This document shows positions 1 through 64,000 of a DNA stretch of 64,000 bases, piece by piece. Position 1 is the first letter of the stretch, and every line of letters starts with the position of its first letter. The position numbers and the translations under genes are program-made. This DNA is from Salinimicrobium sp. (GTDB lineage Archaea > Thermoplasmatota > Poseidoniia > Poseidoniales > Poseidoniaceae): NCBI GenBank assembly GCA_964228865.1, contig CAXRAI010000064.1, positions 5,863-69,862 of the forward strand, given 5' to 3'. The notes beneath the pieces are model-generated. The model ran no database searches. It was given only the letters and a program-made list of their open reading frames with translations, and was not told where the DNA came from.

Positions 1-628
1 AAACGGAGAAGTACAACGGGTGTTCTCCTTTCCATTCGAACGCGACGACACATGGGCCTTCACGCTGTTCGGCCAAGATTGGACCGCGACCACCACCTTG
101 GTAGATCGGGGCGAGGCCACCGTGGTCGCCACCTCAGGCGATGGGCATGACCTCCGCTACACCATGGACGGCGGCGTTGGCTTCCTTCGCGACTTGACCT
201 GGACCGACCCTGCCGGTGTGGACCGCCTGAGGATGGTGCTTGCGGGCTCGGGTGAAGGCCACGAGGGCCAAGTCCACTTCTTGCGCGCCACGGACCTCTT
301 CTCGGACATCTACACCGACAGCGACGCCGAGTTCCGTGACAGTTTCCTCGACGAGGGCCATCCTTCCGGAGCAGGTTTTGACCGCCTGATTTGGTACCTC
401 GACGTTGACATTGCCGCCGGTGGAAGCGGTTCGTTGGTCCTCCGCGATCACACCAGCGCATCCCCCTTGAGTCGGGCCTGGGGCGCGGGTTCCGCGGAGC
501 GCGGAGCCGTTGGTTCCATCCCGTCCGTTTCCGGAGAGTACCAATTGACCGCGACCGTCCAAGGCGGCGGGTCACATGTCGAGGTTCGCCTCGCGGGGGC
601 CATTTCGCAGAGCTGGACGCTCGGGTGA
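1..628 (+). CDS. Hypothetical protein, 5'-truncated by the window edge
   Basis: Frame is open from base 2 to TGA at 626-628; coding-like composition; no motif recognised. Confidence 0.6.
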   Translation, partial: NGEVQRVFSFPFERDDTWAFTLFGQDWTATTTLVDRGEATVVATSGDGHDLRYTMDGGVGFLRDLTWTDPAGVDRLRMVLAGSGEGHEGQVHFLRATDLFSDIYTDSDAEFRDSFLDEGHPSGAGFDRLIWYLDVDIAAGGSGSLVLRDHTSASPLSRAWGAGSAERGAVGSIPSVSGEYQLTATVQGGGSHVEVRLAGAISQSWTLG

Positions 629-632
629 ACGC

Positions 633-1265
633 ATGCCGACCCTGCTGATGATGCACGGCATGACGGGAACGTCAGCGATGATGCGCCCTTTTGCTGAAGC
701 CATCCTTCCCGAGGGGTGGACCCTGCTGGTGCCTGAGGGACGTTTCCGCCACCCCCGGCGTGGTTTTGCTTGGTGGCGCTACGAAGATTGGGGCGCTTCG
801 CCCACACGCCGTGCCAACCTGAGTCGCACGGAATTGTTTGACGTCGATGCTTCACTGGCCCAGTTGGAACAGGAAGTTGCGCGCCATGCGCCAGCAGGTC
901 CGCTGGTCGTCGGTGGATTCAGCATGGGTGGCGCCATGGCGCAGGAGATGTTGCATCTTCCTCTGGCGGACCGCATCATTGGCGTCATCGCTCTGGGCAC
1001 ACGGCTCATTCGCCCAATGGAACTCCGTCTTCGGTTGGAGGAACTTGAACAAAAGCACCTCTTTTGGATGCATGGAGAGCGTGACGTCCGTGTTCCAATC
1101 GAGGACGGATGGGCCATTGCTCACCTCTTCGAGGACGCCGGTTGGGCCACGGAATTGATCGAGCACCCGAAGGGTCACATGATCCCTACCGAACATCACG
1201 CCGCGGTGAAAGAGTGGCTTGAGGCCTTGGCTGAAGGTTGGGATGCGACCACTCATGCAAGGTAG
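633..1265 (+). CDS. Alpha/beta hydrolase, phospholipase/carboxylesterase family
   Basis: HGMTG oxyanion region, GFSMG nucleophile elbow, HGERD Asp and GH His; ATG at 633 follows the upstream stop. Confidence 0.85.
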   Translation: MPTLLMMHGMTGTSAMMRPFAEAILPEGWTLLVPEGRFRHPRRGFAWWRYEDWGASPTRRANLSRTELFDVDASLAQLEQEVARHAPAGPLVVGGFSMGGAMAQEMLHLPLADRIIGVIALGTRLIRPMELRLRLEELEQKHLFWMHGERDVRVPIEDGWAIAHLFEDAGWATELIEHPKGHMIPTEHHAAVKEWLEALAEGWDATTHAR

Positions 1266-1525
1266 CGGCTTGTCTCGTCGAATCCACCGATGAACATCGG
1301 TTGATCACCTCGAAGGTCCAAAATAACGGGGACCGTCCTGTGACCGGTTTCCCTGACCACCTGCGCTTGCATGCCGCGTTCGCGGTCGAAGTTGATCTCC
1401 CTGTAGGTCAGCCCTTTGCTCGCAAACAAACGCTTGGCCGCCACGCAGTACGGACAGAAGGTGCTGGTGTACATCAGGAAATCCTCGTCGGTCTCGCTGG
1501 CGTGCTGGAGCACAAGGTCATCCAT
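1253..1525 (-). CDS. grxC: Glutaredoxin (Grx3-like)
   Basis: CPYC active site, TVP motif, IGGFD C-terminal motif; start placed at MDDL. Confidence 0.9.
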   Translation of the reverse strand: MDDLVLQHASETDEDFLMYTSTFCPYCVAAKRLFASKGLTYREINFDRERGMQAQVVRETGHRTVPVILDLRGDQPMFIGGFDETSRYLA

Positions 1526-1602
1526 GCCCCTTGGCAGGGACGCTGTTTCTTGAACCCTGAGATGGGGCGACCTTTCAAGGACCGAAGACCCGAGCGTGCT
1601 GC

Positions 1603-2106
1603 ATGGCCTCCATCGCAATCATCGCCGCAACCAGCGATCGTAATCTGCTTCTTGCCCAACGTTTTGCTGACGTCTTCAAGGCCGGTGGCCACAGCGCTGA
1701 CGTGATTGAGCTGGCCGGTCTTGATCTGCCCATCTTCACGACGGCTCATTCCAAGGAGCATGGTGCGCCTGAGGATCTGGACGGGTTGTGGTCCCGAATG
1801 GAAGCGGCCGACGGTTGGTTGGTGTGCGCTCCAGAGTACAACGGTTCCACGCCACCAACCCTGGTCAACGCCATCACTTGGCTTTCCACCCGGTGGCAAG
1901 ACTTCCGGGCCTTGTTCAATGGCCGCCCTGTGGCCTTGGCCACGTCATCTGGTGGTGGTGGAGAATACATCATCACCGCCATGCGCAACCAGTTTCTGTT
2001 CCTCGGATGCGACGTTGTCGGTCGTTCGACCATCGAGAAGAAAGGCGAAGATGCACGTCAGGAAAGCCTTGAGGACGTGGCGGCCCGTTTGACCAAGCTC
2101 TGCTGA
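1603..2106 (+). CDS. NADPH-dependent FMN reductase (flavodoxin-like fold)
   Basis: N-terminal IAATSDRN phosphate loop, PEYNGS motif, LVNAITWLS. Confidence 0.9.
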   Translation: MASIAIIAATSDRNLLLAQRFADVFKAGGHSADVIELAGLDLPIFTTAHSKEHGAPEDLDGLWSRMEAADGWLVCAPEYNGSTPPTLVNAITWLSTRWQDFRALFNGRPVALATSSGGGGEYIITAMRNQFLFLGCDVVGRSTIEKKGEDARQESLEDVAARLTKLC

Positions 2107-2107
2107 A

Positions 2108-2638
2108 TCAGCGTTCGAACAGCGCGGCGTGCTTGGCCCTCACTTTGCTGACCTTTGGGGCCACCACGAAACCACAGTACGGGTTTTGTGGGTTGTTGGC
2201 GAAGTAATCGTGGTGAACGGCTTCTGCTGTCCAAAACGGATGTGCGTTGAGGTCTTCCACTTCGGTCACGATCGCATCGTCGTACCAAGAAGCGACCTCT
2301 TGGAGCACCGTTTCGAGCGAAGTGCGCTCTTCTTCGCCGTCCACGAAGACGATGCTTCTGTACTGCGGGCCCACGTCGTTGCCCTGCCGGTTCATTTGGG
2401 TCGGGTCATGGGCCGTGAAGAACACGCGGAGCAAGGTTCCGTGGTCGATAACGTCAGGATTGTATTCGAATTCAACGACCTCGGCATGGCCGGTGCGCTT
2501 GGCGCAAACCTGCTCGTAGGTCGGTCGTTCAACGTGCCCCCCTGCGTAACCAGGCCGTGCCTTGAGGACACCTTTCAGGTCCTTCATCGCCGCTTCAATG
2601 CACCAGAAGCACCCTCCACCGACCACGAGTCTCGCCAT
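2108..2638 (-). CDS. msrA: Peptide methionine sulfoxide reductase A
   Basis: GGGCFWC, GYAGG, PTYEQVC, GHAEVV, HDPTQ-NRQGND-G-QYRS, AEAVHHDY and NPYC motifs. Confidence 0.96.
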   Translation of the reverse strand: MARLVVGGGCFWCIEAAMKDLKGVLKARPGYAGGHVERPTYEQVCAKRTGHAEVVEFEYNPDVIDHGTLLRVFFTAHDPTQMNRQGNDVGPQYRSIVFVDGEEERTSLETVLQEVASWYDDAIVTEVEDLNAHPFWTAEAVHHDYFANNPQNPYCGFVVAPKVSKVRAKHAALFER

Positions 2639-2709
2639 GGTACCACGTGCGGTTGCAGGTATATGGTGCGTGTGCAAGGCCTCATAGCCGTCGTTTCGCA
2701 CCTCGGCTC

Positions 2710-3549
2710 ATGCTCCGAACCGTACGCACCACCATCCCCACCCGAACCGTTCGGGAAGGCGGAGGTTTCCTCGTTCGCCGACCAGCAGCCATGGGCGCGA
2801 TGATGAGTCCCTTTCTGCTGCTCGACGAGATGGGGCCCGTCGATTACGGTCCAGGTGAAGCCGTGGGTGCACCGTCCCACCCTCACCGCGGATTTGAGAC
2901 GGTGACCTACCTTCTCGACGGATGCATGGTCCATGCGGACTCGGCCGGCAACAGTGGGACCCTTCGGCCCGGAGACGTGCAATGGATGACCGCTGGGCGT
3001 GGGGTCATTCACAGCGAGTTGCCCCATGAGGACATCCTCCGAGAGGGTGGGCGAAGCCACGGCTTCCAAATTTGGGTCAACCTTCCTGCTGAACACAAGA
3101 TGATGCCGCCACGCTACCAAGACGTCCCCTCTGCTTCGATTCCTGAGGTCACCTCCGAGGACGGATCGGTGTGGGCCAAGGTCATCGCTGGCACGTGCCT
3201 CGGAGCCGAAGCCATCATCGACACGGTGCTTCCAATCACCTACATCCACCTTCGGTTGAAGCCTGGCGCGCGGTTGGAGCAACCCATCGACCACGACCTC
3301 AACGCGATGTTGTACGTCTTTGGTGGCGACCTCCACGTTGAACAGCGTCGCGTTGAGGACGGTCAACTGGCGTTGTTGATGCCCGGCTCCTCGGTGAACC
3401 TCGTCGCGGGGGATGCCGGCGCAGAACTTCTGGTGCTGGCAGGGCCGAACCTCGACGAGCCCATTGCCCGATACGGTCCCTTCGTGATGAACACGGAAGA
3501 GGAGATCGTCCAAGCCATCCAAGACTACAACGCTGGACGGTTGGCTTGA
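2710..3549 (+). CDS. Pirin family protein
   Basis: PFLLLD, HPHRGFETVTY, HADSAG, VQWMTAGRGVIHSE, GFQIWVNLP and YGPFVMNT motifs. Confidence 0.95.
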   Translation: MLRTVRTTIPTRTVREGGGFLVRRPAAMGAMMSPFLLLDEMGPVDYGPGEAVGAPSHPHRGFETVTYLLDGCMVHADSAGNSGTLRPGDVQWMTAGRGVIHSELPHEDILREGGRSHGFQIWVNLPAEHKMMPPRYQDVPSASIPEVTSEDGSVWAKVIAGTCLGAEAIIDTVLPITYIHLRLKPGARLEQPIDHDLNAMLYVFGGDLHVEQRRVEDGQLALLMPGSSVNLVAGDAGAELLVLAGPNLDEPIARYGPFVMNTEEEIVQAIQDYNAGRLA

Positions 3550-3611
3550 CGCCTCGGTGGACACATTCCGTGCCTGAAACCCCGTCTGGGGGGGAAGAAT
3601 TCGGTGGAAGC

Positions 3612-3619
3612 GTTATACT
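3612..3619 (+). promoter_or_regulatory. Probable TATA box for the 3641 gene (leaderless transcript)
   Basis: GTTATACT lies about 22-29 nt upstream of ATG 3641, with no SD motif. Confidence 0.4.
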
Positions 3620-3640
3620 TGCATCTGCCAGTACTTCGCC

Positions 3641-6600
3641 ATGAACCAAACGGCTCAACACGAAGCACCCTCATCGCTTGAGGTGGTTCAGCAGAACACC
3701 CTCTCCCGCACGTCGGTCGGGTTGCAACCGGTCACCGTGACACGGAACGAGGCGCTGGAGCGTTTTTCTCAAGTCATCATGTACGGCGTGGCGCTCGTTT
3801 TCATCTGGGGCGGCATCCTTTCCTTGGCCTTCGCAGAAGGGGCCTCTGAACTGAATTTCCTCGCCCTCTTTGTGGGCGGTGCTGTGTCGTCAGGCATGGC
3901 GATGTTCATGATTGAAATCCGCGTACGCGGAGGCCAACAAGAGCTGGATCAACCTCAGGGTTACCTGCTTGGCCTGGCCTTCTTTTTCATGGCCATTGGG
4001 ATGTTGTGGGGCACACGGTTCTTGGCGGGTTGGCTCAGCGCAGACCCGATCAGCCTCAACGTCTTTGTCGAGGGCAATTCAAGCGGGGCTTGGTCCATCG
4101 ATGCCCAAAATTGGCGGGCCGGACCCAACACCATCCTGCTCCAGACGGTGGGAACGATTGCTCTGGTCATGGGACAACGTCGTCTCCTCTCCCGCTACAC
4201 GGGTTCCCTCGATCTCGGGTGGGCGGTGATGGTGTTCACGCCCATCGCTTTGCTGTGGGTGGGCATCGGCACCTGGACGCACTGGTCCGGCGAGGCCTTT
4301 GGCTGGCAACTTGGGCTGGCCATGGTGGTGTTGTGCGGTCTGTCCATGCACATGAGCGTGCAGTCTGACGTGTCCTACACCTTCGTCATCTCAGCCATCA
4401 CGACCAGCCTGCTTCCTCTGGTCTACCAACTGAACATCGACGAAGTGGTCGTCGATGGAAGCGAACAACTCGCCGCGTTCAGCATGCTGATTCCGCTCAT
4501 TTTCCTCCAAGGTTGGTTCGCCAAGGACGCCCGTCTTCGACGTGAGTTGGTGGAAAGCATCTCGTGGGCCATGGTTGGGATTGTGATCATCGTGATGCTC
4601 ATCCTCTTCCCGTGGGATGGCGCAGCGGGCCCCTCCCATCTCGTCTTCCTCGACATGACGGTATCGAGCGTGCTTGGACCTCAGGCTGCCGAGATTTTGA
4701 CGCCAGGGGTGCTGCTGTGGGGCGCCTTGCTCTTCGGCTACTTCCCTGCCGTGCATGCGCGGCGAACGCCCGCGATGCCCATTCTCCTTGCGGCCACCCT
4801 CTGGACCTTCTCAGGGGATGCCGCCGACCTTCCATGGCTGATCGCCATCAGCACGGCGGTGTACATGCTTGGCTACGCCGATGCGACCCGGCCATGGGTG
4901 GCGCAAGCCACGATGGCCGCGCTCGCCATGTCGGCGGTGGTTCGGGGGACCCTCGTGGACGCCGACGTGTTGGCTCCGGCCCGCGCAACCGATGAATTGC
5001 TGCCGGGCATCGTTCCTGCAGCCCTGCTGATGCTTGCTTTCCTCGGCAAGCAACGCGGCCTTTTGCCCGCACTCGCTCCCGTGGCCGTGATTGGACTCAT
5101 CGTGGTGACCCCGACCTTTGCAGATCTTCTCGGAGAAAGCGCCGTCCTGGGTTGGGTCGTGGCGCTCCTGCCCTTGGTGATGTGGCAAATCGACCTTCGG
5201 AAGTTGGCCTCAAAGGACATGACGGACCTTGCCGCTGTGTCCTACCAAGGCGCTTTGGCCATGTTGGTGCCGGCGGTTCTTGCCTCCACTGGCCGTTTGA
5301 CCCTCGGCGAGGGGACGGAAACAGAAGTTCTGCTGATCGTGGCGGTCGTGCTCTACGGCCTGTCGCTGGTCGAACGCTCCAATCAGGTTGGGCTTGGTGG
5401 CATGATCACCCACTTCGGGACGGGCGGCCGCCCGGTTGAGGATGACTCCAAGGCCATCGAAGCCGGAACTCCCCTCGACCAAGTCGGGTTGATGCTTTCC
5501 ATCGTGATGATGGCACAAGCAGCCGGTGGCTTGGAACACGACATGCTCAGGTTGCTCTTCCCCGTGCTTCCTTTCCTGTTGTTGCTTGGTGAAGCGCTTC
5601 GCATGGATCGCATCACGTCAAGCGACCGTGCGTACGGCCTGCTCGTGGTGCTTGTGCTGGTCATGTGGCCGCTCATCAATGGAGAGGCGCCTTCCCGCGC
5701 GGACATTGACGACCAACTCTTCCTCGAACTCTGGGTGTGGGAGATCAGCCTCCTCGCGGTTCCGTTGATCGTGTTGGCGCGGAAGCGCAAGGATTTCGTG
5801 TACGACAGCGTAGAACTCGATCGCCTGACGCTGGTGCTGCTGCTGATCCTGGCTTCGCTCGATTTGTACATCGGTTTGCGGATGCCGCTTCTGTTTGTGG
5901 TGGTCGGTTGGCTGGCGCACCGTCATGGGAGGGACGGCATTTTGGCCCTCTCTCCACTGATTTGGTTCCTGAATCCGTTCACGGCCAACGAATCCTTCCT
6001 CTTCACGAGAACGCAGGCTTTCATCGAGGACGTCGGACTCCCGTTCAACGAATTGCTGGGGCTCAACAGCGTGGTGGGCGTGCTGATCATCGCCACGATG
6101 CTGGAGCCCGTCCGCGCTTCCATCATGGCCCGGCGTGCGGGTGAGGAAAATGCAGGCGGGGGTTTGGCCACCGCATGGATGCTCTTTGGGATCGTCGTTT
6201 TGGTGCCTGACATCACCTGGGCTGGGGCCTCGGTCATCGGCATCCTCATCCTTCGTCAGTGGTGGTTTGGCCGTCCCGACGCTGTGGTGTGGTTGCACGT
6301 TGCGATGCTGATGTGGCTGCTGATTTTCCTGCCCGCCACCATGGACTCGGCGGGCGATGCCGTGCAACTGGCCTGCGCGACCGTTGGCCTGTTGGCGATG
6401 CTGTTCACCTTCGGCCAGGACGCGCTGATCTTCCGGTACACTCCGCCGTTGGACGACGAGGCTCCCTTGCCGAAAGGCGAGTTTGATTTCTCGAGCGAAA
6501 AGGGCCGTCGCAACATCACCCAGACCCTTGAGGTCGGCAGCATTGTGTTGCTGCTGTGCACGCCCACCTTCGCGCTTGGCCTCGGTCATCTCGTCGGCGC

Positions 6601-7561
6601 GGTGCTTGGTACCCGCCAGCTCCTGCGCCATCCCACCGATGTTCGTCTGGGCATCATTCCCGTGCTCCACGCCTTGGCTGCAACCGTGGTGGTGAACACC
6701 GTGACCGACGGAGGCGTCGACACGACGGTCTTGTCCGGTGCAGTGCTCGGTATGGAAGCCGCCGTCTTGCTGTTGATCGGCATGACCAGGAATGACCCCG
6801 TCACCGGTTGGCTGGATGCCTTCGCTCCGGGGGTGGAGCGTTCCCGCGACACCATGGGTGTCCTTGGCCTCGGTTACCTTGTTGCGTCCGTGCTGATGCT
6901 GTTCGCCGGTGCGGACACGTGGACGTTCAGGCTCCTCCTGATCGCCCTCATCTGCCTGAGCCTTGGCATCAACGGCTTTGGTGCAAACGGGGCTTCGTGG
7001 CAGCGCGCCATCGGCATCTATGGCGGCTTGATTGCGATGATCGGTCTTTCCCTCACCCTCGAAGGGGGCAACGCAGGGTTCTGGCGTGCTGTGCTTTTCC
7101 TCCTCATCGGCATGATCGCCTTTGGATTTGGGACGCTGTACCTGCAACGCCAAGGCGGCCCGTCTGGCGTCATGGAGGCCTCGACCACCACGATGCAAAT
7201 GGTGCAAGGTGGGTCGACCTTTGGCCAAACGGTTGAGGCTGCATCTCCATCCTTGCTCAACCGGATACCGAAGCCGGTTGTCGAACAATCGGACCTCGAC
7301 GAGATTGAGGTTGAGGACGAGGTGACGGATGAGGACGCCACCCCCGAACAGGAGACGGAAGCCACCCCCATGGAGCCGGTTCCGGCCCCTGTTGAGGCTT
7401 CGAAGCCCGCCGTTTTGGACGACATGATGGACCTCTTGATCGATGAGGCCATGCGCGAACGCTTGCATGCGGCCATCCGAACCACCCCCCACGCAGGCTT
7501 CCGGCCGACCCTGAAGATCACCGAACGGGGCGAGGTCATGCTCGAATTCCTGCCCATCTGA
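3641..7561 (+). CDS. Very large polytopic membrane protein of unknown function with acidic cytoplasmic tail
   Basis: 1,306 aa, nearly all hydrophobic segments; ends in an E/D/P-rich linker and a compact terminal domain (GFRPTLKITERGEVMLEFLPI). Confidence 0.8.
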   Translation: MNQTAQHEAPSSLEVVQQNTLSRTSVGLQPVTVTRNEALERFSQVIMYGVALVFIWGGILSLAFAEGASELNFLALFVGGAVSSGMAMFMIEIRVRGGQQELDQPQGYLLGLAFFFMAIGMLWGTRFLAGWLSADPISLNVFVEGNSSGAWSIDAQNWRAGPNTILLQTVGTIALVMGQRRLLSRYTGSLDLGWAVMVFTPIALLWVGIGTWTHWSGEAFGWQLGLAMVVLCGLSMHMSVQSDVSYTFVISAITTSLLPLVYQLNIDEVVVDGSEQLAAFSMLIPLIFLQGWFAKDARLRRELVESISWAMVGIVIIVMLILFPWDGAAGPSHLVFLDMTVSSVLGPQAAEILTPGVLLWGALLFGYFPAVHARRTPAMPILLAATLWTFSGDAADLPWLIAISTAVYMLGYADATRPWVAQATMAALAMSAVVRGTLVDADVLAPARATDELLPGIVPAALLMLAFLGKQRGLLPALAPVAVIGLIVVTPTFADLLGESAVLGWVVALLPLVMWQIDLRKLASKDMTDLAAVSYQGALAMLVPAVLASTGRLTLGEGTETEVLLIVAVVLYGLSLVERSNQVGLGGMITHFGTGGRPVEDDSKAIEAGTPLDQVGLMLSIVMMAQAAGGLEHDMLRLLFPVLPFLLLLGEALRMDRITSSDRAYGLLVVLVLVMWPLINGEAPSRADIDDQLFLELWVWEISLLAVPLIVLARKRKDFVYDSVELDRLTLVLLLILASLDLYIGLRMPLLFVVVGWLAHRHGRDGILALSPLIWFLNPFTANESFLFTRTQAFIEDVGLPFNELLGLNSVVGVLIIATMLEPVRASIMARRAGEENAGGGLATAWMLFGIVVLVPDITWAGASVIGILILRQWWFGRPDAVVWLHVAMLMWLLIFLPATMDSAGDAVQLACATVGLLAMLFTFGQDALIFRYTPPLDDEAPLPKGEFDFSSEKGRRNITQTLEVGSIVLLLCTPTFALGLGHLVGAVLGTRQLLRHPTDVRLGIIPVLHALAATVVVNTVTDGGVDTTVLSGAVLGMEAAVLLLIGMTRNDPVTGWLDAFAPGVERSRDTMGVLGLGYLVASVLMLFAGADTWTFRLLLIALICLSLGINGFGANGASWQRAIGIYGGLIAMIGLSLTLEGGNAGFWRAVLFLLIGMIAFGFGTLYLQRQGGPSGVMEASTTTMQMVQGGSTFGQTVEAASPSLLNRIPKPVVEQSDLDEIEVEDEVTDEDATPEQETEATPMEPVPAPVEASKPAVLDDMMDLLIDEAMRERLHAAIRTTPHAGFRPTLKITERGEVMLEFLPI

Positions 7562-7628
7562 GGTTGGGAGCGAAGCATTTGACCGTGCTTCGCACGGCGG
7601 AAAATGGGCCGCAGTTTGCGGTTAAGGA

Positions 7629-7703
7629 TGCTCGTGCCGGGATTCGAACCCGGGTCGTCGGAATGAAAATCCGAAATGATGGGCCGGGCTACACCACACG
7701 AGC
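7629..7703 (-). tRNA. trnE: tRNA-Glu (anticodon TTC)
   Basis: Reverse complement folds as a cloverleaf: GCTCGTG/CACGAGC acceptor, TCGGA-TTTTCAT-TCCGA anticodon arm, CCGGG-TTCGAAT-CCCGG T arm; CCA not encoded. Confidence 0.96.
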
Positions 7704-7756
7704 TTGTCCCGCGGACCTGAAACCCATTCATGAACGTTCGGCTGAGCAGGCCGTGC

Positions 7757-8365
7757 TCATTGTTCCTCAGAGGCGGCCTCTGGGGTCAGGGATTCCCACC
7801 ACCGCCATGCCATCCACGCTGCGCCAAACATGGCCACCATGGCCACGGCCAGCAGGATTTCACGTTCGAGGATCCAGCCAATGGCGTCCAAGGCGGCGTT
7901 CCCGTACTGGACGACGAGCACGATTTCGAGGCCGAAGCGCAAGCCCCGGCTCGCCAAGCCGGCCACAACGAACGGTCGCATCTCCATCTTTCCCATGCCC
8001 GCGGCCCACCCCATCACCTTGTATGGAATCGGCGTAAATCCAGCGACCAAGACGCCAACGGTGCCATGTCGCTCAAGCAGGACTTCCAACCGCTGCAGAT
8101 TCTTCTCTTGTCGAAACCGAACGAGGAGCGGTCGCCCGGCCCGAGCCCCAAACCAAGAGCCGACGATGGCTCCAGCCACGCTGGTCAAGGTCGCGACGAG
8201 CCAGATGCTCAACAAACGGGCCGGGCCATCGGCGCCGGCTGCCATCGGCAGGATCAGCAAATCAGGTGGAATGGGGTGGACGATGGCTTCCGTGAACGTC
8301 AACAGCGCCAAACCGAGGAGCCCCGCGGCGTCGGCCGCGTCAATGACCGCCTGCTCCCACGCCAC
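7757..8365 (-). CDS. YqaA/DedA (VTT domain) family membrane protein
   Basis: FTEAIVHPIPPDLL, SVAGAIVG, FTPIPYKV and SRGLRF are DedA-family motifs. Confidence 0.88.
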   Translation of the reverse strand: MAWEQAVIDAADAAGLLGLALLTFTEAIVHPIPPDLLILPMAAGADGPARLLSIWLVATLTSVAGAIVGSWFGARAGRPLLVRFRQEKNLQRLEVLLERHGTVGVLVAGFTPIPYKVMGWAAGMGKMEMRPFVVAGLASRGLRFGLEIVLVVQYGNAALDAIGWILEREILLAVAMVAMFGAAWMAWRWWESLTPEAASEEQ

Positions 8366-8440
8366 GCCAAGCGGTTGGCGCCCTCACCGTTAGGTCTTCG
8401 CAGGCGGGTGCTTCTTGGACGAGGGCTTCCAGCGTTGGCC

Positions 8441-8953
8441 ATGAGCGGCGGAGCAGAGGGCGCGGTGCTGGACACCACGGCCTTGCTGCATTGGCCGCTC
8501 GAACGGCTCGCAGGAGGCGTGTGCTGCCCGGGTCAACTCGATGAATTGGAACGCCTTTCTCCAGCCCGAAGGATGTTGGTGGAAGCCGCTCAGATCGAAT
8601 GGATGAACCCCGGTCCACGTGACCTCGAGGCGGCGAAATCCGCGGCCGCTGCGACCGGAGATCTGCCCCGTCTTTCGACGGTTGACCTTGAGGTGCTGGC
8701 CCTGTGCCTCGGGCTGCAACGCCCGTTGGTGACCGACGATTATCGGCTTCAGAACGTGGCCATGAAGGCCGGGATTGAAGCCCGCCCATTGGCGACCCGG
8801 GGCGCGAGGGAACAATGGTCATGGGTGTGGCGGTGCACAGGTTGCGGCAAAGAGCACGACGTCAGCACCACCGTTGAGCGGAAGCGGGACGGCCCTGGTC
8901 CTGATTGCGACATCTGTGGAAGCCCGACGGTGATGAAACGCGCTCGGCGTTGA
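8441..8953 (+). CDS. nob1: Nob1-like PIN-domain endonuclease with Zn ribbon
   Basis: VLDTTALL, LSTVDLEVLAL, LVTDDYRLQN and CTGC...CDICG; real start at MSGG (8441), not the ORF-track start 7730. Confidence 0.9.
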   Translation: MSGGAEGAVLDTTALLHWPLERLAGGVCCPGQLDELERLSPARRMLVEAAQIEWMNPGPRDLEAAKSAAAATGDLPRLSTVDLEVLALCLGLQRPLVTDDYRLQNVAMKAGIEARPLATRGAREQWSWVWRCTGCGKEHDVSTTVERKRDGPGPDCDICGSPTVMKRARR

Positions 8954-8955
8954 AT

Positions 8956-9261
8956 TCACTCTTCGGCTTGTTCCAAGGCCTCAACCTTGCGCTGAAGATC
9001 TTCAGGGCTCATCCCGCTTGGATCGAGGCCGAGGGCTTTCGCGCGTTCCACCAGCGCGACATCTGGGGTCATGCCCCCTGCTTCGAGGTCGGCGATGGTC
9101 TGCACCTCACGGGGCAACGATGTCGCCTCTTGCAACCCTTTCTGGAACTCACCCTTGCTTCGTCCAAGGGCGTTCGCCAACTCTGGGAGGCGCCGTGCTC
9201 CGAAGAGCACGAAGAACACGACGATGATGATCAGGACCTCGGGGCCGCCGATGGACGCCAT
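8956..9261 (-). CDS. tatA: Twin-arginine translocase subunit TatA/E
   Basis: IGGPEVLIIIVVFFVLFGARRLPELANALGRSKGEFQKG. Confidence 0.93.
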   Translation of the reverse strand: MASIGGPEVLIIIVVFFVLFGARRLPELANALGRSKGEFQKGLQEATSLPREVQTIADLEAGGMTPDVALVERAKALGLDPSGMSPEDLQRKVEALEQAEE

Positions 9262-9317
9262 GTTGCTCAGGCCTCGCTGGGTGCTCGTTCGCTTCAAGGC
9301 TTCGCGTTGAATGGGCT

Positions 9318-9560
9318 TCAACCGCCGGACACTGGAGGGAGAAGGGCCAGTTCAACGCCCTCCTGAAGCAAAGCATCGCCGTTCACCCGTTGGCCGCCAA
9401 TGGCCAAGGCCATGCCCATGGCGAGCCAGTCGTCCAATCCGAGGGCTTTCGCAAGGGCCTCCGCTGTGGTGCCTTGCTCAACCTCGCGGGTGTGGTGTCG
9501 TCCTCCGAGGCGCTCCGCGGCCGGTCCGAAGGCGAGGACATGAACCGTGATGGACCCCAT
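9318..9560 (-). CDS. MoaD/ThiS family ubiquitin-like protein (SAMP-like)
   Basis: 80 aa beta-grasp pattern (VHVLAFG...ALLPPVSGG) with C-terminal di-Gly. Confidence 0.88.
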   Translation of the reverse strand: MGSITVHVLAFGPAAERLGGRHHTREVEQGTTAEALAKALGLDDWLAMGMALAIGGQRVNGDALLQEGVELALLPPVSGG

Positions 9561-9610
9561 GGGGCGCGGTTGTGGCGCGGCTTGATAAACGCACTCGGGA
9601 CTTCTTGGGC

Positions 9611-10306
9611 ATGGCCGCAGCCCTCCACGCCACCGGAGTGTGGAAGGTCTACCCGAGCGGTGAAGGGCGTGTTGACGCCGTCCGCGGTGTTGACCTTGAG
9701 GTGCACGCCGGAGAGATGGTCGCCATCACCGGCCCCTCCGGCTGCGGGAAGACCTCCTTGCTCAACGTGCTCAGTGGTCTCGATGCCCCATCAGCAGGAA
9801 CGGTGCTGATTCAAGGGGATTCCCTCTTCGACCTTGACGACGACCGTCGCACGAGGTTACGGGGGGAACGTCTCGGGTTCGTGTTCCAAGCCTTCAACCT
9901 CCTTCCTGTTTTGACGGCCACAGAGAACGTGGAGATTCCTCTCCTTCTTTCCGGCCAGGCGGCGAATGACGTGCGAAAGACGGCCCTCGAGGCCTTGGCC
10001 TCGGTTGGGCTTGCAGACCGTGCAGATCACCTCCCGGCCATGCTGAGTGGCGGTCAGCAACAACGCGTCGCTGTGGCACGGGCGGTCGTCCATCGCCCGT
10101 CCATCGTGTTGTGCGACGAACCCACGGGGAACCTCGACTCGGTGACGAGCAACGAGGTGTTGGACCTCATGTCCGCCCTGTGCAGGGAGGAAGGCATGAC
10201 CTTCCTGATCGTGACCCACGATGACGCGGTCGCTGCTCGGTGCGACCGCATCTTGCGCATGCGTGACGGCCTTTTCTTTGATGACGGTGCCTCGGAGGAG
10301 GCGTGA
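9611..10306 (+). CDS. ABC transporter ATP-binding protein (LolD/MacB type)
   Basis: Walker A GPSGCGKT, signature LSGGQQQRVAVARA, DEPTGNLD, VTHD; start at 9611 or 9572. Confidence 0.95.
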   Translation: MAAALHATGVWKVYPSGEGRVDAVRGVDLEVHAGEMVAITGPSGCGKTSLLNVLSGLDAPSAGTVLIQGDSLFDLDDDRRTRLRGERLGFVFQAFNLLPVLTATENVEIPLLLSGQAANDVRKTALEALASVGLADRADHLPAMLSGGQQQRVAVARAVVHRPSIVLCDEPTGNLDSVTSNEVLDLMSALCREEGMTFLIVTHDDAVAARCDRILRMRDGLFFDDGASEEA

Positions 10307-13300
10307 TGCTCGCCATTGCCGTTGGCTTGGCGGTGTTGGCCGGTTTGATCTTCGGTGTGTCGGCTCTGCTCGGTCTGCGGGAGCGCACCTTTGCGTCCAG
10401 CCTTTTCGTCATCCTTGGCCCAGCCATTGATGCCGGACTCACGGCATGGTTGCTGGCTTGGCTGGGGCTTGGCCCCGTGCTGACGGTCCTTTCAGGCGCG
10501 ATCGTCGGGTTGGCATCATCCTTGCTTCTTCCCGCGGTGTTGTGGCCTCGGCGCGCGCTCGTGGCCCGCTTGGCGGTGCGGAGCTTGTCTGCACGGCCAA
10601 AGCAGGCTGCTCTGCTTTTGGTGGCGCTCATCGTCTCTTCCTCCATCGTCTCTTCCTCCCTTGTGGTGGGCGACAGCTTGGACGCCACGGTTCAGCGTCA
10701 GGTGGATGCGGTGTGGACGGAAACCGACGTCGTCCTCTCGGGTCGAGACCCGGGCACGGCCCAGCCTATCCTTCTCGACGCCGCTTTTCTCGACGATGTG
10801 GCCGTTCAAGCAATGGCCTTGACCGACGAGGATGGTGGGGCGATTTTTGATGGCATACGAGCGACCCGTGCCCTTTCCGCGGCCGTTGAAGGCCCGACCG
10901 GTCGTGCACTTCCTTCCGTGGGTTGGTACGCACAGCGACCGATTGGTGAGCACCCTGACCCGTGGCCTGTCCTTGAGGTCAGCAGCGGTTTGGACTACGC
11001 CACCCTCGGTCTCCTCTCCAACGCGACAGGTCGTCACGAAGCAGCCATCACCGATGCGTTGGCACAGGAACTTGAGGTCCAGGTAGGGGGTCAGTTGAAC
11101 CTCACCTGGACCGCGGTTGAGGACGGCCGAGTCGTCCGTCATCGTGGCGTTGTACACGTTCATGCCGTGGTTCCCACTGAAGCGGGTGCGGCGATTGGAG
11201 GCCTTGGCCAACCGGCGCTGATGACCTCCATGGGGAGTTTCGAGGCCCTTGCAGGCGAAGGAGCCTCCTCGCTTCACCTGTCGGCGCGCGAGCCCTATGC
11301 GGACCGGGCGGGATGGGAGTCTGTGGAGGAGGGCCTTGCGGACGTCATCGATCTCGCTTGGACAGCGAAAATGGATGGCCTCGTTTTTGAGCCTGCATCA
11401 GGGGCGCTTGCCGTCGCCCGGGAAACGGGTTTGGGACGGTTGGAAGGGCCGCTTGTCGATGCCTTCCGAGCCAACCTCAGCACACTCGCAAGCGGGACCA
11501 GCATGTCGGAAATCGTTCAGGCTCCCGTTGAGGTCCTCGAACTGAACGGCCATCGCTCGCTTGTCCTCGCCGATGCCGACCTTGTCGATCTTCAGTGGTC
11601 AGGTGGTGCGTTGTGGCACGTGGGGGTGGCCGGTGCTGGCTTCCAAGTCGGCGGCTCGGGTTCCCCCGCCACGTGGTACGTTCCAGAGGGGGAGTTGCTC
11701 GACGCACACGCCGTCGTTGACGGCATCGGGTGGTTTGGTCATCCCACGGGCCTTCACACCCTGTGGGCAGACCGCCCAGCGGAGGACGCGCGTCGCGTCG
11801 GTGATGCTGCCGTTCACGCGCTTTTTGCGGACTCCGCCGGTGCACTGGTCATCGAAGGGAACCTCTCCAACCTCCATGTGGCCCACTACGCCATCATTGG
11901 TGAAGGTCATGAGGTGAAGCAGGCGTTCCGCCACCAGGTTGGCCTCGAGGTCCCAGACCCCCTCCTCAACATGGAGATGGAACGTGAAAACAACGGGACC
12001 CTTCTGCTGCATGCTGAGGGATTGTTCGGTTGGGAGGCTCATCGCCTGTTGGTCGATGCCAACGGTGTGCAGGTCTGGGACCTCGGGAGTCTCGGTCCAC
12101 CTTCTTCAGAGGGGCCTGTCCATCAAAACGCATCTGAGGGGCCTGGTTGCGACGGGCGAACAGGTGTGATCGACGGTTTCAACGACACGCTCGCGTGGTG
12201 CGCTGGCAACGATCGCTTGATCGGTTGGAGCACGGCGTCAGGCGATGTCGTTGAGTTGCGCCTTCCAAAAGCAGCCGAGATTGACGGGCTTGGCCGCGTC
12301 CCCGTGTTGTTTCTCGCCATCTCCGGGGCAGACGGCCTTGAGGTGGGCGTCGATGAGGTCGTGCTTAGCGGCGCTTTCGACGTGTTGGACCTGACCGATT
12401 CCGACGAGGTTTGGGTGGCTGGCGCTGTGCCATGGGCTTGGGGTGACAGTCAACGCAGCCGCCTGAACGTCAGCACCTCCGCCGCAAGCGCCAACCTCAC
12501 CGGTGTGGAAGAATTGGAACACCTCATCCTCGGCGTGGTGCACCCTGAGGCAGCCGTGGCCCTTGCAGGGGCTTCTGAGGGTGACCGCAGCATGCTCGTT
12601 CTCCAACCGAACGGCCTCGGGTACGACGCGCTCCTCGACGCCGTGGAGGCTTGGTTCGACGAGACGGCGACCCTTGAGAGCAGCGGCCTGAGGTTGACCC
12701 CTGTCCGCGTGGAATCTGCCGAGCAAGCCGAGGCTTCCTCTGGCGTTCTCTCTGGGATGTTTTTGGTCTTCGGTGGCTTTACCATCGCCGCAGGCGTCTT
12801 GTTGGCGGTCACCGTCGTGGTGTTGCTGGCCGAAGCACGACGCAAGGAATTGGCCACGCTTCGCGCCGTGGGGTTGACACGAGCAGATGCCCGCAGTGCT
12901 GCCCTCATGGAGGGGCTGTTGACGGCCTCCTTCGCCAGCCTTCTGGGCGGCTTCTTTGGCGTCTTCCTTGGACGTGTTGTTGCGCTCGGTTTCACGTCTG
13001 CGTTCAGCGCCGTTGGGGCCACCACGTTCACCTTCGCATGGTCATGGTCGTCGGTGATCGCCGGTGCGGTATGGGGTACGGTCATCGCGATGACGACCTT
13101 GTGGGCTTCAGCTCAATGGTCCAGTCGTTTGGACGTGCTCCATGCCCTGAGGGGGGTTCGAACCCGGGTGCAGGACGCCCTGCCGTGGCCTGTGTTCATG
13201 GCGGTGGCAGCCGCCCTCGGCCTTTCGGCGGTCTCTGCGGTGTCCCTTGTGTTTGGTGGGCTGGACGCACCGTTTGCCCGCCTGCGCTGGTTGTTGGTCG

Positions 13301-14895
13301 TGGACGGGCTGATCGTCGCTTCTGCACTCGTGGTGCTTTGGGTGGTCCCAGCGCTGAGACACACAGACGGTCCCGAGCGTCAAGCCCGGCTTCGACGTGC
13401 TCCCTCACGCGCCATCGGAGCATCAGCGCTCGGGCTCCTCATGTGGTCGTGGTGGCCAGAATCCCTTGACCCAATTCGGTCAGCCACCGCCTTTGACGAG
13501 GTCACCATGCTCGTCCTTGGGTTGGTGCAAGTGCTTGCGGGCGTGGTGGTGCTGGTCACGGTCATCCCTCGTGCCCTCCGTGCCTTGGCTGCTCGAGGGC
13601 GCCGACCGCGGCTTGTCGGCAGGTTGGCCCTCGCCCACCCTGTGGCTCAACCCCTCCGCACGGCGGTGGTGATGTCCATGTTTGCCGTGACGGTGTTCGC
13701 CGTCGTGGTTCTCGGGGGATACACGAGTTCCTTCGCAGCGGTGTCTGGTGACTTCGTTCAGGAATCCGAGGGGGATTTTGAGATCCTCCTGTCCGGCAGC
13801 CGGTCGGCGCCGGTTGAAATCGGTTCAAACCCTGTCGATTGGGGGCTTCCGGGAGAACAGGTTGAGCGCATCGACGCCGTCGCTGCGGTTTCACGGGCCG
13901 TGGTGGTGCTTGATGACGGCAGCAATGACCCTGTGCCCTACGTCCTTCGGGGAGCCGATGAGGCCTTTGCAGAGCATGGAGGATTGCCGCTGTACCTTTG
14001 GGACGAGTCCCTCGGCTCCACCGAATCAGAAGTGTGGGAGCGGGTGTTGAGCGACGACACATGGGTGATCGTCGATGCTTCGTTTGGCTTGGAAGCGACC
14101 ACCGACGGTGCGGCCGTGGGGGTCCTTCCGTTGAAACTTGGTCAAGATTTCGACTTGATCGCTCCGTCCGACCCTGGCACCGCGAAGTCGGTTCGGGTGG
14201 CTGGATTCTTGGCCCAGTCCTCGTTGGCCTTTTCTCCGGGCGTGTGGGCGAACCAAACCCTGGTTGAGGAACGCTACGACGGCGCCGTCACTCGCGTCTA
14301 TGTTTCGGTCGTCCCCTCGCCCACCGTCTTTGATGACGATCCCACGGACGTTGAGGTGCCCCCTGGCAAAGACGAGGACGAACGACGGGCCGCTGCGGGC
14401 GTTGCCAAGGCCTTGGACGAGGCGCTTGCGGACGACGGGGTGCTGGTCACGTTGATCGTCGATGACATCCTGCTCGTGCAAGGTTTGGTCTTGGCCATTC
14501 TGGCCATTTTCCAAGCCTACCTTGCCCTTGGGCTCGGCGTTGGCTTGTTGGGGATTGGTGTGGTCACCGCGCGTGCGGTTCGCGACCGGACCCACGTCAT
14601 AGGACTCTTGCGGGCCATCGGTGTCTCACGGCGACGTATTGGACAAAGCTTGGCCGGCGAAGTAGCTTGGACTGGAGGCCTCGGCCTCTTGGTGGGGGTT
14701 GCGGTGGGCATGATGTTCCACGTGCGCTTGCATGGCGCCATCTGGGCGGAACAAGGAGCGGAATTGGTGCTTCCTTGGGGCAGCGCAACCTCGGTGTTAT
14801 TCGGTGGAATGTTGCTGGTAAGCATCGCTGTGGCGTGGCCCATCCGAAACGCGACGAACATCGCTCCAGCCGAAGCCCTTCGCTCCCTCGAGTGA
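10303..14895 (+). CDS. FtsX/MacB/LolE-type ABC permease with two FtsX domains and a very large extracytoplasmic insert
   Basis: Overlaps the ATPase stop (GTGA); RRKELATLRAVG and RTHVIGLLRAIG FtsX motifs, each followed by TM bundles; ends IAPAEALRSLE. Confidence 0.9.
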   Translation: MMLAIAVGLAVLAGLIFGVSALLGLRERTFASSLFVILGPAIDAGLTAWLLAWLGLGPVLTVLSGAIVGLASSLLLPAVLWPRRALVARLAVRSLSARPKQAALLLVALIVSSSIVSSSLVVGDSLDATVQRQVDAVWTETDVVLSGRDPGTAQPILLDAAFLDDVAVQAMALTDEDGGAIFDGIRATRALSAAVEGPTGRALPSVGWYAQRPIGEHPDPWPVLEVSSGLDYATLGLLSNATGRHEAAITDALAQELEVQVGGQLNLTWTAVEDGRVVRHRGVVHVHAVVPTEAGAAIGGLGQPALMTSMGSFEALAGEGASSLHLSAREPYADRAGWESVEEGLADVIDLAWTAKMDGLVFEPASGALAVARETGLGRLEGPLVDAFRANLSTLASGTSMSEIVQAPVEVLELNGHRSLVLADADLVDLQWSGGALWHVGVAGAGFQVGGSGSPATWYVPEGELLDAHAVVDGIGWFGHPTGLHTLWADRPAEDARRVGDAAVHALFADSAGALVIEGNLSNLHVAHYAIIGEGHEVKQAFRHQVGLEVPDPLLNMEMERENNGTLLLHAEGLFGWEAHRLLVDANGVQVWDLGSLGPPSSEGPVHQNASEGPGCDGRTGVIDGFNDTLAWCAGNDRLIGWSTASGDVVELRLPKAAEIDGLGRVPVLFLAISGADGLEVGVDEVVLSGAFDVLDLTDSDEVWVAGAVPWAWGDSQRSRLNVSTSAASANLTGVEELEHLILGVVHPEAAVALAGASEGDRSMLVLQPNGLGYDALLDAVEAWFDETATLESSGLRLTPVRVESAEQAEASSGVLSGMFLVFGGFTIAAGVLLAVTVVVLLAEARRKELATLRAVGLTRADARSAALMEGLLTASFASLLGGFFGVFLGRVVALGFTSAFSAVGATTFTFAWSWSSVIAGAVWGTVIAMTTLWASAQWSSRLDVLHALRGVRTRVQDALPWPVFMAVAAALGLSAVSAVSLVFGGLDAPFARLRWLLVVDGLIVASALVVLWVVPALRHTDGPERQARLRRAPSRAIGASALGLLMWSWWPESLDPIRSATAFDEVTMLVLGLVQVLAGVVVLVTVIPRALRALAARGRRPRLVGRLALAHPVAQPLRTAVVMSMFAVTVFAVVVLGGYTSSFAAVSGDFVQESEGDFEILLSGSRSAPVEIGSNPVDWGLPGEQVERIDAVAAVSRAVVVLDDGSNDPVPYVLRGADEAFAEHGGLPLYLWDESLGSTESEVWERVLSDDTWVIVDASFGLEATTDGAAVGVLPLKLGQDFDLIAPSDPGTAKSVRVAGFLAQSSLAFSPGVWANQTLVEERYDGAVTRVYVSVVPSPTVFDDDPTDVEVPPGKDEDERRAAAGVAKALDEALADDGVLVTLIVDDILLVQGLVLAILAIFQAYLALGLGVGLLGIGVVTARAVRDRTHVIGLLRAIGVSRRRIGQSLAGEVAWTGGLGLLVGVAVGMMFHVRLHGAIWAEQGAELVLPWGSATSVLFGGMLLVSIAVAWPIRNATNIAPAEALRSLE

Positions 14896-14949
14896 TTTGA
14901 ATTTCGTACGCAGTCGCTTGATTTTGCGAAAATTTGCCCCGTCCCATAG

Positions 14950-14998
14950 TATAAATACGGCGCAAGGCGTGGAGGCCTTTAGCCACATTGTGGAGGGA
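14950..14998 (+). promoter_or_regulatory. TATA box (TATAAATA, 14950-14957) and SD motif (GGAGGGA, 14992-14998) of the 15004 gene
   Basis: Near-consensus archaeal TATA in an A/T-rich gap; SD lies 5 nt before the ATG; ATTTT-GCG-AAAAT dyad at 14921-14933. Confidence 0.65.
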
Positions 14999-15003
14999 CC
15001 CAA

Positions 15004-18000
15004 ATGCGAAACATGACCACCATGCTTCTCGTGACGCTGCTGCTTGCCAGCCTGCTCGCGGGAATTCCAACCAACGAACTTGACACCGAGGACACCATCG
15101 AACACACCAGCGCACGATCTGGTGCTGACATCGACATCCTCGGCATCACCCAACCGTCCGAAACGAGCTGTACCGCGGCAGGCTGCCGCGACGAATTGCT
15201 CGTCGGTGAGAGCACCACCTTTGAGGTGGTCATGAAGAACATCGGCACCGGAGACGTGGAGGACATGACCTATTCCTTGGACATCTACCTCACCGATTCC
15301 ACCAAGACCCGCGGCCTTTTGGCCAAGGATTCCACGGGCCAGGACCTCTCTTGGACCAACGAAGTGGCGGTTTGTGACGACGCTGCCTCCTGTGACGAGA
15401 CCTCGTTCGCGGCCAACACCCTCTACAAGGGCGGTGCTGCCACCCTCACCCAACTTGGTGCAGACATCACGTGGACCCCAGACGTTGGTGAGTACCTTGT
15501 TGTCGTGTCCGTTGACTCCGACCAGGACACCGATCCAGCCAACGACGAGGAAGAAATCTACGTCGTTGTCCGCGACTACACCGACATTGGTGTTGACCTC
15601 TGCTGGACCGACGGCGCCGGTGTGTGCGTCGAAGGCGACCGTGCTGTCGGAACCGGCACCGAGTCCCGGCAATTCCTCCTGACCGTGACCGCTGACGGCA
15701 GCCAAGAATTCAACCCCCGCGAGGTCAACGTGAGCGTTGAACTCGACGGTTTCGCTTCCGCCAGCGGCGGTGGCTTTGACCTCAGCGTTGATGGAGAGGA
15801 CTGGCTTGTTGTGGCCGGCAACCCACAAACGGTTGAGGTCTACCGCAACGTCACCACGGACACCGGCACCGATGCTTCGCGTGCTGTGCTGGCCTACCAG
15901 ACGGCGTGGACCATGAGCGGCCAAGTTACCCCTGACGACGGCGGCTACTCCATCGATGCTCGTGTCATTGACTACACCCTCTACGGTCAAGACCCGACCT
16001 GCACCGAGACTTGGGTCGAAGGTGGCGAAGACCCCGAAACTCAGACCGAATTCTCCAGCGACAACCAGTGTGAGTTCCAGGAGACCAACGACGACTATTC
16101 CCGCACCGACTCGGACGACATCTACGGATTCAGCGCCCTCTTCCACGACATTCGCATCCAGACGCTCTCCGTCGCTCAAGGCTACAGCGCAGACGGCTCT
16201 GGAGAGCCAACCTCTGTGGTGCAAGACGGCATGGATCTCGACCTGCGCGTGGGCCCCACCCTTCTCCACGCCAACGTGGGTCACTTCGGCTCTGACGTCA
16301 ACAAGATGGTGGACTGGAACGTTGTGTTTACCGTGACGGATCCCAACGGTGTCGAGACCACCTACAATGCGGACGACTGCCCCACTGGGCTTGCTCCCGC
16401 TTACACCCACAAGCTCCTCGGTACCTTTGGTGGTCAAGGCACGCCTCAAGACGCAGACGTGTTCGGTTCCGCTTGTGTGATGCTGAACAACGAAGCAGTG
16501 CTCGGCGTTGGCGAGTACACCTTCGAAGCCAACCTCAACTTCCTCGGCCTCTGGGACAACTCGGCTGACCGTCTTGACGAATCGGTCACGGACGAGAAGG
16601 CTTCGAACAACCGCAAGGTGATGACCCTCGATGTGGTGAACAACCAGCCCAGCGTGCTTTCGATGACGATGTTCAACACCGGTGACCTCATTGTCTCGCA
16701 AGAATCCCCGCTTGAGTTCGACGTCCTCGCCTTTGACGTGGATTGTGTGGCCGGGGACTGCCTGACCTACACCTGGGCCATCAACGACGAGACCCTCGGC
16801 ATGTGCGGTGGCGTGGGCGCGATCGGTGCACAGTGCACCTTCCAAATCCTGCCCGAGCACCTGCCCAGCCCCCGTGTGGCCGTGACCGTCACCGACGACA
16901 ACGGCGCATCCACCTCGGATTACATGGATCTGACCATCTGGAACGACGTGACGGCAGAATCCACTGCGGCTGACAGCGGCATCACCATCGCCTACACCGT
17001 GCAGTATGCGAGCACTTCGCCCTACACCATCACCGCGACCGACTCCGACATCAGCAGCCACGCCGGCATGGACCTGCCTGGATACACCGGTCAGTATGAC
17101 GCCGTTGCTGCGGTTGATTTCGCACCCGGTGTTCTTGGGTCCATCGATGCCAGCGGTGTGCTGAGCCACGGCATGACCTTCACCGTCCCCAAGTCCCTGT
17201 TGGGTTCGGCGAACGAAGGCAGCATGTGGTTCAACCAAGGCAGCATGTACCAACTTGTCGACGGCACACCTGCCGACAGCGACAGCGACCCGACCATGTC
17301 TGTGTTCACGTGGGACTTGCCCGCAACTGAGAACACCTTGACGGCGGGGACCTTCGTCCTCTTTGGCGGTTCCCTCGAAGAACCCGTGGCTCCGAACGCT
17401 GGAATCACCGGCTTCTCTGCGCTCGCCGGTGAAGGTGGCACGCTGGTCATGAACTGGGACGTCACCGACACCATGTCGCTCGGCGAGGTCTTCATCATGG
17501 AAATCTGTGACCACGCGAACGACGCCGACTGCATGAACGCGGTGGTGAAGACCTTCGCTGACAGCGTGAAGACCTACACCCACCCCGGAATCTCCACCGT
17601 TCACGGCACGGAGTACATCGTGACCGTTGAAGTGTGCAGCGATGACGGGTTGTGCAACACGCAGATCGGCACCGGAAACGTCACGGCCGACAAGGAAGTT
17701 GACGGCGACGGCGCCATGACCAACCTCATCGCTCAAGCCAGCGAGGACGGTACCATGTGGACCATGACCTGGACCACCACGGGCGACACGTCGGACATCG
17801 ACAGCTGGCGCATCTGCTACAGCACCAACAGCGACGTTGCTTCGATTCCAATCTCCGGCGAAAAGTGCACGGACGTTGCGGCCGCAACGGCCACGACGGT
17901 CGATGTGATGCAGCCGACCTTCACCGGCACCGAGACATACTATTTCGTGGGTGTCGCTGTGGACGACCTTGGCAACGACCGACGTGCTTCTGACGCGGCC

Positions 18001-18207
18001 ACCGAGGTGTTCTACAAGCGCGACGCTGACTTCACCAACAACGATGACGGCAACGGCACCGTTGGTGAAGACGTCAGTGGCGAGAGCGAACTGCCCAGTT
18101 GGACCCTGCCCGCGATTGGCGGTGTTGTGGTCGCAGCCATCGTCGTTGGCGCCATCATCGTCACCCGAGGTGGCGGCGGCGGCGGCGACAAGGATTGGGA
18201 TTACTGA
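15004..18207 (+). CDS. Acidic cell-surface protein with CARDB/Ig/Fn3-like domains and C-terminal anchor
   Basis: N-terminal signal peptide; CARDB-like segments (FEVVMKNIGTG, DTDPANDEEE); paired Cys; LPSW-TM-RGGGGGGDKDWDY terminus; strongly C-ending codons. Confidence 0.85.
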   Translation: MRNMTTMLLVTLLLASLLAGIPTNELDTEDTIEHTSARSGADIDILGITQPSETSCTAAGCRDELLVGESTTFEVVMKNIGTGDVEDMTYSLDIYLTDSTKTRGLLAKDSTGQDLSWTNEVAVCDDAASCDETSFAANTLYKGGAATLTQLGADITWTPDVGEYLVVVSVDSDQDTDPANDEEEIYVVVRDYTDIGVDLCWTDGAGVCVEGDRAVGTGTESRQFLLTVTADGSQEFNPREVNVSVELDGFASASGGGFDLSVDGEDWLVVAGNPQTVEVYRNVTTDTGTDASRAVLAYQTAWTMSGQVTPDDGGYSIDARVIDYTLYGQDPTCTETWVEGGEDPETQTEFSSDNQCEFQETNDDYSRTDSDDIYGFSALFHDIRIQTLSVAQGYSADGSGEPTSVVQDGMDLDLRVGPTLLHANVGHFGSDVNKMVDWNVVFTVTDPNGVETTYNADDCPTGLAPAYTHKLLGTFGGQGTPQDADVFGSACVMLNNEAVLGVGEYTFEANLNFLGLWDNSADRLDESVTDEKASNNRKVMTLDVVNNQPSVLSMTMFNTGDLIVSQESPLEFDVLAFDVDCVAGDCLTYTWAINDETLGMCGGVGAIGAQCTFQILPEHLPSPRVAVTVTDDNGASTSDYMDLTIWNDVTAESTAADSGITIAYTVQYASTSPYTITATDSDISSHAGMDLPGYTGQYDAVAAVDFAPGVLGSIDASGVLSHGMTFTVPKSLLGSANEGSMWFNQGSMYQLVDGTPADSDSDPTMSVFTWDLPATENTLTAGTFVLFGGSLEEPVAPNAGITGFSALAGEGGTLVMNWDVTDTMSLGEVFIMEICDHANDADCMNAVVKTFADSVKTYTHPGISTVHGTEYIVTVEVCSDDGLCNTQIGTGNVTADKEVDGDGAMTNLIAQASEDGTMWTMTWTTTGDTSDIDSWRICYSTNSDVASIPISGEKCTDVAAATATTVDVMQPTFTGTETYYFVGVAVDDLGNDRRASDAATEVFYKRDADFTNNDDGNGTVGEDVSGESELPSWTLPAIGGVVVAAIVVGAIIVTRGGGGGGDKDWDY

Positions 18208-18213
18208 TCCCTC

Positions 18214-18308
18214 CTGCTGATCACCAGCAGCACGAACCAGGCCGAAGGCCTGAGCCAGTGCGTTGGCATCCGGCGTGCGTCAGCACGCCGGGTGCCTTCT
18301 CTTGGCTC
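18214..18308 (+). terminator. Tandem GC-rich hairpins after the 15004 gene (terminator or 3' stabiliser)
   Basis: CTGCTG/CAGCAG, CAGGCC/GGCCTG and a 14-bp stem at 18265-18296 (one G-U pair) followed by TTCTCTT. Confidence 0.55.
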
Positions 18309-18803
18309 TCAATCGACATCCATGCCGTCAAAGGCAAGGATGCACCCCTCTACGCTTGACCACCGGTTTCATCCCTCACTGGATGGGTGGTGGGACGGTT
18401 CAAGCGTCTTTGCCAGTACCGATGTCCACAGGTCCCAGGAGGATATCCCTTGCAGCCACTTCGCCTGGATGACACGAGCACAAAGCTGTCTTTCACGCTC
18501 AACCTGTCATCACCACGAACGCGCACATCAAGCGATGGAGCGTAGGCGTGAGACGATCAGCGCTCCTCTGGTACTAACCAGTTTCACCGATGTAATATTT
18601 CCAAAGCTCTTTCTCGAGGAATTTCAGATTTCCTGCGGGTGCAGAACAGGACACGATGGCTCAATTCACCCATGCTTAGGCGGACTGGGACGGGTGCTGA
18701 TTCGACAAATGGAACGTACCAATCACGGGCAAACAAGTCCGCAGGCTAGCGGTTCTGTTGGGTAACCCAATTTGGGAGTTCAAAGCACATGTACCCCAAT
18801 GCC

Positions 18804-18854
18804 TATAACCGATACAGAACCTCCTATGCAATGCATACAGTCCGTATGGGGTGA
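18804..18854 (+). promoter_or_regulatory. Probable TATA box (TATAAC) and SD motif (GGGGTGA) of the giant gene
   Basis: TATAAC at 18804-18809; GGGGTGA at 18848-18854 is spaced better for ATG 18861 than for ATG 18855. Confidence 0.5.
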
Positions 18855-21800
18855 ATGACAATGTTGGGAATGACGAACAAGAAGAAGACCGCTATGGGTG
18901 GCATCGGCATCGCCGTGCTGCTCACGTTGCTGATGGCCCTGACCCCGATGACGGGGATCGTGGGGAACCCCATCGACGACAACGTTTTGGCGGCAGAGCA
19001 AAACCAGGTTGCCGAAGAAGACATCTTCGCGCAGCCCGAGAAACTGGAACCTGTGGACCTTGGTTTCGCTGACAGCAGCGAAATCATGGGCGCCCGAGAT
19101 GCGAACATGAAGACCTTCCGCAATGCGGACGGGACCTTCACGCAGATCGTCTCGGACGAGCCCCTCCACTACGACAACGATGGCACCTGGAGTGACATCG
19201 ACCTCAACCTGAAGGCCACGGCGTTCGGTTGGGAAGTTGTCGAGAACACCTTCAACTCCGCCTTTTCGGCTGAAGTTGCCAACGGTGTTGTGATTCAGCC
19301 AAGCGAGTGGGTTGACCCGATCATGACCGGTCTCAACCCGACCCTCGTGGTGATGGACGAATCCGGCACGAGCCACACCCCATTCGAGGCGCCTCCGGCG
19401 ACCTCTGAAGTCACGGTGGGCGGCAACACCATCCGTTACCCCATCGCGGAAGGCTTCGACCTCGATTACGAAGTCAACACCTTCCAAGTGAAGCAGAACC
19501 TCGTGATTCGCGAGCGCCCCATCATCGATGAAGGCGCGCACTGGTTCGGCTTCTCTGAGGCCATGCGCCTCCCCGCCGGTCACGCCCTCTACAGCGGCGA
19601 GGTCATGGTCGGTACCGACCTGGTCCAGACCGACGGGCACCTGGAGATCCGTAACATGGAAACCGGCGAACTGTACGCCGAGATCCCCTCGCCAATGGTC
19701 ATTGAGCCAGGCGTCGAAGAGCCTTACTTCGGGACTTTCTTCGTGATGGCCCAAGGCCCCATGGTCTTCCTGACCACGGCCGTTGAGACCGCGTGGCTCA
19801 TGGACGACGAGCGGGTGTTCCCGCTCGGGCTTGACCCCACGATCACGGTGACCAGCGCCGGTGGCGGTTACTGTTACATCTCCTACAACAACTGCTACAA
19901 CAGCAACTACCGTTACATGTACCACAACTCGTACGGCGGGAAGTCCAGCAGCACCTTCCGCCCGTACTACTTCTACACGCCTTGGCACAAGTTCACCTTC
20001 ACGAGCAGCAACGCCCTCCCAACCGGGGCTTCTCTGGACAAGATCGAGTACAAGGAATACGTGAACTACCACTACTCCTACCTCTCCAACAGCAAGGTCG
20101 ACTATGACATCAAGGTCATGGAAGACTGCGGTACCTCGCGACCTGCGACCTCCGCGACCGGCAGCGCGCCGACCAGCGGCTACTACTACTACCAAACCTA
20201 CAGCGGGTACACGATGGGCTCCCCCACCTGCAGCGGCGCCATCAGCACCTCGTACTTGACGAGCGGCTACGGCGGTACTGCCCAGAAGGCGATGATCATC
20301 TCCGCGGTCCACTCCGCTGGCGTTGCCATGGACGAGTCCGACCACGGCACCGGCTGGAAGAGCGCCACCTTCTGTGACTCCACCGGCAGCGTGTCCTGTT
20401 CGTCCTCGACGCAGGCCGGTTACATCTGGTCCGCGCTCAACGGCACGTCCACCGTCGGTATCTCGAAGTCCTTCGACAACTCCGGCATCGGAACCACCGG
20501 AACCAACTCCGGTACCCGCCAATACGCCTACAACCGTGCCTACACCAGCGGTTCGTCGAACAGCTACATCGCTCTGACCTACTCGGGCGGTACCGACAGC
20601 GACGCCCCGACGGCCACCTTCGGCGAGTACGACGGCATCACGTCCTACATCGAGGGCGAGCGCACCTTCTTCATCGGTCTGTCCGACACCTCCGGTGTCG
20701 ACACCACGAGCGGTAACGAACCGACCCTGTACTACGCCATCAACAACGGCTCCTACACCTCGGTGTCCGCCACGACGATCGGAACGTGCACCACCTCCTC
20801 GACGATCTGCCAGTTCAAGGCGCAGACTGCCGACATCAACGCCGGCGATTACGTGACCTACTACTGGTGGTACCAAGACCTGAACGTCGACAGCACCGGT
20901 GCCTCCGACCCCAACGAAGGGTACACCCCAGCGTTGACCGGTACGCAGACCACCCCGACGCCGTTCTGGTTCTTTGTCGACGACGTCAACAACGCCGGCG
21001 ACGACAAGAAGATGGTCCAACTGTCGACCAAGGTCAACAGGGCCAACCTCTTCAGCCCAACCAAGTTCTTTGACGAGCAGATGACCTACTTCGACCAGAG
21101 CGACGAGTACTACTTCGAGTTCGACACCTCCGACTGTGGCACCGGCGCCAGCCGCTGTTTCTACGTTGGATCCAGTTCCTCCAACTACTTCTACAACAAC
21201 TGGATCGTTCAGTGGCAGACCTCGACCTACCCTGCAACCTCGTCGTACAACACCGGCGGTTCCAGCCCCGGTAAGGTCTACCTCGATGACGACAATGGCG
21301 GCTACCTCAGCATCTCGGCCGATGACGGTCCTGGCATGAACCTCGTGTTCCTCTGGGACGGTGACGAGTTCGCCATGGTCGGTATCGGTACCGAACCCAG
21401 CATCGAGGAGCCTCTGGCCGGTGGAAGCACCGCCTCTCAGGTCTCGACCTACGGGTACACCGCCGCCCACCGCTACGTCGTCCCCGGTGACATCACCGGT
21501 GAGTTCGCGGGCTACTCTTGGAACGCCACCTACTCGAGCACCGGCCAGAACGTCTTGTGCGCGGGTACCAACGGATGGACGCACTTCCTGCGCTCCTCCT
21601 CCGGCAGCCCAAGCTGTTCCTCTGGTTACTACTACGTGTACAACACGAACTACAAGTGGAACGGATTCGCCCTTGGTGCGGGTTACTACGCCCGTACGGG
21701 TGCCGGTGCAGCCGTGACGTACGACGTCATGAAGATCGCACCAGAGCCCGACACCTACGCGCCGACGATCGTTCACGATGGCCTTGCTGACTCCTACGCT

Positions 21801-24800
21801 CGCACGCGTACGGTGACTGCGACCATCAGCGACGGCGGTTCCCCGCCTGCTGGACTGAACGTCAGCACCTCGGCCGGAACGGGCCCAACGCTCTACTACA
21901 GCGTCAACAACGGCACGACCACGTCCATCCGCATGTCTCCAGTCGGCAACACCGACGCACAGTGTGTGTTGGCAACCTGCGACTGGGCAGCTGACATCGC
22001 GAACCTGAACACCTCGGATTACGTTGAGTACTACATCACTGCTCAGGACGTCTCAACCGACGTGACCACGCCCAACTCCGTGCAGTCCTCGACGTCGAAC
22101 TTCGATGTTGGTGACCCCAACAAGATGTTCATCGTCGAGTGGCACGACATGGGCTACACCAGTGCTTACCTCTGCACCTATCAGGTGGTCTTCTACGACG
22201 TGACCAACGAGTTTGAGTTCAAGTACGACACCGGCTGTCAAGTCTACGTCGACTACTCCGCGACGGGCTACCAAGACCAGACGCGCTCGAAGGGTGAAAC
22301 CCTCCAGAAGGGTAACGGATGGTTGTACGGCTCCAACCCGTTCACCACCAACTACCGCATGCACACCTCCTCGACGAGCAACGGCCATGAGACGTTCTCC
22401 CCTGGTCTGACCGAGATCAAGAACTACGACACGGCCCTCAGCGGCAGCAGCAGCGGTACGCCCTACGGCTACTACTGTGCGTACAGCTGGTACTGGAACA
22501 CCTACAAGTCCAGCTGCAACGCTAACATCGACATGCCCGATGACTTTGACTTCGAGTACTTCGGCACCCTCTACGAGGGCACCGACTCGAACGACCGCAT
22601 CCGCCTTGGTCGCCAGGGCTACATGTACTTCATCGACAACGGTGCCACCAGCCTCGAGCGTGGTGTCTCCACGTGGAGCAGCAACTTCCCGAACATGCCC
22701 TACTCGGGCAACTCGGCCTCGCGCCCCGGCACCATTGCGCCGTGGTGGGGTTACTACACCTCCTACTACTGCTACGACAACACTGCGATTGACTGCAGCG
22801 TCCGCTACCGCACCATGCCGTACAACGGCAAGGGTACGGACATCGACGCCGACATCACCACGGACACCACGTGGGACATCGACGACAGCCCAATCCGCAT
22901 CAACCCGAGCAACGACTACCTGTCCATCTCTGCCGACCTCACCATCGAGCCCGGCGTCGTGGTCCAGGTGGCCAGCGGCAAGGGAATCTCCTTCGACGGC
23001 TCGTGCGACGAGATGAAGATCAACGGCAACGCCGCGAACCCCGTCCTCTTCGAGGGTCAAGCGGGTGGCGATTGGAAGGGCATGGCGTTCACCGCCGCTT
23101 GTGCTTCCGGCACCGACGACCGACACGAGTTCTCTCACGTCGACTTCCGCAACACCAGCGATGCGGCCATCGCTGCGGGTAGCCGCCACGGCAGCTCCCC
23201 CAGCACAAACGCCAACGTGGGCAACTTCACCATGAACGACGTGACTTTCACGAACGTCGCTGCGGCCTTCCAGCACGGCTCTGGCCAAGGCACGGTCGTC
23301 GAAATGACGAACTTCGCCGTTGATGGCGCGGACAACGCGTGTTTCAACTTCGCTGAGGACACCGTCGCCATTCTGCGCGAGGGTTCCATGAAGAACTGCA
23401 ACACCAATGGACAGAGCTGGGGCGGTGCGATCGTCAACTACCCAGGTTCCAACGCCGGCAGCCTCTTTGTTGAGAACGTCACCGTCACGAACTCCTACGT
23501 GAACTTCATCGACGTTGATTTGCAAGACGTGACCGTCTCCAACGTGAGCGTCAGCAACTCCGCCGCTCAGACCGGTGTGGCCATCGATGCCATGCACGGC
23601 ACCAACGCCGACGTGCACCTCTACAACGTCAGCGTGACCGACTACGCCAACAGCGGTTTCAACGCCGTGTCCAGCATTTACATGGACGACGTGGACTTCG
23701 GCAGCGCCGACCTTTGGATCACCCCCAACGGATGGGGTTCCTCCGCCGTCGGCCCAGTGGGTGACAATGCGGTCATGAAGAACGTCGATTCCGGTGACAT
23801 CACGATGCAGCGCATCCACTTCGGTGTCTTTGAGGACATCACGGCGGGCGATGTGTCGATCTCCGGCACCACGACGCACACCGAGACCGAGGTTTGGAAG
23901 AACCTCGACATCGGTGACCTGACCATCAACGGTGGTGCATGGAGCCTTATCCTCGAGAACGCGGACGTCAGCCGTCTGTACAGCTTCTCGACCTCGGCCA
24001 CGAACACCATCGTGATGGAGCAAGGCTCGAGCATCGACCACGACGATTCCTCTGTGGACGCCGTCTACGGTCGCAACTCCGACATCACCCTGGCGTCGGT
24101 CGCCATCACCTCCAGCAACATCGACGGCAGCAGCAACTACGTCGCCAAGGCCTCGTCGAACAGCGACATCGTCCTGATCGACGTCTCCTACGACGACGGA
24201 ACCGGCTCTTCCGACTGTGCGGACTCCAGCGGCGACACCTCCAACTGTCCGGTTGACGTTTCGTCCTCCGCGACCGTCTGGTACGGTGGCCTTGCTCAGG
24301 TCTCCCTTTACCGTGAGGCCCTGATCAACAACGTCGTGACCAAGGTCTACAAGTCCGGCCACAGCGTCCGGACCACGGTGATGGACACCTCGTCCAGCCC
24401 TGCGGCTGCCCTCTTCGAGATTGGAACCGCAGAGACCGACTCCTTGGGCATGGCCGAGGCATGGGTCGTCTCCGGTGACTCCAACGGCAACACCTACTCC
24501 GACCACCAGATCTTCGGATGGGGTGCTGCCGGTCAGAACGAGACCCTCCTCTCGTCGGCTTGGTACCCAAGCGGCGGCTTTGGTTTCGGTGACCAGATTG
24601 AGTTGCTCCTGCAACCCGCTCCGATCAACTTTGACCAGCCCAACATGGACTGCACCTGGATGTCCAACAACCAGACCTTCCAAGGCGCGGAATCCAGCCC
24701 AGGCGTCTACGTCTTCGACAGCTTCCCAATGACGCTGTCGGCTGACCTCGACATCAACGGCTGTACCCTCGTCATGATGGGTTCCGTGATGACCGTTGAC

Positions 24801-27800
24801 GCCTCGGCGACCAACAGTCCGGTTCTGACCATCAGCAACGGTGGTACGCTCCTCGTGAACGTCTCCTCCGACACGGGTGGCAAGGGCACCATCAAGGCAC
24901 AGAGTGCGTCCTATGGTGTGCGTCTGGATGTCGCGGACGGAACGCTTTCCGTCGCCGGTGGCATTCTGAAGGATCTCCACCAAGACTCCTCGACGATGTC
25001 TGCACTTTACATTGGAAGCGACGGTGCCTTGGTGCTCTCCGAATCCGCTGAAGTTTACGGCGCACAAGCGTCCAACGACGACATGGCGACGGTCAAGATC
25101 GACCGTGGAAGCGTCAGCATCAGCGACTCCAGCATCATCAACACCGCTGGCACGGGTACCGCCCTGTGGATCGAAGGATCCGCCGCCTCCGTGGACAACA
25201 TTGTGGTGAAGAACGGTGCTGTGGGCATCATGTCGAAGAACGCGGCGCCTCAGATTGACGGCTTCACGTCCACCGACAACACCGTCGGTGTCGACATGGA
25301 GGGTGGCATGAGCCTCCCGACCATCTACCGCTCGCCCTCGCTTGCTGGCGTGAGCCGTGGATGGCAGACCTACGACATCGACCTCTCGGCGTTCATCGGC
25401 AACAGCGACTACCTCCAGGTGGGCGCCAACTCGATCTACGCCGGTGGTAACGCTCACCCGTACTACAACTACTGGACGAGCAAGTACTACTTCATCACCG
25501 ACCGCTACCGCATGGAGTTGACCGACAACAACGGCAACACCTGGAACATCAGCGCTGGTGACACGGGTTACTACCCATACAGCTCGAGCGACCCCAACGA
25601 GGGCGTCGGCGATGTCGGCACCTACCAAGGTGGCAAGGGCGGTGTGCCCCAGTGGGACTGCAACTACTACGGTGTGGACTATGGCCCCAACCGTGTTGGG
25701 ACCAGCGGTTACTACGGATACGGCCAGACTGGCGTGTACTGGTACTTCACCGGTAACTCCGGAACCTACCCCAACTACTACACCAAGCCCGCTCAGTTCG
25801 GCTTCTCTTGGGAGAGCATCGACGGCGTGACCCCGACCGGATCCTACGCCTACTACCCATACCACTACTGGGGCTACGGCACCTACAGCTGGGCCGGTTG
25901 GAGCGGCGTCATGGTTCCCCCCGAGGGCTTTGTGAGCTCCTACAACTACAACGTCTGTTTGGACTATGCTTACTCGTACTACATGAACAGCGGTCAGGGC
26001 GCTCGCGTGACCTTCCCAATCGTGGACATCTCCGCCAGCAACCTGACCTCGGCTACGATGTACATCGATGTCCTGCACAACCGTGCAAACAACTACCAGG
26101 ACCGGTACGAGTTCGTGGCCCGCTCTGGAAACGATCCATCGGACCTCGGCGACTACAAGCGTGAGTCCGGTACGCCCTTGTTCAAGGACGGCACCATCAA
26201 CGGCGCTGACGTCGGTGTGGAAATCGGTGGCGACTTCGCCGCTGGTCACCTCGACACCGTCGAGATCAACAGCCCGAACGACGCCGGTATCATGGTTGAC
26301 GGTTCCACGATGGCGAGCGCCGACGGCGTCACCGTCAACGGTGGCGACTACGGTGTCCTCATCGCCAACGGCGCTGCTGGCAGCATGGACCTCGATAACA
26401 TGGATCTGGATTCCCAGACCGTGGCCGGTATGTACTACGTCAAGGACTTCGGCGGTGACTTCACCGGTACCGTGTCCAACAGCGCAGGTGCAGCCATGAA
26501 GTTCGGACCAAGCACCACGAAGGACCTTGCCTACGACACCGTTGACTTCAGCGGCAACAACGTTGGCTTCGACCTTGCAGGTAGCGGTGGATTCACCTTC
26601 GTCGACTCGACGATGGGCAGCACCTCCAACGACTTCAAGATCAGCGGTTCGTCCGTGGTCGAGTTCATCGAAGGAACCGTGGACAGCACAAGTGTTGACG
26701 TCACCGGATCTGGTGAGTTCAACCGCATGCGACAAATCGACGTGACCATGACGGCCGATCAGAGCGACGGCAACGGCGCTGTTGGTGTGTCCGATGTCGC
26801 CGTCGTGCTTCGTAACTCGGAAGGGGCTACGGCCTCGTCCGGAACCACGGACACGTCCGGTATTGCGCAGGACCTGACCTTCACGACGATTGTCGTGGAC
26901 GTTGGTGGCCTCCACACGCAGGACTTGAACGGTTACACCGTGTCCTCTGTGGCCATGGTGGACTACTACTGGACCTCCTCGAGCGACAACAACGCGGACT
27001 TCCGATACGTCGAAGAAGGCATCAGCGTCAGCGACACGAGCGGCAACACCGCCACGGTCGAGCTCATTGACGAGTTTGACCACCGTGTGTGTTACTACTT
27101 CACCTCTGCCAGCTACAACTACGTGAACCGCTGTGCGAACGGTTGGTCCTCCACCGGCTCAAGCCGTGTGTTTAGCAACGGCCTTGAGGAGCACGGCTAC
27201 TACTACGGCTCCGTGGACGGTACCGACTTCACGGGCGACGCGGTCATGGTCGACGCGCCCAACTGGTACCTCGGTGGCGACACCTACGAGTGGAACAGCA
27301 CGACCCTGATTTGGACCGGCTCTTGGGCCACCACTGACCTGTCGCGCATGATTCCGCGCTACAACCAGGAAGTCAACATGTACGTGCACGACTCGACCAT
27401 CATGAGCATGTCCGTGAACGACGACGGCGACCTTGCCGGAATCGACTTCGGTTACATGTACTACTCGATGAACGTGGACGCCAACAACACCGACTTCAAC
27501 GGCATCGCTTCCATCATCGGCGCGATCGGTTACGGCTACTACAACGAGTACGAGCTGGACTTCTTCAACGTGCGAAACTCGACGATCACCCACTACAAGG
27601 GCTGGTCGCCGTTGAACAACGCGATTCAGGTCCAGGACATGTGCATGCGCATCAACGGCGGTGAAGGCAACATCATCGAGAACAACACGTTCATCGATTG
27701 TGCTGTGGGCATCGAAATGACGCGCTCTCCGTACTATTGGAGCCACAGTTCCTACGAGATCGGTGCGGACAACATCACCATCCAGTACAACACGTTCGAA

Positions 27801-30800
27801 GACGGTGGCGAAACCTCCGACATCCGCTTCTACCCGAACGCGAACGCTGAAGGTGCAATGGTTGTCGGCAACACCATCAACAACACGCTTGGTGGAAACT
27901 CCGCCATCTCGGCATGGGACAGCACCATCGAAGACCTGACGATCAAGGACAACACCATCCGCGGCTTCACCGAGGACGGCATCTACCTGAACGACATCAA
28001 GGGCTTCGAAGTGAGCGGTAACGAGATGTATGGACCCGGTGAAGACTCCGCTGCGATTTACGCCAACGGTGGCTACGGTGACATCATGGACAACGTGATT
28101 GTCGACTCCGACATTGGTATCCTCATGTCCGAGGCTTCCCAGCCCGTCGGCACCACGACCAACCTGTGCCAAATCGACGGCAACTACGGCTACGGCGACA
28201 GCTGCACCTTCAACTTCGCTGGCAACGGTACCACCCTTGTCATCGACATTGAGACCGACAGCTGGGGCTACGAGATCTCCCTTGAGATCACCAAGCCTGA
28301 CGGCACCAAGGACACCTGGAGCACCTACACCTTCAGTTCCAACACGGCCTACAAGCCTCTGACGACGTACACGGCTGCCGGAACCTACAGCATCTCTGTC
28401 TCCGACAGCTGGGGCGACGGTGGAATCACCTTGGACGCCTACTACACGTCGGCGCAGAGCGGTGTCTCCGGCCCCGTCATCAGCGGCAACGACATCTCGA
28501 TGTCGCCCGGCTCCTCATTGATGGCCACGACCGGTATCCTCGTTGAGGACTGCACGGGTACGGGCATCAACATGGCCGACAACTTCGTCGCCATGCCCAC
28601 CGACGCCGTCCTGACCGACGGCTGTGACGTCTACGATGAGAACTCCGAACTCCTCGGTGGCGACCAAGCCTCGACGTCCGGATTCGTGAGCACCAGCGGT
28701 GACACGGTGACCCTCAGCGGCACCACGATCTCGGGCTACGAGACCGGTGTGGAATCCGACGGTGGTGTCCTCAGCATCATCGACAACGCCACCATCGGCG
28801 GTGAGAGCGAAGGTGTTTGGGCCTACGACACGCAGTTGTTGATCAACTACGCCGAACTCGACGGTGGAGCCTCCGGTGTGGGTCTCCTCCTCGAGGACAG
28901 CGGTGAGGCCCTCATGTACTGCGTCGACCTTGAAGGTGCGGCGGGCATGGAGATCTACAACACGGACTTCCGCTACAACATGGGCGACGTGAACGCTGAG
29001 AGCGCCATCTTTGTCTCGGACTCGGTCGGTAAGATCGAGAACTTGACGTGGACCTCTGCGGTCACGACGCAAATCGAGTTGGACCAGGGCGCGATGGTGA
29101 CCTCCATCGGCCAGGACTTGACCCCGTCCCTGCTCATCGTGCCCACGGGTACGATGATCGACGAGGCCAACCTCCTCGACATCGCCGCCCAGCACTTGAG
29201 CGCACCCGTCACCTCTGAGGTCGGCGTCTCCATCGTGAGCACCGACGGCCTCCGAGCGGCCTACATCTCGCCGGACTTCCAGTCCGACGCGATGGCCGTT
29301 GACGGCGACAACGCGGACTGGGTCGGCTCCGAGCTGAACCCATCCGATGATGCGATGCCCGGCGAGTTGACCGAGAACTTCTACGTGACCTACACGGAGA
29401 ACGACGACCTGTACGTGGCCATTGACGGCCTCGACCTGTCCACCTCGGACCTGTTGGTGTACTTCGACGTCACCGGTGGCGGTTCTGACGAAGGCTACGA
29501 CTACGGTGCCTCCGGCGCCCACGACTTGCCCTTCGAGGCCGACTTCGTCTACTGGGCTGAGTCTGACGCGAGCAACGACCTGTACGCCTACGGCTTCCTC
29601 GGCTGGGGCGTGACGTCGCTGTCCGCCGACAACGTTGACGCTGACTTCTCTGGCGACTTCGCCGAGATCATGGTGCCCTTCAGCCGCCTTGGCGGCATGC
29701 CGAGCTCCGTGCGCATGATTGCCATCGTGCAGAGCGACAGCAGTGCTGACGTCAGCGAGGTCTATCCCGACCAAGCCATGGACACGACGACCACCCTCCA
29801 GGACTTCAGCGAGTACTACACTGTGGTGCTCGGTGCGAACAACCTGCAGGACGGCGTGCTCGAGGACGAGGTGCTCACCTACCGCACCTTCCTTGGCAGC
29901 AACGTGCCATCGGCCGCGAAGGAGTACGACGTGATGATCAAGCACACCAACGACGACTGTGCCGTTGACTGGGCGACCGAAGATGCGGTCAACATGTCCG
30001 ACAACGTTGCCCTCACGATGGACATCCAGCGTGCGTGCCCAACGATCGGCAGTTCCCTCGCGAACATCACGGTGAGCGAAGACTCCGCGGCGTACACCGT
30101 CTCGTTGACCTCCTACGCCTCTGACGTGCAGGACGCCGCCGGCGACCTCACGTGGGCTGTTGACGAAGGCGAGACTGTGGTGGTCTACGGCAACACGCCG
30201 ATGCCCGCCGAGGGTCTGGTCAGCTGGACCCTTTCGGGTCACGACCTCAGCATCACCCCGACCGCCGATCAGTTCGGTACGGTGCAGTTCAACTTCACCG
30301 TGACCGACAGCAACGGCCTGACGGACGAGCGTTCCATCCACTTCATCGTGGAGAACGTCAACGATGCTCCCGAGATTTGCCAGCGCGACACCAACGGCGA
30401 CTGTGTGGACACCGTGATGCTCTTCGGAGACGCGGCGCACGTGAACTACATCCCTGAGGACAGCCTCGTGGGTGGCCAGAGCGTGTCTGTGATCCTCTCG
30501 GACCGTGCCAACACCGGTGCAAGCGCACTGAACCTCATCAAGGACCAGGCGAACGAAAACGATCCGTCCCGCCAAATCTACACGTGGGGCGTGTCCGTTG
30601 ACGAGGCTTGCCCGCTGTTCACGGTGGGCATGGTGGACGACACCTTCCTGACGGTGACCGGCAAGTCCGGCATGGCCTTCGAGGCCGGCGGTTCGTGCGA
30701 CATCACGCTGACCCTCGCCGACGACGGTGCTGAGAACCAGAACGCCGTTGACGAGATCATCACCATCAGTGTGGTGCCCGTGAACGACGCTCCGACCATC

Positions 30801-32579
30801 GACGACTGGAACCTCCAGACCGGCGACACGATCAACTGGGCCTCGAACGATTCCTCGCTCATCTACGGCGAGTGGACCATCCGTGTGCTTGAGGACACCG
30901 AAGACGCCAGCGAACTGACCTTTGACCTGTCCGCGCTCAAGAACGACGTCGACCACGACCTCGGCGACCTCACCTGGTCGCTGCTGCCGAAGCTCGACGA
31001 CACCGGCCGCGCGTACTGCGCCTACACGAACTACTTCTCGTTCACCTTCAACGGTGACGAGCTCGTGTTGGACCTCGTCAAGGACGCCACCACCAACGCT
31101 CCGATCAACCAGATCGACTACCTCTACAACGGCGGTGTGCACCAGGTCAACCCGGCCGGCAAGGGCTTCTGTGAGATGGAACTCTACCTCACGGACAGCG
31201 CTGCTGCTCCGACTGGCTTTGCCTACGACCTCAACGACAACGGCTACATCCAGCAGACCTCGCTGAAGCGCGACGTGAAGATCATCGTGCAGAACGTGGC
31301 TGAGCAGGTGCCCGACTACTACTTCGACGCCACCACTGGCTTCGACTTCAACGGCGTGTCCAACGTCATGGACGGCACCTGGGTGCCTGTGACCGTGACC
31401 GTGACCGCTGGCGGTGACGAAGGACCCTACAACCACGACAGCATGCTGATGATCACCTTCCAGAGTGACGGCCACACCGAGACGGAGCGCGACGCCATCT
31501 ACATCGACGCGCCCGCCTACGGCCAGACCGTGACGGTGGACTCCGAAGTCTTCGTGAAGGCGGTCACCACGACCGTTTGGGTTGAGATGGACGTCAAGAC
31601 CTGTGTGGACGAGAGCTGCGACATGACGAAGTCGATCGACGACCGCTTCATCGCTGACGAGCCAGCCAGCCACGGCAAGGTGACCCTCCCCAACAGCCTC
31701 GACTACTGGGCCGAGCCCGGTTTCTATGGCTCTGAGGACGGTACGGACAGCATCCGACGACCGGTGCTCGAAGACAAGGACTGGTGTAACAACGTGATGT
31801 ACAACACCCTCACGGGCAACATCGACGTGTGCGACCAAGCGGACTACGGCCGAGGATCCTTCGAGATCACCGACCAGGACCTGCCTGACGTCGTGCGCAC
31901 CATCGGTGCCTCTGGTGTTCCGTCGTTCGCTCCGAGCATCGTCGCCGTTGCCCTCGCGGGCATCGTCGTCGGCCTCCTCGCTCTGGCGGGTCGCCGCGAA
32001 GAAGACGAAGAGGAGGAGGAAGAGTCCTCCCCACGCTTCGTCGACGACGAAACGGCCGTGAGCCCGGTCATTGCGACCATCCTCATGGTGGCGATCACCG
32101 TCGTGCTTTCCGGTGTCATCTACGTCTGGGCGTCCAGCCTGGCCGAGACCGACGTCAAGGGTGTGCCTCGCATCACCTTCGACATCGAGGACATCGACGC
32201 GTACAACGCTGAGACCGGACACTGGAAGATCGAAGTGCAGCAGTCTGAGACCGAACTGGCCACCCAGGCCGTCGAGATCAAGATTTTCGCGGCCGAGATT
32301 GACGGTGTTTACGAGGTCAAGATGGCCGACTCCGACGGCGTCTACGGCTTCTCACCCTTCAACAGCGACAGTCTGGTGACCTTCTCCGACTCTGTTCGGT
32401 CCGAAGGCGACGACAAGGTTTCGACCTTCTTCGTCGGTGACACGATCTTCGTGCGCACCCACCTGGCGGACGGCACGCCCTTGACGGACGTGACCATCCA
32501 GCTGTCCTACGCACCTGAGGTTGGTCAGGGCGCACTGCTCCGTACCTGGAGCGGTCTGTCCTACGACCTCGCTGCGTGA
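18855..32579 (+). CDS. Giant (4,574 aa) surface adhesin-like protein fused at its C-terminus to an archaeal type IV pilin
   Basis: KKK plus hydrophobic signal peptide; WapA/Rhs-like N-terminal module; nidogen-like, beta-helix, DOMON/CBM9-like and cadherin-like (VNDAP) segments; VPSF-TM-RR anchor; internal class III signal and pilin H-domain at 32058. Start may be 18861. Confidence 0.9.
   Translation: [4574 protein letters not shown]
32058..32579 (+). other. Embedded type IV pilin domain (predicted mature 173 aa) within the giant CDS
   Basis: [28 protein letters not shown] closely matches the conserved archaeal pilin H-domain (haloarchaeal PilA: [22 protein letters not shown]). Confidence 0.88.
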
Positions 32580-32601
32580 GCAGAACGGGACGAAGCAACC
32601 G

Positions 32602-32686
32602 GCCATGGGGCCCCTTGGGGCGTCATGGCGTGGCCTGTGGCCACAGCCCCCCCAGCGTGGGGGGAGCGCTTCGGCGCTCCCCCCGC
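32602..32686 (+). terminator. Tandem hairpins after the giant gene, including an 11-bp stem with a cUUCGg tetraloop
   Basis: GGGGGGAGCGC-TTCG-GCGCTCCCCCC at 32659-32684; GCCATG...CATGGC at 32602-32629. Confidence 0.65.
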
Positions 32687-32733
32687 CCTGAACCGGGACG
32701 AGCCTTGATGGTCTGAACGCCCGTGCTTCCAGC

Positions 32734-33393
32734 ATGGACGGACTGGACTGTGTGGTGTTTGATTGCGACGGCGTCCTCGTCGACGCCATCTCATCATGGC
32801 GCACGCTTCACGATCACTTTGGGACAGACAACAACGCGAACCTCCAACGCTTCATTGCAGGAGAGTTTGACGACCTGACCTTCATGCGGTCGGACATCGC
32901 ACTGTGGAAAGCCGTTCAGGACCCGATTCATCGGGATGACCTGTTCCGTGCCTACGCCGGAGCCAAGCTCATGCCCGGTGCTCGGGAACTTGTTCGCGAT
33001 CTTCAGGCACGCGGGGTCTATGTTGCGATTGTGTCCGCTGGTGTGGACCTGTTTGTCTCCAGCATCGCTGCGATGCTGAAAGTCGACGATTGGATCGCCA
33101 ATGGATTCACCTTTGATGACGAAGGTTGGCTGCTTGACGAAGGCATCTGTCGATTGCATGCCACCGGAAAGGGTGCCATCATCGACCGCTTGGTCGAGAT
33201 GCACGGCTTTGACGTCGGGAACGTGGTCAGCATTGGCGACTCTGAGATGGACCTCTCCATGCAAGTTGAAGGAAGCCGATTTATCGGCTTCAACCCCACC
33301 CGTGAGAGCTCAAAATCAGCATTTCTTGAGGCCGGGGTTCCTGTTGTCCATGGCAAAGATCTCGCCGGTGTGCGCGAGCATCTTGGTTTGTGA
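32734..33393 (+). CDS. HAD-superfamily hydrolase, phosphoserine phosphatase-like (subfamily IB)
   Basis: Motif I FDCDGVL, motif II VSAG, motif III K (GKG), motif IV GDSEMD. Confidence 0.88.
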   Translation: MDGLDCVVFDCDGVLVDAISSWRTLHDHFGTDNNANLQRFIAGEFDDLTFMRSDIALWKAVQDPIHRDDLFRAYAGAKLMPGARELVRDLQARGVYVAIVSAGVDLFVSSIAAMLKVDDWIANGFTFDDEGWLLDEGICRLHATGKGAIIDRLVEMHGFDVGNVVSIGDSEMDLSMQVEGSRFIGFNPTRESSKSAFLEAGVPVVHGKDLAGVREHLGL

Positions 33394-35004
33394 TCACGCG
33401 AACGGAATCGACGTTGTGGCATGTGTGCCGAGGTTCACTACCGTCAGCATGCACGGCCTAGGCTGGAACCCCAACATGCGTTGGTAACTTGTTTGGTCTT
33501 GCCACGTGGATGAGCAGACCAGGGTTGTTCCCTTGAAATCCAGACATTCGTGCCCATGCACGTGCCCGGTCACAAAGATGTCTGGGACTTCACGGATGAC
33601 CAGCCCGTCTTCAGGTTCAGGAGAGAGCGGTGTTTTTCCGCCCCACTGGGGAGCCAAGTGCCTTCGCCGCAACATTTGGCGCATGGCTTCCACAGGTTCC
33701 GCATAGGTGACGGTTCGTAGACCAGCAACAAAGTCGTCGATTGACTTTCCGTGGTAGGACAAAAGGCGCACACCGTGAAGGCTGAAATCACATGGATTTC
33801 CGACGAACGTCGTCGCATGGTAATCGGACTGGATGTCCTTTTCGAACGTGGGCTGAGGCTCAGCCGGACGCACAGCATCGTGGTTGCCTGGGAGCATCAC
33901 GCATTCCACCCAATCAGGCAAGAGGTCCAACAAGCGTGCAAATTCGGTGTACTGGTTGAACAGGTCGGGGATGGCCAATTCCCGATCTTGGCCCGGATAG
34001 ATGCCAACGCCGTCCACGCAATCGCCGCTCAAGATGAGGTATTTGATCGTCTTTGCAAGCGGGTCAGTGTTGAACCAATCCACCATTTTGTGCCACTGCG
34101 CTTCAAGGAAGGTCTTGCTTCCGACGTGGATGTCGGAGAGGAAGGCCACCGACACCCCCGTCTCCGCATGCGTTTTTTCGTGACGGTCTTGCAGCGGGAA
34201 GTGCAAGTCGTCGACGTAGAACAGGTCGCCGTTCTGCGAAAAGGTCCCGCTGACGCCGACCACATCGTCAGGCATCAATCCGGTTTGGATGATCTCTTCA
34301 TGCACCCTGTCGCGCTCCTCACCCTGCTTTTTGGTCAGCAGACAGGTGATTTCACCGGTTTCGTCTTCCAAGCCCCACATCAGGTGGCCGTTCTTGGTGT
34401 ACCGAGGTTCGTTCACCAAACCGATGGCCACAGCGATGTTGTCCCGACCTTTGTAGCGGCCGGATTCAGCGTTCAACCGAGCGATGTCGGTCGGCTTTCG
34501 TGGCAGTTTGGAGTTGCGCACGATCAGCTTGCGAATGGAATCCAGGCGGTCGTTGAAGCAAGCGTTGATGTCGCTCATCTTGCCTTCGGTGATGGAATTG
34601 CCCGTGATGTCAAAGTGCACCGTGATGTCCACGTCCACGTCCGTGGCCAACTCTGGGAAATCGTTGGATGACCAATCAGGCGTCCCGTTGCGAAGGGGCA
34701 GGTTCACCGGTTCGGGTGCGGCCAACGGAGCGATGGTTCTGGCCAGGTCCCTGGGGCGTTGTTCGAGGAGTCGCTCCACCCCGGAGGTGGCTGGAGCGGG
34801 GGAGGCCGCCCGTTCTTGGTAGGCTTCCATCAGGGACTCCAGCGAATTTTGATTGAGCAGTCCAGAGATGCCAGCCCTCGGAGCAGCGGCCACCAATCCA
34901 AGCGGATCGGGGTGATCCATAATCTGCTGACGGACGTCGGCACCCATCACCAGCAGGCCATGCTCGAGCAGCCGGGCATAGACGGTCCCCCACTCGACCG
35001 TCAT
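33394..35004 (-). CDS. polB: DNA polymerase D small (proofreading) subunit DP1
   Basis: OB-fold followed by calcineurin-like motifs SDIHVGS, SGDCVDG, PGNHDA, YHG, RRHLAP and GHVH. Confidence 0.96.
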   Translation of the reverse strand: MTVEWGTVYARLLEHGLLVMGADVRQQIMDHPDPLGLVAAAPRAGISGLLNQNSLESLMEAYQERAASPAPATSGVERLLEQRPRDLARTIAPLAAPEPVNLPLRNGTPDWSSNDFPELATDVDVDITVHFDITGNSITEGKMSDINACFNDRLDSIRKLIVRNSKLPRKPTDIARLNAESGRYKGRDNIAVAIGLVNEPRYTKNGHLMWGLEDETGEITCLLTKKQGEERDRVHEEIIQTGLMPDDVVGVSGTFSQNGDLFYVDDLHFPLQDRHEKTHAETGVSVAFLSDIHVGSKTFLEAQWHKMVDWFNTDPLAKTIKYLILSGDCVDGVGIYPGQDRELAIPDLFNQYTEFARLLDLLPDWVECVMLPGNHDAVRPAEPQPTFEKDIQSDYHATTFVGNPCDFSLHGVRLLSYHGKSIDDFVAGLRTVTYAEPVEAMRQMLRRRHLAPQWGGKTPLSPEPEDGLVIREVPDIFVTGHVHGHECLDFKGTTLVCSSTWQDQTSYQRMLGFQPRPCMLTVVNLGTHATTSIPFA

Positions 35005-35046
35005 GGTGGAGAGTGTCTGACGACGAGACAAAAGGTCACCGGCGGT

Positions 35047-35727
35047 TCACCATTCGACGTCGTCACCGAGGTCTTCGTCAGGGTTCGGTTCGTTGCCCGG
35101 AGACCATGCGGTTTCTTGCCAAGCGGTGTCCAGGCGGGTCACGGCTTCCTTGGCAGCCCGGTTGATTTGGCGGGCTTCACGTTCTGCCTCGATGGCCTCA
35201 CGCTGTTTCTCGTCCTCGGCCGCCCGCACTTCTTTTCGCTTCACGGCCGCATCCATGTTTTCGATGGCCACACGAATTGCGAAATGGACGAATCCAAGCT
35301 TGTTTTCAGCCCGCGTACCTCCGATGATGGTGCGTTCAGCGGTCTTCCAGTCGCCCGAGGCTGCGCCCACGTACACCAAACCGAGTTTCTTGTCGCTCAC
35401 GTTGCCCGGGCCGGCTATGCCGGTCACGGACAACGCGATGTCTGCCGTTGAACGGGCCAAAGCACCTGATGCCATCTGGATGGCCACTTCTGCCGAGACC
35501 GCCCCCTTTCGCTCAAGGGTCTCTGGATTGACACCGAGCACCCTTGTTTTGGCGTCGTTCGCATAGGTCACCCATGATTGATCGAACCAATCGCTTGCGC
35601 CTGCGATGTCGGTGAGGGTGCTGGCCAACAAACCACCTGTGCACGATTCCGCGACGGTGATGCGCAGACCTGCTTGCCGCAGCCGGCGCACGAGGCGGGC
35701 GGCATCGGTCTGGATCTCCACGTCCAT
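35047..35727 (-). CDS. cinA: CinA C-terminal / NMN amidohydrolase (PncC) family
   Basis: VAESCTGGLLA, VTYANDAK, GAVSAEVAIQMA and SVTGIAGP; charged C-terminal extension. Confidence 0.9.
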   Translation of the reverse strand: MDVEIQTDAARLVRRLRQAGLRITVAESCTGGLLASTLTDIAGASDWFDQSWVTYANDAKTRVLGVNPETLERKGAVSAEVAIQMASGALARSTADIALSVTGIAGPGNVSDKKLGLVYVGAASGDWKTAERTIIGGTRAENKLGFVHFAIRVAIENMDAAVKRKEVRAAEDEKQREAIEAEREARQINRAAKEAVTRLDTAWQETAWSPGNEPNPDEDLGDDVEW

Positions 35728-35804
35728 TGGTCCTCCCTGTCGCATCGTGGTCAAAGGCTTGCCGTCGCCCTTGCCTTCTTATCCCTAAGCCCCAAGGGCG
35801 GTTT

Positions 35805-35880
35805 GGGCCTGTGGTCTAGCGGCTATGACACCGCCTTTACACGGCGTTGATCGTGGGTTCGAGTCCCACCGGGCCCACCA
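35805..35880 (+). tRNA. trnV: tRNA-Val (anticodon TAC), CCA encoded
   Basis: GGGCCTG/CGGGCCC acceptor, CCGCC-TTTACAC-GGCGT anticodon arm, GTGGG-TTCGAGT-CCCAC T arm, ACCA end. Confidence 0.95.
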
Positions 35881-35932
35881 CCGTTTGTTCCACGCATGGT
35901 GGCGTGTCCCTCGACCTCGTCGAGCGCAGCCC

Positions 35933-36244
35933 TCACCACAACAGGTCTTCAATCGGACCTTGGTGTCCTGCGATGACTTTGGTGATGCCTGCAGTTTTCT
36001 GAATGCGCGCTGCTTCAATGACATCATCCACGACCAACAAGTGCACGGCCCTTCGTTGAACGTCTGCTTCCAAGTTGAGGTTGACGCCACGACCATCAAT
36101 GGCCACCAAAGCACCGTCAAGTTCTGCAAACATGGTGAGGTGGCGCAGGTCGCTCCAGGCGTCGCCGGGGATGACCAGCCACCGCGCGTCCCGAAGGCTT
36201 CCTCGCTCCGGCGGCTGTTCCGGGTCCGCTCGAACCACGCGCAT
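35933..36244 (-). CDS. Small hypothetical protein
   Basis: 103-aa ORF filling the gap between pelota and tRNA-Val, with globular-looking composition. Confidence 0.55.
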   Translation of the reverse strand: MRVVRADPEQPPERGSLRDARWLVIPGDAWSDLRHLTMFAELDGALVAIDGRGVNLNLEADVQRRAVHLLVVDDVIEAARIQKTAGITKVIAGHQGPIEDLLW

Positions 36245-36284
36245 GCCAATGGATGTCCGGGGTGGCCCTTGATGCCAACGGTGC

Positions 36285-37340
36285 TCAATCCACGCGGTAA
36301 CGCGTCAAGGCCACAGCGCCGCCGAGGCCGTCCAATTGGGCTCCCGCATCGTGGTCCCTCGAAGATTGGACGATGGTTCCACCGAGGTCATGAACGGCCT
36401 CGCACATCGATTGCCACCGCTCGCTGTCTTCTCCACGGAGCAGGTCGGCGAGCACGACCAAGGTTTCCACGGCCCCTTCTTCGACTGCGCGTGAAAGATG
36501 CGCCATGCCGTAAGCCACGGCCCCGGACGTCTGGATGCGCGTCATTGCTTCTTCGACCAAACCAGTCTCTCGGGAGACGGCATGGTCCGCGAGCACAGAG
36601 CCCGCGAGCCCTTCACGAATCACTTCGTTGGCGGCCGAGCGTCCACCGATGGACGTGGCCACAGAAGTGAGGCTGAGTTCCGGTGCACAAACCCGCAACG
36701 CTGCGGCGAGCCGGTCGCGCGCATGCCCAGGCCCGGCAAGCACCACCGGGACGTCACCGATCAACGCAGCAGCGATTTCCTTGGCGGTGTTGGTCAAGAA
36801 GGCCTCTTTCACTCCGCTGGACGTGCGCTCGTCGCTTCGCTTTCCGCCGCCACGCATGGTCCATGTCATGCCCTCTTTCAGGCCGCGTTGGGCGACCGTG
36901 AACAGAATAACTTCGTCGTGTTCCACGACGACAAGCGCGACCTTGGGTCGAAGCGCTGCGCTTGCCGCTTCCTCGATCAACTGCACGTCAATGGGACGGA
37001 ACGCGGCGTTCGCTTGCACCTCCACCTCATGACCTGCCTCGACGACGTGCGTGTGGTGCTGCCCCTGATCAAAGGCTGCTTCGACGATGGTGCCGTGAAC
37101 CCGTAAGGCATCGGAGAACGTGTGATGTTCAACGCTGATCACGTCAAGCAGGATCCACATGGTTCGGCGTTCAGCTGCCTTTGCCCTGCCTCCTTCCACC
37201 GCGCCAGTGGTGGAATCCCTCCGCTCGCCCACCATCCCGAAGCGATGGCCTGCTTGCACGAATTGGGCGAGCGTCCACAGGTCATCGTCGGACTCACACC
37301 GCAACCGCATGCGCATGTCGTCGCGGTGCAGGATGCGCAT
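36285..37340 (-). CDS. pelA: Pelota/Dom34 ribosome rescue factor
   Basis: ESDDDLWTL, LRVHGTI, GQHHT, LAGPG, GAVETLVVL and QLDGLGGAVALTRY; start at MRIL. Confidence 0.94.
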   Translation of the reverse strand: MRILHRDDMRMRLRCESDDDLWTLAQFVQAGHRFGMVGERRDSTTGAVEGGRAKAAERRTMWILLDVISVEHHTFSDALRVHGTIVEAAFDQGQHHTHVVEAGHEVEVQANAAFRPIDVQLIEEAASAALRPKVALVVVEHDEVILFTVAQRGLKEGMTWTMRGGGKRSDERTSSGVKEAFLTNTAKEIAAALIGDVPVVLAGPGHARDRLAAALRVCAPELSLTSVATSIGGRSAANEVIREGLAGSVLADHAVSRETGLVEEAMTRIQTSGAVAYGMAHLSRAVEEGAVETLVVLADLLRGEDSERWQSMCEAVHDLGGTIVQSSRDHDAGAQLDGLGGAVALTRYRVD

Positions 37341-37344
37341 GGCC

Positions 37345-39060
37345 TCACCCGAAAACGCCCTTGAGCATGCCATGCTCGTCCATGTCCATGTCGGCCGCAG
37401 CGGGGCGCTTTGGAAGGCCTGGCATGGTCATCATGTTGCCCAAGATGGCCACGATGAATCCAGCGCCGGCATTCAATCGGAATTCGCCAACGGGGAGGGT
37501 GAAGTCGGAAGGTGCACCGAGTCCCCCCGCGTCGTGACTGAAACTGTACTGCGTCTTTGCCATGCACACAGGGAGGTGACCATAGCCCCACGCTTCGAAG
37601 CGATCCAACTGCTTTCTCGCCGCAGATGACACCTCGACCTCACTGGCACCGTACAGGCGCTTTGCAATGCCTTCGACTTTCTCCAAGACCGGCGCGTCTG
37701 GCATGAAGAGGGGCGTGAATGGGCGCCCGGCGGCGACGTGGTCTTGCACGGCTCGAACCACCGCCTGCGCAAGTGCAGTGCCGCCTTCTCCTCCTCGTGC
37801 GTGGACCTCGGTCAAGCAGACGTCGTGTGCGCCACTTGCCCGTGCCGCATCGGCCAGGGCCTCAAGTTCAGCGTCCGTGTCGCTCGCGAAGCGGTTGATG
37901 GAGACGACGACCGGCATGCCGAATCCGGACATGTTGCGGATGTGGCGGTCGAGGTTGGTCCTCGCTCCGTCAAGCATGGCTTCGACGTTTTCTGCCTCGA
38001 GCTCTTCTTTGCTCGGGCGTCGCCCCGCTCGGTCTCCAAAGGCCCCTCCGTGGAGCTTCATGGAACGAACGGTGACGTTCATCACCACGCAGTCGGGGGC
38101 TTTCTGGCCCACAGGGGCCTTGATGTGCATGAATTTCTCAGCGCCCATGTCGGAGCCAAACCCTGCTTCGGTCACCACGAAATCGGCGCAGGCCAAAGCC
38201 AAGCGGTCGCCGATGACCGATGAGTTCCCGTGCGCGATGTTGGCGAAAGGCCCTCCATGAATGAAAGCAGGGTCTCCTTCGAGGGTTTGCACCAGGTTGG
38301 GAAGGAAGGCGTCCCTGAGGAGCAGGGCCATGGCGCCGGCCGCCTCGAGGTCGTCTGCACGAACGGGGTTTCCGTCGAGGTCGGGGCCAACGATGATCTC
38401 ACCGAGGCGCGCTCGAAGGTCGGCGTAGTCGCGCGCAAGGACGAGGATGGCCATCACTTCACTGGCCGCGGTGATGTCGAATCGGTCTTGTCGAACGTGC
38501 CCGTTTGCAGCACCACCGAGGCCGACCACCACCTCACGAAGGGCACGGTCGTTGAGGTCCACAACACGTGGCCATCCAATGCGTGTGGCGTCCAACCGAC
38601 GGTCGTTGCCGTGCTTGATGTGGTTGTCAATCATGGATGAGAGCAGGTTGTGTGCTGAGGTCACGGCGTGCAAGTCACCCGTGAAGTGCAAGTTGATCTG
38701 CTCCATTGGCAGCACTTGCGAGCGTCCACCGCCTGCTGCCCCTCCCTTGATGCCAAACACCGGGCCCATGGAGGGTTCCCGAATCACGCATGTCGCCGAA
38801 CGGCCGATGCGGTTCAAGGCCTGCGTCAGTCCGATGGTGGTCACTGTCTTGCCTTCACCAAAGGGCGTCGGGTTGACCGAGGTCACCAGGACAAGGCTGC
38901 CTTGGGGGCGGTCGAGATGCTCCTGTATGCAGGACCAACCCACCTTTGCGATGTGGCGCCCGTAGGGTTGCAGGCCTTCCGCAGGCAGGGCCAACTTCCA
39001 TGCGACGGCGGCGATGTCCTCAAGCGTCGCTTCCCGGGCGATTTCCAAATCGGAGGGCAT
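37345..39060 (-). CDS. fhs: Formate-tetrahydrofolate ligase
   Basis: TPFGEGKT, IREPSMGPVFGIKGGAAGGG, INLHFTGD, VTEAGFGSDMGAEKF, CMAKTQYSFS and MTMPGLP. Confidence 0.98.
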   Translation of the reverse strand: MPSDLEIAREATLEDIAAVAWKLALPAEGLQPYGRHIAKVGWSCIQEHLDRPQGSLVLVTSVNPTPFGEGKTVTTIGLTQALNRIGRSATCVIREPSMGPVFGIKGGAAGGGRSQVLPMEQINLHFTGDLHAVTSAHNLLSSMIDNHIKHGNDRRLDATRIGWPRVVDLNDRALREVVVGLGGAANGHVRQDRFDITAASEVMAILVLARDYADLRARLGEIIVGPDLDGNPVRADDLEAAGAMALLLRDAFLPNLVQTLEGDPAFIHGGPFANIAHGNSSVIGDRLALACADFVVTEAGFGSDMGAEKFMHIKAPVGQKAPDCVVMNVTVRSMKLHGGAFGDRAGRRPSKEELEAENVEAMLDGARTNLDRHIRNMSGFGMPVVVSINRFASDTDAELEALADAARASGAHDVCLTEVHARGGEGGTALAQAVVRAVQDHVAAGRPFTPLFMPDAPVLEKVEGIAKRLYGASEVEVSSAARKQLDRFEAWGYGHLPVCMAKTQYSFSHDAGGLGAPSDFTLPVGEFRLNAGAGFIVAILGNMMTMPGLPKRPAAADMDMDEHGMLKGVFG

Positions 39061-39148
39061 GAGGGCCTAGCCCTCCATGACGGGCTATCAATGCGCCGCC
39101 TTGCAGCAGTCCAGCCTTGTGGTTCGTGGGGGCTGCACAAGGCGCCGC

Positions 39149-40591
39149 TCACTTCTCGCCACGGTCTTCGACGCTGCCCAAGTAGTCGGGCAACTCCACA
39201 CCGGCCATGCCGGCAACCTCGTGGACCGGCGGGAGGCTCTTGATGAGGCTCGACACGAAGTTCGAGGTGCTCGAACCGTCGCCGCCGTTGCCACCGGAAT
39301 CCCACACGGTGATCTTGTCGATGGTGAGGTTCGAGATGGCCTCCACTTGCTTTGCGACGATGGCCTCCATCTTCTCGACCATGAGGAGCGTGGCCGCGGC
39401 CCGGGCGTCGCCACCTGCGCTTTCCACGAGGTTGCGGTACCCCACAGCCTTTGCTTCAAGGACGGCTTGGACACCCTCGGCTTCTGCTTGGAATCGAGCC
39501 AGGGTAGCGTCTGCTTCACCACGGGCGATGCGGCGCTGGCGCTCGGCTTCGGCCTCGGCAGCGATCTCAATCTGCGCCTTCGCGACCTCTTCACGTGCGA
39601 TTTCTTCAGCACGGAGTCGCTCAGACTCCAAGGTGTACTGCGCACGCTCGATTTCGGCCTGAGCCTGCCTGCGGGCGACTTCAGAACGCTGGAGGGCTTC
39701 TGCCTCACGCTCGGCAAGGTCGGCGTTGGTGCGTGCGATGTCTGCTCGTGCGACGTTCTCACCTTCCACCGCTTGTGCTTCCTGTTGTTGGATAAACACA
39801 CGGCGGTCGGCCTCTGCCTGCTTCTGGCCCTTGGCGGAAGCTGCTTCGTTGCGAGCAACCTCAATTTGGCGGTCACGGTTGGCTGCGGCCACACCGATGG
39901 CACCCTCACGGTCTGAGTTGGCCACGTCGATGAGCGCCTTGTTGTTGGCCTCAGCGGCCGCCTTGCGACCGATGTTCTCGATGTAGTTCGATTCGTCGGT
40001 GATGTCGGTGATGTTCACGTTGATCAGGTAGAGACCGATCTTGTGGAGTTCAGCATCGACGTTCTTGGACACCAAGGAAAGGAAGGCCTCACGGTCTTGG
40101 TTGATCTGCTCGATGGTCAGAGAGGCAACGGTCAGACGCAGCTGGCCGAAGATGATCTCCTTGGCCATATCTTCAATGGCTTGCGGGGTCAGACCAAGCA
40201 AACGCTCAGCGGCGTTGGTCATGATTTGAGGCTCAGTGGACACACCGATGGTAAACGTCGAAGGGACGTTGATGCGGATGTTCTGCATCGACAGCGCGTG
40301 GCGCAAGTCGATGATGATGGTCAACGGCTTGAGGTCCAAGTAGGCGTAGTGCTGGATGAGCGGGATGACCAATCGGCCACCACCGTGCACGGTGTCGGCC
40401 GTCTTTCCCTTGAGCCCGGGACCGGAACCGTAGATGACCAGGATCTTGTCGGACGGCGCAATCTTGTAGCGGAACGCGTAGAGGATAACGACCCCCGCAA
40501 CGGCTGCAATCAGGAGGAAGACACCCAAGGTTCCGAGGGCGGCTGCGACGTTGGAACCGGAATCAGCAGTGTGGTCGGTCATGTTGCTCAT
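39149..40591 (-). CDS. Flotillin-like SPFH domain protein
   Basis: N-terminal TM, SPFH core (GGGRLVIP, GQLRLTVASLTIEQIN), long A/E/Q coiled coil, IDKITVWDSG tail. Confidence 0.93.
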   Translation of the reverse strand: MSNMTDHTADSGSNVAAALGTLGVFLLIAAVAGVVILYAFRYKIAPSDKILVIYGSGPGLKGKTADTVHGGGRLVIPLIQHYAYLDLKPLTIIIDLRHALSMQNIRINVPSTFTIGVSTEPQIMTNAAERLLGLTPQAIEDMAKEIIFGQLRLTVASLTIEQINQDREAFLSLVSKNVDAELHKIGLYLINVNITDITDESNYIENIGRKAAAEANNKALIDVANSDREGAIGVAAANRDRQIEVARNEAASAKGQKQAEADRRVFIQQQEAQAVEGENVARADIARTNADLAEREAEALQRSEVARRQAQAEIERAQYTLESERLRAEEIAREEVAKAQIEIAAEAEAERQRRIARGEADATLARFQAEAEGVQAVLEAKAVGYRNLVESAGGDARAAATLLMVEKMEAIVAKQVEAISNLTIDKITVWDSGGNGGDGSSTSNFVSSLIKSLPPVHEVAGMAGVELPDYLGSVEDRGEK

Positions 40592-40642
40592 CTTTGGAGC
40601 ATAGGGGGGCTATATCACCTTGACTCCTGATGGATTGAGCCC

Positions 40643-41257
40643 TCATTCCTCGCCGTTAAAATCCATGGGCTCCACAATCAGCAGGGCTCCGACGTGGTCC
40701 ACCACGCGGACGAGCGTTCCTGAGGGGAGTTCCGCTGCATCGTCCTTGCTGCGTGCGGCCATGGTCCGTAGTGCATTTTGGTAGGTCACCTGCACTTGCC
40801 CCGTGCCGTTGGCGGGGATGTTCATGTAGACCTCTCCACGGGCACCAACGGCGTTGGCGTGGTCCACGTTTCCTTCGGATTCAAGGCCTCGGAAGAGGTG
40901 GTACACCTTGCCCATGATGTACATCGAGACGAGGCCAGCGACCGTTCCTGCTCCAATCGCCATCAGCGTGTTGTCGTTGGCTTGATTGACGGCGAGGCCG
41001 AAGATCCCGAACATCATGATGAAGGAAAGGATGCCTTGCAACGTCAGCAATTCGAAGGCAAAACCGGCGTCCATGTCGAGATCGATGTTGAAGGCACCTT
41101 CGAGCACACCGTCGGCAAATCCGCCGATGATCAGGAGGATGAAGTAGAGCACAAACAGGCCTGTTCCAATGAGGGCCATGCTTGCAAAGAGGATGTCAAT
41201 GCCGCTGATGGAACCCAGCCCAAGGAAGTCGAGGAAGGACGGGATGCTAATCTCCAT
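40643..41257 (-). CDS. NfeD-like membrane protein with C-terminal OB fold
   Basis: Hydrophobic N-terminal part, then VGARGEVYMNIP...GQVQV...GTLVRVV; lies directly upstream of flotillin. Confidence 0.85.
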   Translation of the reverse strand: MEISIPSFLDFLGLGSISGIDILFASMALIGTGLFVLYFILLIIGGFADGVLEGAFNIDLDMDAGFAFELLTLQGILSFIMMFGIFGLAVNQANDNTLMAIGAGTVAGLVSMYIMGKVYHLFRGLESEGNVDHANAVGARGEVYMNIPANGTGQVQVTYQNALRTMAARSKDDAAELPSGTLVRVVDHVGALLIVEPMDFNGEE

Positions 41258-41282
41258 GGTGGGGCTTCACTCCAGTTTGACT

Positions 41283-41537
41283 TCAAGATTCCCGCTCGCG
41301 TTGCTTCAAAACCCAGCGAACAAAGAGGTAGCGCTCGAGCGCGAAGAGGGGTCCGAGCGAGCCACCGACCGCTACGCCAATCAGCCAGTCGGGTGCTCCA
41401 AGCGCCCATGTGGCCATGCCGATAACCACCAGAGCCATGGGTATGATGCCCCGGCGCAAGACGGCGTACAGCGGGGCCAATTCTGCCATTTCTTGTTGCC
41501 GTGCCAGCGCCTGCCATGCGGCACTGTCTGAAGGCAT
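41283..41537 (-). CDS. Small two-TM hypothetical membrane protein
   Basis: 84 aa with two hydrophobic segments; co-oriented with its neighbours. Confidence 0.55.
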   Translation of the reverse strand: MPSDSAAWQALARQQEMAELAPLYAVLRRGIIPMALVVIGMATWALGAPDWLIGVAVGGSLGPLFALERYLFVRWVLKQRERES

Positions 41538-41546
41538 GCTGTTGCC

Positions 41547-41948
41547 TCAACCGAGGAGGCCGACACCGAGGATTTCGGTGGAGCCGACAAGAACCGCGTA
41601 AATGAGGTACACGAACATCATCGATCGGACGTTGAATCGGCTTTCGCTTTGCTCAACGGGGATCTCCACCCGCTCGCCGTTGTCGGTAAGGGTGGTGACG
41701 GTCTGCTCAAGCATGGTGTAGTTCCCACCTTGTTCGAATTCCTTGACGCTGCGGCGTTGTTGGTAGAAGAGGGCAAAAATGGTGACGAGGATGATCGCCA
41801 TGCTGGGCCCGACGTAAGCACCGAGTGCAACTTCGAGGTTCTCCATCATGACAGAGGTGTAGTAAAGGGTCACCAAAGCGGTGAGGAAGCCAAAGAGGCC
41901 TGAGCCTTCGTTGCGCGCCTTCATCGTGGCGGCCGCGGCTGGGTGCAT
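41547..41948 (-). CDS. Hypothetical membrane protein
   Basis: Three hydrophobic segments; start uncertain. Confidence 0.6.
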   Translation of the reverse strand: MHPAAAATMKARNEGSGLFGFLTALVTLYYTSVMMENLEVALGAYVGPSMAIILVTIFALFYQQRRSVKEFEQGGNYTMLEQTVTTLTDNGERVEIPVEQSESRFNVRSMMFVYLIYAVLVGSTEILGVGLLG

Positions 41949-42034
41949 GGGGGGAAGTCATGTCGGTCCAATTTGAATCATTTGCCGATTCCTGCCGCCC
42001 ACAGCCTCAAGCCGCTCCTCGGCTTGGGCGATTT

Positions 42035-42919
42035 GTGACCGGGTTGCTGCACGCGGTGGCGGGTCATCCCGTGCAGGCATCCGCTTCGCCTTTGCTCGCC
42101 CTCCTGACGGTGGGTCGTCTGGAGGAGGCCGGGGTCGTGGGCCTCGGGTTGGCCACCACGCGTGTCGTCCGAATTGAGGCGACTGAGCCCGATCGTGTGT
42201 TTGAGGAATTGAACACGTCGGTGCAATCGACACCGGGTGTGCACGAAGCTGTCATGACCCGTATTGCCAACGAACCAAGGCCCCAACGGTCCAATCCGTC
42301 CCGTTTTATCGCCGGTGGCGGCCGGTGGGTGAGTTTGACCACCCCGCTTAAGCATCAGATCGGGGACTGGCACTGCACCGACGGCGCTCAAGCACTGCGA
42401 AGCGTCAACGCGCTGCGCCTTGACGACGACGGGGTGCACTCGGCAGGAACCGATGGCTTGGGCGTGGTGGCCCTTGCCCGCTTGGCGGGGTGGGGTCCGG
42501 ATGGCGGTGCCGTGCTCCGCATGCGCGGCGGCGGAGGAGCGGCCCGTTCGGTGGCGCACGCATGGGCGGGAGCAGGCGGCCGTGTGCACCTTGTCGAGGG
42601 CCGTCGTCCGCTGATGCCACCGCTGCTGAATTCCGACCTTGCCGCATCCGATGAGGAAGCGGTCCTGAGCGTTGATTTCGACGGCGAAGGTCAACGTTTG
42701 ATCGCCAGACATCGCCTGAATCCATCGTACCAGGGCACAGCGTTCCAAGCGGCAGGTTCCCTTGCGGCCCCCCTCATCGACGGGCGTTGGATGCTGGTTG
42801 CTCAACACCTTGAGGCGTGGCGAACGTTGTGGGCGCCAGAACTCCACGATGCCTTGCCGTCCATTCCTGAGTTGATGGAAGACCTCTTGGCCGTCGAGGC
42901 CCTCCTCGATGGCTCTTGA
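42035..42919 (+). CDS. aroE: Shikimate dehydrogenase-like protein
   Basis: GHPVQASASP, TTPLK, VN, TDG, GGGGAARS and MLVAQ retain the AroE catalytic pattern; GTG start at 42035 assumed (ORF track gives 41960). Confidence 0.75.
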   Translation: MTGLLHAVAGHPVQASASPLLALLTVGRLEEAGVVGLGLATTRVVRIEATEPDRVFEELNTSVQSTPGVHEAVMTRIANEPRPQRSNPSRFIAGGGRWVSLTTPLKHQIGDWHCTDGAQALRSVNALRLDDDGVHSAGTDGLGVVALARLAGWGPDGGAVLRMRGGGGAARSVAHAWAGAGGRVHLVEGRRPLMPPLLNSDLAASDEEAVLSVDFDGEGQRLIARHRLNPSYQGTAFQAAGSLAAPLIDGRWMLVAQHLEAWRTLWAPELHDALPSIPELMEDLLAVEALLDGS

Positions 42920-42971
42920 GATGATGCGGTCTTGGCTAAGTTTGAACATCGGCCGGTTTGACTCACGGTCC

Positions 42972-45584
42972 ATGCGGGCACTCGCTGCACTCGGCGTGCT
43001 GGCTTTGTTGCTCTGTGTGCCGCTCACCAATGCCCTTCCACCGGCCAAGGAGTACGACAGCGAGCCTCACGTCGGCGCCGATTTCCCCATGGGCACCGTC
43101 GAATTGACGACGAGCTTCGGTCAAGAAGTGGGCCTGCGATACCCCGCCATCCAAGCAGGCCAAAAAACGCAAATGGCCGGCAACGGGCCGTTTCCAGTGG
43201 TCGTCTTCATCCCAACAGACGGTGAAGGAAGCGGCGATTACGACTTGTTCTCCGAACAGCTGGTTGCCCGAGGTTACGTCGTTGCGGTCACCAACGGTGT
43301 CCCCGAAGGGCCTTTGGCGCTGCAGCCGGTCCTGGAGCGCGTCTACGAGGTGAACGACGGTGACGGGAGCGTGCCCGGAAGTTTGGACGGTTTGGCCGAC
43401 GAATGGGCCATTGGTGGGCATGGTAACGGAGCCGCCGCAGCCCTCGAGATGGCAGGGCGATGGTTCGAATTGGGGCGTAATGCTGTTCCTCCGAGCGGTA
43501 TTTTTGGTCTGGGTCTCAGCGACGACGGCACGTTGATCGACGACGGGGAGGTCACCGAGGATGCGCTTGACCTTCTGTTTGACGAACCGGCCGTTGGTTT
43601 GCTCATCACCGGTTCCGTGGACGGTATTGCACCAGTGGAATCGAACGCTTTGCCGTTGCTCGATTCCGGCTTGGACCTGGGACTGCACGTCATGACGTTG
43701 CGAGGTGCGAACCACAACCAATGGAAAGACTCCCCAGGTCTCTTTGCAGGAGGTGACGGTACCGCCACCCTGTCGCAGGAGGAGCAGCACAGCAAAGCCG
43801 CCTTGCACGTGGTGGGGTTGCTTGACCTGACCACGCGCGGTGACCATGATGCCTTCGCCGTGGGATTCAACCGACCCAACGATCCACACATCCTCAGCGA
43901 TCCCGATGCCTACCTCGACGAAGATTTGGCAGCAGCAGAATTGCTTCGGTTGAACCTCACCTTGCCGACCAATCAGAGCGGTTCTGAAGTCAGTGGACTG
44001 CTTGAGTTTGAGGGCCAAATCGGCCTTTGGGACGGCAGCGACTGGCACGCAGACGGCCGCTCGGCTGAGGCCATGTGTTGGTTCAACGACGGCTCATTGG
44101 AATCCGCAGGCACGGTCAACGCCACGGGTTGGTTCTCCTGCGACCTGGACGCCACCGAACTTGAACCGGGCCCCTTTGAGGCCAGCATCAAAGTCAGCAT
44201 CGACGGGGCCCCAATTCTCCGTAGCCTGTCGCTGGTTCGAGGGAACGGGCCCCTTGAGTCCTTGGCTCCTGTTCCGGCGGTGATTGTTCCTCAGGGCGGC
44301 ATGGCCACGCTTCGCGCGGACACCTTGGCCACGGACCCAGACGGCCATGACGTGCTCTTTACAGCCGCCTCACTGGAAGGTGCAAACGCAAGCAGGTTTG
44401 ACCTCACCCTGTTGCCTGGTGGGGCCTTGGTGGAAATCCGCGACGCTTCCGACACCGATTGGTTGGGGGGAGCCGTGCTCAACGCCAGCCTTTCCGCAGC
44501 CGGTGAAACGTCTCCGCTTCAGGTCTCGGTTCAGGTGCGAATGGGAGAGGTGGACAATCCCGTGAACGTCCTTGGAGTGCCCCCAACCCTTGTGTTCGAT
44601 GAAGACGGCCCCCAGCAGACGCTCGATCTCTCGGCCTATGTTGCCGACCCTGAAGGAGCCCCGCTGCAGGTGATGGTTGAAGGGGGCATGTGGGCAGACT
44701 TGGGTCCTGTGCGCGCTGCCGTAATGGGTTCCAACTTGAGCGTGCTGCCGTTGGCCAATGCCTCAGGTTCCGTCGTCATTCCCTTGACGGTAGGGGACGG
44801 AACGACCGAATCAAAAAGCGTCAACGTCACTGCCGTGGTCAAGCCGGTCAACGATCCACCGTTGCTGAACCAAACCGAGCTTGAAGTGACACTTCTCGAG
44901 GACGGTGAGCTTGACCTCGATCTTGCGCAGTTGGCTTGGGATGCCGACGGAGACGCCCCAGTGGTCAGCGTGATTGATCCACCGACCGCGTTGACGGTGG
45001 TGGACGTGGTGGACGCGACGCTCGAAATCCGGCCGCTCCCGCATGCCAATGGACGGGTGCAAACCAGCCTGTTGTTCGCCTTCCCCGATGGAGATCTCGT
45101 TCTTCCGCTGTCCATCGTCATTGAACCGGTCGAAGACGCGGGCAGCATCCGCCTCGACTGGGTCCGTCCGCTGTCAGGTGACCAAATCGAAGTTCGCTGG
45201 ACGGTCGAAGACCGTGACGACTTGACCAACGTCACCTTCGAAGGGCGCATGTCGGACGGTGACGGGCTTCCGATGGTTGAGGCCGGTACGCCTTCATGCG
45301 GTCCAGCCTTGCTGGATGAACGTGGTGTGCCGTTGTGGTCGGTGACCTGCGACAGCGTCTGGAACCTTCCCTCAGCGTCCCTGCTCGGCATGACGTTGCG
45401 CGTGGAAGCATCACCTTCTGCTTCCGACGAGCCAGTGGTCTACGTCCTGCCCGTCGAGGTTGGCACCACGCCCTCATCCACCGTCGAAGACGAAGCCAGT
45501 GGGAGTGCTGGGTCGCTTTTGTTTGCAGGTGGGGCCGTCGTCCTTGCCGCAGTCGGCGTGCTGGCTTGGCGGGCCAAGGACTGA
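42972..45584 (+). CDS. Cell-anchored alpha/beta-hydrolase-fold protein (nucleophile Ser replaced by Gly) with cadherin/Ig-like stalk
   Basis: Signal peptide; GPFPVVVF; GGHGNG at the nucleophile elbow; TGSVDGIA Asp; GANH His; VKPVNDPP-type repeats; C-terminal TM-RAKD. Confidence 0.8.
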   Translation: MRALAALGVLALLLCVPLTNALPPAKEYDSEPHVGADFPMGTVELTTSFGQEVGLRYPAIQAGQKTQMAGNGPFPVVVFIPTDGEGSGDYDLFSEQLVARGYVVAVTNGVPEGPLALQPVLERVYEVNDGDGSVPGSLDGLADEWAIGGHGNGAAAALEMAGRWFELGRNAVPPSGIFGLGLSDDGTLIDDGEVTEDALDLLFDEPAVGLLITGSVDGIAPVESNALPLLDSGLDLGLHVMTLRGANHNQWKDSPGLFAGGDGTATLSQEEQHSKAALHVVGLLDLTTRGDHDAFAVGFNRPNDPHILSDPDAYLDEDLAAAELLRLNLTLPTNQSGSEVSGLLEFEGQIGLWDGSDWHADGRSAEAMCWFNDGSLESAGTVNATGWFSCDLDATELEPGPFEASIKVSIDGAPILRSLSLVRGNGPLESLAPVPAVIVPQGGMATLRADTLATDPDGHDVLFTAASLEGANASRFDLTLLPGGALVEIRDASDTDWLGGAVLNASLSAAGETSPLQVSVQVRMGEVDNPVNVLGVPPTLVFDEDGPQQTLDLSAYVADPEGAPLQVMVEGGMWADLGPVRAAVMGSNLSVLPLANASGSVVIPLTVGDGTTESKSVNVTAVVKPVNDPPLLNQTELEVTLLEDGELDLDLAQLAWDADGDAPVVSVIDPPTALTVVDVVDATLEIRPLPHANGRVQTSLLFAFPDGDLVLPLSIVIEPVEDAGSIRLDWVRPLSGDQIEVRWTVEDRDDLTNVTFEGRMSDGDGLPMVEAGTPSCGPALLDERGVPLWSVTCDSVWNLPSASLLGMTLRVEASPSASDEPVVYVLPVEVGTTPSSTVEDEASGSAGSLLFAGGAVVLAAVGVLAWRAKD

Positions 45585-47216
45585 TCACAACGGGATGTTT
45601 CCGTGTTTCTTCGGCGGTGTCCATTCCCGCTTTGAGGCCAAGACATTGAGCGCGCGAATGAGCCGCAGACGTGACTCTGAGGGTTCAATGACGTCGTCCA
45701 GCCACCCGTTTCGAGCGGCGACGTAGGGATCGCCGAATTTCGCCTTGTACTCGTCGATCAGGTTCTGTCGAACGTTCTCTTTCTCCGCTTCGTCAGCGGC
45801 AGCAATCTCCCTTCGGTGGATGATGTTCACCGCACCTTCGGCTCCCATGACAGCCAATTCTGCCGTGGGCCAAGCGACGTTGTAGTCGCTCGCAAGGTGC
45901 TTGCAGGACATGGCGAGGTATGCGCCCCCGTAGGCCTTGCGCGTCACCAAGGTCATCTTCGGCACCGTGGCTTCGGCATAGGCGTAGAGGAGTTTGGCGC
46001 CATGCCGGATGATGCCGCCCCATTCTTGGACCACGCCAGGAAGGAAACCTGGGACGTCTTCCACGGTCAAGAGCGGGAGGTTGAACGCATCGCACGTGCG
46101 GATGAAGCGAGCGGCTTTGATGGACGCGTCGATGTCCAAACAGCCGGCAAGCACCTGTGGTTGATTGGCGATGACGCCGACAGAGCGGCCACCCAAGCGG
46201 GCAAAACCGATGATGATGTTCTCGGCATAGGCGTCAAAGAGTTGCACGAAACGCGCATCATCGACGATCGTTTCGATGACCTTCACCATGTCGTAGGGCT
46301 TGTTGGGGTTGTCCGGCACGATGGTTTCCAATTCCTCCGTGAGCCGGTCGGACGCGTCAGCGGTCTCTTCGAAGGGTGGCGCGGCATCGTTGTGGTCGGG
46401 AAGGAAGGACAGCAGGTCGGCCGCAATGGCACATGCGTCGTCTTCGTCGTCGGCCACGAGGCAGGCGATGCCGCTCCGTGAGGCATGCAAATTCGCACCG
46501 CCCAAACCGGGCGCATCGACTTCTCCGGCCATGACTTCGGGTGTTTCGAGCGGCGAGGAAAGGAAGAGTTGACCGTGTTCTTCTCCGAGGATGGTGAAAT
46601 CCGCCAAGGCAGCGGCCAGGGCGCTGACGCCCACCACTGGACCAAGCACCAAACTCAGCATCGGGATTCGGCCGCTGCACTGCACCATGCGATCCAGCAG
46701 TTCACCCGTGCCACCAAGGGCAGCGATGCCGTCGTGAGCGCGCTGTCCACCGCCGTCCCAAATGCCAACAAGAGGGGCGCGGGCGCGCTCAGCCATTTCG
46801 ACGACTTTGGCAATCTTCAGCGCGTGCATCTCGCCCATGCTTCCACCATGGACGCTGAAATCCTGTGCGAAGCAGTACACGCGACGTCCGTCAATGCTGC
46901 CGTGGCCGGCCACCACGCCGTCCCCTGCAGAGGGGTGAAGGTGCATGCTGTGGTCCGTGGTGCGATGGGTGACGAAGGCATCAAGTTCGATGAAGGAGCC
47001 TTCGTCGAGCAGCATACCAATTCGCTCCCGTGCAGTGCCACGACCGGTGGCACGGATGGCCTCGAGTTTGCGTGCGCCACCGCCCTTCTCGATGGTGCTT
47101 CGACGGTCGCGAAGCTCGCGGAGCCGTGCACCGTTGACGCCCTCCATGGCGTTGGCTTGCTCGAAGCGGTTCTTGATGTGCTCGCTGGTCAAAGGCGTGG
47201 AGGGTTCTCTCCACAC
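45585..47216 (-). CDS. pccB: Acyl-CoA carboxylase carboxyltransferase (beta) subunit
   Basis: ARERIGMLLDEGSFIE, AQDFSVHGGSMG, DVPGFLPG, RKAYGGAY, DDVIEP and KKHGNIPL. Confidence 0.95.
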   Translation of the reverse strand: MWREPSTPLTSEHIKNRFEQANAMEGVNGARLRELRDRRSTIEKGGGARKLEAIRATGRGTARERIGMLLDEGSFIELDAFVTHRTTDHSMHLHPSAGDGVVAGHGSIDGRRVYCFAQDFSVHGGSMGEMHALKIAKVVEMAERARAPLVGIWDGGGQRAHDGIAALGGTGELLDRMVQCSGRIPMLSLVLGPVVGVSALAAALADFTILGEEHGQLFLSSPLETPEVMAGEVDAPGLGGANLHASRSGIACLVADDEDDACAIAADLLSFLPDHNDAAPPFEETADASDRLTEELETIVPDNPNKPYDMVKVIETIVDDARFVQLFDAYAENIIIGFARLGGRSVGVIANQPQVLAGCLDIDASIKAARFIRTCDAFNLPLLTVEDVPGFLPGVVQEWGGIIRHGAKLLYAYAEATVPKMTLVTRKAYGGAYLAMSCKHLASDYNVAWPTAELAVMGAEGAVNIIHRREIAAADEAEKENVRQNLIDEYKAKFGDPYVAARNGWLDDVIEPSESRLRLIRALNVLASKREWTPPKKHGNIPL

Positions 47217-48535
47217 AGGTCGGCATGAAGATGCTCTGCGAGGTCCAAGTCCGCACTGATGAGGTAGTGGGTCTTGACCGCGACGGTGTCGGCATGGCAG
47301 GTCAAACCGTGGCCGAGGATGCCGAGGTCTTGCTGTTCCCTCCCCTTGGCGTAGACGTTCATGTCAACCGGTCCCTCCAGGCATTGTGTGGTGACGATCA
47401 CCGGCATCTTCCGATTTGATGCCCGCATGAGTGCTTTCCAGATGTCCTTGTTCTCAGGTGCGTCGCCCTCTGGGTCGCTCATCGGAAGGTGACCAAGGCC
47501 GGTGCCGTGGAGGATGATCGCCGAAGGTCCAGTGGCGGCCAGCGCTTCGATGTGCTCCGCACGGAGCCATGCATTCGCGGTGAGTTGAGGCAGGTTGAGG
47601 TCTGAACGGTACGGTGACGGTGACGTGGCCACGGGACGGGGCTCCATGGCTTTCGCACCACCCTCGTATGCTTCGCTGAGGCGGTGTTGGCATCCATCAT
47701 GGCCCACGTCGACATGAGCGATGGGCGCACCATTGAGTGCACGGAACGCATCCCTTCGCGTGGAATGCATCTTCCGTGCGGCAACGCCTGGCAAGACGGC
47801 GCAGGTGCCGTCGTCGGAGGATGCGTGCATGACGATGACCGTCGCGTCGCCCAAGCTCCCCGTTGGGCGAGGTCCATGCGCAGCCCAATGGACGGCTGCA
47901 ATCAGGTTCTCTGCGGCGTCGCTGGAGCCCCGGTCAGAGGAACGTTGTGAACCGACGAAGACGATTGGACCCGCAGGCCGTGTGCCTTGTCCGGCAAAAG
48001 CGAACGCGAGGGCTGCAGCAGAGTGGTGGAGCGTGTCCGTGCCGTGGGTGATGACCACTCCCCTCGCACCGCTGGCGAAGGCTTCGGCGCACGATGCGGC
48101 CATCTTGTTCCAGTGCTGGGGTCGTACGTCATCGGAGAACATGTTCCCAAGCTTCGTGGTGGTGAGCTTGGCCAGTCCGGCCAATTCTGGAACGTTTGCG
48201 CGCAATTCCTCGGGCTCGAACGAGGCCGTGACGGCACCCGTGGCGTAATCCACTTTCGAGGCGATTGTACCTCCGGTGTGGATCACGTGAACGTGTGGAA
48301 GGTCGTCCTCATCGTCACCGCTCGAAGACGTTTGAGCCGACGCATGAGGGGTTGAAGCCTCCAGCACCTCAAGGTTGGTGATTCGGTCAAGTCGATGGCT
48401 GACGTTGTAGCCGTTGACCAACTTGAGCGTAAGGTGCTTGGCCGCGGCCGCGGGAAGCACCCGCCCTTCGAGGACGGTGGGTCCTCCTTCGGTCTCCAAT
48501 TCGACGCGCACACGGTCCCCTTGGTTGGCGTCCAT
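47189..48535 (-). CDS. gatD: Glu-tRNA(Gln) amidotransferase subunit D
   Basis: N-terminal domain with KLVNGYN, then asparaginase motifs HTGGTIASKVDY, THGTDT, GSQRSSDRGSSD and KMHSTRRDAF. Confidence 0.94.
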   Translation of the reverse strand: MDANQGDRVRVELETEGGPTVLEGRVLPAAAAKHLTLKLVNGYNVSHRLDRITNLEVLEASTPHASAQTSSSGDDEDDLPHVHVIHTGGTIASKVDYATGAVTASFEPEELRANVPELAGLAKLTTTKLGNMFSDDVRPQHWNKMAASCAEAFASGARGVVITHGTDTLHHSAAALAFAFAGQGTRPAGPIVFVGSQRSSDRGSSDAAENLIAAVHWAAHGPRPTGSLGDATVIVMHASSDDGTCAVLPGVAARKMHSTRRDAFRALNGAPIAHVDVGHDGCQHRLSEAYEGGAKAMEPRPVATSPSPYRSDLNLPQLTANAWLRAEHIEALAATGPSAIILHGTGLGHLPMSDPEGDAPENKDIWKALMRASNRKMPVIVTTQCLEGPVDMNVYAKGREQQDLGILGHGLTCHADTVAVKTHYLISADLDLAEHLHADLCGENPPRL

Positions 48536-48575
48536 GAAGCACCCAGAGCGTCCCCGTCCATGAAGCGCTCGCTTG

Positions 48576-48688
48576 TGGTGCCGGGAGCGGGGCTCGAACC
48601 CGCGACCTTCGGATGTCTCAGACATCGACGGTTAGTCCGCTCATAGTGTCCTATGAGTCCGACGCGCCACCAACTACGCCACCCCGGC
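48576..48688 (-). tRNA. trnM: Elongator tRNA-Met (CAT) with a 37-nt intron at 37/38 (48615-48651), CCA encoded
   Basis: Cloverleaf GCCGGGG...CTCCCGGC ACCA; canonical BHB with CTCA/TGAG central helix and TAG and ACA bulges. Confidence 0.95.
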
Positions 48689-48785
48689 CTGAATGCCGCT
48701 GAGACGCTCCGTTCTTCAAATCAACGGAACGCCCACGGCTCCTTTGGACCGGTCCCTTCATGGGTTGTCTTCTCTGCCCAGAGGC

Positions 48786-49664
48786 ATGGTCGACCTCCAA
48801 ACGGCGATGGCCGCTGCTGCGGCCGACCGTCAGAAGCGGCTCGACAAGACCGCTGCTGAGCGCAAAAAACGCCGTTCAGGGGCCGATCTCGGCATCGAAC
48901 GCTTCGATCCTGTCCAACACGTGGCCAAGGAAAAGGCCGAAACGGCATCCATGTGGTTCGTTTTGACCTACGCCGTGGTGGTTGCGCTGCTGAACCGCCA
49001 CATGCTGATGGGATGGGTTGGTCCCGGCGATGGTTTCCTGTTGTGGTTCCTCCCCATTGGGATGCTGATTTTCCTTCCCGGCCTTCACCGGGCCATCATG
49101 CCTGAATCCTTTGTGGAACAGTACAAAGCAGGGACGTGGGTCAAAGCAGGATTCCTTCACACCTTCACCTTCCTTGCCGTGTCCTTCTTGCTCGTCAATC
49201 CACCTTTCGGCGACGTTACGGCGGCATCGTTGGACGGCGCTTGGGACATCGCCATCCTCGACGAAGACGGTGCACTGGTGCTCGCCAGCACCTCGGGCGA
49301 CGCGGTCGAACTCAATGGAGAGGGCTTCGCATGGACCACGCAAGACGGTGTGTTGCGTGGGTCCGCATGGGTGGTGTTCACCCTCACGGACAACCACGAA
49401 GTCAGTGAGAACGACGTCGAAGTCCGTCTCTCGAGCAATGCAGATCCGGCCGGGTCGGTGCTTCTTCCCGTCGAAACGGCCCCCGAAGCGTTCGACAACC
49501 TAAGCCGAAACGATGCGGATCATCAGTGGTTCCTGGTGCCTCTGGGCACTGACCTGGTTGAGGGCCGCTGGACCATCACCGTGGACATCGAAGAGCAGGG
49601 CTCACCATGGGTCAATACCCGGGTGTACGAATGGCACCTTGACGTGATTGACGAACGCGTGTGA
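48786..49664 (+). CDS. Hypothetical membrane protein (about four TM segments plus a C-terminal beta-rich domain)
   Basis: Basic N-terminus, hydrophobic core, acidic C-terminal domain; start placed at MVDL. Confidence 0.7.
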   Translation: MVDLQTAMAAAAADRQKRLDKTAAERKKRRSGADLGIERFDPVQHVAKEKAETASMWFVLTYAVVVALLNRHMLMGWVGPGDGFLLWFLPIGMLIFLPGLHRAIMPESFVEQYKAGTWVKAGFLHTFTFLAVSFLLVNPPFGDVTAASLDGAWDIAILDEDGALVLASTSGDAVELNGEGFAWTTQDGVLRGSAWVVFTLTDNHEVSENDVEVRLSSNADPAGSVLLPVETAPEAFDNLSRNDADHQWFLVPLGTDLVEGRWTITVDIEEQGSPWVNTRVYEWHLDVIDERV

Positions 49665-49838
49665 TCACCACGAAACCTCAGGGTGGGCGCGCACCATGGC
49701 CTTGAGCAGGTCATCCACGCGCATGACGGTTCGCCTGACGTGCGTTTCTTGCGCGATTTTCCGTTCTCGCCATGCTCGCACGAGGGGCGCGGCCACGGTC
49801 CAGCACAGGAGGTCGGCGACGGTGATTCGGTGGTTCAT
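49665..49838 (-). CDS. Possible small protein downstream of rfcS
   Basis: 57-aa ORF filling the gap; no motif. Confidence 0.35.
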   Translation of the reverse strand: MNHRITVADLLCWTVAAPLVRAWRERKIAQETHVRRTVMRVDDLLKAMVRAHPEVSW

Positions 49839-49897
49839 GCTCTGCGATGCGCATCGGGTCCACCTTCTGCGCGGTGGGGGTCCACTGAAAGTGAACA

Positions 49898-50854
49898 TTA
49901 GCCGTTTAGTTCGTTGACCAAACGGGCCGTAAGTGCATCGAGTTGCACGGTTTCACTCCCGCCCTCGACCAGACGGAATTCGACGTCCGCCATGCGTTCA
50001 GTGAGGCGGAGTTTGGCCTGCTCATCAAGGAAATCTGCGGCGTAGAGGTTGCGGTGCAGTTGCGCCACGAAGTCCGTTCCGGCAAGTCCGTATCGGTCGA
50101 GAAGTTCACGCAACCTTCGGCGCGCGGCGTGGAACCCGTCTTCTTTGCAGGCCATGAGGTAGGCATGGAGGGCTTCAGGTGGGGCGGTGGCGGACGTTTC
50201 GTAGATCAATCCACGGTCGATGGTCCGGTCCAATGCCGCCGCCACTTGCAAGGTCGTGAGCGCCTTTCGCAGGTCGCCTTGAGCGATGCGTGTGATGGCT
50301 TCAACGGCATCGTCGACGATGTCGAGGTGCTCGGACGCGGCCACCAGTGCAACCTGATCTTGCACTTCGGCGTCAGGAAGCGGCCGGAATCGAAACACCG
50401 CGCACCGCGATTGAATCGGCTCGATGATCTTCGAGGAGTAGTTGCAGGACAGGATGAAGCGGCAGGTTTCAGCGAATTGCTCCATGATGCGACGGAGGGC
50501 GCCTTGTGCATCGTTCGTCAAGGCGTCCGCTTCGTCGAGGAAGATGACTTTGAACGGTGCATCGCCATATGGCGTGGTGCGAGCGAATTGCTTGACTTTG
50601 CTTCGGATGCTCTCCAATTTCCGCTCGTCCGAGGCGTTCATTTCGAGGAGGTTTCGACGGAATTCCTCGCCAAAGACGTCCATCGCGAGGGCCATCGCGG
50701 CAGTGGTTTTCCCGGTGCCTGGTGGCCCAGCGAAGAGCAGGTGTGGGAATTCGCCCTTGGAAGCGTAGACGCCGAGACGTTCCACCACGGAGCGCTGACC
50801 TCGGATGTCGGTCACCGTCCGGGGACGGTGCTTCTCGACCCAGAGCTCCGACAT
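49898..50854 (-). CDS. rfcS: Replication factor C small subunit
   Basis: LWVEKHRP, FAGPPGTGKTT, EMNASDER, FLDEADALT and IQSRC; no intein. Confidence 0.97.
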   Translation of the reverse strand: MSELWVEKHRPRTVTDIRGQRSVVERLGVYASKGEFPHLLFAGPPGTGKTTAAMALAMDVFGEEFRRNLLEMNASDERKLESIRSKVKQFARTTPYGDAPFKVIFLDEADALTNDAQGALRRIMEQFAETCRFILSCNYSSKIIEPIQSRCAVFRFRPLPDAEVQDQVALVAASEHLDIVDDAVEAITRIAQGDLRKALTTLQVAAALDRTIDRGLIYETSATAPPEALHAYLMACKEDGFHAARRRLRELLDRYGLAGTDFVAQLHRNLYAADFLDEQAKLRLTERMADVEFRLVEGGSETVQLDALTARLVNELNG

Positions 50855-50926
50855 GGTTCATCCCACCTCCGTCGAGCGCCCATGAACCTTCGCTCGGCGC
50901 TGAGAGGGCCATCACGGGCAAGTGGC

Positions 50927-50932
50927 TATAAG
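50927..50932 (+). promoter_or_regulatory. Probable TATA box of the 3,080-aa gene
   Basis: TATAAG lies about 30 nt upstream of ATG 50961, in the gap divergent from rfcS. Confidence 0.45.
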
Positions 50933-50960
50933 CATCCAAATCCTCAGAAAAGCGAGTTCC

Positions 50961-53900
50961 ATGACGTCCGCATCCGCCCCTCGACGAACTCCCCTTGTTC
51001 TGACCCTCGTGATGTTGTTCCTCATCGCCGACGTTGGCGTTCCAATGATGAGCAACCACGCTGTTCTGGAGGAGGCTCCAAGCGTGGCCAGAGCCACGGC
51101 TCAGTTGTCACCTGTGCAGGACGTCGGCATCCTCTCGACGGACACCGGCTCCTCTGAGGGTGCCGACACCGCCGACATCGGTGATCTCGGCGCGAGCGGC
51201 GAGGGGCGCCTTCTGTTGGAGTTCAACCTCGGCCTGACGTCGTCTTCGACCGTCGAATCCGCCACCTTGGACCTTGAATGTGCGAGCGTGGCACCGATGC
51301 CCGGAGACACGGCCTTCCACGCCGCGCGTGTTCTGTCCGACTGGAACGCTTCGGACGCGACCTGGGCCATGTCCACCGCGTTGGACAGTTGGGCACTGGC
51401 CGGTGTGGACAGTGTGGACACCGATCGCGGCGTCTGGGAGCCGCCCTTGCACGCCAGCACCAACGGGACGTTTTCGCTCAACGTCACCGCGCTTGCACAG
51501 GAGGCAGCCGCGGATTCGAGCAACCTCTCGCTGGTCATTGCGGCCACCGGTGATGCCTTTGAGTGCCAGCTTTCCGAAGCCGTGGCCACCGTCGCTCGTC
51601 CGTTGCTCACCGTGGTCTCGACCTCAACCGCGGCCACGTCTGGCGGCACCATCACGCCTGACATGCCGACCAACGGCACGGCGCTGGTCAACCACGCACC
51701 GATCCTTCAGGCCGACACCACGCCGTCCTTCGAATGGATGGACACCACACAAAGCAGTTCAAACGTTCAGGTGCAGTTTGGCCTTTCCGATTCGTGGTTG
51801 GTGGCCGCGGGCCAGGACCGCGAGTTGAACTCCATTGCCGACGCAGGTGCGTTTACCATGACCTCCACGTCTGGTGCCGTTGAACTTCCTACCGGTGTGG
51901 CGTTTGACAACGGCACCGAAGTGCACTGGCGTGCACGTGGGTTGGACAGCAACGGCGTCTACGGTGCATGGGAACAAGGGCATCTGGTGCTGCCCGACAT
52001 CGACGTCATCGTGAACGCTGACGGGACGTCCACGGTCAACCTTGTCGATCTCGGTCTTTCTTCGGCCTTCTTTGAGGACGCCAGTGTGTCGGAGGTGTCC
52101 AAGAACGCTGCATTTGGCGCCAGCCAAACCTTCGAAGCCACCATGACCAGCAGCAAGGAGACCTTCAGCCATCTTCGCATGCGGATGGAGCATGTCGGCA
52201 TGGACGCGACCTACGCCATCACCGAAGCTTCGCTCGACCTCTCCGCCTCTTCGGTCAGTGGAACGCCGCTCATCTCGGTCCACCCCACCAACGCGCCGGC
52301 ATGGGACGAAGATGCCATCACGTGGAACCGTGCCACGTCCAGTCAGACTTGGTCCGACGGTGGGCGTACGACCGCGGGTGCTGCCACGGATGCCGTGGAA
52401 ATGTCCTCGACGGATTCAAGCCTCAGCCTCAACATCACGACCGCCATGCAAGCACACCTTCAGGGATCCGCGGACGAATCCGCTGCGTTCCTGCTCACCT
52501 CGCGCGGCCTGAACGAGGCCTACACCGCAGGAGACGCTGCCGTGTTCCACTCAAGCGAAGCGGCTTCGAGCTCCGATCACCCCTCGCTGAGCATCACCTA
52601 CCGTACCACGACCGCGACCACCGGTCCCGCAGCACCGAGCCTTGATGCTCCCAGCAACGGGCATGCGGTCTGGAACCTCAGCGGCCACAACCTCAGCGGC
52701 AACACCACGCCCGACTTGCTCTGGACGCCGCTTTCCGGCCATGACTTCCTCTTTGAATTGGCCGAGGACGCAGAATTCCGCGAGCGCGTGCTTCTGGCGG
52801 ACACCCGTTCCTCCTCGGACCTCTCTTCAACGTCCAGCAGTTACACGCCGAGCGGCGCCGGGAGCCTCAACACGGGCACCGGATACCACTGGCGTATGGC
52901 GTCCATCTCGTCCGATGACCGTGTTGGAGGATGGGCCACGTCGTCCTTTGTGGTCAGTGATTTGACCTCGGATTGGCTTGGTGGCGACCGCTATGAGTTG
53001 CGCCTCAGCCACGGCAACGGGACCTCCGACGGCCGTTTGCCGGTGTGCATGGACACCTACGTGGATTCCTCTTCCCCCTCCGACAATTACGACGCCGATG
53101 AAGAGATGTTGATTGCCGTCGACACCAGCGCGCGTCAGACCATCCTGTTTGGATGCGACCTGACCACCCACCTCCTCCCAGCAGGGTACGCCGTCCAAAG
53201 CGCGAACGTCAGCATGGAACTCTCGCTCGCCGCTGGCGGCTCACCGATCATTGGGGCCTTCGAAAGCCGCCAGCACAACTGGACCGAGTCCGGAGCCACG
53301 TGGGCCACGTACGACGGCACCAACGCCTGGGGCACAAGCGGGGCTCGCGGTTGGGAGCGCGGCGCCCTGCTGACCTCCACCACGGTGGATTCGAGCTATT
53401 CCGGTGGGGACCGCGTGAACTGGAACGTGACCCAAGCCGTTCAATCTGCCATGCGAGAAAACCGCTCCGTGGATTTCATCTTCGACATGGTCACCACCCC
53501 GAGCACCGTTTCGAAGTACGCCTTGCTCTACGGCAACGGGGCGACCTCCAGCGATCGAGCCGAGATGACCATCGTGTACGTGCCCGGTTCGGACAGCGTT
53601 CCCGACGAGCCCGTTCCGAGCAGCCCTGCGAACGGCTCGTGGGCGGTGCTCCCTGGCCTGAATCCGGCCGGTGACACCACGCCACTGCTGAACTGGACCT
53701 ATGCCGGTGGCCTCACGATCGGTGGATGGGCTTTGCAACTCGACACCTCTGCACAGTTCAACACCGCAGGCATGCGTTACCTTACCTCCTTCAACGACCA
53801 AGGATTTGACGCCACCAACCTGACCTACGAACCGCAACAAGAGCTCAACGATGGCACCACCTGGTACTGGCGTGTTCGAGCCATTTCAACGACCAATCAA

Positions 53901-56900
53901 CTTGGGAACTGGTCGGAGACGAACCACTTCCTGCTGCCGGACACCACGACGTGGGACCTTGGCAACAACAAGGTGGCCGTTGAACTCCGCCATGAGCAAG
54001 CCATGCCGTCCCTCGGCATCGTGGGCTTCGAAGACACCACCGTGATTCGCGGCAGCAGCGGTCAGACCTACGATACGTCCAGCACCCTCCGGGTTGGCGA
54101 CACATCGACGCAACAGGCCGCTACGCTGTTGCGCATTCCATTGACCGACATCCCCAACCCTCAGAACGCGCGGGTGGAGGGCGCCGAACTGCACATGTTC
54201 TCTCAACTCTCGTCCGCCGTTGGCGTGAACGTGGGCATCTTGCCGGCCTTGGTGGACTGGAACGCTTCGGCCAACGAGACCACCTATGACGGCACCACCA
54301 ATTGGACGGGCGTCAGCAGCACGTTCACACCAGGCTGGCATTACAGCGACGTGGATCGCGTGAACCAGTTTGGTGCACGGGTGACGACCTATGCAACCTC
54401 GGTCAGCGCCGGCTGGATGACGTGGGACGTGGCCGATCTGGTCCAAGCCGCACTGGCCAGCGGTGACGACGAATTGGACGTCCTCCTTCTCGTCGATTCA
54501 GATGCGTCCGGTCAAGTGCTGTTGAGCAGCACCGAAGCGACCAGCAACCAGCGCCCGTGGCTGAACCTGACGTGGGTGAGCGGCACCGGCACGGCGCCGT
54601 CTGGTTCCCCCACGTTGCTCAGTCCAACCGATGACGAGGTCGCCTTTGATTCGTCATCCCACGCCCTCGTTCCAGAGCAACGTCCTGTGCTCAGTTGGAA
54701 CCCCGTTGCGGCGGGTGGTTCCACGACCGGGTACCAAGTTCGCGTGTATGATGCATGGAGTGCGGACACCTTCCTTTCAGGAGGTTGGACGACGTACGAC
54801 AGCCGAGAGGATGCAGGTTTCTTCATGTTCAGTTACACACCGCAGGAAGACCTTGGCGACATCGGATCTGTGGTGTGGGAGGTTCGCGAGTTTGTTGACG
54901 GCATGTATGGGCCCTGGTCCAACGCCCGAACCGTCCACATCCCAGAAGTGATGGCCGGTGAAATCGACGCCGATGAAGCGTGGTACCGGATGCAATACGG
55001 GAGCTTGGTCAGTGGAAGCGTGGTGATGCCCACGGGTGTCCTCGACACCACCGTCGACTCTGGAACCGTCAACACGGCATACGCCTCTTCGAGCAGCCTG
55101 AACGTTGGGCGCTCGTTCTTCTCATCGAGCACCAGCCAGCGTGCATCGTCGCTCATATCCTTCGACTTCAGCACGCTCCCGTTGCCGGCCACGATGGAGG
55201 TCATCAACGCCAGCCTTGAGATGACGACCATCGGTACGTCCCCGGGTTCGGGTGTGCACGTCTCTGTTTCAGGCACCACCACCCTGTGGAACAGCAGCGC
55301 CACGTGGTTCGGGCCTGGCACCGGTGGAACTTGGGCCGTTCCGGGCGGCTACCACAGTTCCAGCGACACCACCATTCCCGCAGTCGGACAGACCACGTGG
55401 GTTTCGGCCGTGGACACGGCCTACAGCTGGAACGTCACCGCTCTGGTTCAGCAGATGTTAGACCAGGGCGACCCCCTGGCCTTCATGCTCCAAGCCGAAG
55501 ACCTCGGTTCGGGCGTGGGCCGGCAAAGCTTCCACTCCAGCGATGCGTCTTCGGTCGAGGATCGGCCGGTGCTGAACATCACGTATCGAACGACCTCCGG
55601 GTGGTCTCCTGGATCCTCCACACTTACCTCACCTTCCAGCGGAAGCACGTTGTGGAACATCTCGGCTCCACGCCCAAGCGGTGCGGAAACCGTTGAGGTG
55701 GATTGGAGTTCGAACGTGGGGAACGCCACAGCGTGGGAAGTCTGCATCGCTTCCGATGACCGTTTCCTGACCGACCTTGTCTGCCGTGACTCCTCTGGTT
55801 CTGGTGTCGGTACATTTGATGCGGCGTCAACGACGTACAACCGAACCTTGCAAGGTTTGGACACGGACCAGTGGCACCACTGGATGGTGCGTGCAGAGCA
55901 AAACCACCGCCTCGGTGTGTGGTCGGATTCCGCGTCGTTCCGTTACGCCGACGATCAAGGTTCGGACGACGGACAAGGCAACCACACGATCACGCTGAGC
56001 CGCAATTCTGTGTTTACCAGCGCACCCGGTGTGCCCTCGGTGCAGGACGCCACGGTATCCTCCGTAACCCCCACCACGAACGATGGCGCTTCGTCGAGCC
56101 TCAGCCTCGGCCAAGGGGCTGGCGGCAGTGGAGAAGACGCCATCCTGATCGACGTTGACCTCTCTGACCTGCCGTGGCCGACCGCCATGACGCCGACGCA
56201 AATGCTGTTGCGCTTGTACCGGACCAGCGTCGGCCCCACCTCGTTGACGGTGGCCGCCTACGCGTGTTCTGGATTCACCGAATCCAGCGTGACGTGGAAC
56301 TCAGCGCCCACGTGTTCAACCACTGAAGCGACCCGGTCGACCTTGACGCTGACCCCACCTGACGGGTTCGTGGACTTCGATTTGACCAGTCTGGCTCAAT
56401 CCAACATTGCGAATGGAAACCTGTCCATGACCGTCCGCCTCGAAGTGGTCGGCACCCCGGCATCGACGATGACCTTCGTGAGTTCCGAATCAACGAGCAA
56501 CACCTCACGGCACCCACAGATTCACCTTGAGTACGTGGACAACGTCGACGGAATTCTGCCACCCTCACAACCCACGCTGTCCGCTCCCGCCGATGGAACC
56601 GTGCTCTACAACACAAGCGGATTCCAACTTGAATCAGGTGATGCACCGACGTTGACCTGGTCTGCACTGCCGGACGCCACGGACTACATCCTGACCCTGT
56701 CGGGTCCAGCCGGAGTGTCCACCTACCGTTCGTGGGTTGACAGTGAATTCCTGACGAACACCAGTTTCCGCATCGACACCACGCTGTTTGTTGGTGTGGC
56801 GTATGAGTGGTGGGTTCAGGGCGTCAATCAGTCCATTCCGGGCCCGTCGTCTTCGCGATGGTCCTTTGCCTTGGGAGACCCAGACAACAACGCGATTTCC

Positions 56901-59900
56901 GACAACCGGTGGGAATACCTGTTCCAAACCGGGAACGAGGTGGCTGACTTCGGTCACACACGCGTCCGAGAGGGCATGATCACCAACGCCAGCGCCAGCA
57001 CCAATTTCGGGTCAGCGGCACAGGCAATGCTCGGGACGGGCGTCGGTTGTGGCGGTGTGAACGTCGTCGACGCTTGTCGCATGATGGTCGGGGTCGACTT
57101 TGGGCAAGTGCCGTTGTCGACCACGCTCCGCGCGCACACGGCGGACTTGAGCCTCTACCTGCCCGTTAACGGGTGGAGCGGTGCAGGTGGGGCCAGTTCG
57201 GTGACCCTCACCGTTCACGAGGTGTTGAATCCCAGCGCTTGGGGTGAGGCTTCCTCGACGTGGAACGAGAGCTCCCCCGGAAACGCGTGGGCCGCTCCTG
57301 GTCTTGCTTCGGGCGTCGACTACGGGCCCGCCTTGTCCACGATGACCGTTCCATACGGCACCTCGGGTTGGCTTGATGTTCCGCTGACCTTCACGGGCAT
57401 GAGCATCTCTGGCGATCACGTGTGGTTGTTGATCGCCACACCGAACACGGGTGTTGCGTCTTTCACCGTCTCCACGAGTGAGGCAGAGGCTTCGATCCGT
57501 CCTGAAGTGACGCTCAACTACACGGAGGTGTACACGATGAGCGTTGACACCATGATGGGTGCCACCCACACCGCCGGCGACAGCGTCAGCGTCTTCTCTG
57601 GTGCCGACGATTTCAGCGGTGCTGCAATGACCCTCCCAGCAGGCATCAGCATCACCGTCTCCGACGGGACGTTCTCCTCGACCGGGAACGGAGTTGGCAC
57701 ATGGGTTCCGGTGACCGCCGGGACCCAAACGGTGACGGCATGTTACGGGGCCATCTGTGACACGCACACCATCACCGTCGTTGCGGACGTGCCCACGACC
57801 TTGATCGTGGACCCGCTTACGGCGACCATCACCGCAGACGATACCTTGTCCATCAACGCCCAGGTGACCGACGATTACGGCAACCCCATCACTGGGGAGG
57901 TCATCACGTACACGCCCAGCAACGGGACCATGACGGGCTCGACGTTTGCCCCGTACACGTCCGGTGCACAGACGATTGAGGTGACGTGGGGCACGGTCAG
58001 CACCACGGTGAACGTGGAAGTGTTGGCAGGCTCCCCAACGGCCATCGTTTTGAGCGGTTGTGAGGGCGTTGTTCCCGCAGGCACCAGTTGCGACGTGACC
58101 CATACGGTCATCGATCAATACGGCAACACCATGGACGCCGCCTTTGCGGGTGGGCTGTCATGGAGCACGACCAACGGGAATTACTCCGAGTCAACGATGG
58201 CGTATACCGCAGACCATGTCGGTTCGTGGACGCTCAGCGTCACTTCCGCTTCTGGAGCAGAGGGTTCACTGACGGTTGAAGTGGGTCATGGAGAAATGGC
58301 CTCTTTGGAATTGGTCGCGTCCACAACGAGCATCACCGCGGACGACGTGGTCTACCTCAACACGACACGAATCGACGTTCGTGGAAATCGGTTGCCCGTG
58401 GTGCTCCCACAGAGCAACTGGACGCGCATCGCCGACGGCTCCATGCTGATTGGTCAGCCGGCCGTGTGGTCGCCAACCTCCCGGGGAGCGAAAGTCATCG
58501 AAGCCCGCTATGAAGCGTTCACCACCTCGGTGACCGTCTCCGTGAGCGAGGGCGCGATGGTGCATCTGACCATGGTCGTGGATTCAGCAGACGTGAACGG
58601 CATGGGCTTCCAATTGACCGCCGATGAGATGTTGACCGCGAGCGTGAAGGCCGTGGATCAGAAGGGCAACCGTTGGAGCGTGAGCGTCAACTGGAGCCTC
58701 TCCCACAGCACGTGGACCGAGCAATCCGCGCTGTCGCACATCGATGCACCGGCCACCACCTTCCGGCCGGTGCTGGCCAGCACCGATGCATACGTGCTTA
58801 CGGCCAACTATGTGTTGGACGAGAGCACGACCTACACCGCGAGCATTTCGATGACCGTTGTGCACGGCGACTTGTACGTCCTCAACCTGAATGCGGTGAC
58901 CCTCGAAGAGGGCGATGCCGGCGATTCGCTTGAGTTGACGGCGGACGATGGCGTCCAATTTAGCGTCTCAGCCAGCGACGCGGAGAGCAACCCGATTCCA
59001 ACGGACGGATTCACGTGGGTCATCGAGAATGAGGCTGGGACTTCCACCGACATTGGCGACGCCCTACGGGCTGCGGGCCTGGTCTGGGACGCGACGCTCG
59101 TTGGCAACTACAGCGTCAGCGTGACCGGGTTGACCGATGCGGGAACGCCAATCGTTCGGAACGTCGACCTTGTGATCCGACACGGTGTGGCCGTGGCCTT
59201 GCAGGCTCCAGAGCCTGGTTACGTGTTGACCGCCGGTGACCATGCAAGCATCAGCGTCACCGGATTTGACGCCGACGGCAACGCCTTCCCACAGGACGTG
59301 CTTTGGACCGAAGCAGGGGCGACCGCTCCAGACATCAACGCCACGGATGAGGCCACGTACGATTACTTTGCACGACGTGCGGGCGACCACTCCCTTACGT
59401 ACGCCGTCAACGGCGTGGAAGGTGTTTGGAACGTCACGGTCCGGGCGCAGGCCACCGTGGACCGCTTCGTGCTTGACCTCTCGTCCACCACGGTCGAACA
59501 GCTTGGTCGGGTGACGGTGACGGTCTCGGCGTTCGACGCTTACGACAACCCGATTCCTGTTCCCCCCTCGACCCGTGCGGACCTCTCTGACGTCGCGGCC
59601 ACCGTGACCGCTCAAGGAGACGGAGTCTGGACGGTGGACACCATGAACAAGGACACCCAAACCATCACCATCACCGTGGGGAGCGTCACGGCTTCTGCGG
59701 ACATCATGGTTGAGCCTACCCTTTCTGGATTCTATGCCGCGAATTCACCGGTGTCCTACATCGGATCTGCCCTTGGCGCGATCGTGTTCGTGACCCTCCT
59801 TGTGCTGGTGCTTCGCGTGCTGCGCAGCGGGTCGGACGAATACGACGACGAGGACGAGGACGACGACGACGATGAAGTGCCCGGTCCAAGCGGCCCAGCA

Positions 59901-60164
59901 CCGGCTCGTGCCGCTGCTGCGGCCGGTCCAAGTGGACCCGCCCCCGGCCCGAGTGGCCCAGCTCCAGGACCGTCTGGTCCAGCGCCTGATGCCAGCAAAA
60001 CCGTTCCTGAAGTTGAGCAGGAAGAAGAGCCTGAACCTGTTGAAGAAGCAACAGAATCGGACTACCGTGTCGACGAGGACGGGACAGAGTGGTATGAGGA
60101 CGAGGCCGGGACCTGGTGGTACCGCGCCCAAGGCGAGGACGATTGGCAGGAATGGACCGACTGA
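50961..60164 (+). CDS. Giant surface protein: seven DNRLRE-like domains alternating with Fn3-like domains, Ig-like stalk, TM, and Pro/Gly plus Trp/Asp-rich tail
   Basis: Signal peptide; repeated D-x-x-V...L-x-F-D-L...A-x-L...W-x-E-x-x-x-T-W units about every 1 kb; TITADD/DxxGN Ig repeats; TM at about 59760-59822. Confidence 0.88.
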   Translation: MTSASAPRRTPLVLTLVMLFLIADVGVPMMSNHAVLEEAPSVARATAQLSPVQDVGILSTDTGSSEGADTADIGDLGASGEGRLLLEFNLGLTSSSTVESATLDLECASVAPMPGDTAFHAARVLSDWNASDATWAMSTALDSWALAGVDSVDTDRGVWEPPLHASTNGTFSLNVTALAQEAAADSSNLSLVIAATGDAFECQLSEAVATVARPLLTVVSTSTAATSGGTITPDMPTNGTALVNHAPILQADTTPSFEWMDTTQSSSNVQVQFGLSDSWLVAAGQDRELNSIADAGAFTMTSTSGAVELPTGVAFDNGTEVHWRARGLDSNGVYGAWEQGHLVLPDIDVIVNADGTSTVNLVDLGLSSAFFEDASVSEVSKNAAFGASQTFEATMTSSKETFSHLRMRMEHVGMDATYAITEASLDLSASSVSGTPLISVHPTNAPAWDEDAITWNRATSSQTWSDGGRTTAGAATDAVEMSSTDSSLSLNITTAMQAHLQGSADESAAFLLTSRGLNEAYTAGDAAVFHSSEAASSSDHPSLSITYRTTTATTGPAAPSLDAPSNGHAVWNLSGHNLSGNTTPDLLWTPLSGHDFLFELAEDAEFRERVLLADTRSSSDLSSTSSSYTPSGAGSLNTGTGYHWRMASISSDDRVGGWATSSFVVSDLTSDWLGGDRYELRLSHGNGTSDGRLPVCMDTYVDSSSPSDNYDADEEMLIAVDTSARQTILFGCDLTTHLLPAGYAVQSANVSMELSLAAGGSPIIGAFESRQHNWTESGATWATYDGTNAWGTSGARGWERGALLTSTTVDSSYSGGDRVNWNVTQAVQSAMRENRSVDFIFDMVTTPSTVSKYALLYGNGATSSDRAEMTIVYVPGSDSVPDEPVPSSPANGSWAVLPGLNPAGDTTPLLNWTYAGGLTIGGWALQLDTSAQFNTAGMRYLTSFNDQGFDATNLTYEPQQELNDGTTWYWRVRAISTTNQLGNWSETNHFLLPDTTTWDLGNNKVAVELRHEQAMPSLGIVGFEDTTVIRGSSGQTYDTSSTLRVGDTSTQQAATLLRIPLTDIPNPQNARVEGAELHMFSQLSSAVGVNVGILPALVDWNASANETTYDGTTNWTGVSSTFTPGWHYSDVDRVNQFGARVTTYATSVSAGWMTWDVADLVQAALASGDDELDVLLLVDSDASGQVLLSSTEATSNQRPWLNLTWVSGTGTAPSGSPTLLSPTDDEVAFDSSSHALVPEQRPVLSWNPVAAGGSTTGYQVRVYDAWSADTFLSGGWTTYDSREDAGFFMFSYTPQEDLGDIGSVVWEVREFVDGMYGPWSNARTVHIPEVMAGEIDADEAWYRMQYGSLVSGSVVMPTGVLDTTVDSGTVNTAYASSSSLNVGRSFFSSSTSQRASSLISFDFSTLPLPATMEVINASLEMTTIGTSPGSGVHVSVSGTTTLWNSSATWFGPGTGGTWAVPGGYHSSSDTTIPAVGQTTWVSAVDTAYSWNVTALVQQMLDQGDPLAFMLQAEDLGSGVGRQSFHSSDASSVEDRPVLNITYRTTSGWSPGSSTLTSPSSGSTLWNISAPRPSGAETVEVDWSSNVGNATAWEVCIASDDRFLTDLVCRDSSGSGVGTFDAASTTYNRTLQGLDTDQWHHWMVRAEQNHRLGVWSDSASFRYADDQGSDDGQGNHTITLSRNSVFTSAPGVPSVQDATVSSVTPTTNDGASSSLSLGQGAGGSGEDAILIDVDLSDLPWPTAMTPTQMLLRLYRTSVGPTSLTVAAYACSGFTESSVTWNSAPTCSTTEATRSTLTLTPPDGFVDFDLTSLAQSNIANGNLSMTVRLEVVGTPASTMTFVSSESTSNTSRHPQIHLEYVDNVDGILPPSQPTLSAPADGTVLYNTSGFQLESGDAPTLTWSALPDATDYILTLSGPAGVSTYRSWVDSEFLTNTSFRIDTTLFVGVAYEWWVQGVNQSIPGPSSSRWSFALGDPDNNAISDNRWEYLFQTGNEVADFGHTRVREGMITNASASTNFGSAAQAMLGTGVGCGGVNVVDACRMMVGVDFGQVPLSTTLRAHTADLSLYLPVNGWSGAGGASSVTLTVHEVLNPSAWGEASSTWNESSPGNAWAAPGLASGVDYGPALSTMTVPYGTSGWLDVPLTFTGMSISGDHVWLLIATPNTGVASFTVSTSEAEASIRPEVTLNYTEVYTMSVDTMMGATHTAGDSVSVFSGADDFSGAAMTLPAGISITVSDGTFSSTGNGVGTWVPVTAGTQTVTACYGAICDTHTITVVADVPTTLIVDPLTATITADDTLSINAQVTDDYGNPITGEVITYTPSNGTMTGSTFAPYTSGAQTIEVTWGTVSTTVNVEVLAGSPTAIVLSGCEGVVPAGTSCDVTHTVIDQYGNTMDAAFAGGLSWSTTNGNYSESTMAYTADHVGSWTLSVTSASGAEGSLTVEVGHGEMASLELVASTTSITADDVVYLNTTRIDVRGNRLPVVLPQSNWTRIADGSMLIGQPAVWSPTSRGAKVIEARYEAFTTSVTVSVSEGAMVHLTMVVDSADVNGMGFQLTADEMLTASVKAVDQKGNRWSVSVNWSLSHSTWTEQSALSHIDAPATTFRPVLASTDAYVLTANYVLDESTTYTASISMTVVHGDLYVLNLNAVTLEEGDAGDSLELTADDGVQFSVSASDAESNPIPTDGFTWVIENEAGTSTDIGDALRAAGLVWDATLVGNYSVSVTGLTDAGTPIVRNVDLVIRHGVAVALQAPEPGYVLTAGDHASISVTGFDADGNAFPQDVLWTEAGATAPDINATDEATYDYFARRAGDHSLTYAVNGVEGVWNVTVRAQATVDRFVLDLSSTTVEQLGRVTVTVSAFDAYDNPIPVPPSTRADLSDVAATVTAQGDGVWTVDTMNKDTQTITITVGSVTASADIMVEPTLSGFYAANSPVSYIGSALGAIVFVTLLVLVLRVLRSGSDEYDDEDEDDDDDEVPGPSGPAPARAAAAAGPSGPAPGPSGPAPGPSGPAPDASKTVPEVEQEEEPEPVEEATESDYRVDEDGTEWYEDEAGTWWYRAQGEDDWQEWTD
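59883..59987 (+). repeat. Four GPSGPAP heptapeptide repeats in the cytoplasmic tail
   Basis: Protein-level repeat with synonymous codon differences between copies. Confidence 0.85.
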
Positions 60165-60211
60165 AACGGAGGTCCTTTCAAGTTCCAAGGAGCGATGTGG
60201 TGTTGGTCAGC

Positions 60212-62824
60212 ATGGGGTGTGAACGCGTGGCATGGCGAGGCGTGGTCCTTGTGACCCTGCTTTTCATGCTCCTTCCCGCCTCTGGACCGGTCCTTGAGGG
60301 GGTGCAGGCCCCGTGGCGAAGTTCGGCCAGCACGCTCGTGCTCGACGTGGACCGGACGACCATCACCGCCGACCAAGCCTTGTTGTTCCAAGCAGAGTTG
60401 CGCGACGGTGCAGGAAATCTGGTTTCTGGGGTTGTCAACTGGACGGTCAGCAACGGCAGCATTGAGGAAACCGGTCTCTTCATTCCGTGGTCTTCGGGTG
60501 TGGTCAACGTCACCGCTGAACACGAGGGTTTGCTGGCCAGCCGACAGGTCATGGTGGAGCCAGGTCGTCCGGTCGACCTCGAAGTGTCGCTGACCGAGAC
60601 GCCTGTTGCGGGCAGCCCCTTCCGTCTGAACGCTGTTGGCGTGGACGCGAAGGGGAACCGGGCTGCCTTGAACAACGTGGCCTGGTCCATCGATGGGGTG
60701 CAGCAAGGCGTTGGATCTCCTGTCGTGGTGCTCGCCACTCCAGGCACCTATGAGGTGAACATGCGGCTGTTCGATCTCGAATCCGTGCACGACATCGAAG
60801 TCATTCCAGGCGATCCTGTGGCCATCGTGTTCCCCACGGGCATGTCCATGCGGAGCGGTCAAGGCTTCCAACTGCGCCCTTCGCTCGTGGACATGAACGG
60901 CTTTTCGATGGATTACGATGTGGTGGGGGGACTTCGCTGGTCGTCCAACCATGGTGTGGTTGACACCGAGGGGGTCTTCTTCCCGACCCGGCCCGGAGTT
61001 TGGAACGTGACGGCCACGTCAGTTACCGGGAACCTTAGCGCCAACGGCAGCGTTGCTGTCCTCCCGGCCGACGCAGCGATGCTGGACATTGAGTTGGACG
61101 AAGACCCGATGGCGCTGCGTGCCGGTCAATCCGTAACGCTGCGGGCCTTGCTCAGCGATTCGCTGGGGGCCTCAGCGCCTGTGCACGTTTCGCTCTCCAA
61201 CTGGACCATCCCTTCAGGCCAAGTGGCCGCGTCCGAAGATGGACCGGTCTGGACGCCTGTGGACATCGGTCCGGTGCGCCTCCAAGTGGAAGATTCAGGA
61301 TTGACCGCGACGCTTGACGTGAACGTGGTCTTCGGTGATGTGGTTCGTTTGGAGGCCCAGACCTCGCACGATGCGGTCACTGCCGGCGATGATGTGGTCT
61401 TGACCGCCCGTGCTGTGGACGAAGCCGGTAACCGCCGGGCCGTGAATGCCTCATGGAGCCTGACCGCGGGGGTCGAGGCCGACGTTGTCCTGACGCCAGG
61501 AGTGGCCTTCCTCGAACCTTCGTCGATTGGAACCTGGAGCATGGATGCCACATGGCTAGACCCAACCGACAACGCCACCTACACGTGCACATGGTCCGCC
61601 GAGGTGGGACACGGGCGTTTGGCATCGATCACCTTTGATTTGGAAGCGAACCTCGTTCCCGCAGACCGGGCGGTTGACCTTTCACCACGGTTGACGGATG
61701 CGTACGGACACGCCATCGAAGGCGTGGCCCTCAACTGGACCGTCGACGGTGTTGACGCGACCTTTGACCTGCGGACGACAGAAGGGAAGTGGGCGCCAAC
61801 GTCGCTCGGGGGCCATGTCATCCGGGCAAACGCGGACGGGGTCTTCGGTTTGGTGCGCCTGACGGTTGAGCCGGGTGCTGCCTCGACCTTGGACCTCAAG
61901 GAGGCCCTGGCAGACAGGATGGTGGCCGGGGTTCCCGTCGAGCTCCATTTGGACCGAGTTGACCTTCACGGAAACGTCGGTCCAGCGGTGAACGTGACCA
62001 CCGATCTCAACACCTCGGTGCTTACCCTTGAACCGTCAACGTCTGGCCCAGGGTATTGGACCATGGTTCCGAAGATGGCAGGCGCTCATACGGTCGCCTT
62101 GCAATCGGACGAAGCGGTGCTCAACCTCGACCTCATCTTTGACCCGGGCATGGCAGTGCGCCTTTTCGTTGACGTCGATGGACGTCAAATGGCGCAAGGT
62201 GAAACCGCTCTTGTTTCGGTCTATGGCGTCGACGTGCATGGCAACCTTGTGTCCTTCACCGAGGCCGATGTCAGCCTGTCCTGCAACGCGGGATCGGTCA
62301 GTCATCTGGTCGACGCCACGTGGGTCGTTGATCTGCGCAAGGCGGGGACAGACCGAAGTTGCACCGCCGAAACAGAAGACGGTTTGCAGGCTCAAACGTG
62401 GTTCGAAGTCGAATCGGTGTTGCTCGGAGGTGCGTTGGGGTCCTCCAACAGCGTCGTCAGCCTTGGTGGTGCCTTGTTGATTGGACTGCTTGTGCTGATG
62501 GTGGTGTTGCTGCGTCGACAGGGCCTGGAAGTCCTTGACGGCATGCTCGACGAAGACCAAACGGGCCTTGTTGACGAGGACGAGCAGAAATCTGTCATCG
62601 ACCTCTCCGACGAATCCGCCTCCATCGTGGACGCCAAGATGGAAGAGCCGATTTTGGAGCCAGACGTGCTTTCTGCCATGGCTCAAGAGGCCACCACTTC
62701 TGGTGTCATGCAAGCCATCCCTGGAACTGAGCAAGGTGCAACCGGTTGGTATGTGGATGCAAACGCAACGGTGCAACATTGGACCGTCGGTGAAGACGGT
62801 TCATGGACGAAGACTCAGGCGTGA
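60212..62824 (+). CDS. Ig-like repeat surface protein with C-terminal TM and acidic, Trp-containing tail
   Basis: Signal peptide; repeats such as DRTTITAD...RDGAGN, VDAKGN, VDEAGN; TM-RRQ; ends GWYVDAN...HWTVGEDGSW. Confidence 0.82.
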   Translation: MGCERVAWRGVVLVTLLFMLLPASGPVLEGVQAPWRSSASTLVLDVDRTTITADQALLFQAELRDGAGNLVSGVVNWTVSNGSIEETGLFIPWSSGVVNVTAEHEGLLASRQVMVEPGRPVDLEVSLTETPVAGSPFRLNAVGVDAKGNRAALNNVAWSIDGVQQGVGSPVVVLATPGTYEVNMRLFDLESVHDIEVIPGDPVAIVFPTGMSMRSGQGFQLRPSLVDMNGFSMDYDVVGGLRWSSNHGVVDTEGVFFPTRPGVWNVTATSVTGNLSANGSVAVLPADAAMLDIELDEDPMALRAGQSVTLRALLSDSLGASAPVHVSLSNWTIPSGQVAASEDGPVWTPVDIGPVRLQVEDSGLTATLDVNVVFGDVVRLEAQTSHDAVTAGDDVVLTARAVDEAGNRRAVNASWSLTAGVEADVVLTPGVAFLEPSSIGTWSMDATWLDPTDNATYTCTWSAEVGHGRLASITFDLEANLVPADRAVDLSPRLTDAYGHAIEGVALNWTVDGVDATFDLRTTEGKWAPTSLGGHVIRANADGVFGLVRLTVEPGAASTLDLKEALADRMVAGVPVELHLDRVDLHGNVGPAVNVTTDLNTSVLTLEPSTSGPGYWTMVPKMAGAHTVALQSDEAVLNLDLIFDPGMAVRLFVDVDGRQMAQGETALVSVYGVDVHGNLVSFTEADVSLSCNAGSVSHLVDATWVVDLRKAGTDRSCTAETEDGLQAQTWFEVESVLLGGALGSSNSVVSLGGALLIGLLVLMVVLLRRQGLEVLDGMLDEDQTGLVDEDEQKSVIDLSDESASIVDAKMEEPILEPDVLSAMAQEATTSGVMQAIPGTEQGATGWYVDANATVQHWTVGEDGSWTKTQA

Positions 62825-64000
62825 TCATTCCTCGTCGCTGGCCTCAGCATCGCCTTGGCCAAAGAAAGCACTGAGCGGCGTTGCCCCCTCGCGGGGCTGG
62901 ACGTTCCTGCGGCCGTAGGTGAACCAAGCCAAGAGGCCGATGACGACGGCACCGCTGCCTCCGTAAAGCGCCTTTTCACCCATCAGCACCAACATCGCCA
63001 GCCCTGCTGCCGTGCCATAGATTTGGGGCAGAGGGTACCAAGGAGAACGGTACGGCGGGTTCCATGGATGACTGGGTCCCGCACCACGAAGCACCACCAC
63101 CGTCAGGTTGAGCACAATGAACACCATGAGGATGAATCCTGATGCCAACTCGGCGATGACGTGCACGTCGAAGGAATAAATGGACACGGCCATGAGGACG
63201 CCCGTCAGCAAGATGGGCCAATGTGGCGTTTTGTAACGCTCATTCAGCTCTCCGAGTGCAGCCGGAAGCACGCCGTCCTTGGCCATGGCGTAGATGAAGC
63301 GCGACGAGGACAGCACCCCGGCCAACGCCATGGAGGCCATGGCGATGATGGCGACCAAGGACGCAAGCAACACCACGTTGGTGCCAGCGACCGAATCGGC
63401 AAAGACCGTGATGGGGTTCTCGACCGCATGACCGTCAACCATGTACCAATCAGGTGCCATCACGGCGACCATGATGTAAGCCACAATGGCGTACAGCAAC
63501 GTGGCGATGACCAGGGATTGGATCATGCCACGCGGAAGCGTTGTTTCTGGCTCCATGACTTCGCCGCCGATGGCACCGACCTTGATGGCGCCAGAAAAGG
63601 CCACAAACACCAGCGCAGCGGCCGTCCCCATGCTGAGGCTGATGGGTTGGAAGTCTTGGACGGGCCGTGCAAGGTCCAAGTCGCTGGAAAACAGGGCCAT
63701 GATGCACAAGAGCACCACCATGGCCACAGCACCGGTCACGATGGGAACTTGCACCTTCTTGATCGCCTTCACTCCGGTGAGGTTGACCACCAAGATGAAT
63801 GCGAGGAGGATCATTGCGATACCTCTGGAATTGACATCGTCAACGCCATAGTGGCCGGTGATGACCTCCATGTACGCCGCAAAGCCGACCAAGGCAAAGG
63901 CGGACTTCAGCATGAACGACGCAAAGAGTCCTAGCCCGCTGATGGTCCCCACCAGATGGCCGTAGGTGCGCTCAGCGTAGACGTAGAAACCACCGGATTG
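62825..64000 (-). CDS. APC-family amino acid permease, 5' part outside the window
   Basis: GGFYVYAERTYGHLVGTISG, GEVMEPETTLPRG, SSRFIYAMAKDGVLP, YKTPHWPI and YRSPWYP; frame runs off the window edge. Confidence 0.92.
   Translation of the reverse strand, partial: QSGGFYVYAERTYGHLVGTISGLGLFASFMLKSAFALVGFAAYMEVITGHYGVDDVNSRGIAMILLAFILVVNLTGVKAIKKVQVPIVTGAVAMVVLLCIMALFSSDLDLARPVQDFQPISLSMGTAAALVFVAFSGAIKVGAIGGEVMEPETTLPRGMIQSLVIATLLYAIVAYIMVAVMAPDWYMVDGHAVENPITVFADSVAGTNVVLLASLVAIIAMASMALAGVLSSSRFIYAMAKDGVLPAALGELNERYKTPHWPILLTGVLMAVSIYSFDVHVIAELASGFILMVFIVLNLTVVVLRGAGPSHPWNPPYRSPWYPLPQIYGTAAGLAMLVLMGEKALYGGSGAVVIGLLAWFTYGRRNVQPREGATPLSAFFGQGDAEASDEE

Follow-up and report, generated by a model that had tools for sequence, protein, structure and literature searches.

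A four-gene cassette conserved across Poseidoniales: a type VII ABC unit next to two large surface proteins, one of them ending in a type IV pilin module

Layout of the locus

Do two ABC transporter genes that directly precede two very large surface protein genes in a Poseidoniales genome help to build a surface appendage, or are they mere neighbours? Marine Group II archaea are among the most abundant microbes of the ocean surface. In the window analysed here, a stretch of 64,000 nucleotides (contig CAXRAI010000064.1), four genes lie on the + strand at 9611-32579, flanked by genes for a PIN-domain protein and a HAD hydrolase. They encode an ABC ATPase, a permease, a protein of 1,067 aa and a giant protein of 4,574 aa. 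An earlier note on this DNA had described four co-oriented genes, and all of them proved to be real, on the + strand and in these places.

The same note had set the two surface genes apart by their codon use, their 3' hairpins and their own promoters, and all three features were borne out. Codons with C at the third position make up a fraction of 0.54 of the 1,067-aa gene and 0.59 of the giant gene, as against 0.36-0.47 for 16 further genes in the window; the ABC ATPase (0.42) and the permease (0.37) fall within the range of the other genes. GC-rich hairpins follow both the 1,067-aa gene (18208..18300, + strand; -55 kcal/mol predicted, longest stem about 14 bp) and the giant gene (32580..32700, + strand; -75 kcal/mol predicted, with the 13-bp stem GGGGGGAGCGCTTCGGCGCTCCCCCC), while the predicted folding energy at the HAD/PolD junction, used for comparison, is -8 kcal/mol. 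Separate promoter-like regions can be read in the sequence. Upstream of the ATG of the 1,067-aa gene (15004) they comprise TATAAATA (14950-14957) and the SD-like GGAGGG (14992-14997), together spanning 14950..14997 on the + strand. The giant gene has a conserved promoter/leader block (18780..18854, + strand) that includes CCTATAAC at 18802-18809; the last 75 nt or so before its ATG are nearly invariant in the genus, whereas the 650-nt spacer has otherwise diverged. Judged by codon bias, separate promoters and hairpins, both surface genes would be abundantly expressed.

Conservation and loss of the cassette

The order PIN-ABC-FtsX-1067-giant-HAD was identical in all ten loci that were reconstructed from flank to flank, which represent three families of Poseidoniales. 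Some 45 other genomes have the permease and the pilin end of the giant on one contig and on the same strand, 16.7-19.6 kb apart. The synteny check that had been proposed thus turned out in favour of linkage: the ABC pair stays with the surface genes in these loci and genomes, and it is not unlinked from them in most relatives. The pilin fusion was present in 99 and the permease in 98 of 151 genomes, in the same 15 of 22 genera, and apart from cases at contig breaks neither the permease nor the giant was seen alone in any of the 151 genomes.

In a streamlined clade precisely the four cassette genes are missing, and the flanks are joined. At this empty site, seven cassette-less genomes have the PIN gene and then, about 0.6 kb on, the HAD gene. 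Pilin_N pilins and almost all T4P platform genes are missing from this clade as well, and it is the only such clade; no homolog of the 1,067-aa protein was found anywhere in 12 cassette-less genomes. The absence of the cassette amounts to a single loss event (clade support 100/100). Adjacencies of the window outside the interval from PIN to HAD are mostly broken between families, and the data support the view that the four genes are kept across the order Poseidoniales as one distinct unit. The PIN and HAD flanks are linked to it as stably as its internal junctions are, and they are adjacent even where the cassette is missing.

The ABC ATPase and the double-FtsX permease

The ABC ATPase (9611..10306, + strand; PF00005, 119 bits) is of the MacB/LolD/FtsE (type VII) kind. 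Its start is ATG 9611, and the longest open reading frame begins at GTG 9572. A putative TATA-like box, TTGATAAA (9583..9590, + strand), was read in the sequence 21 nt before this ATG, and the transcript of the ABC pair is probably leaderless. The translation contains Walker A (GPSGCGKTS), signature (LSGGQQQR), Walker B (LCDEPTGNLD) and H-loop (THD) motifs. The best NCBIfam models were LolD, YbbA and MacB (226-234 bits), all of them under the equivalog cut-offs. Orthology of the pair to LolCDE, MacAB-TolC or FtsEX could be ruled out because the equivalog scores were far below the cut-offs (LolD 234 against 308, MacB 226 against 966, lolCE 17 against 362). No MFP or other partner gene of the named type VII systems was found within the cassette.

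The permease gene (10303..14895, + strand; 1,530 aa) overlaps the stop codon of the ATPase gene with its start as TGATG, and GGAGGAGG lies directly upstream; the two genes are a translationally coupled type VII ABC unit. PF02687 matches the permease in two stretches (75.9 bits), and hydropathy reveals two FtsX modules in a single chain, each with TM1, a large extracytoplasmic domain and three TM helices. In the N-terminal half three TM helices precede TM 104-122, ectodomain 1 (aa 123-824) and FtsX domain 1; in the second half 3-4 TM helices precede TM 1121-1139, ectodomain 2 (aa 1140-1383) and FtsX domain 2. MacB_PCD (PF12704) was recognised at aa 105-345 in two orthologs of about 31% identity (34.8 and 37.3 bits), and the permease of this genome itself gave no match to it even at E <= 1. 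PDB sequence matches to YtrF and MacB were weak.

The unit thus resembles the type VII systems MacB, LolCDE, FtsEX, YtrEF and YbbAP in its kind of ATPase, in its FtsX four-TM modules with a large TM1-TM2 loop and, as far as the orthologs are concerned, in MacB_PCD, and its duplicated single-chain permease has a layout similar to that of YbbP and ADOP. It differs from them in being archaeal, with neither an outer membrane nor a gene for a membrane-fusion protein in the cassette, and in the size of ectodomain 1 (about 700 aa) and the extra TM helices (three N-terminal and 3-4 central).

The permease has full-length relatives (970-1,280 aa, 24-30% identity), each preceded by an ATPase gene, in many other families of Thermoplasmatota, where their neighbours are heterogeneous and include neither a pilin nor a giant. 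The ABC pair is one instance of an older module of two genes that is widespread in Thermoplasmatota and has no surface genes as neighbours there. The permease of Poseidoniales is 250-550 aa longer than these outgroup relatives, and its ectodomain 1 contains a lineage-specific extension of about 480 aa. Within the family this ectodomain shows 30-38% identity and evolves as fast as the surface proteins. No domains common to the permease and the surface proteins were found.

The two surface proteins

The 1,067-aa protein (15004..18207, + strand) is an acidic type-I membrane protein. An N-terminal signal peptide is followed by a string of about ten Ig/Fn3-like beta-sandwich domains (AF2 pLDDT 77; Fn3 match at 780-980), a C-terminal TM helix (1034-1054) and a cytoplasmic tail of the form RG-Gly(n)-K[DE][WF]DY, the final D-Y of which is invariant in 14 orthologs.

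The giant gene (18855-32579, + strand) has orthologs of 4,500-5,500 aa across three families. Signal peptide, topology and domain matches define a Sec-exported ectodomain (aa 1-4354; 18855..31916, + strand) with a NosD-type right-handed beta-helix at about aa 2929-3096 and a Big_9/cadherin-like domain at aa 3737-3828. Over most of this ectodomain there was no family match, and a profile search did not detect DUF2341. Only from its size and from the beta-helix and Ig-like content do we infer that the giant may be an adhesin.

The C-terminal region of the giant consists, in this order, of the PSFAP motif, a TM helix, an acidic cytoplasmic loop and a complete type IV prepilin. The alignment places the anchor, V-P-S-F-A-P-S with a stop-transfer TM helix and RR, at aa 4355-4381 (31917..31997, + strand); 30 sequences share S28, F29 and P31 without exception, and in the giant of the sister family the motif is VASFAP. 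The two surface proteins had been thought to share similar anchor motifs. In this genome LPSW+TM of the 1,067-aa protein does resemble VPSF+TM of the giant (12/28 identities, E = 1). Among relatives, however, the motif of the 1,067-aa protein drifts (IPTQAW, I-GNAI, FPRLAI) while V[PA]SFAP of the giant is fixed, so the resemblance is not a shared conserved signal.

Exosortase and archaeosortase signals (PGF-CTERM, VPXXXP-CTERM) combine a short motif, a TM helix and a basic cluster at the C-terminus. VPSFAP + TM + RR of the giant follows this pattern and is literally V-P-x-x-x-P, but it is internal, with linker and pilin beyond it. No CTERM model matched the giant at E <= 10. No exosortase-family gene (PF09721) was found in its own family either, an absence that is weak evidence because the same search missed the Haloferax controls.

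A type IV pilin module at the C-terminus of the giant

Sequence and alignments define a 20-aa acidic cytoplasmic linker or prepilin leader, EEDEEEEEESSPRFVDDETA (31998..32057, + strand), behind the anchor. The pilin module that follows (32058..32579, + strand; 173 aa if cleaved) is composed of the helix VSPVIATILMVAITVVLSGVIYVWASSLA and a 10-strand beta-sandwich. It matches Pilin_N (PF07790) with 35.0 bits against a cut-off of 25.2 and TIGR02537 with 30.3-36.4 bits against a cut-off of 20, and its PDB sequence match is 8fj5. In an AF2 model of the C-terminal piece, helix 75-101 and ten strands form a 'lollipop' fold (pLDDT about 80), and the two C-terminal helices of the giant are separate TM segments with a disordered loop between them. 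The top Foldseek matches were archaellins and a filament subunit of Cuniculiplasma, with E = 4.6e-5 to 3e-4 and TM-scores of only 0.28-0.43. The succession of Sec signal, TM helix, RR, loop and pilin helix gives a consistent topology. The suggested tie of the locus to a surface appendage is upheld by this genuine type IV pilin module with its Pilin_N match, fold and site.

Class III cleavage is predicted after Ala4401 (GCC 32055-32057), between residues 4401 and 4402 of 4,574; at this site, A/VSPVIATILMVAITVVLSGVIYVW (the slash marks the predicted cut), a hydrophobic helix begins directly. Among 121 representatives position -1 was always Ala (121/121), positions -3 to -5 were D, E or N, and position -2 was variable. 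Position -7 was Met in 64 of the 121 and otherwise L, I or F, as if the start codon of a formerly independent pilin gene had left its trace there. A-VSPVIATIL was invariant in 30/30 sequences, compared with a mean column identity of 52%. The stand-alone pilins of the same genome begin M..DEA/VSPVIATILMVAITVVLAGVLYVWASSLAE; they match the giant in site and helix and are likewise acidic at -2 to -4. A second, unrelated protein family also ends in PSFAP, a TM helix, a basic linker and an A/VSPVIA pilin, so the pilin tail is a portable module with a canonical-looking leader. No ABC genes of the kind described here lie beside the pilin-tailed genes of that family.

Which enzyme might cut the giant? 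A polytopic open reading frame of the same genome (contig C83, 14960-15946) is a candidate for a divergent class III signal peptidase. The call rests on the motifs LDHLDRRVPN and HGGADAK, a sub-threshold match of the C-terminal domain Arc_PepC_II (23.6 bits, E = 7.8e-5) and the phyletic pattern, the candidate occurring in 110 of 151 genomes and 17 of 22 genera, counts that equal those of the T2SSF platform genes. None of the 151 genomes had a PF01478 peptidase above the cut-off. T4P ATPase and platform genes are present in the genome.

The PilA1-6 proteins of Haloferax volcanii are adhesion pilins of the Pilin_N/DUF1628 class. With archaeal adhesion pilins of this class, one of which has been solved as PDB 8fj5, the giant shares the HMM match, the site [DE]-x-A/VSPVI(A/G), a conserved helix common to several pilins per genome and a beta-sandwich head. 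The genomic background is also alike, with T4P ATPase and platform genes and a class III peptidase, here the candidate. The differences are that the prepilin of the giant stands behind 4,401 Sec-exported residues, a TM anchor and an acidic loop, and that the peptidase candidate has diverged too far for PF01478 to recognise it.

Is the giant cleaved, and does the ABC unit act on it?

The two surface genes have the appearance of an attachment device linked to a pilus, and their products would be part of a type IV pilus system. The 1,067-aa protein would form a beta-sandwich stalk on one TM helix, with its conserved ...DWDY tail in the cytoplasm. The giant would leave the cell via Sec, halt in the membrane at PSFAP + TM + RR, loop some 20 acidic residues through the cytoplasm and re-enter the membrane as a full prepilin. 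There the C83 candidate would most likely cut after the invariant Ala, before VSPVIAT, and each precursor would yield a single giant adhesin, anchored in the membrane, and a single mature pilin. Since the helices are nearly identical, the pilin of the giant would co-assemble with the stand-alone pilins. If this is true, the amount or position of the adhesin is coupled to the pilus. On balance we lean, with little more than even confidence, towards such a polyprotein that supplies an anchored adhesin and one pilin.

The giant might instead stay uncut as a permanent two-helix membrane hairpin, its beta-domain docking it at the pilus machinery or capping or terminating the filament. All class III signals known to us are N-terminal, whereas the 'leader' of the giant would span 4,401 residues including a TM helix. 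Its pilin module does not have an N-terminal class III signal behind a short basic leader, and position -2 varies. Canonical class III leaders are basic (PMC13705601), unlike the acidic linker of the giant, and an internal class III site is mentioned neither in two surveys of T4P (PMC4858521, PMC13705601) nor in other literature that we found. The two separate TM helices and the disordered loop of the AF2 model suit either reading. Yet invariance peaks at the cleavage site itself, where a simple hairpin would tolerate change; site and helix are those of the stand-alone pilins, which must be cleaved; and the linker of the second family is a textbook basic class III leader. In known type IV filaments, moreover, the helix packs with its N-terminus inside the core, and a subunit that had not been cleaved could therefore not polymerise. 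We therefore regard an uncleaved giant as rather unlikely. That the long reading frame is an assembly or frameshift artefact joining two genes is a negligible prospect, and nothing was found in its support. In-frame fusions of 4,400-5,500 aa without internal stops come from independent assemblies of about 100 species (253 protein clusters), and the carriers include the MG-II chromosome record CM001443.1, which also has the neighbouring 1,067-aa gene. The absence of any stop or frameshift from the pilin fusion in about 100 genomes argues that the fusion itself is under selection. Flags of '1 TGA' in one genus were rejected as stops; there the alignment overruns the natural stop by a few residues.

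The ABC ATPase and the double-FtsX permease are inherited together with the surface genes. They could be mere neighbours all the same, a general type VII exporter or mechanotransducer for a lipid, peptide or toxic compound that sits in a rearrangement-poor segment, and this comes close to an even chance. The PIN-ABC and giant-HAD junctions are kept as well as the internal ones, PIN and HAD adjoin without the cassette, and its absence goes back to one deletion in one clade. Moreover, codon use in the ABC genes is ordinary, they have a promoter-like box of their own, and the permease shares no domains with the surface proteins; relatives elsewhere in Thermoplasmatota do without pilin or giant, just as the second pilin-tailed family does without an adjoining ABC of this kind. 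Against mere proximity speak the 151 genomes, where a permease or a giant was seen alone only at contig breaks, the lengthened permease with its fast-evolving ectodomain 1, and the loss between families of most other adjacencies of the window while those of the cassette were kept. The model of the earlier note, in which the type VII ABC works by ATP-driven mechanotransmission through its large ectodomains and extracts or positions the anchored proteins of one attachment organelle or, in an extended form, releases or activates the giant, draws on the inheritance of all four genes together across the order and on their disappearance in one piece, on the translational coupling to an intact ATPase, and on the extension of ectodomain 1 and its MacB_PCD in orthologs. 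LolCDE, FtsEX and MacB, too, all do work outside the membrane. Every point in favour of proximity counts against this model, however, and we know of no type VII ABC that extracts the TM helix of a protein; the second family also has the fusion architecture without such an ABC. We consider the model unlikely. Of the proposed attachment structure, the conserved and pilin-linked unit thus stands, and extraction or positioning of anchored subunits by the ABC unit finds no support, given the equally stable flanks, the one loss event, the ABC relatives without surface neighbours and the second family without an adjacent ABC. Some role of the ABC unit on the two surface proteins is possible but doubtful. 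Very unlikely, in our view, is a self-contained attachment organelle of an undescribed kind, in which the giant would be cut at PSFAP outside and by the class III enzyme inside, and the ATP-driven double-FtsX machine with its 700-aa ectodomain would hand the adhesin, perhaps with the DWDY stalk, to a pilus nucleated by the co-translated pilin. Were it true, a type VII ABC mechanotransducer would work with a type IV pilus.

Comparison with other pilus-linked proteins

In the bindosome of Sulfolobales, substrate-binding proteins with class III signals are encoded beside ABC importers and assembled by T4F machinery (PMC13705601). The giant resembles them as a 'functionalised' pilin-like protein. 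Its pilin, however, is C-terminal with a small beta-domain, the large functional part lying across the cleavage site, and the ABC genes here are of the FtsX/MacB type rather than a binding-protein-dependent importer. A bindosome-type system was ruled out, as the permease is of the FtsX type and none of the four cassette proteins matched a substrate-binding-protein family.

Archaeal T4P loci contain large DUF2341/PilY-like proteins in Methanococci and an S-layer-like TM-anchored protein in Thermoproteales (PMC4858521). Like the surface proteins described here, these accessory proteins are large, carry a signal peptide or a C-terminal anchor, are associated with pili and have been proposed as adhesins (PMC4858521). 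They differ in being encoded by separate genes within the T4P loci, whereas the giant is fused to its pilin and distant from the ATPase and platform genes.

Organisation of the locus

Four plus-strand genes fill the window from 9611 to 32579, and the co-orientation reported in the earlier note is thus borne out. They encode an ABC ATPase (9611-10306), a double-FtsX permease (10303-14895), a 1,067-aa surface protein (15004-18207) and a 4,574-aa surface protein, here called the giant (18855-32579). The window corresponds to C64:5863-69862 of an assembly that comprises 1.85 Mb in 84 contigs and is 85% complete. The stop codon of the ATPase and the start codon of the permease overlap as TGATG, with GGAGGAGG upstream of the permease start, and the pair has a promoter-like box of its own, TTGATAAA, 21 nt before the ATG of the ATPase gene. 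What had been noted of the two surface genes was also found. Each is preceded by its own TATA-like and SD-like elements and followed by a strong hairpin (-55 kcal/mol for the 1,067-aa gene, -75 kcal/mol for the giant), and their preference for C-ending codons is marked: the values for third-position C are 0.54 (1,067-aa gene) and 0.59 (giant) as against 0.36-0.47 in 16 other genes, the ordinary codon group to which the ABC pair belongs. About 75 nt before the giant ATG are nearly invariant within the genus, while the remainder of the 650-nt spacer has diverged. Because of the codon bias, the hairpins, the TATA-like and SD-like elements, the invariant block and the separate TTGATAAA box of the ABC pair, the cassette looks like three transcription units, predicted to be a low-expression machine and two high-expression structural genes. 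A search of 8500-33500 against Rfam gave no match. As to the similar anchor motifs that the two surface proteins were said to have, a resemblance (LPSW and VPSF, each followed by a TM segment) exists but is not statistically significant; the motif of the 1,067-aa protein drifts in relatives and the V[PA]SFAP of the giant is fixed.

A type IV pilin module at the end of the giant protein

The giant starts with a Sec signal. Its ectodomain includes a NosD-type beta-helix (near aa 2929-3096) and a Big_9/cadherin-like domain (aa 3737-3828), and the remainder of the ectodomain gave no family match. Towards the C-terminus of the giant the motif V-P-S-F-A-P-S leads into a TM helix that ends in RR (nt 31917-31997); next are an acidic loop of 20 residues, the sequence DDETA-VSPVIATILMVAITVVLSGVIYVWASSLAE and a domain of about 140 aa. 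Both Pilin_N and TIGR02537 exceed their cut-offs on this tail, close homologs of the giant are named 'type IV pilin [Poseidonia sp.]' by NCBI, and the sole sequence match in the PDB is 8fj5, a Pilin_N protein present as 20 chains in one entry. An AF2 model of aa 4330-4574, computed from a 30-sequence alignment, consists of a TM helix, a disordered loop, a helix and a 10-strand beta-sandwich (pLDDT about 80). Its best Foldseek matches are subunits of archaeal type IV filaments (Oxyplasma, Methanococcus, Halobacterium archaellins; Cuniculiplasma filament, 22% identity), with probabilities of 1.0 and modest TM-scores of 0.28-0.43.

Three stand-alone pilins of the same genome begin M-NNENRNDEA-VSPVIATILMVAITVVLAGVLYVWASSLAE, ...HDEGDA-VSPVIATIL... 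and MRRRVRDDEA-VSPVIATVLL.... Since they start with the same site and helix, the junction in the giant is, to judge from its sequence, the genome's own prepilin site together with the polymerisation helix. The topology agrees with this: the Sec signal places the ectodomain outside, the first TM helix crosses the membrane inwards, the loop lies in the cytoplasm and the pilin helix crosses back outwards. Class III peptidases cut substrates in this orientation. The possibility that the tail is an archaellin was rejected: an archaellum operon on a different contig of the genome (C45:27858-41524), comprising two archaellins and FlaF/G-like, FlaH, FlaI and FlaJ genes, encodes normal archaellins with a AAIGIGAMIVFIALILVAAVAA helix. 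A 1,677-aa signal-peptide protein is encoded upstream in this operon.

The pilin module was present in 99 of 151 sampled Poseidoniales genomes. In all three families, and wherever the contig permits, it closes an open frame that continues without interruption for 4,400-5,500 aa. The protein database held 253 matching clusters, and among the 120 listed nearly all were about 4,500-4,900 aa long. An assembly artefact or a missing stop codon can be rejected, as the fusion is conserved in about 100 species; a '1 TGA' reported inside the pilin match in one genus reflects an alignment overrun beyond the natural stop and not recoding. The decapeptide A-V-S-P-V-I-A-T-I-L is invariant in 30 aligned tails, whose mean column identity is 52%. 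All 121 representatives have Ala at position -1; positions -3 to -5 are D, E or N, and the loop measures 16-22 aa, of which 49% is acidic. At position -7, 64 of the 121 have Met and the others L, I or F, the giant of the window having Phe. In our reading the Met is left over from the start codon of a pilin gene that would once have been separate. Without it the pilin is untranslatable alone from that position, from which we infer that the fusion itself is maintained by selection.

An exhaustive phmmer search with the giant junction revealed a second protein family with the same kind of tail (311-2,650 aa, some of the shorter ones fragment-like) on metagenome contigs, with members P0185, P0197, P0209, P0218, P0223, P0239, P0243, P0274 and P0297 and loci L163 and L164. 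It was not found in 33 sampled Thermoplasmatota genomes. The ectodomains differ from that of the giant, being Gly-rich, Kelch or BNR, and the proteins end in xPSFAP[SG], a TM helix, a basic loop (e.g. KKRKKGYRRDRE), A|VSPVIAIILMVAITIVLAG and a beta-domain. On sequence grounds the tail is thus a portable module, and the canonical look of the class III leader in this family supports cleavage. Three Sec-type surface proteins of 520-710 aa (P0171, P0174 and P0180) contain the beta-domain of the giant's pilin but not the pilin helix; two of them end in GLPSIG, a TM helix and RREHEE or RREQEE.

Candidate peptidase and pilus genes

A standard prepilin peptidase could be rejected: nothing in the 151 Poseidoniales genomes scored above the cut-off of PF01478, a model that detected its target in 12 of 14 control genomes. 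The weak matches, however, led to a divergent candidate, a polytopic 330-aa ORF whose copy in the same genome lies outside the window (C83:14960-15946). It contains the motifs LDHLDRRVPN and HGGADAK, which we take to resemble the two-aspartate motifs of A24 peptidases, and its C-terminal half matches Arc_PepC_II from end to end, with a score (23.6 bits, E = 7.8e-5) under the 29.9-bit cut-off. The candidate was present in 110 of 151 genomes, 17 of 22 genera and 44 of 58 high-quality genomes. Tallies for T2SSF, the platform family of type IV pili, were equal, as would be expected of a class III peptidase.

In several genera the cassette has a 601-aa T2SSF gene at a distance of 14-24 kb on its upstream side. 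The idea that pilus machinery adjoins the cassette was nevertheless dropped, since the one locus inspected (L072, G014:C1:153117-165116) is an archaellum operon whose FlaJ gene is about 14 kb upstream of the cassette, with housekeeping genes between.

On balance the likeliest reading, with the odds slightly in its favour, makes the giant a polyprotein that a class III peptidase cuts. The same tail, with a TM helix leading in, a cytoplasmic loop and a pilin helix leading out, could instead serve uncut as a permanent hairpin anchor; given the canonical-looking leader of the second protein family this seems rather unlikely. For processing by an archaeosortase, neither a match to a CTERM model nor, in a weak test, an exosortase gene in the window's own family was found. 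If cleavage of the giant is true, its gene holds an internal class III signal peptide with a 'leader' of 4,400 residues.

Distribution and loss of the cassette

Within Poseidoniaceae, the family of the window, all eight sampled genera have the cassette; it was also found in the second Poseidoniales family and in 6 of 13 sampled genera of the third. A streamlined clade with genomes of 1.2-1.6 Mb lacks it. The permease was detected in 98 of 151 genomes, and the 15 of 22 genera that have it are those that have the fusion. About 45 genomes carry both on a single contig and the same strand, separated by 16.7-19.6 kb. Synteny across the order had been suggested as a check of the locus, and in all ten reconstructed loci, from three families, the order is PIN, ABC ATPase, FtsX permease, 1,067-aa gene, giant and HAD, so that the ABC pair is linked to the surface genes. 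Apparent exceptions within a genus proved to be contig breaks. In seven cassette-less genomes (six genera) PIN is followed by HAD about 0.6 kb later; the indel therefore corresponds to exactly the four cassette genes. No homolog of the 1,067-aa protein or of the permease was found anywhere in 12 cassette-less genomes.

The four genes thus hold together as a unit in co-inheritance, order and loss as a block, but equally stable flanks and a single loss event weigh against reading more into this. The junctions PIN-ABC and giant-HAD are as conserved as the internal ones, and PIN and HAD adjoin even without the cassette; the segment would thus be stable for reasons unrelated to function. In favour of a unit, most other adjacencies of the window are lost between its own family and the third: PIN was the sole upstream gene of the window found within 12 kb before the cassette in the four third-family genomes, and HAD-PolD-CinA is kept in two of the four, with nothing beyond. 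In a tree of HAD and PIN the cassette-less genomes form one clade (support 100/100), so a single change explains the absence, and repeated independent co-loss was rejected as evidence for coupling. The cassette-less clade also lacks Pilin_N pilins and nearly all T2SSF genes; most of its genomes lack the peptidase candidate, and two genera retain it together with one T2SSF match.

The PIN gene (7730-8953) encodes a 407-aa protein with a PIN_6 domain and is the invariant upstream neighbour of the cassette, adjoining HAD in cassette-less genomes. Before it lies a 1,306-aa ORF (3641-7561) with TM-like segments at both termini and an acidic tail; it has no Pfam match and no tblastn match in ten reconstructed loci of other genera.

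The ABC pair

The Walker A, signature, Walker B and H-loop motifs of the ATPase are all intact; it scores best against LolD, YbbA, MacB and FtsE, in each case well under the equivalog cut-off. The permease (1,530 aa) carries two FtsX modules in a single chain. Hydropathy places three TM helices at the N-terminus and then TM 104-122, which is followed by an ectodomain of about 700 aa and three FtsX TM helices; after three or four further TM helices come TM 1121-1139, a second ectodomain (about 245 aa) and again three FtsX TM helices. MacB_PCD was found at aa 105-345 in two orthologs and was not detected in the copy of the window. A search with the ectodomains gave close relatives and nothing else.

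Many other families of the phylum have full-length relatives of the permease's second half (24-30% identity; proteins of 970-1,280 aa); none was found in the sister order, for which seven genomes were listed (class-level relatives, f4). Compared with the outgroup relatives, the permease of Poseidoniales is longer by 250-550 aa. In 7 of 8 outgroup loci the permease is preceded by an ORF that, at about 230-275 aa, has the size of an ATPase; the downstream genes are mixed (metallo-beta-lactamase-like protein, transporter-like membrane proteins, oxidoreductase) and none of the eight loci contains a pilin motif. A link of the ABC pair to surface proteins by way of outgroup contexts was therefore rejected, as the eight loci have no surface-gene partner. 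The second protein family points in the same direction. No double-FtsX ABC was found in its two distinct contexts (three places read): in one a small MacB-type pair lies 8 kb off on the opposite strand behind five unrelated genes, and in the other (L164) two tandem fusion genes follow a GH35 gene. An ABC of this kind is consequently not needed for the pilin-tail architecture. The permease and the two surface proteins have no detectable domain in common.

We conclude that the two surface genes are a pilus-linked, lineage-wide surface module. Some functional role of the ABC pair on the surface proteins is possible, if doubtful, with nothing beyond co-inheritance to suggest it; the mechanism put forward in the earlier note, extraction or positioning of the anchored proteins by the ABC system, we regard as improbable. 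The idea of the locus is limited accordingly, and the ABC motor should for now stay out of models of the surface structure.

Poseidoniales are among the most abundant archaea of the surface ocean and, to our knowledge, have never been cultured. Its presence in three families and its absence from the streamlined clade make the cassette a concrete candidate for a trait that distinguishes attached from free-living lifestyles. Attachment of Poseidoniales to particles or algae has been discussed only via the 'archaeal flagella operon', thrombospondin and flotillin genes; Rinke et al. found this operon in all MGIIa genera and half of MGIIb and proposed a role in adhesion (PMC6461757). Large accessory proteins in archaeal type IV pilus loci were described by Makarova et al., fusion to a pilin not being among their descriptions (PMC4858521). 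A 2026 survey of archaeal type IV filaments reported bindosome-type class III binding proteins encoded beside ABC importers; its screen was framed by N-terminal signal peptides and Poseidoniales are not mentioned (PMC13705601). An internal class III signal is mentioned in neither survey (PMC4858521, PMC13705601), and our literature search found no paper on the pilin fusion or the four-gene cassette.

The 1,067-aa protein and other surface proteins

The 1,067-aa protein is acidic, with a Sec signal, 20 Cys and one TM helix. Its AF2 model (pLDDT 77) is a string of about ten beta-sandwich domains, with Fn3-like matches at 780-980 in a PDB profile search, and Foldseek returned generic multi-Ig matches only (complement, alpha-2-macroglobulin; an S-layer protein at rank 18). 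The cytoplasmic tail reads R-G-Gly(n)-K-[DE]-[WF]-D-Y, the last residues being invariant in 14 orthologs from two families. The 80 listed relatives from named genomes, among them the MG-II chromosome record CM001443.1, are Poseidoniales/Poseidoniaceae MAGs except for one record titled Salipiger bermudensis. That the protein is the general S-layer protein of the order was rejected, given its absence from 12 cassette-less genomes and its generic fold.

Further along the window a 3,080-aa surface protein (50922-60164) has four CBM96 stretches and a cytoplasmic tail in which a poly-acidic run and four GPSGPAP repeats are joined by a Trp/Tyr/Asp-rich end (...WYEDEAGTWWYRAQGEDDWQEWTD). A similar W-rich motif stands at the end of the following gene (60116-62824, 902 aa). 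Together with the ...KDWDY of the 1,067-aa protein, these ends hint at a common cytoplasmic docking tag on surface proteins. In G042, a genome of the same genus as the window, the contig with the giant begins with a different gene, coding for about 1,030 aa with a signal peptide and immediately preceding the giant (L014, G042:C32:101-3203), and the 1,067-aa ortholog ends another contig; an extra surface gene may have been inserted between the two in this genome.

Follow-up and report, generated by a model that had tools for sequence, protein, structure and literature searches.

A conserved giant surface protein of Poseidoniales runs beyond its membrane anchor into a predicted type IV pilin precursor

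Archaeal pilins of the Pilin_N/DUF1628 type (PilA1-6 of Haloferax volcanii, 8fj5; Iho670 of Ignicoccus, 5kyh; the Cuniculiplasma filament, 8rey) start with their class III signal, the leader being a few to about 30 residues long. PGF-CTERM proteins handled by archaeosortase A (ArtA), such as the S-layer glycoprotein of H. volcanii, are large surface proteins ending in a tripartite signal (motif, hydrophobic helix and Arg cluster). In bulky minor pilins (PilB/PilC of Streptococcus sanguinis, CofB of ETEC, GspK of the T2SS), a pilin module and a large module of functional or adhesive role are fused in one gene; the class III signal is N-terminal, the extra module comes after the pilin, and the protein is taken into the filament as a whole. 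For the PilY1/PilC tip adhesins and the core minor-pilin complex (Pseudomonas, Neisseria, Kingella), beta-strand augmentation has been described (PMC13711793).

The window analysed here, a stretch of 64,000 nucleotides from a Poseidoniaceae genome, contains a gene that has features in common with these systems (Table 1).

Table 1. Features of the giant gene (positions in the window)
Feature	Position	Strand	Description	Basis
Whole gene	18855..32579	+	4,574-aa precursor: giant surface protein, membrane hairpin and pilin	ORF list, translation
N-terminal Sec-type signal or anchor	18855..18974	+	KKK and hydrophobic stretch	Hydrophobic segment 17-35, kept in homologues
Ectodomain	18975..31880	+	~4,300 aa, acidic, Ser/Thr/Gly-rich	Big_9, tandem-95 and beta-helix-like parts
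Juxtamembrane strand	31881..31913	+	Conserved, consensus LPxVVxTIGAS	Conservation profile over 95 homologues
VPSFAPS motif	31917..31937	+	Candidate variant of the archaeosortase A PGF motif	Conservation, alignment
TM1 + RR	31938..31997 (TM1 31938-31991; RR 31992-31997)	+	Stop-transfer anchor	Kyte-Doolittle, AlphaFold, conservation
Acidic linker	31998..32057	+	20 aa, predicted cytoplasmic, would-be prepilin leader, ends D-E-T-A	Orthologue comparison
Pilin assembly helix	32058..32147	+		PF07790 and TIGR02537 above cut-off
Pilin head domain and stop codon	32148..32579	+	Beta-sandwich	AlphaFold, Foldseek

Gene layout, ectodomain and first anchor

A sequence-only reading had described the locus as a giant adhesin and a type IV pilin encoded as one polyprotein. 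As an observation this was confirmed: the ORF list and the translation give a single open frame with no stop codon from anchor to pilin, the pilin precursor lies in frame beyond the membrane anchor, and the coordinates proposed for the anchor, the linker, the A/V site and the pilin start all hold. Only three hydrophobic segments were detected in the 4,574-aa protein (residues 17-35, 4361-4379 and 4405-4423; Kyte-Doolittle), corresponding to the N-terminal signal, the anchor (VPSFAPS, helix and RR) and the pilin helix. The topology claimed from the letters (out, TM, cytoplasmic linker, pilin helix, out) therefore follows, with RR placed after TM1.

Homologues share about 50% identity and are collinear over the entire protein length, the pilin module being the most conserved part (identity 0.70). 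The frame stays open through anchor, linker and pilin in 43 orthologues from related genomes of all three Poseidoniales families, among them independent assemblies in a single contig (G023 and G033), and there are 253 clusters of homologous proteins of about 4.5 kaa; fusion and linker are thus kept across the order, and the layout is far beyond chance. Marine Group II archaea belong to the most common archaea in surface ocean waters, and here one conserved giant surface protein runs beyond its membrane anchor into what is predicted to be a complete type IV pilin precursor. That this architecture is undescribed holds for the literature searched, in which no description was found, but such proteins are already named "type IV pilin" (NCBI) or "FlaG/FlaF family flagellin" (JGI) in databases.

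The N-terminal signal does not fit a class III site, since its residue -1 is Val in most orthologues. The ectodomain, with a Pfam Big_9 match of 29 bits, an NCBIfam tandem-95 match under the cut-off, and PF05048/PF13229 carried by homologues, is probably adhesin-like. The juxtamembrane strand that closes it forms only a low-confidence 2-residue bridge in AlphaFold, and no confident contact between this strand and the pilin head was found in the AlphaFold models.

Within VPSFAPS, the V, S, F, second P and last S are invariant among 36 diverse homologues; PSF aligns with PGF in distant homologues (ATPGFVPS and APGFLPS), and the same heptad occurs at the end of a different protein of the same genome (contig C61). 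TM1 (Kyte-Doolittle peak of 2.53) is a helix in AlphaFold, and in orthologues its sequence is variable yet hydrophobic throughout, with a conserved RR. Archaeosortase A (TIGR04125) is above the cut-off in the genome of the window, and 59 of 61 genomes have it. From its sequence, the first anchor resembles an archaeosortase signal; the PGF-CTERM-like character proposed earlier is supported by the PGF alignment, the second heptad and the archaeosortase, but not by the PGF_CTERM HMM (TIGR04126), which remained under its cut-off on this anchor.

Pilin module, prepilin site and pilus machinery

Judged by profiles and predicted fold, the C-terminal module is a true pilin, as had been claimed. It scored 35-37.5 bits with Pilin_N (PF07790; Pfam cut-off of 25.2) and 30-35 bits with TIGR02537 (NCBIfam cut-off of 20). 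AlphaFold predicts a helix and a beta-sandwich (pLDDT of 85-97 for the head domain) folded like archaeal pilins and archaellins, and nine Foldseek matches reached E <= 0.001, every one of them an archaeal filament subunit (8rey, 9eq7, 8rh5, 5z1l, 7ofq). The first residue is Iho670-like: the mature Iho670 chain begins VSPVIAT at residue 1, and the alignment of 8fj5 to the module begins at VSPVIG.

The amino acids of the helix are invariant in orthologues, with 2-6 synonymous codons per invariant site and saturated synonymous sites. This assembly helix is shared by the stand-alone pilins of the genome, those on contigs C76 and C31 being identical over residues 1-17. Gene conversion was excluded as the cause of this identity because the DNA is identical at 68-72 of 90 bases, with a longest identical run of 14-20 nt.

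The linker, 18-30 aa long and acidic throughout the 43 orthologues, is disordered in AlphaFold. It is followed by the predicted prepilin site A|VSPVIAT, between A4401 and V4402, with 173 aa beyond. Across the 43 orthologues, Ala at -1 never varies and uses all four of its codons, D or E occupies -3, a hydrophobic residue stands at -7, and -2 is hypervariable; the consensus [DE]-x-A|VSPVIAT is common to the stand-alone pilins, in which -2 may be Q. An invariant Ala beside a hypervariable -2, in a motif shared with stand-alone pilins, indicates that the scissile site is under selection, and we infer a cut at A4401|V4402.

The class III signal peptidase candidate of the genome (C83:14966-15946) is a divergent FlaK/PibD-like protein, recognised by DxxxRRVPN and GGADAKA motifs and an Arc_PepC_II match; it obtained 23 bits against a Pfam cut-off of 29.9, and Pfam Peptidase_A24 (PF01478) fails to detect it. 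Of 61 genomes, 49 encode the candidate, and each of these has a type IV filament ATPase; the four genera without such ATPases lack it, and it adjoins ArlI in G047 and G059. Besides the archaellum, the genome has two T2SSE + T2SSF systems (on C16 and C80), so that both a peptidase candidate and pilus genes were found elsewhere in the genome. Non-archaellum ATPases are absent from the genera without the fusion (g16-g19, g21), a co-occurrence that rests on few independent loss events.

Mini-paralogues (P0262, P0266, P0268, P0272, P0273; G032:C26), which the sequence-only reading had not foreseen, consist of the last ectodomain module fused directly to the pilin head, without VPSFAPS, TM1, linker and helix; the juxtamembrane strand is the last segment retained ahead of the deletion. 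Since they keep the head without the helix, their sequences suggest that the head also works with the last ectodomain module, independently of filament assembly. In a library of 1.84 billion proteins, full-length head matches are always C-terminal, the proteins being either long or fragments cut off by a contig end; matches to the head alone fall inside mini-paralogues.

Proposed processing and alternative explanations

The earlier interpretation is supported in part, as regards architecture, topology, pilin nature, conservation, and candidate peptidase and machinery; the predicted cut probably divides one chain into a membrane-held giant and a pilin. The giant gene would encode the precursor of two surface components separated by a class III peptidase, an explanation that we favour with moderate confidence. 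The Sec-type signal leads the ectodomain, the chain crosses the membrane at the archaeosortase-like anchor, the acidic loop would sit in the cytoplasm, and the chain then goes back into the membrane in the form of a canonical archaeal prepilin, with the helix N-terminus in and the head out. On the cytoplasmic side, the C83 peptidase would cut between A4401 and V4402, as it would at the site of the stand-alone pilins, and free a 173-aa pilin. Because its assembly helix matches that of the stand-alone pilins, the freed pilin could join their filament, probably in low copy number; this filament would be built by the C16 or the C80 system. The giant protein would remain on the cell via TM1 or, if archaeosortase A also cuts at PSF, be held by lipid. 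A single chain would fix the giant:pilin ratio and place the pilin head beside the last ectodomain module, an interaction between them being probable. To our knowledge, processing of a class III signal peptide that follows a long N-terminal extension is without precedent, all the more so for one of 4,400 residues, and the peptidase may refuse such an extension.

This lack of precedent favours a hairpin that stays uncut, in which the pilin-derived module is a second anchor or docking device, with a helix that attaches to the pilus platform or to the filament base; the giant would be placed at pilus assembly sites or tethered there, or would cap or terminate the filament as the last subunit added. 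In type IV filaments the N-terminus at the base points to the membrane, so an N-terminally extended pilin could sit there; platform binding explains the invariant helix equally well, and the giant gene co-occurs with non-archaellum ATPases. The pattern at -1 and -2 and the [DE]-x-A shared with stand-alone pilins nevertheless argue for cutting, as does a disordered, length-variable, leader-like linker, and an acidic loop left in place would be unable to enter the filament core; we give the uncut hairpin a modest chance. A pilin-descended module unrelated to pili is unlikely. Its helix would be a plain second TM and its head a partner of the last ectodomain module, for instance in ligand binding or envelope attachment, as the direct join in the mini-paralogues, the head never found behind an ordinary N-terminal leader (50% representative library), and the lack of pilus genes in the neighbourhood adjoining the giant gene would suggest. 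However, a plain TM helix would not keep 30 residues identical order-wide while TM1 varies freely, nor match the helix of stand-alone pilins; moreover, the gene is lost along with pilus ATPases, and mini-paralogues are rare, the single genome of 61 that has them also having the giant.

The fusion would be merely apparent at the protein level if translation also started in the linker, at a Met about 7 codons before the site, with purine-rich Glu codons as ribosome-binding site. ATG or TTG does occur at -7 in 18 of the 43 orthologues, in all three families, and gene callers on short contigs begin there (MVDDDAAVSPV..., MSDDESAVSPV...). The other 25 have no start-capable codon at -7, and the genome of the window and its genus have TTC (Phe) there and no start-capable codon within the linker; the only such codon in the linker region of this genome is the GTG of V+1, in agreement with the earlier statement that no internal start is usable. 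SD-like words are no commoner before start-capable codons (9/18 vs 14/25), and GAG is not enriched in the linker (0.42 vs 0.54 elsewhere). Internal initiation is thus very improbable, the Met at -7 being better read as the relic start codon of a formerly separate pilin gene. As the genome is a MAG (84 contigs, 85% complete), an assembly chimera, frameshift or lost stop was also considered; it is effectively refuted, as 43 independent genomes and hundreds of metagenome proteins have the same open frame, short "stand-alone" database entries being contig-edge fragments (the frame of L050 is open upstream).

Comparison with known systems

The giant shares with archaeal Pilin_N pilins the helix family (HMMs above cut-off), an A/G|VSPVI-type site and a beta-sandwich head, and, as for PilA1-6, several pilins per genome have one conserved helix. 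It differs in its acidic leader and in a prepilin signal lying about 4,400 residues in, behind a TM helix. The same tripartite arrangement as in PGF-CTERM proteins is found at the end of its large surface part, together with ArtA, and distant homologues have PGF at the aligned position; unlike PGF-CTERM, the giant has PSF, scores under the TIGR04126 cut-off, and carries its candidate signal away from the C-terminus, with 193 residues beyond RR. As in bulky minor pilins, one gene joins a pilin and a large module, but here the large part precedes the pilin, with a membrane hairpin between. The proposed functional coupling of a large Sec-exported adhesin to a low-copy pilin is like that of PilY1/PilC, and a possible contact of the C-terminal ectodomain segment with the pilin head would resemble their beta-strand augmentation; the PilY1/PilC partners, unlike the giant, are separate gene products that associate non-covalently, without a membrane anchor or shared precursor.

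Architecture and conservation of the fusion

In this Candidatus Poseidoniales (Marine Group II) MAG, the giant gene is translated as a single stop-free frame, the C-terminal end of which is just as the sequence-only reading had given it, with an anchor, a 20-aa linker and a pilin helix. About 143 more residues separate the 30-residue pilin helix segment from the stop codon. Hydropathy scanning of the whole protein returned three hydrophobic segments only, from which the following topology is predicted: signal, ectodomain outside, first transmembrane helix (TM1), cytoplasmic loop, second helix, and C-terminal domain outside. Prediction tools and textbook models take class III (prepilin) signal peptides to be strictly N-terminal. 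That of the giant is not N-terminal but has its site at residues 4401/4402 of 4,574, with an ectodomain of 4,300 aa and one transmembrane helix ahead of it, and a cut at this position would give a mature pilin of 173 aa. The N-terminus of the giant was also considered as a second class III signal and was rejected, position -1 being Val in most orthologues. Coordinates of the features are collected in the table below.

Coordinates of the giant gene, of its sites and of related loci (C-numbers, contigs of the same genome; L-numbers, loci compared; G032, a related genome)
Feature	Sequence	Position	Strand	Remark
Giant gene	window	18855-32579	+	4,574 aa (ORF list, translation)
Hydrophobic segments	giant protein	residues 17-35, 4361-4379, 4405-4423		whole-protein scan
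Scissile bond, if cut	window	32057/32058		A4401/V4402
Codon -7	window	32037-32039		TTC (Phe)
Upstream neighbour	window	15004-18207	+	acidic surface protein of 1,067 aa, no Pfam match
Canonical archaellum operon	C45	27855-35366		archaellins, ArlF/G-like, ArlH, ArlI, ArlJ
Non-archaellum ATPase and platform system	C16	41012-43576		T2SSE and T2SSF
Non-archaellum ATPase and platform system	C80	38368-43388		T2SSE and T2SSF
Candidate class III signal peptidase	C83 (L051)	14966-15946		divergent, FlaK/PibD-like
Archaeosortase A	C15	53604-54443		L060 1462-2496, - strand
Protein ending with the VPSFAPS heptad	C61	1-882		candidate variant signal
Candidate variant signal	C20	2-2818		
Candidate variant signal	C20	3737-4834		
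Mini-paralogue	G032, C26 (L054)	72-1022		
Stand-alone copy P0127	L049	727-1287		ENA contig of 1,370 bp, 1.4x coverage

When 61 related genomes were searched in six frames, the anchor-linker-pilin stretch came up within open frames of 4,350-5,055 aa. Genomes carrying the fusion belong to the same genus, to twelve genera of the family and to both other families of the order, and include single-contig genomes. The C-termini of 43 orthologues, from all three families, were compared, and the fusion and its linker, which the sequence-only reading proposed to look for in other Poseidoniales, are kept in them with a constant layout: first [VS][PAT]SF[AI]P[STG], next a helix of variable sequence (about 21 aa) with RR after it, and then 18-30 aa of acidic linker leading to the prepilin site. 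The linker is followed by (D/E)-x, the prepilin motif, (M/L)VA(I/V)TVVL... and then 145-170 aa. In a collection of 5.8 billion proteins, the last 250 aa match 253 clusters, nearly all of about 4.5-4.6 kaa, some of which bear the names "type IV pilin" (NCBI) or "FlaG/FlaF family flagellin" (JGI). These 43 orthologues, together with the 253 clusters, led to the rejection of an assembly or frameshift artefact. The giant is collinear with twelve full-length homologues (about 50% identity), and the pilin module is its best-conserved part among them (0.70). Marine Group II is among the ocean's most abundant archaeal groups, and the giant gene is a conserved core gene of this group, with a class III signal 4,400 residues in.

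Consistently split orthologues, which would have spoken against the fusion, were not seen: the short database pilins either come from contig edges, where the gene is cut, or were called from a Met in the linker, and in one such short entry (L050) the upstream frame is open throughout. In a HMMER search of 1.84 billion representatives, full-length matches to the head are all C-terminal, in long proteins or contig-cut fragments, and matches at protein positions 10-20 cover the helix only. The only true stand-alone copy, P0127, is 94% identical in its mature part to the C-terminus of another giant, P0017; a recent excision or recombination may have produced it, or else chimeric assembly, and it was given little weight. 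Its gene has an ordinary leader (MQNENRNEEA/VSPVI...) and its own AT-rich upstream region.

Production of the pilin from an internal translation start was also considered. Position -7 is hydrophobic in 43/43 orthologues (L001-L043); in 18 of these, with all three families represented, its codon is ATG or TTG. In the window this codon is TTC, the genus is alike, and the linker holds no start-capable codon. There is no excess of Shine-Dalgarno-like words ahead of the start-capable codons (9/18, versus 14/25), nor is the linker GAG-rich (0.42, versus 0.54 elsewhere), and internal initiation is thus not supported as a conserved mechanism. The Met at -7, in the pattern M-x-D-D-E-x-A/V, probably descends from the start codon of a pilin gene that was once separate.

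The pilin module and the filament machinery

The HMM scan agreed with the identification of the second helix as a pilin helix, both PF07790 (Pilin_N, 35-37.5 bits) and TIGR02537 (NCBIfam, 30-35 bits) being above their curated cut-offs (25.2 and 20, respectively). A small residue at -1 comes after a charged leader and is followed by a hydrophobic helix, as in class III cleavage motifs; the lineage's stand-alone pilins have the same consensus. In two AlphaFold2 runs, TM1 was predicted as a helix, the linker as disordered, and the pilin module as a 27-aa helix with a beta-sandwich head (pLDDT 85-97), which is the lollipop fold (long helix and beta-sandwich head). Foldseek comparison returned nine PDB matches with E <= 0.001 (1.6e-4 to 6.8e-4), all of them archaeal filament subunits, including the Cuniculiplasma filament 8rey and the archaellins 9eq7, 8rh5, 5z1l and 7ofq; Iho670 (5kyh) came tenth (E 1.2e-3). 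The pilin fold anticipated from the sequence was recovered by prediction, with archaeal filament subunits as its best matches. The solved chain of Iho670 opens at residue 1 with VSPVIAT, and the alignment to the 8fj5 pilin sets in at VSPVIG; the predicted cut therefore coincides with the start of known mature pilins.

Among the 43 orthologues, 23 of the first 30 residues of the pilin helix never change and the others take two to five residues, the invariant sites using 2-6 synonymous codons. Position -1 is always Ala, for which all four codons occur; position -2 takes nine different residues and position -3 is D or E. Judged by this pattern of substitutions, the module is under pilin-type selection. 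The genome also encodes three stand-alone pilins, two of which (on C76 and C31) are identical to the giant over the first 17 residues of the helix and have leaders ending in NDEA and EGDA, respectively. Relatives have NEQA at this point, and position -2 is therefore free in stand-alone pilins too. Gene conversion as the source of the shared helix was rejected, only 68-72 of 90 bases being identical between the giant and stand-alone helix DNA, with the longest identical run reaching 14-20 nt.

The Pfam model Peptidase_A24 (PF01478) matched in only 2/61 genomes and missed the other 59, a near-absence due to low sensitivity, since a divergent homologue exists. The two matches led to a divergent FlaK/PibD-like protein of the same genome, with the motifs DHLDRRVPN and HGGADAKA (general form DxxxRRVPN and GGADAKA), which scored 23 bits, below cut-off, against Arc_PepC_II. 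This candidate is found in 49/61 genomes, every one with a type IV filament ATPase, is absent from the four genera without type IV filament ATPases, and adjoins ArlI in two archaellum-only genomes (G047 and G059). Its distribution is that expected of a class III signal peptidase, for which it is a candidate. The search for pibD, pilB and pilC elsewhere in the genome, advised by the sequence-only reading, thus yielded a putative peptidase and two ATPase and platform systems besides the canonical archaellum operon; the published Marine Group II papers discuss the "flagella" operon alone. Genera without the fusion (g16-g19 and g21) are also without both non-archaellum ATPase classes, and the fusion is missing wherever the two non-archaellum systems are, a co-occurrence profile that is consistent and rests on few independent losses. 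In the gene neighbourhood, no pilus gene adjoins the giant gene, which is flanked by an ABC/FtsX pair, the 1,067-aa surface protein, a HAD hydrolase, the DNA polymerase small subunit and CinA.

The first anchor and the C-terminal cassette

The VPSFAPS heptad and the preceding strand LPxVVxTIGAS are conserved better than TM1. Two distant homologues carry ATPGFVPS or APGFLPS, each followed by a helix and RRR, and the PGF of a distant homologue falls on the PSF of the giant in the BLASTP alignment. In the same genome, the C61 protein ends with ...GLVPSFAPSAGLVLLVGLLCGILARRPRD-stop, which places the same heptad at a true C-terminus (VPSFAPS, TM and RRPRD), and other proteins end with GLPSV or PVPSV followed by a helix and basic residues. 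TIGR04126 (PGF-CTERM) gave no match on the giant, reached 6.8 bits on a distant PGF homologue (cut-off 24.5) and was below cut-off on every candidate tail examined, own genome included; the signal is therefore a PGF-CTERM-like variant and not a member of the family. It is not at the extreme C-terminus in the giant, where 193 residues come after the RR. Archaeosortase A (TIGR04125) was detected in the same genome with 111.4 bits (cut-off 75), in an ORF with the expected Cys and Arg motifs (ACTALQS and NIFRN), and was above cut-off in 59/61 relatives. Exosortase_EpsH (PF09721) gave no match in a search that is insensitive, its control having missed H. volcanii too. On these tail motifs, the first anchor of the giant resembles an archaeosortase signal.

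Some further tails were recorded. Candidate variant signals on C61 and C20 have the form [LV]PS[FVWI], TM and RR, or GLPGPG, TM and RR. The upstream neighbour of the giant gene ends with ELPSW, TM, R, GGGGGG and DKDWDY, an anchor related to that of the giant. The giant's C-terminal cassette occurs with a canonical PGF in the distant homologues P0264 (2,785 aa) and P0265 (4,372 aa, on a 3.0-Mb contig).

In P0264, similarity to the giant is confined to the last ~560 residues (33% identity, E 2e-65); its remaining ectodomain is unrelated and made of repeated beta-helix-like modules, and the C-terminal cassette is therefore portable. Mini-paralogues of 416-707 aa (P0262, P0266, P0268, P0272, P0273 and the L054 locus) were found in 1/61 genomes (G032), beside a normal giant. 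They consist of a signal peptide, the last ectodomain module of the giant as far as LPxVV, 10-25 acidic residues and the head domain, without VPSFAPS, TM1, linker or pilin helix; the head is followed by thrombospondin-type-3-like repeats and an anchor of their own (GLPSIG, helix and RRE). Even where the hairpin formed by TM1, linker and pilin helix is missing, head and last ectodomain module thus stay adjacent, which argues for an interaction of the two on the outer face. AlphaFold modelling of the LPxVV strand against the head gave a low-confidence two-residue bridge only.

Possible fates of the precursor

The precursor is somewhat more probably than otherwise cut at A/V by the class III signal peptidase, giving an anchored giant and a filament-competent pilin. 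The giant product would be held by a membrane or lipid anchor, and the released pilin would be able to join filaments built from the stand-alone pilins. Beyond the topology and the conserved sites, we infer all of these steps. Left uncut, the same hairpin could dock the giant at the pilus machinery, an unlikely alternative when set beside the invariant Ala at -1. An exapted pilin fold without a pilus role would fit the lack of adjoining pilus genes; next to the pilin-type selection and the profile of the ATPases, it appears more improbable still.

A more elaborate form of the cleavage reading, which we regard as doubtful, takes the last ~560 residues as a portable sorting cassette that would be doubly processed, by archaeosortase A and by the class III signal peptidase. 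The cassette would be made up of two modules next to the membrane, then the P(S/G)F anchor, the acidic loop and the prepilin. On the outer face, archaeosortase A would cleave the chain at PSF and leave the giant on a lipid; on the inner face, cleavage at A/V would fall to the class III signal peptidase, so that the archaeosortase signal, which is normally discarded, would double as the prepilin leader. Once freed, the pilin head would remain bound to the last module of the giant, and the pilus system could carry, position or tension the 4,300-residue adhesin.

If the precursor is cut, the repertoire of prepilin peptidases would be widened, an entire giant protein counting as the "leader", and there would be a first case of adhesin and pilin being made as one precursor. 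Archaeosortase and type IV filament sorting would be linked in one protein, and a molecular handle would be gained on particle attachment by uncultured Marine Group II cells, for which "flagella" genes and flotillins have so far been the only arguments (PMC6461757, PMC6336850). Neither a Marine Group II pilin nor such a fusion is mentioned in the Marine Group II genomics papers (PMC6461757, PMC6336850, PMC6864105, PMC4511931, PMC9723583) or in a 2026 survey of archaeal type IV filament systems (PMC13705601). New to the present analysis are the archaeosortase evidence, the peptidase profile, the probable relic at -7 with the initiation test, the portable cassette and the hairpin-less mini-paralogues. 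Should the doubly processed cassette prove true, the giant and its pilin would be the archaeal counterpart of PilY1 with the minor pilins, but from one gene.
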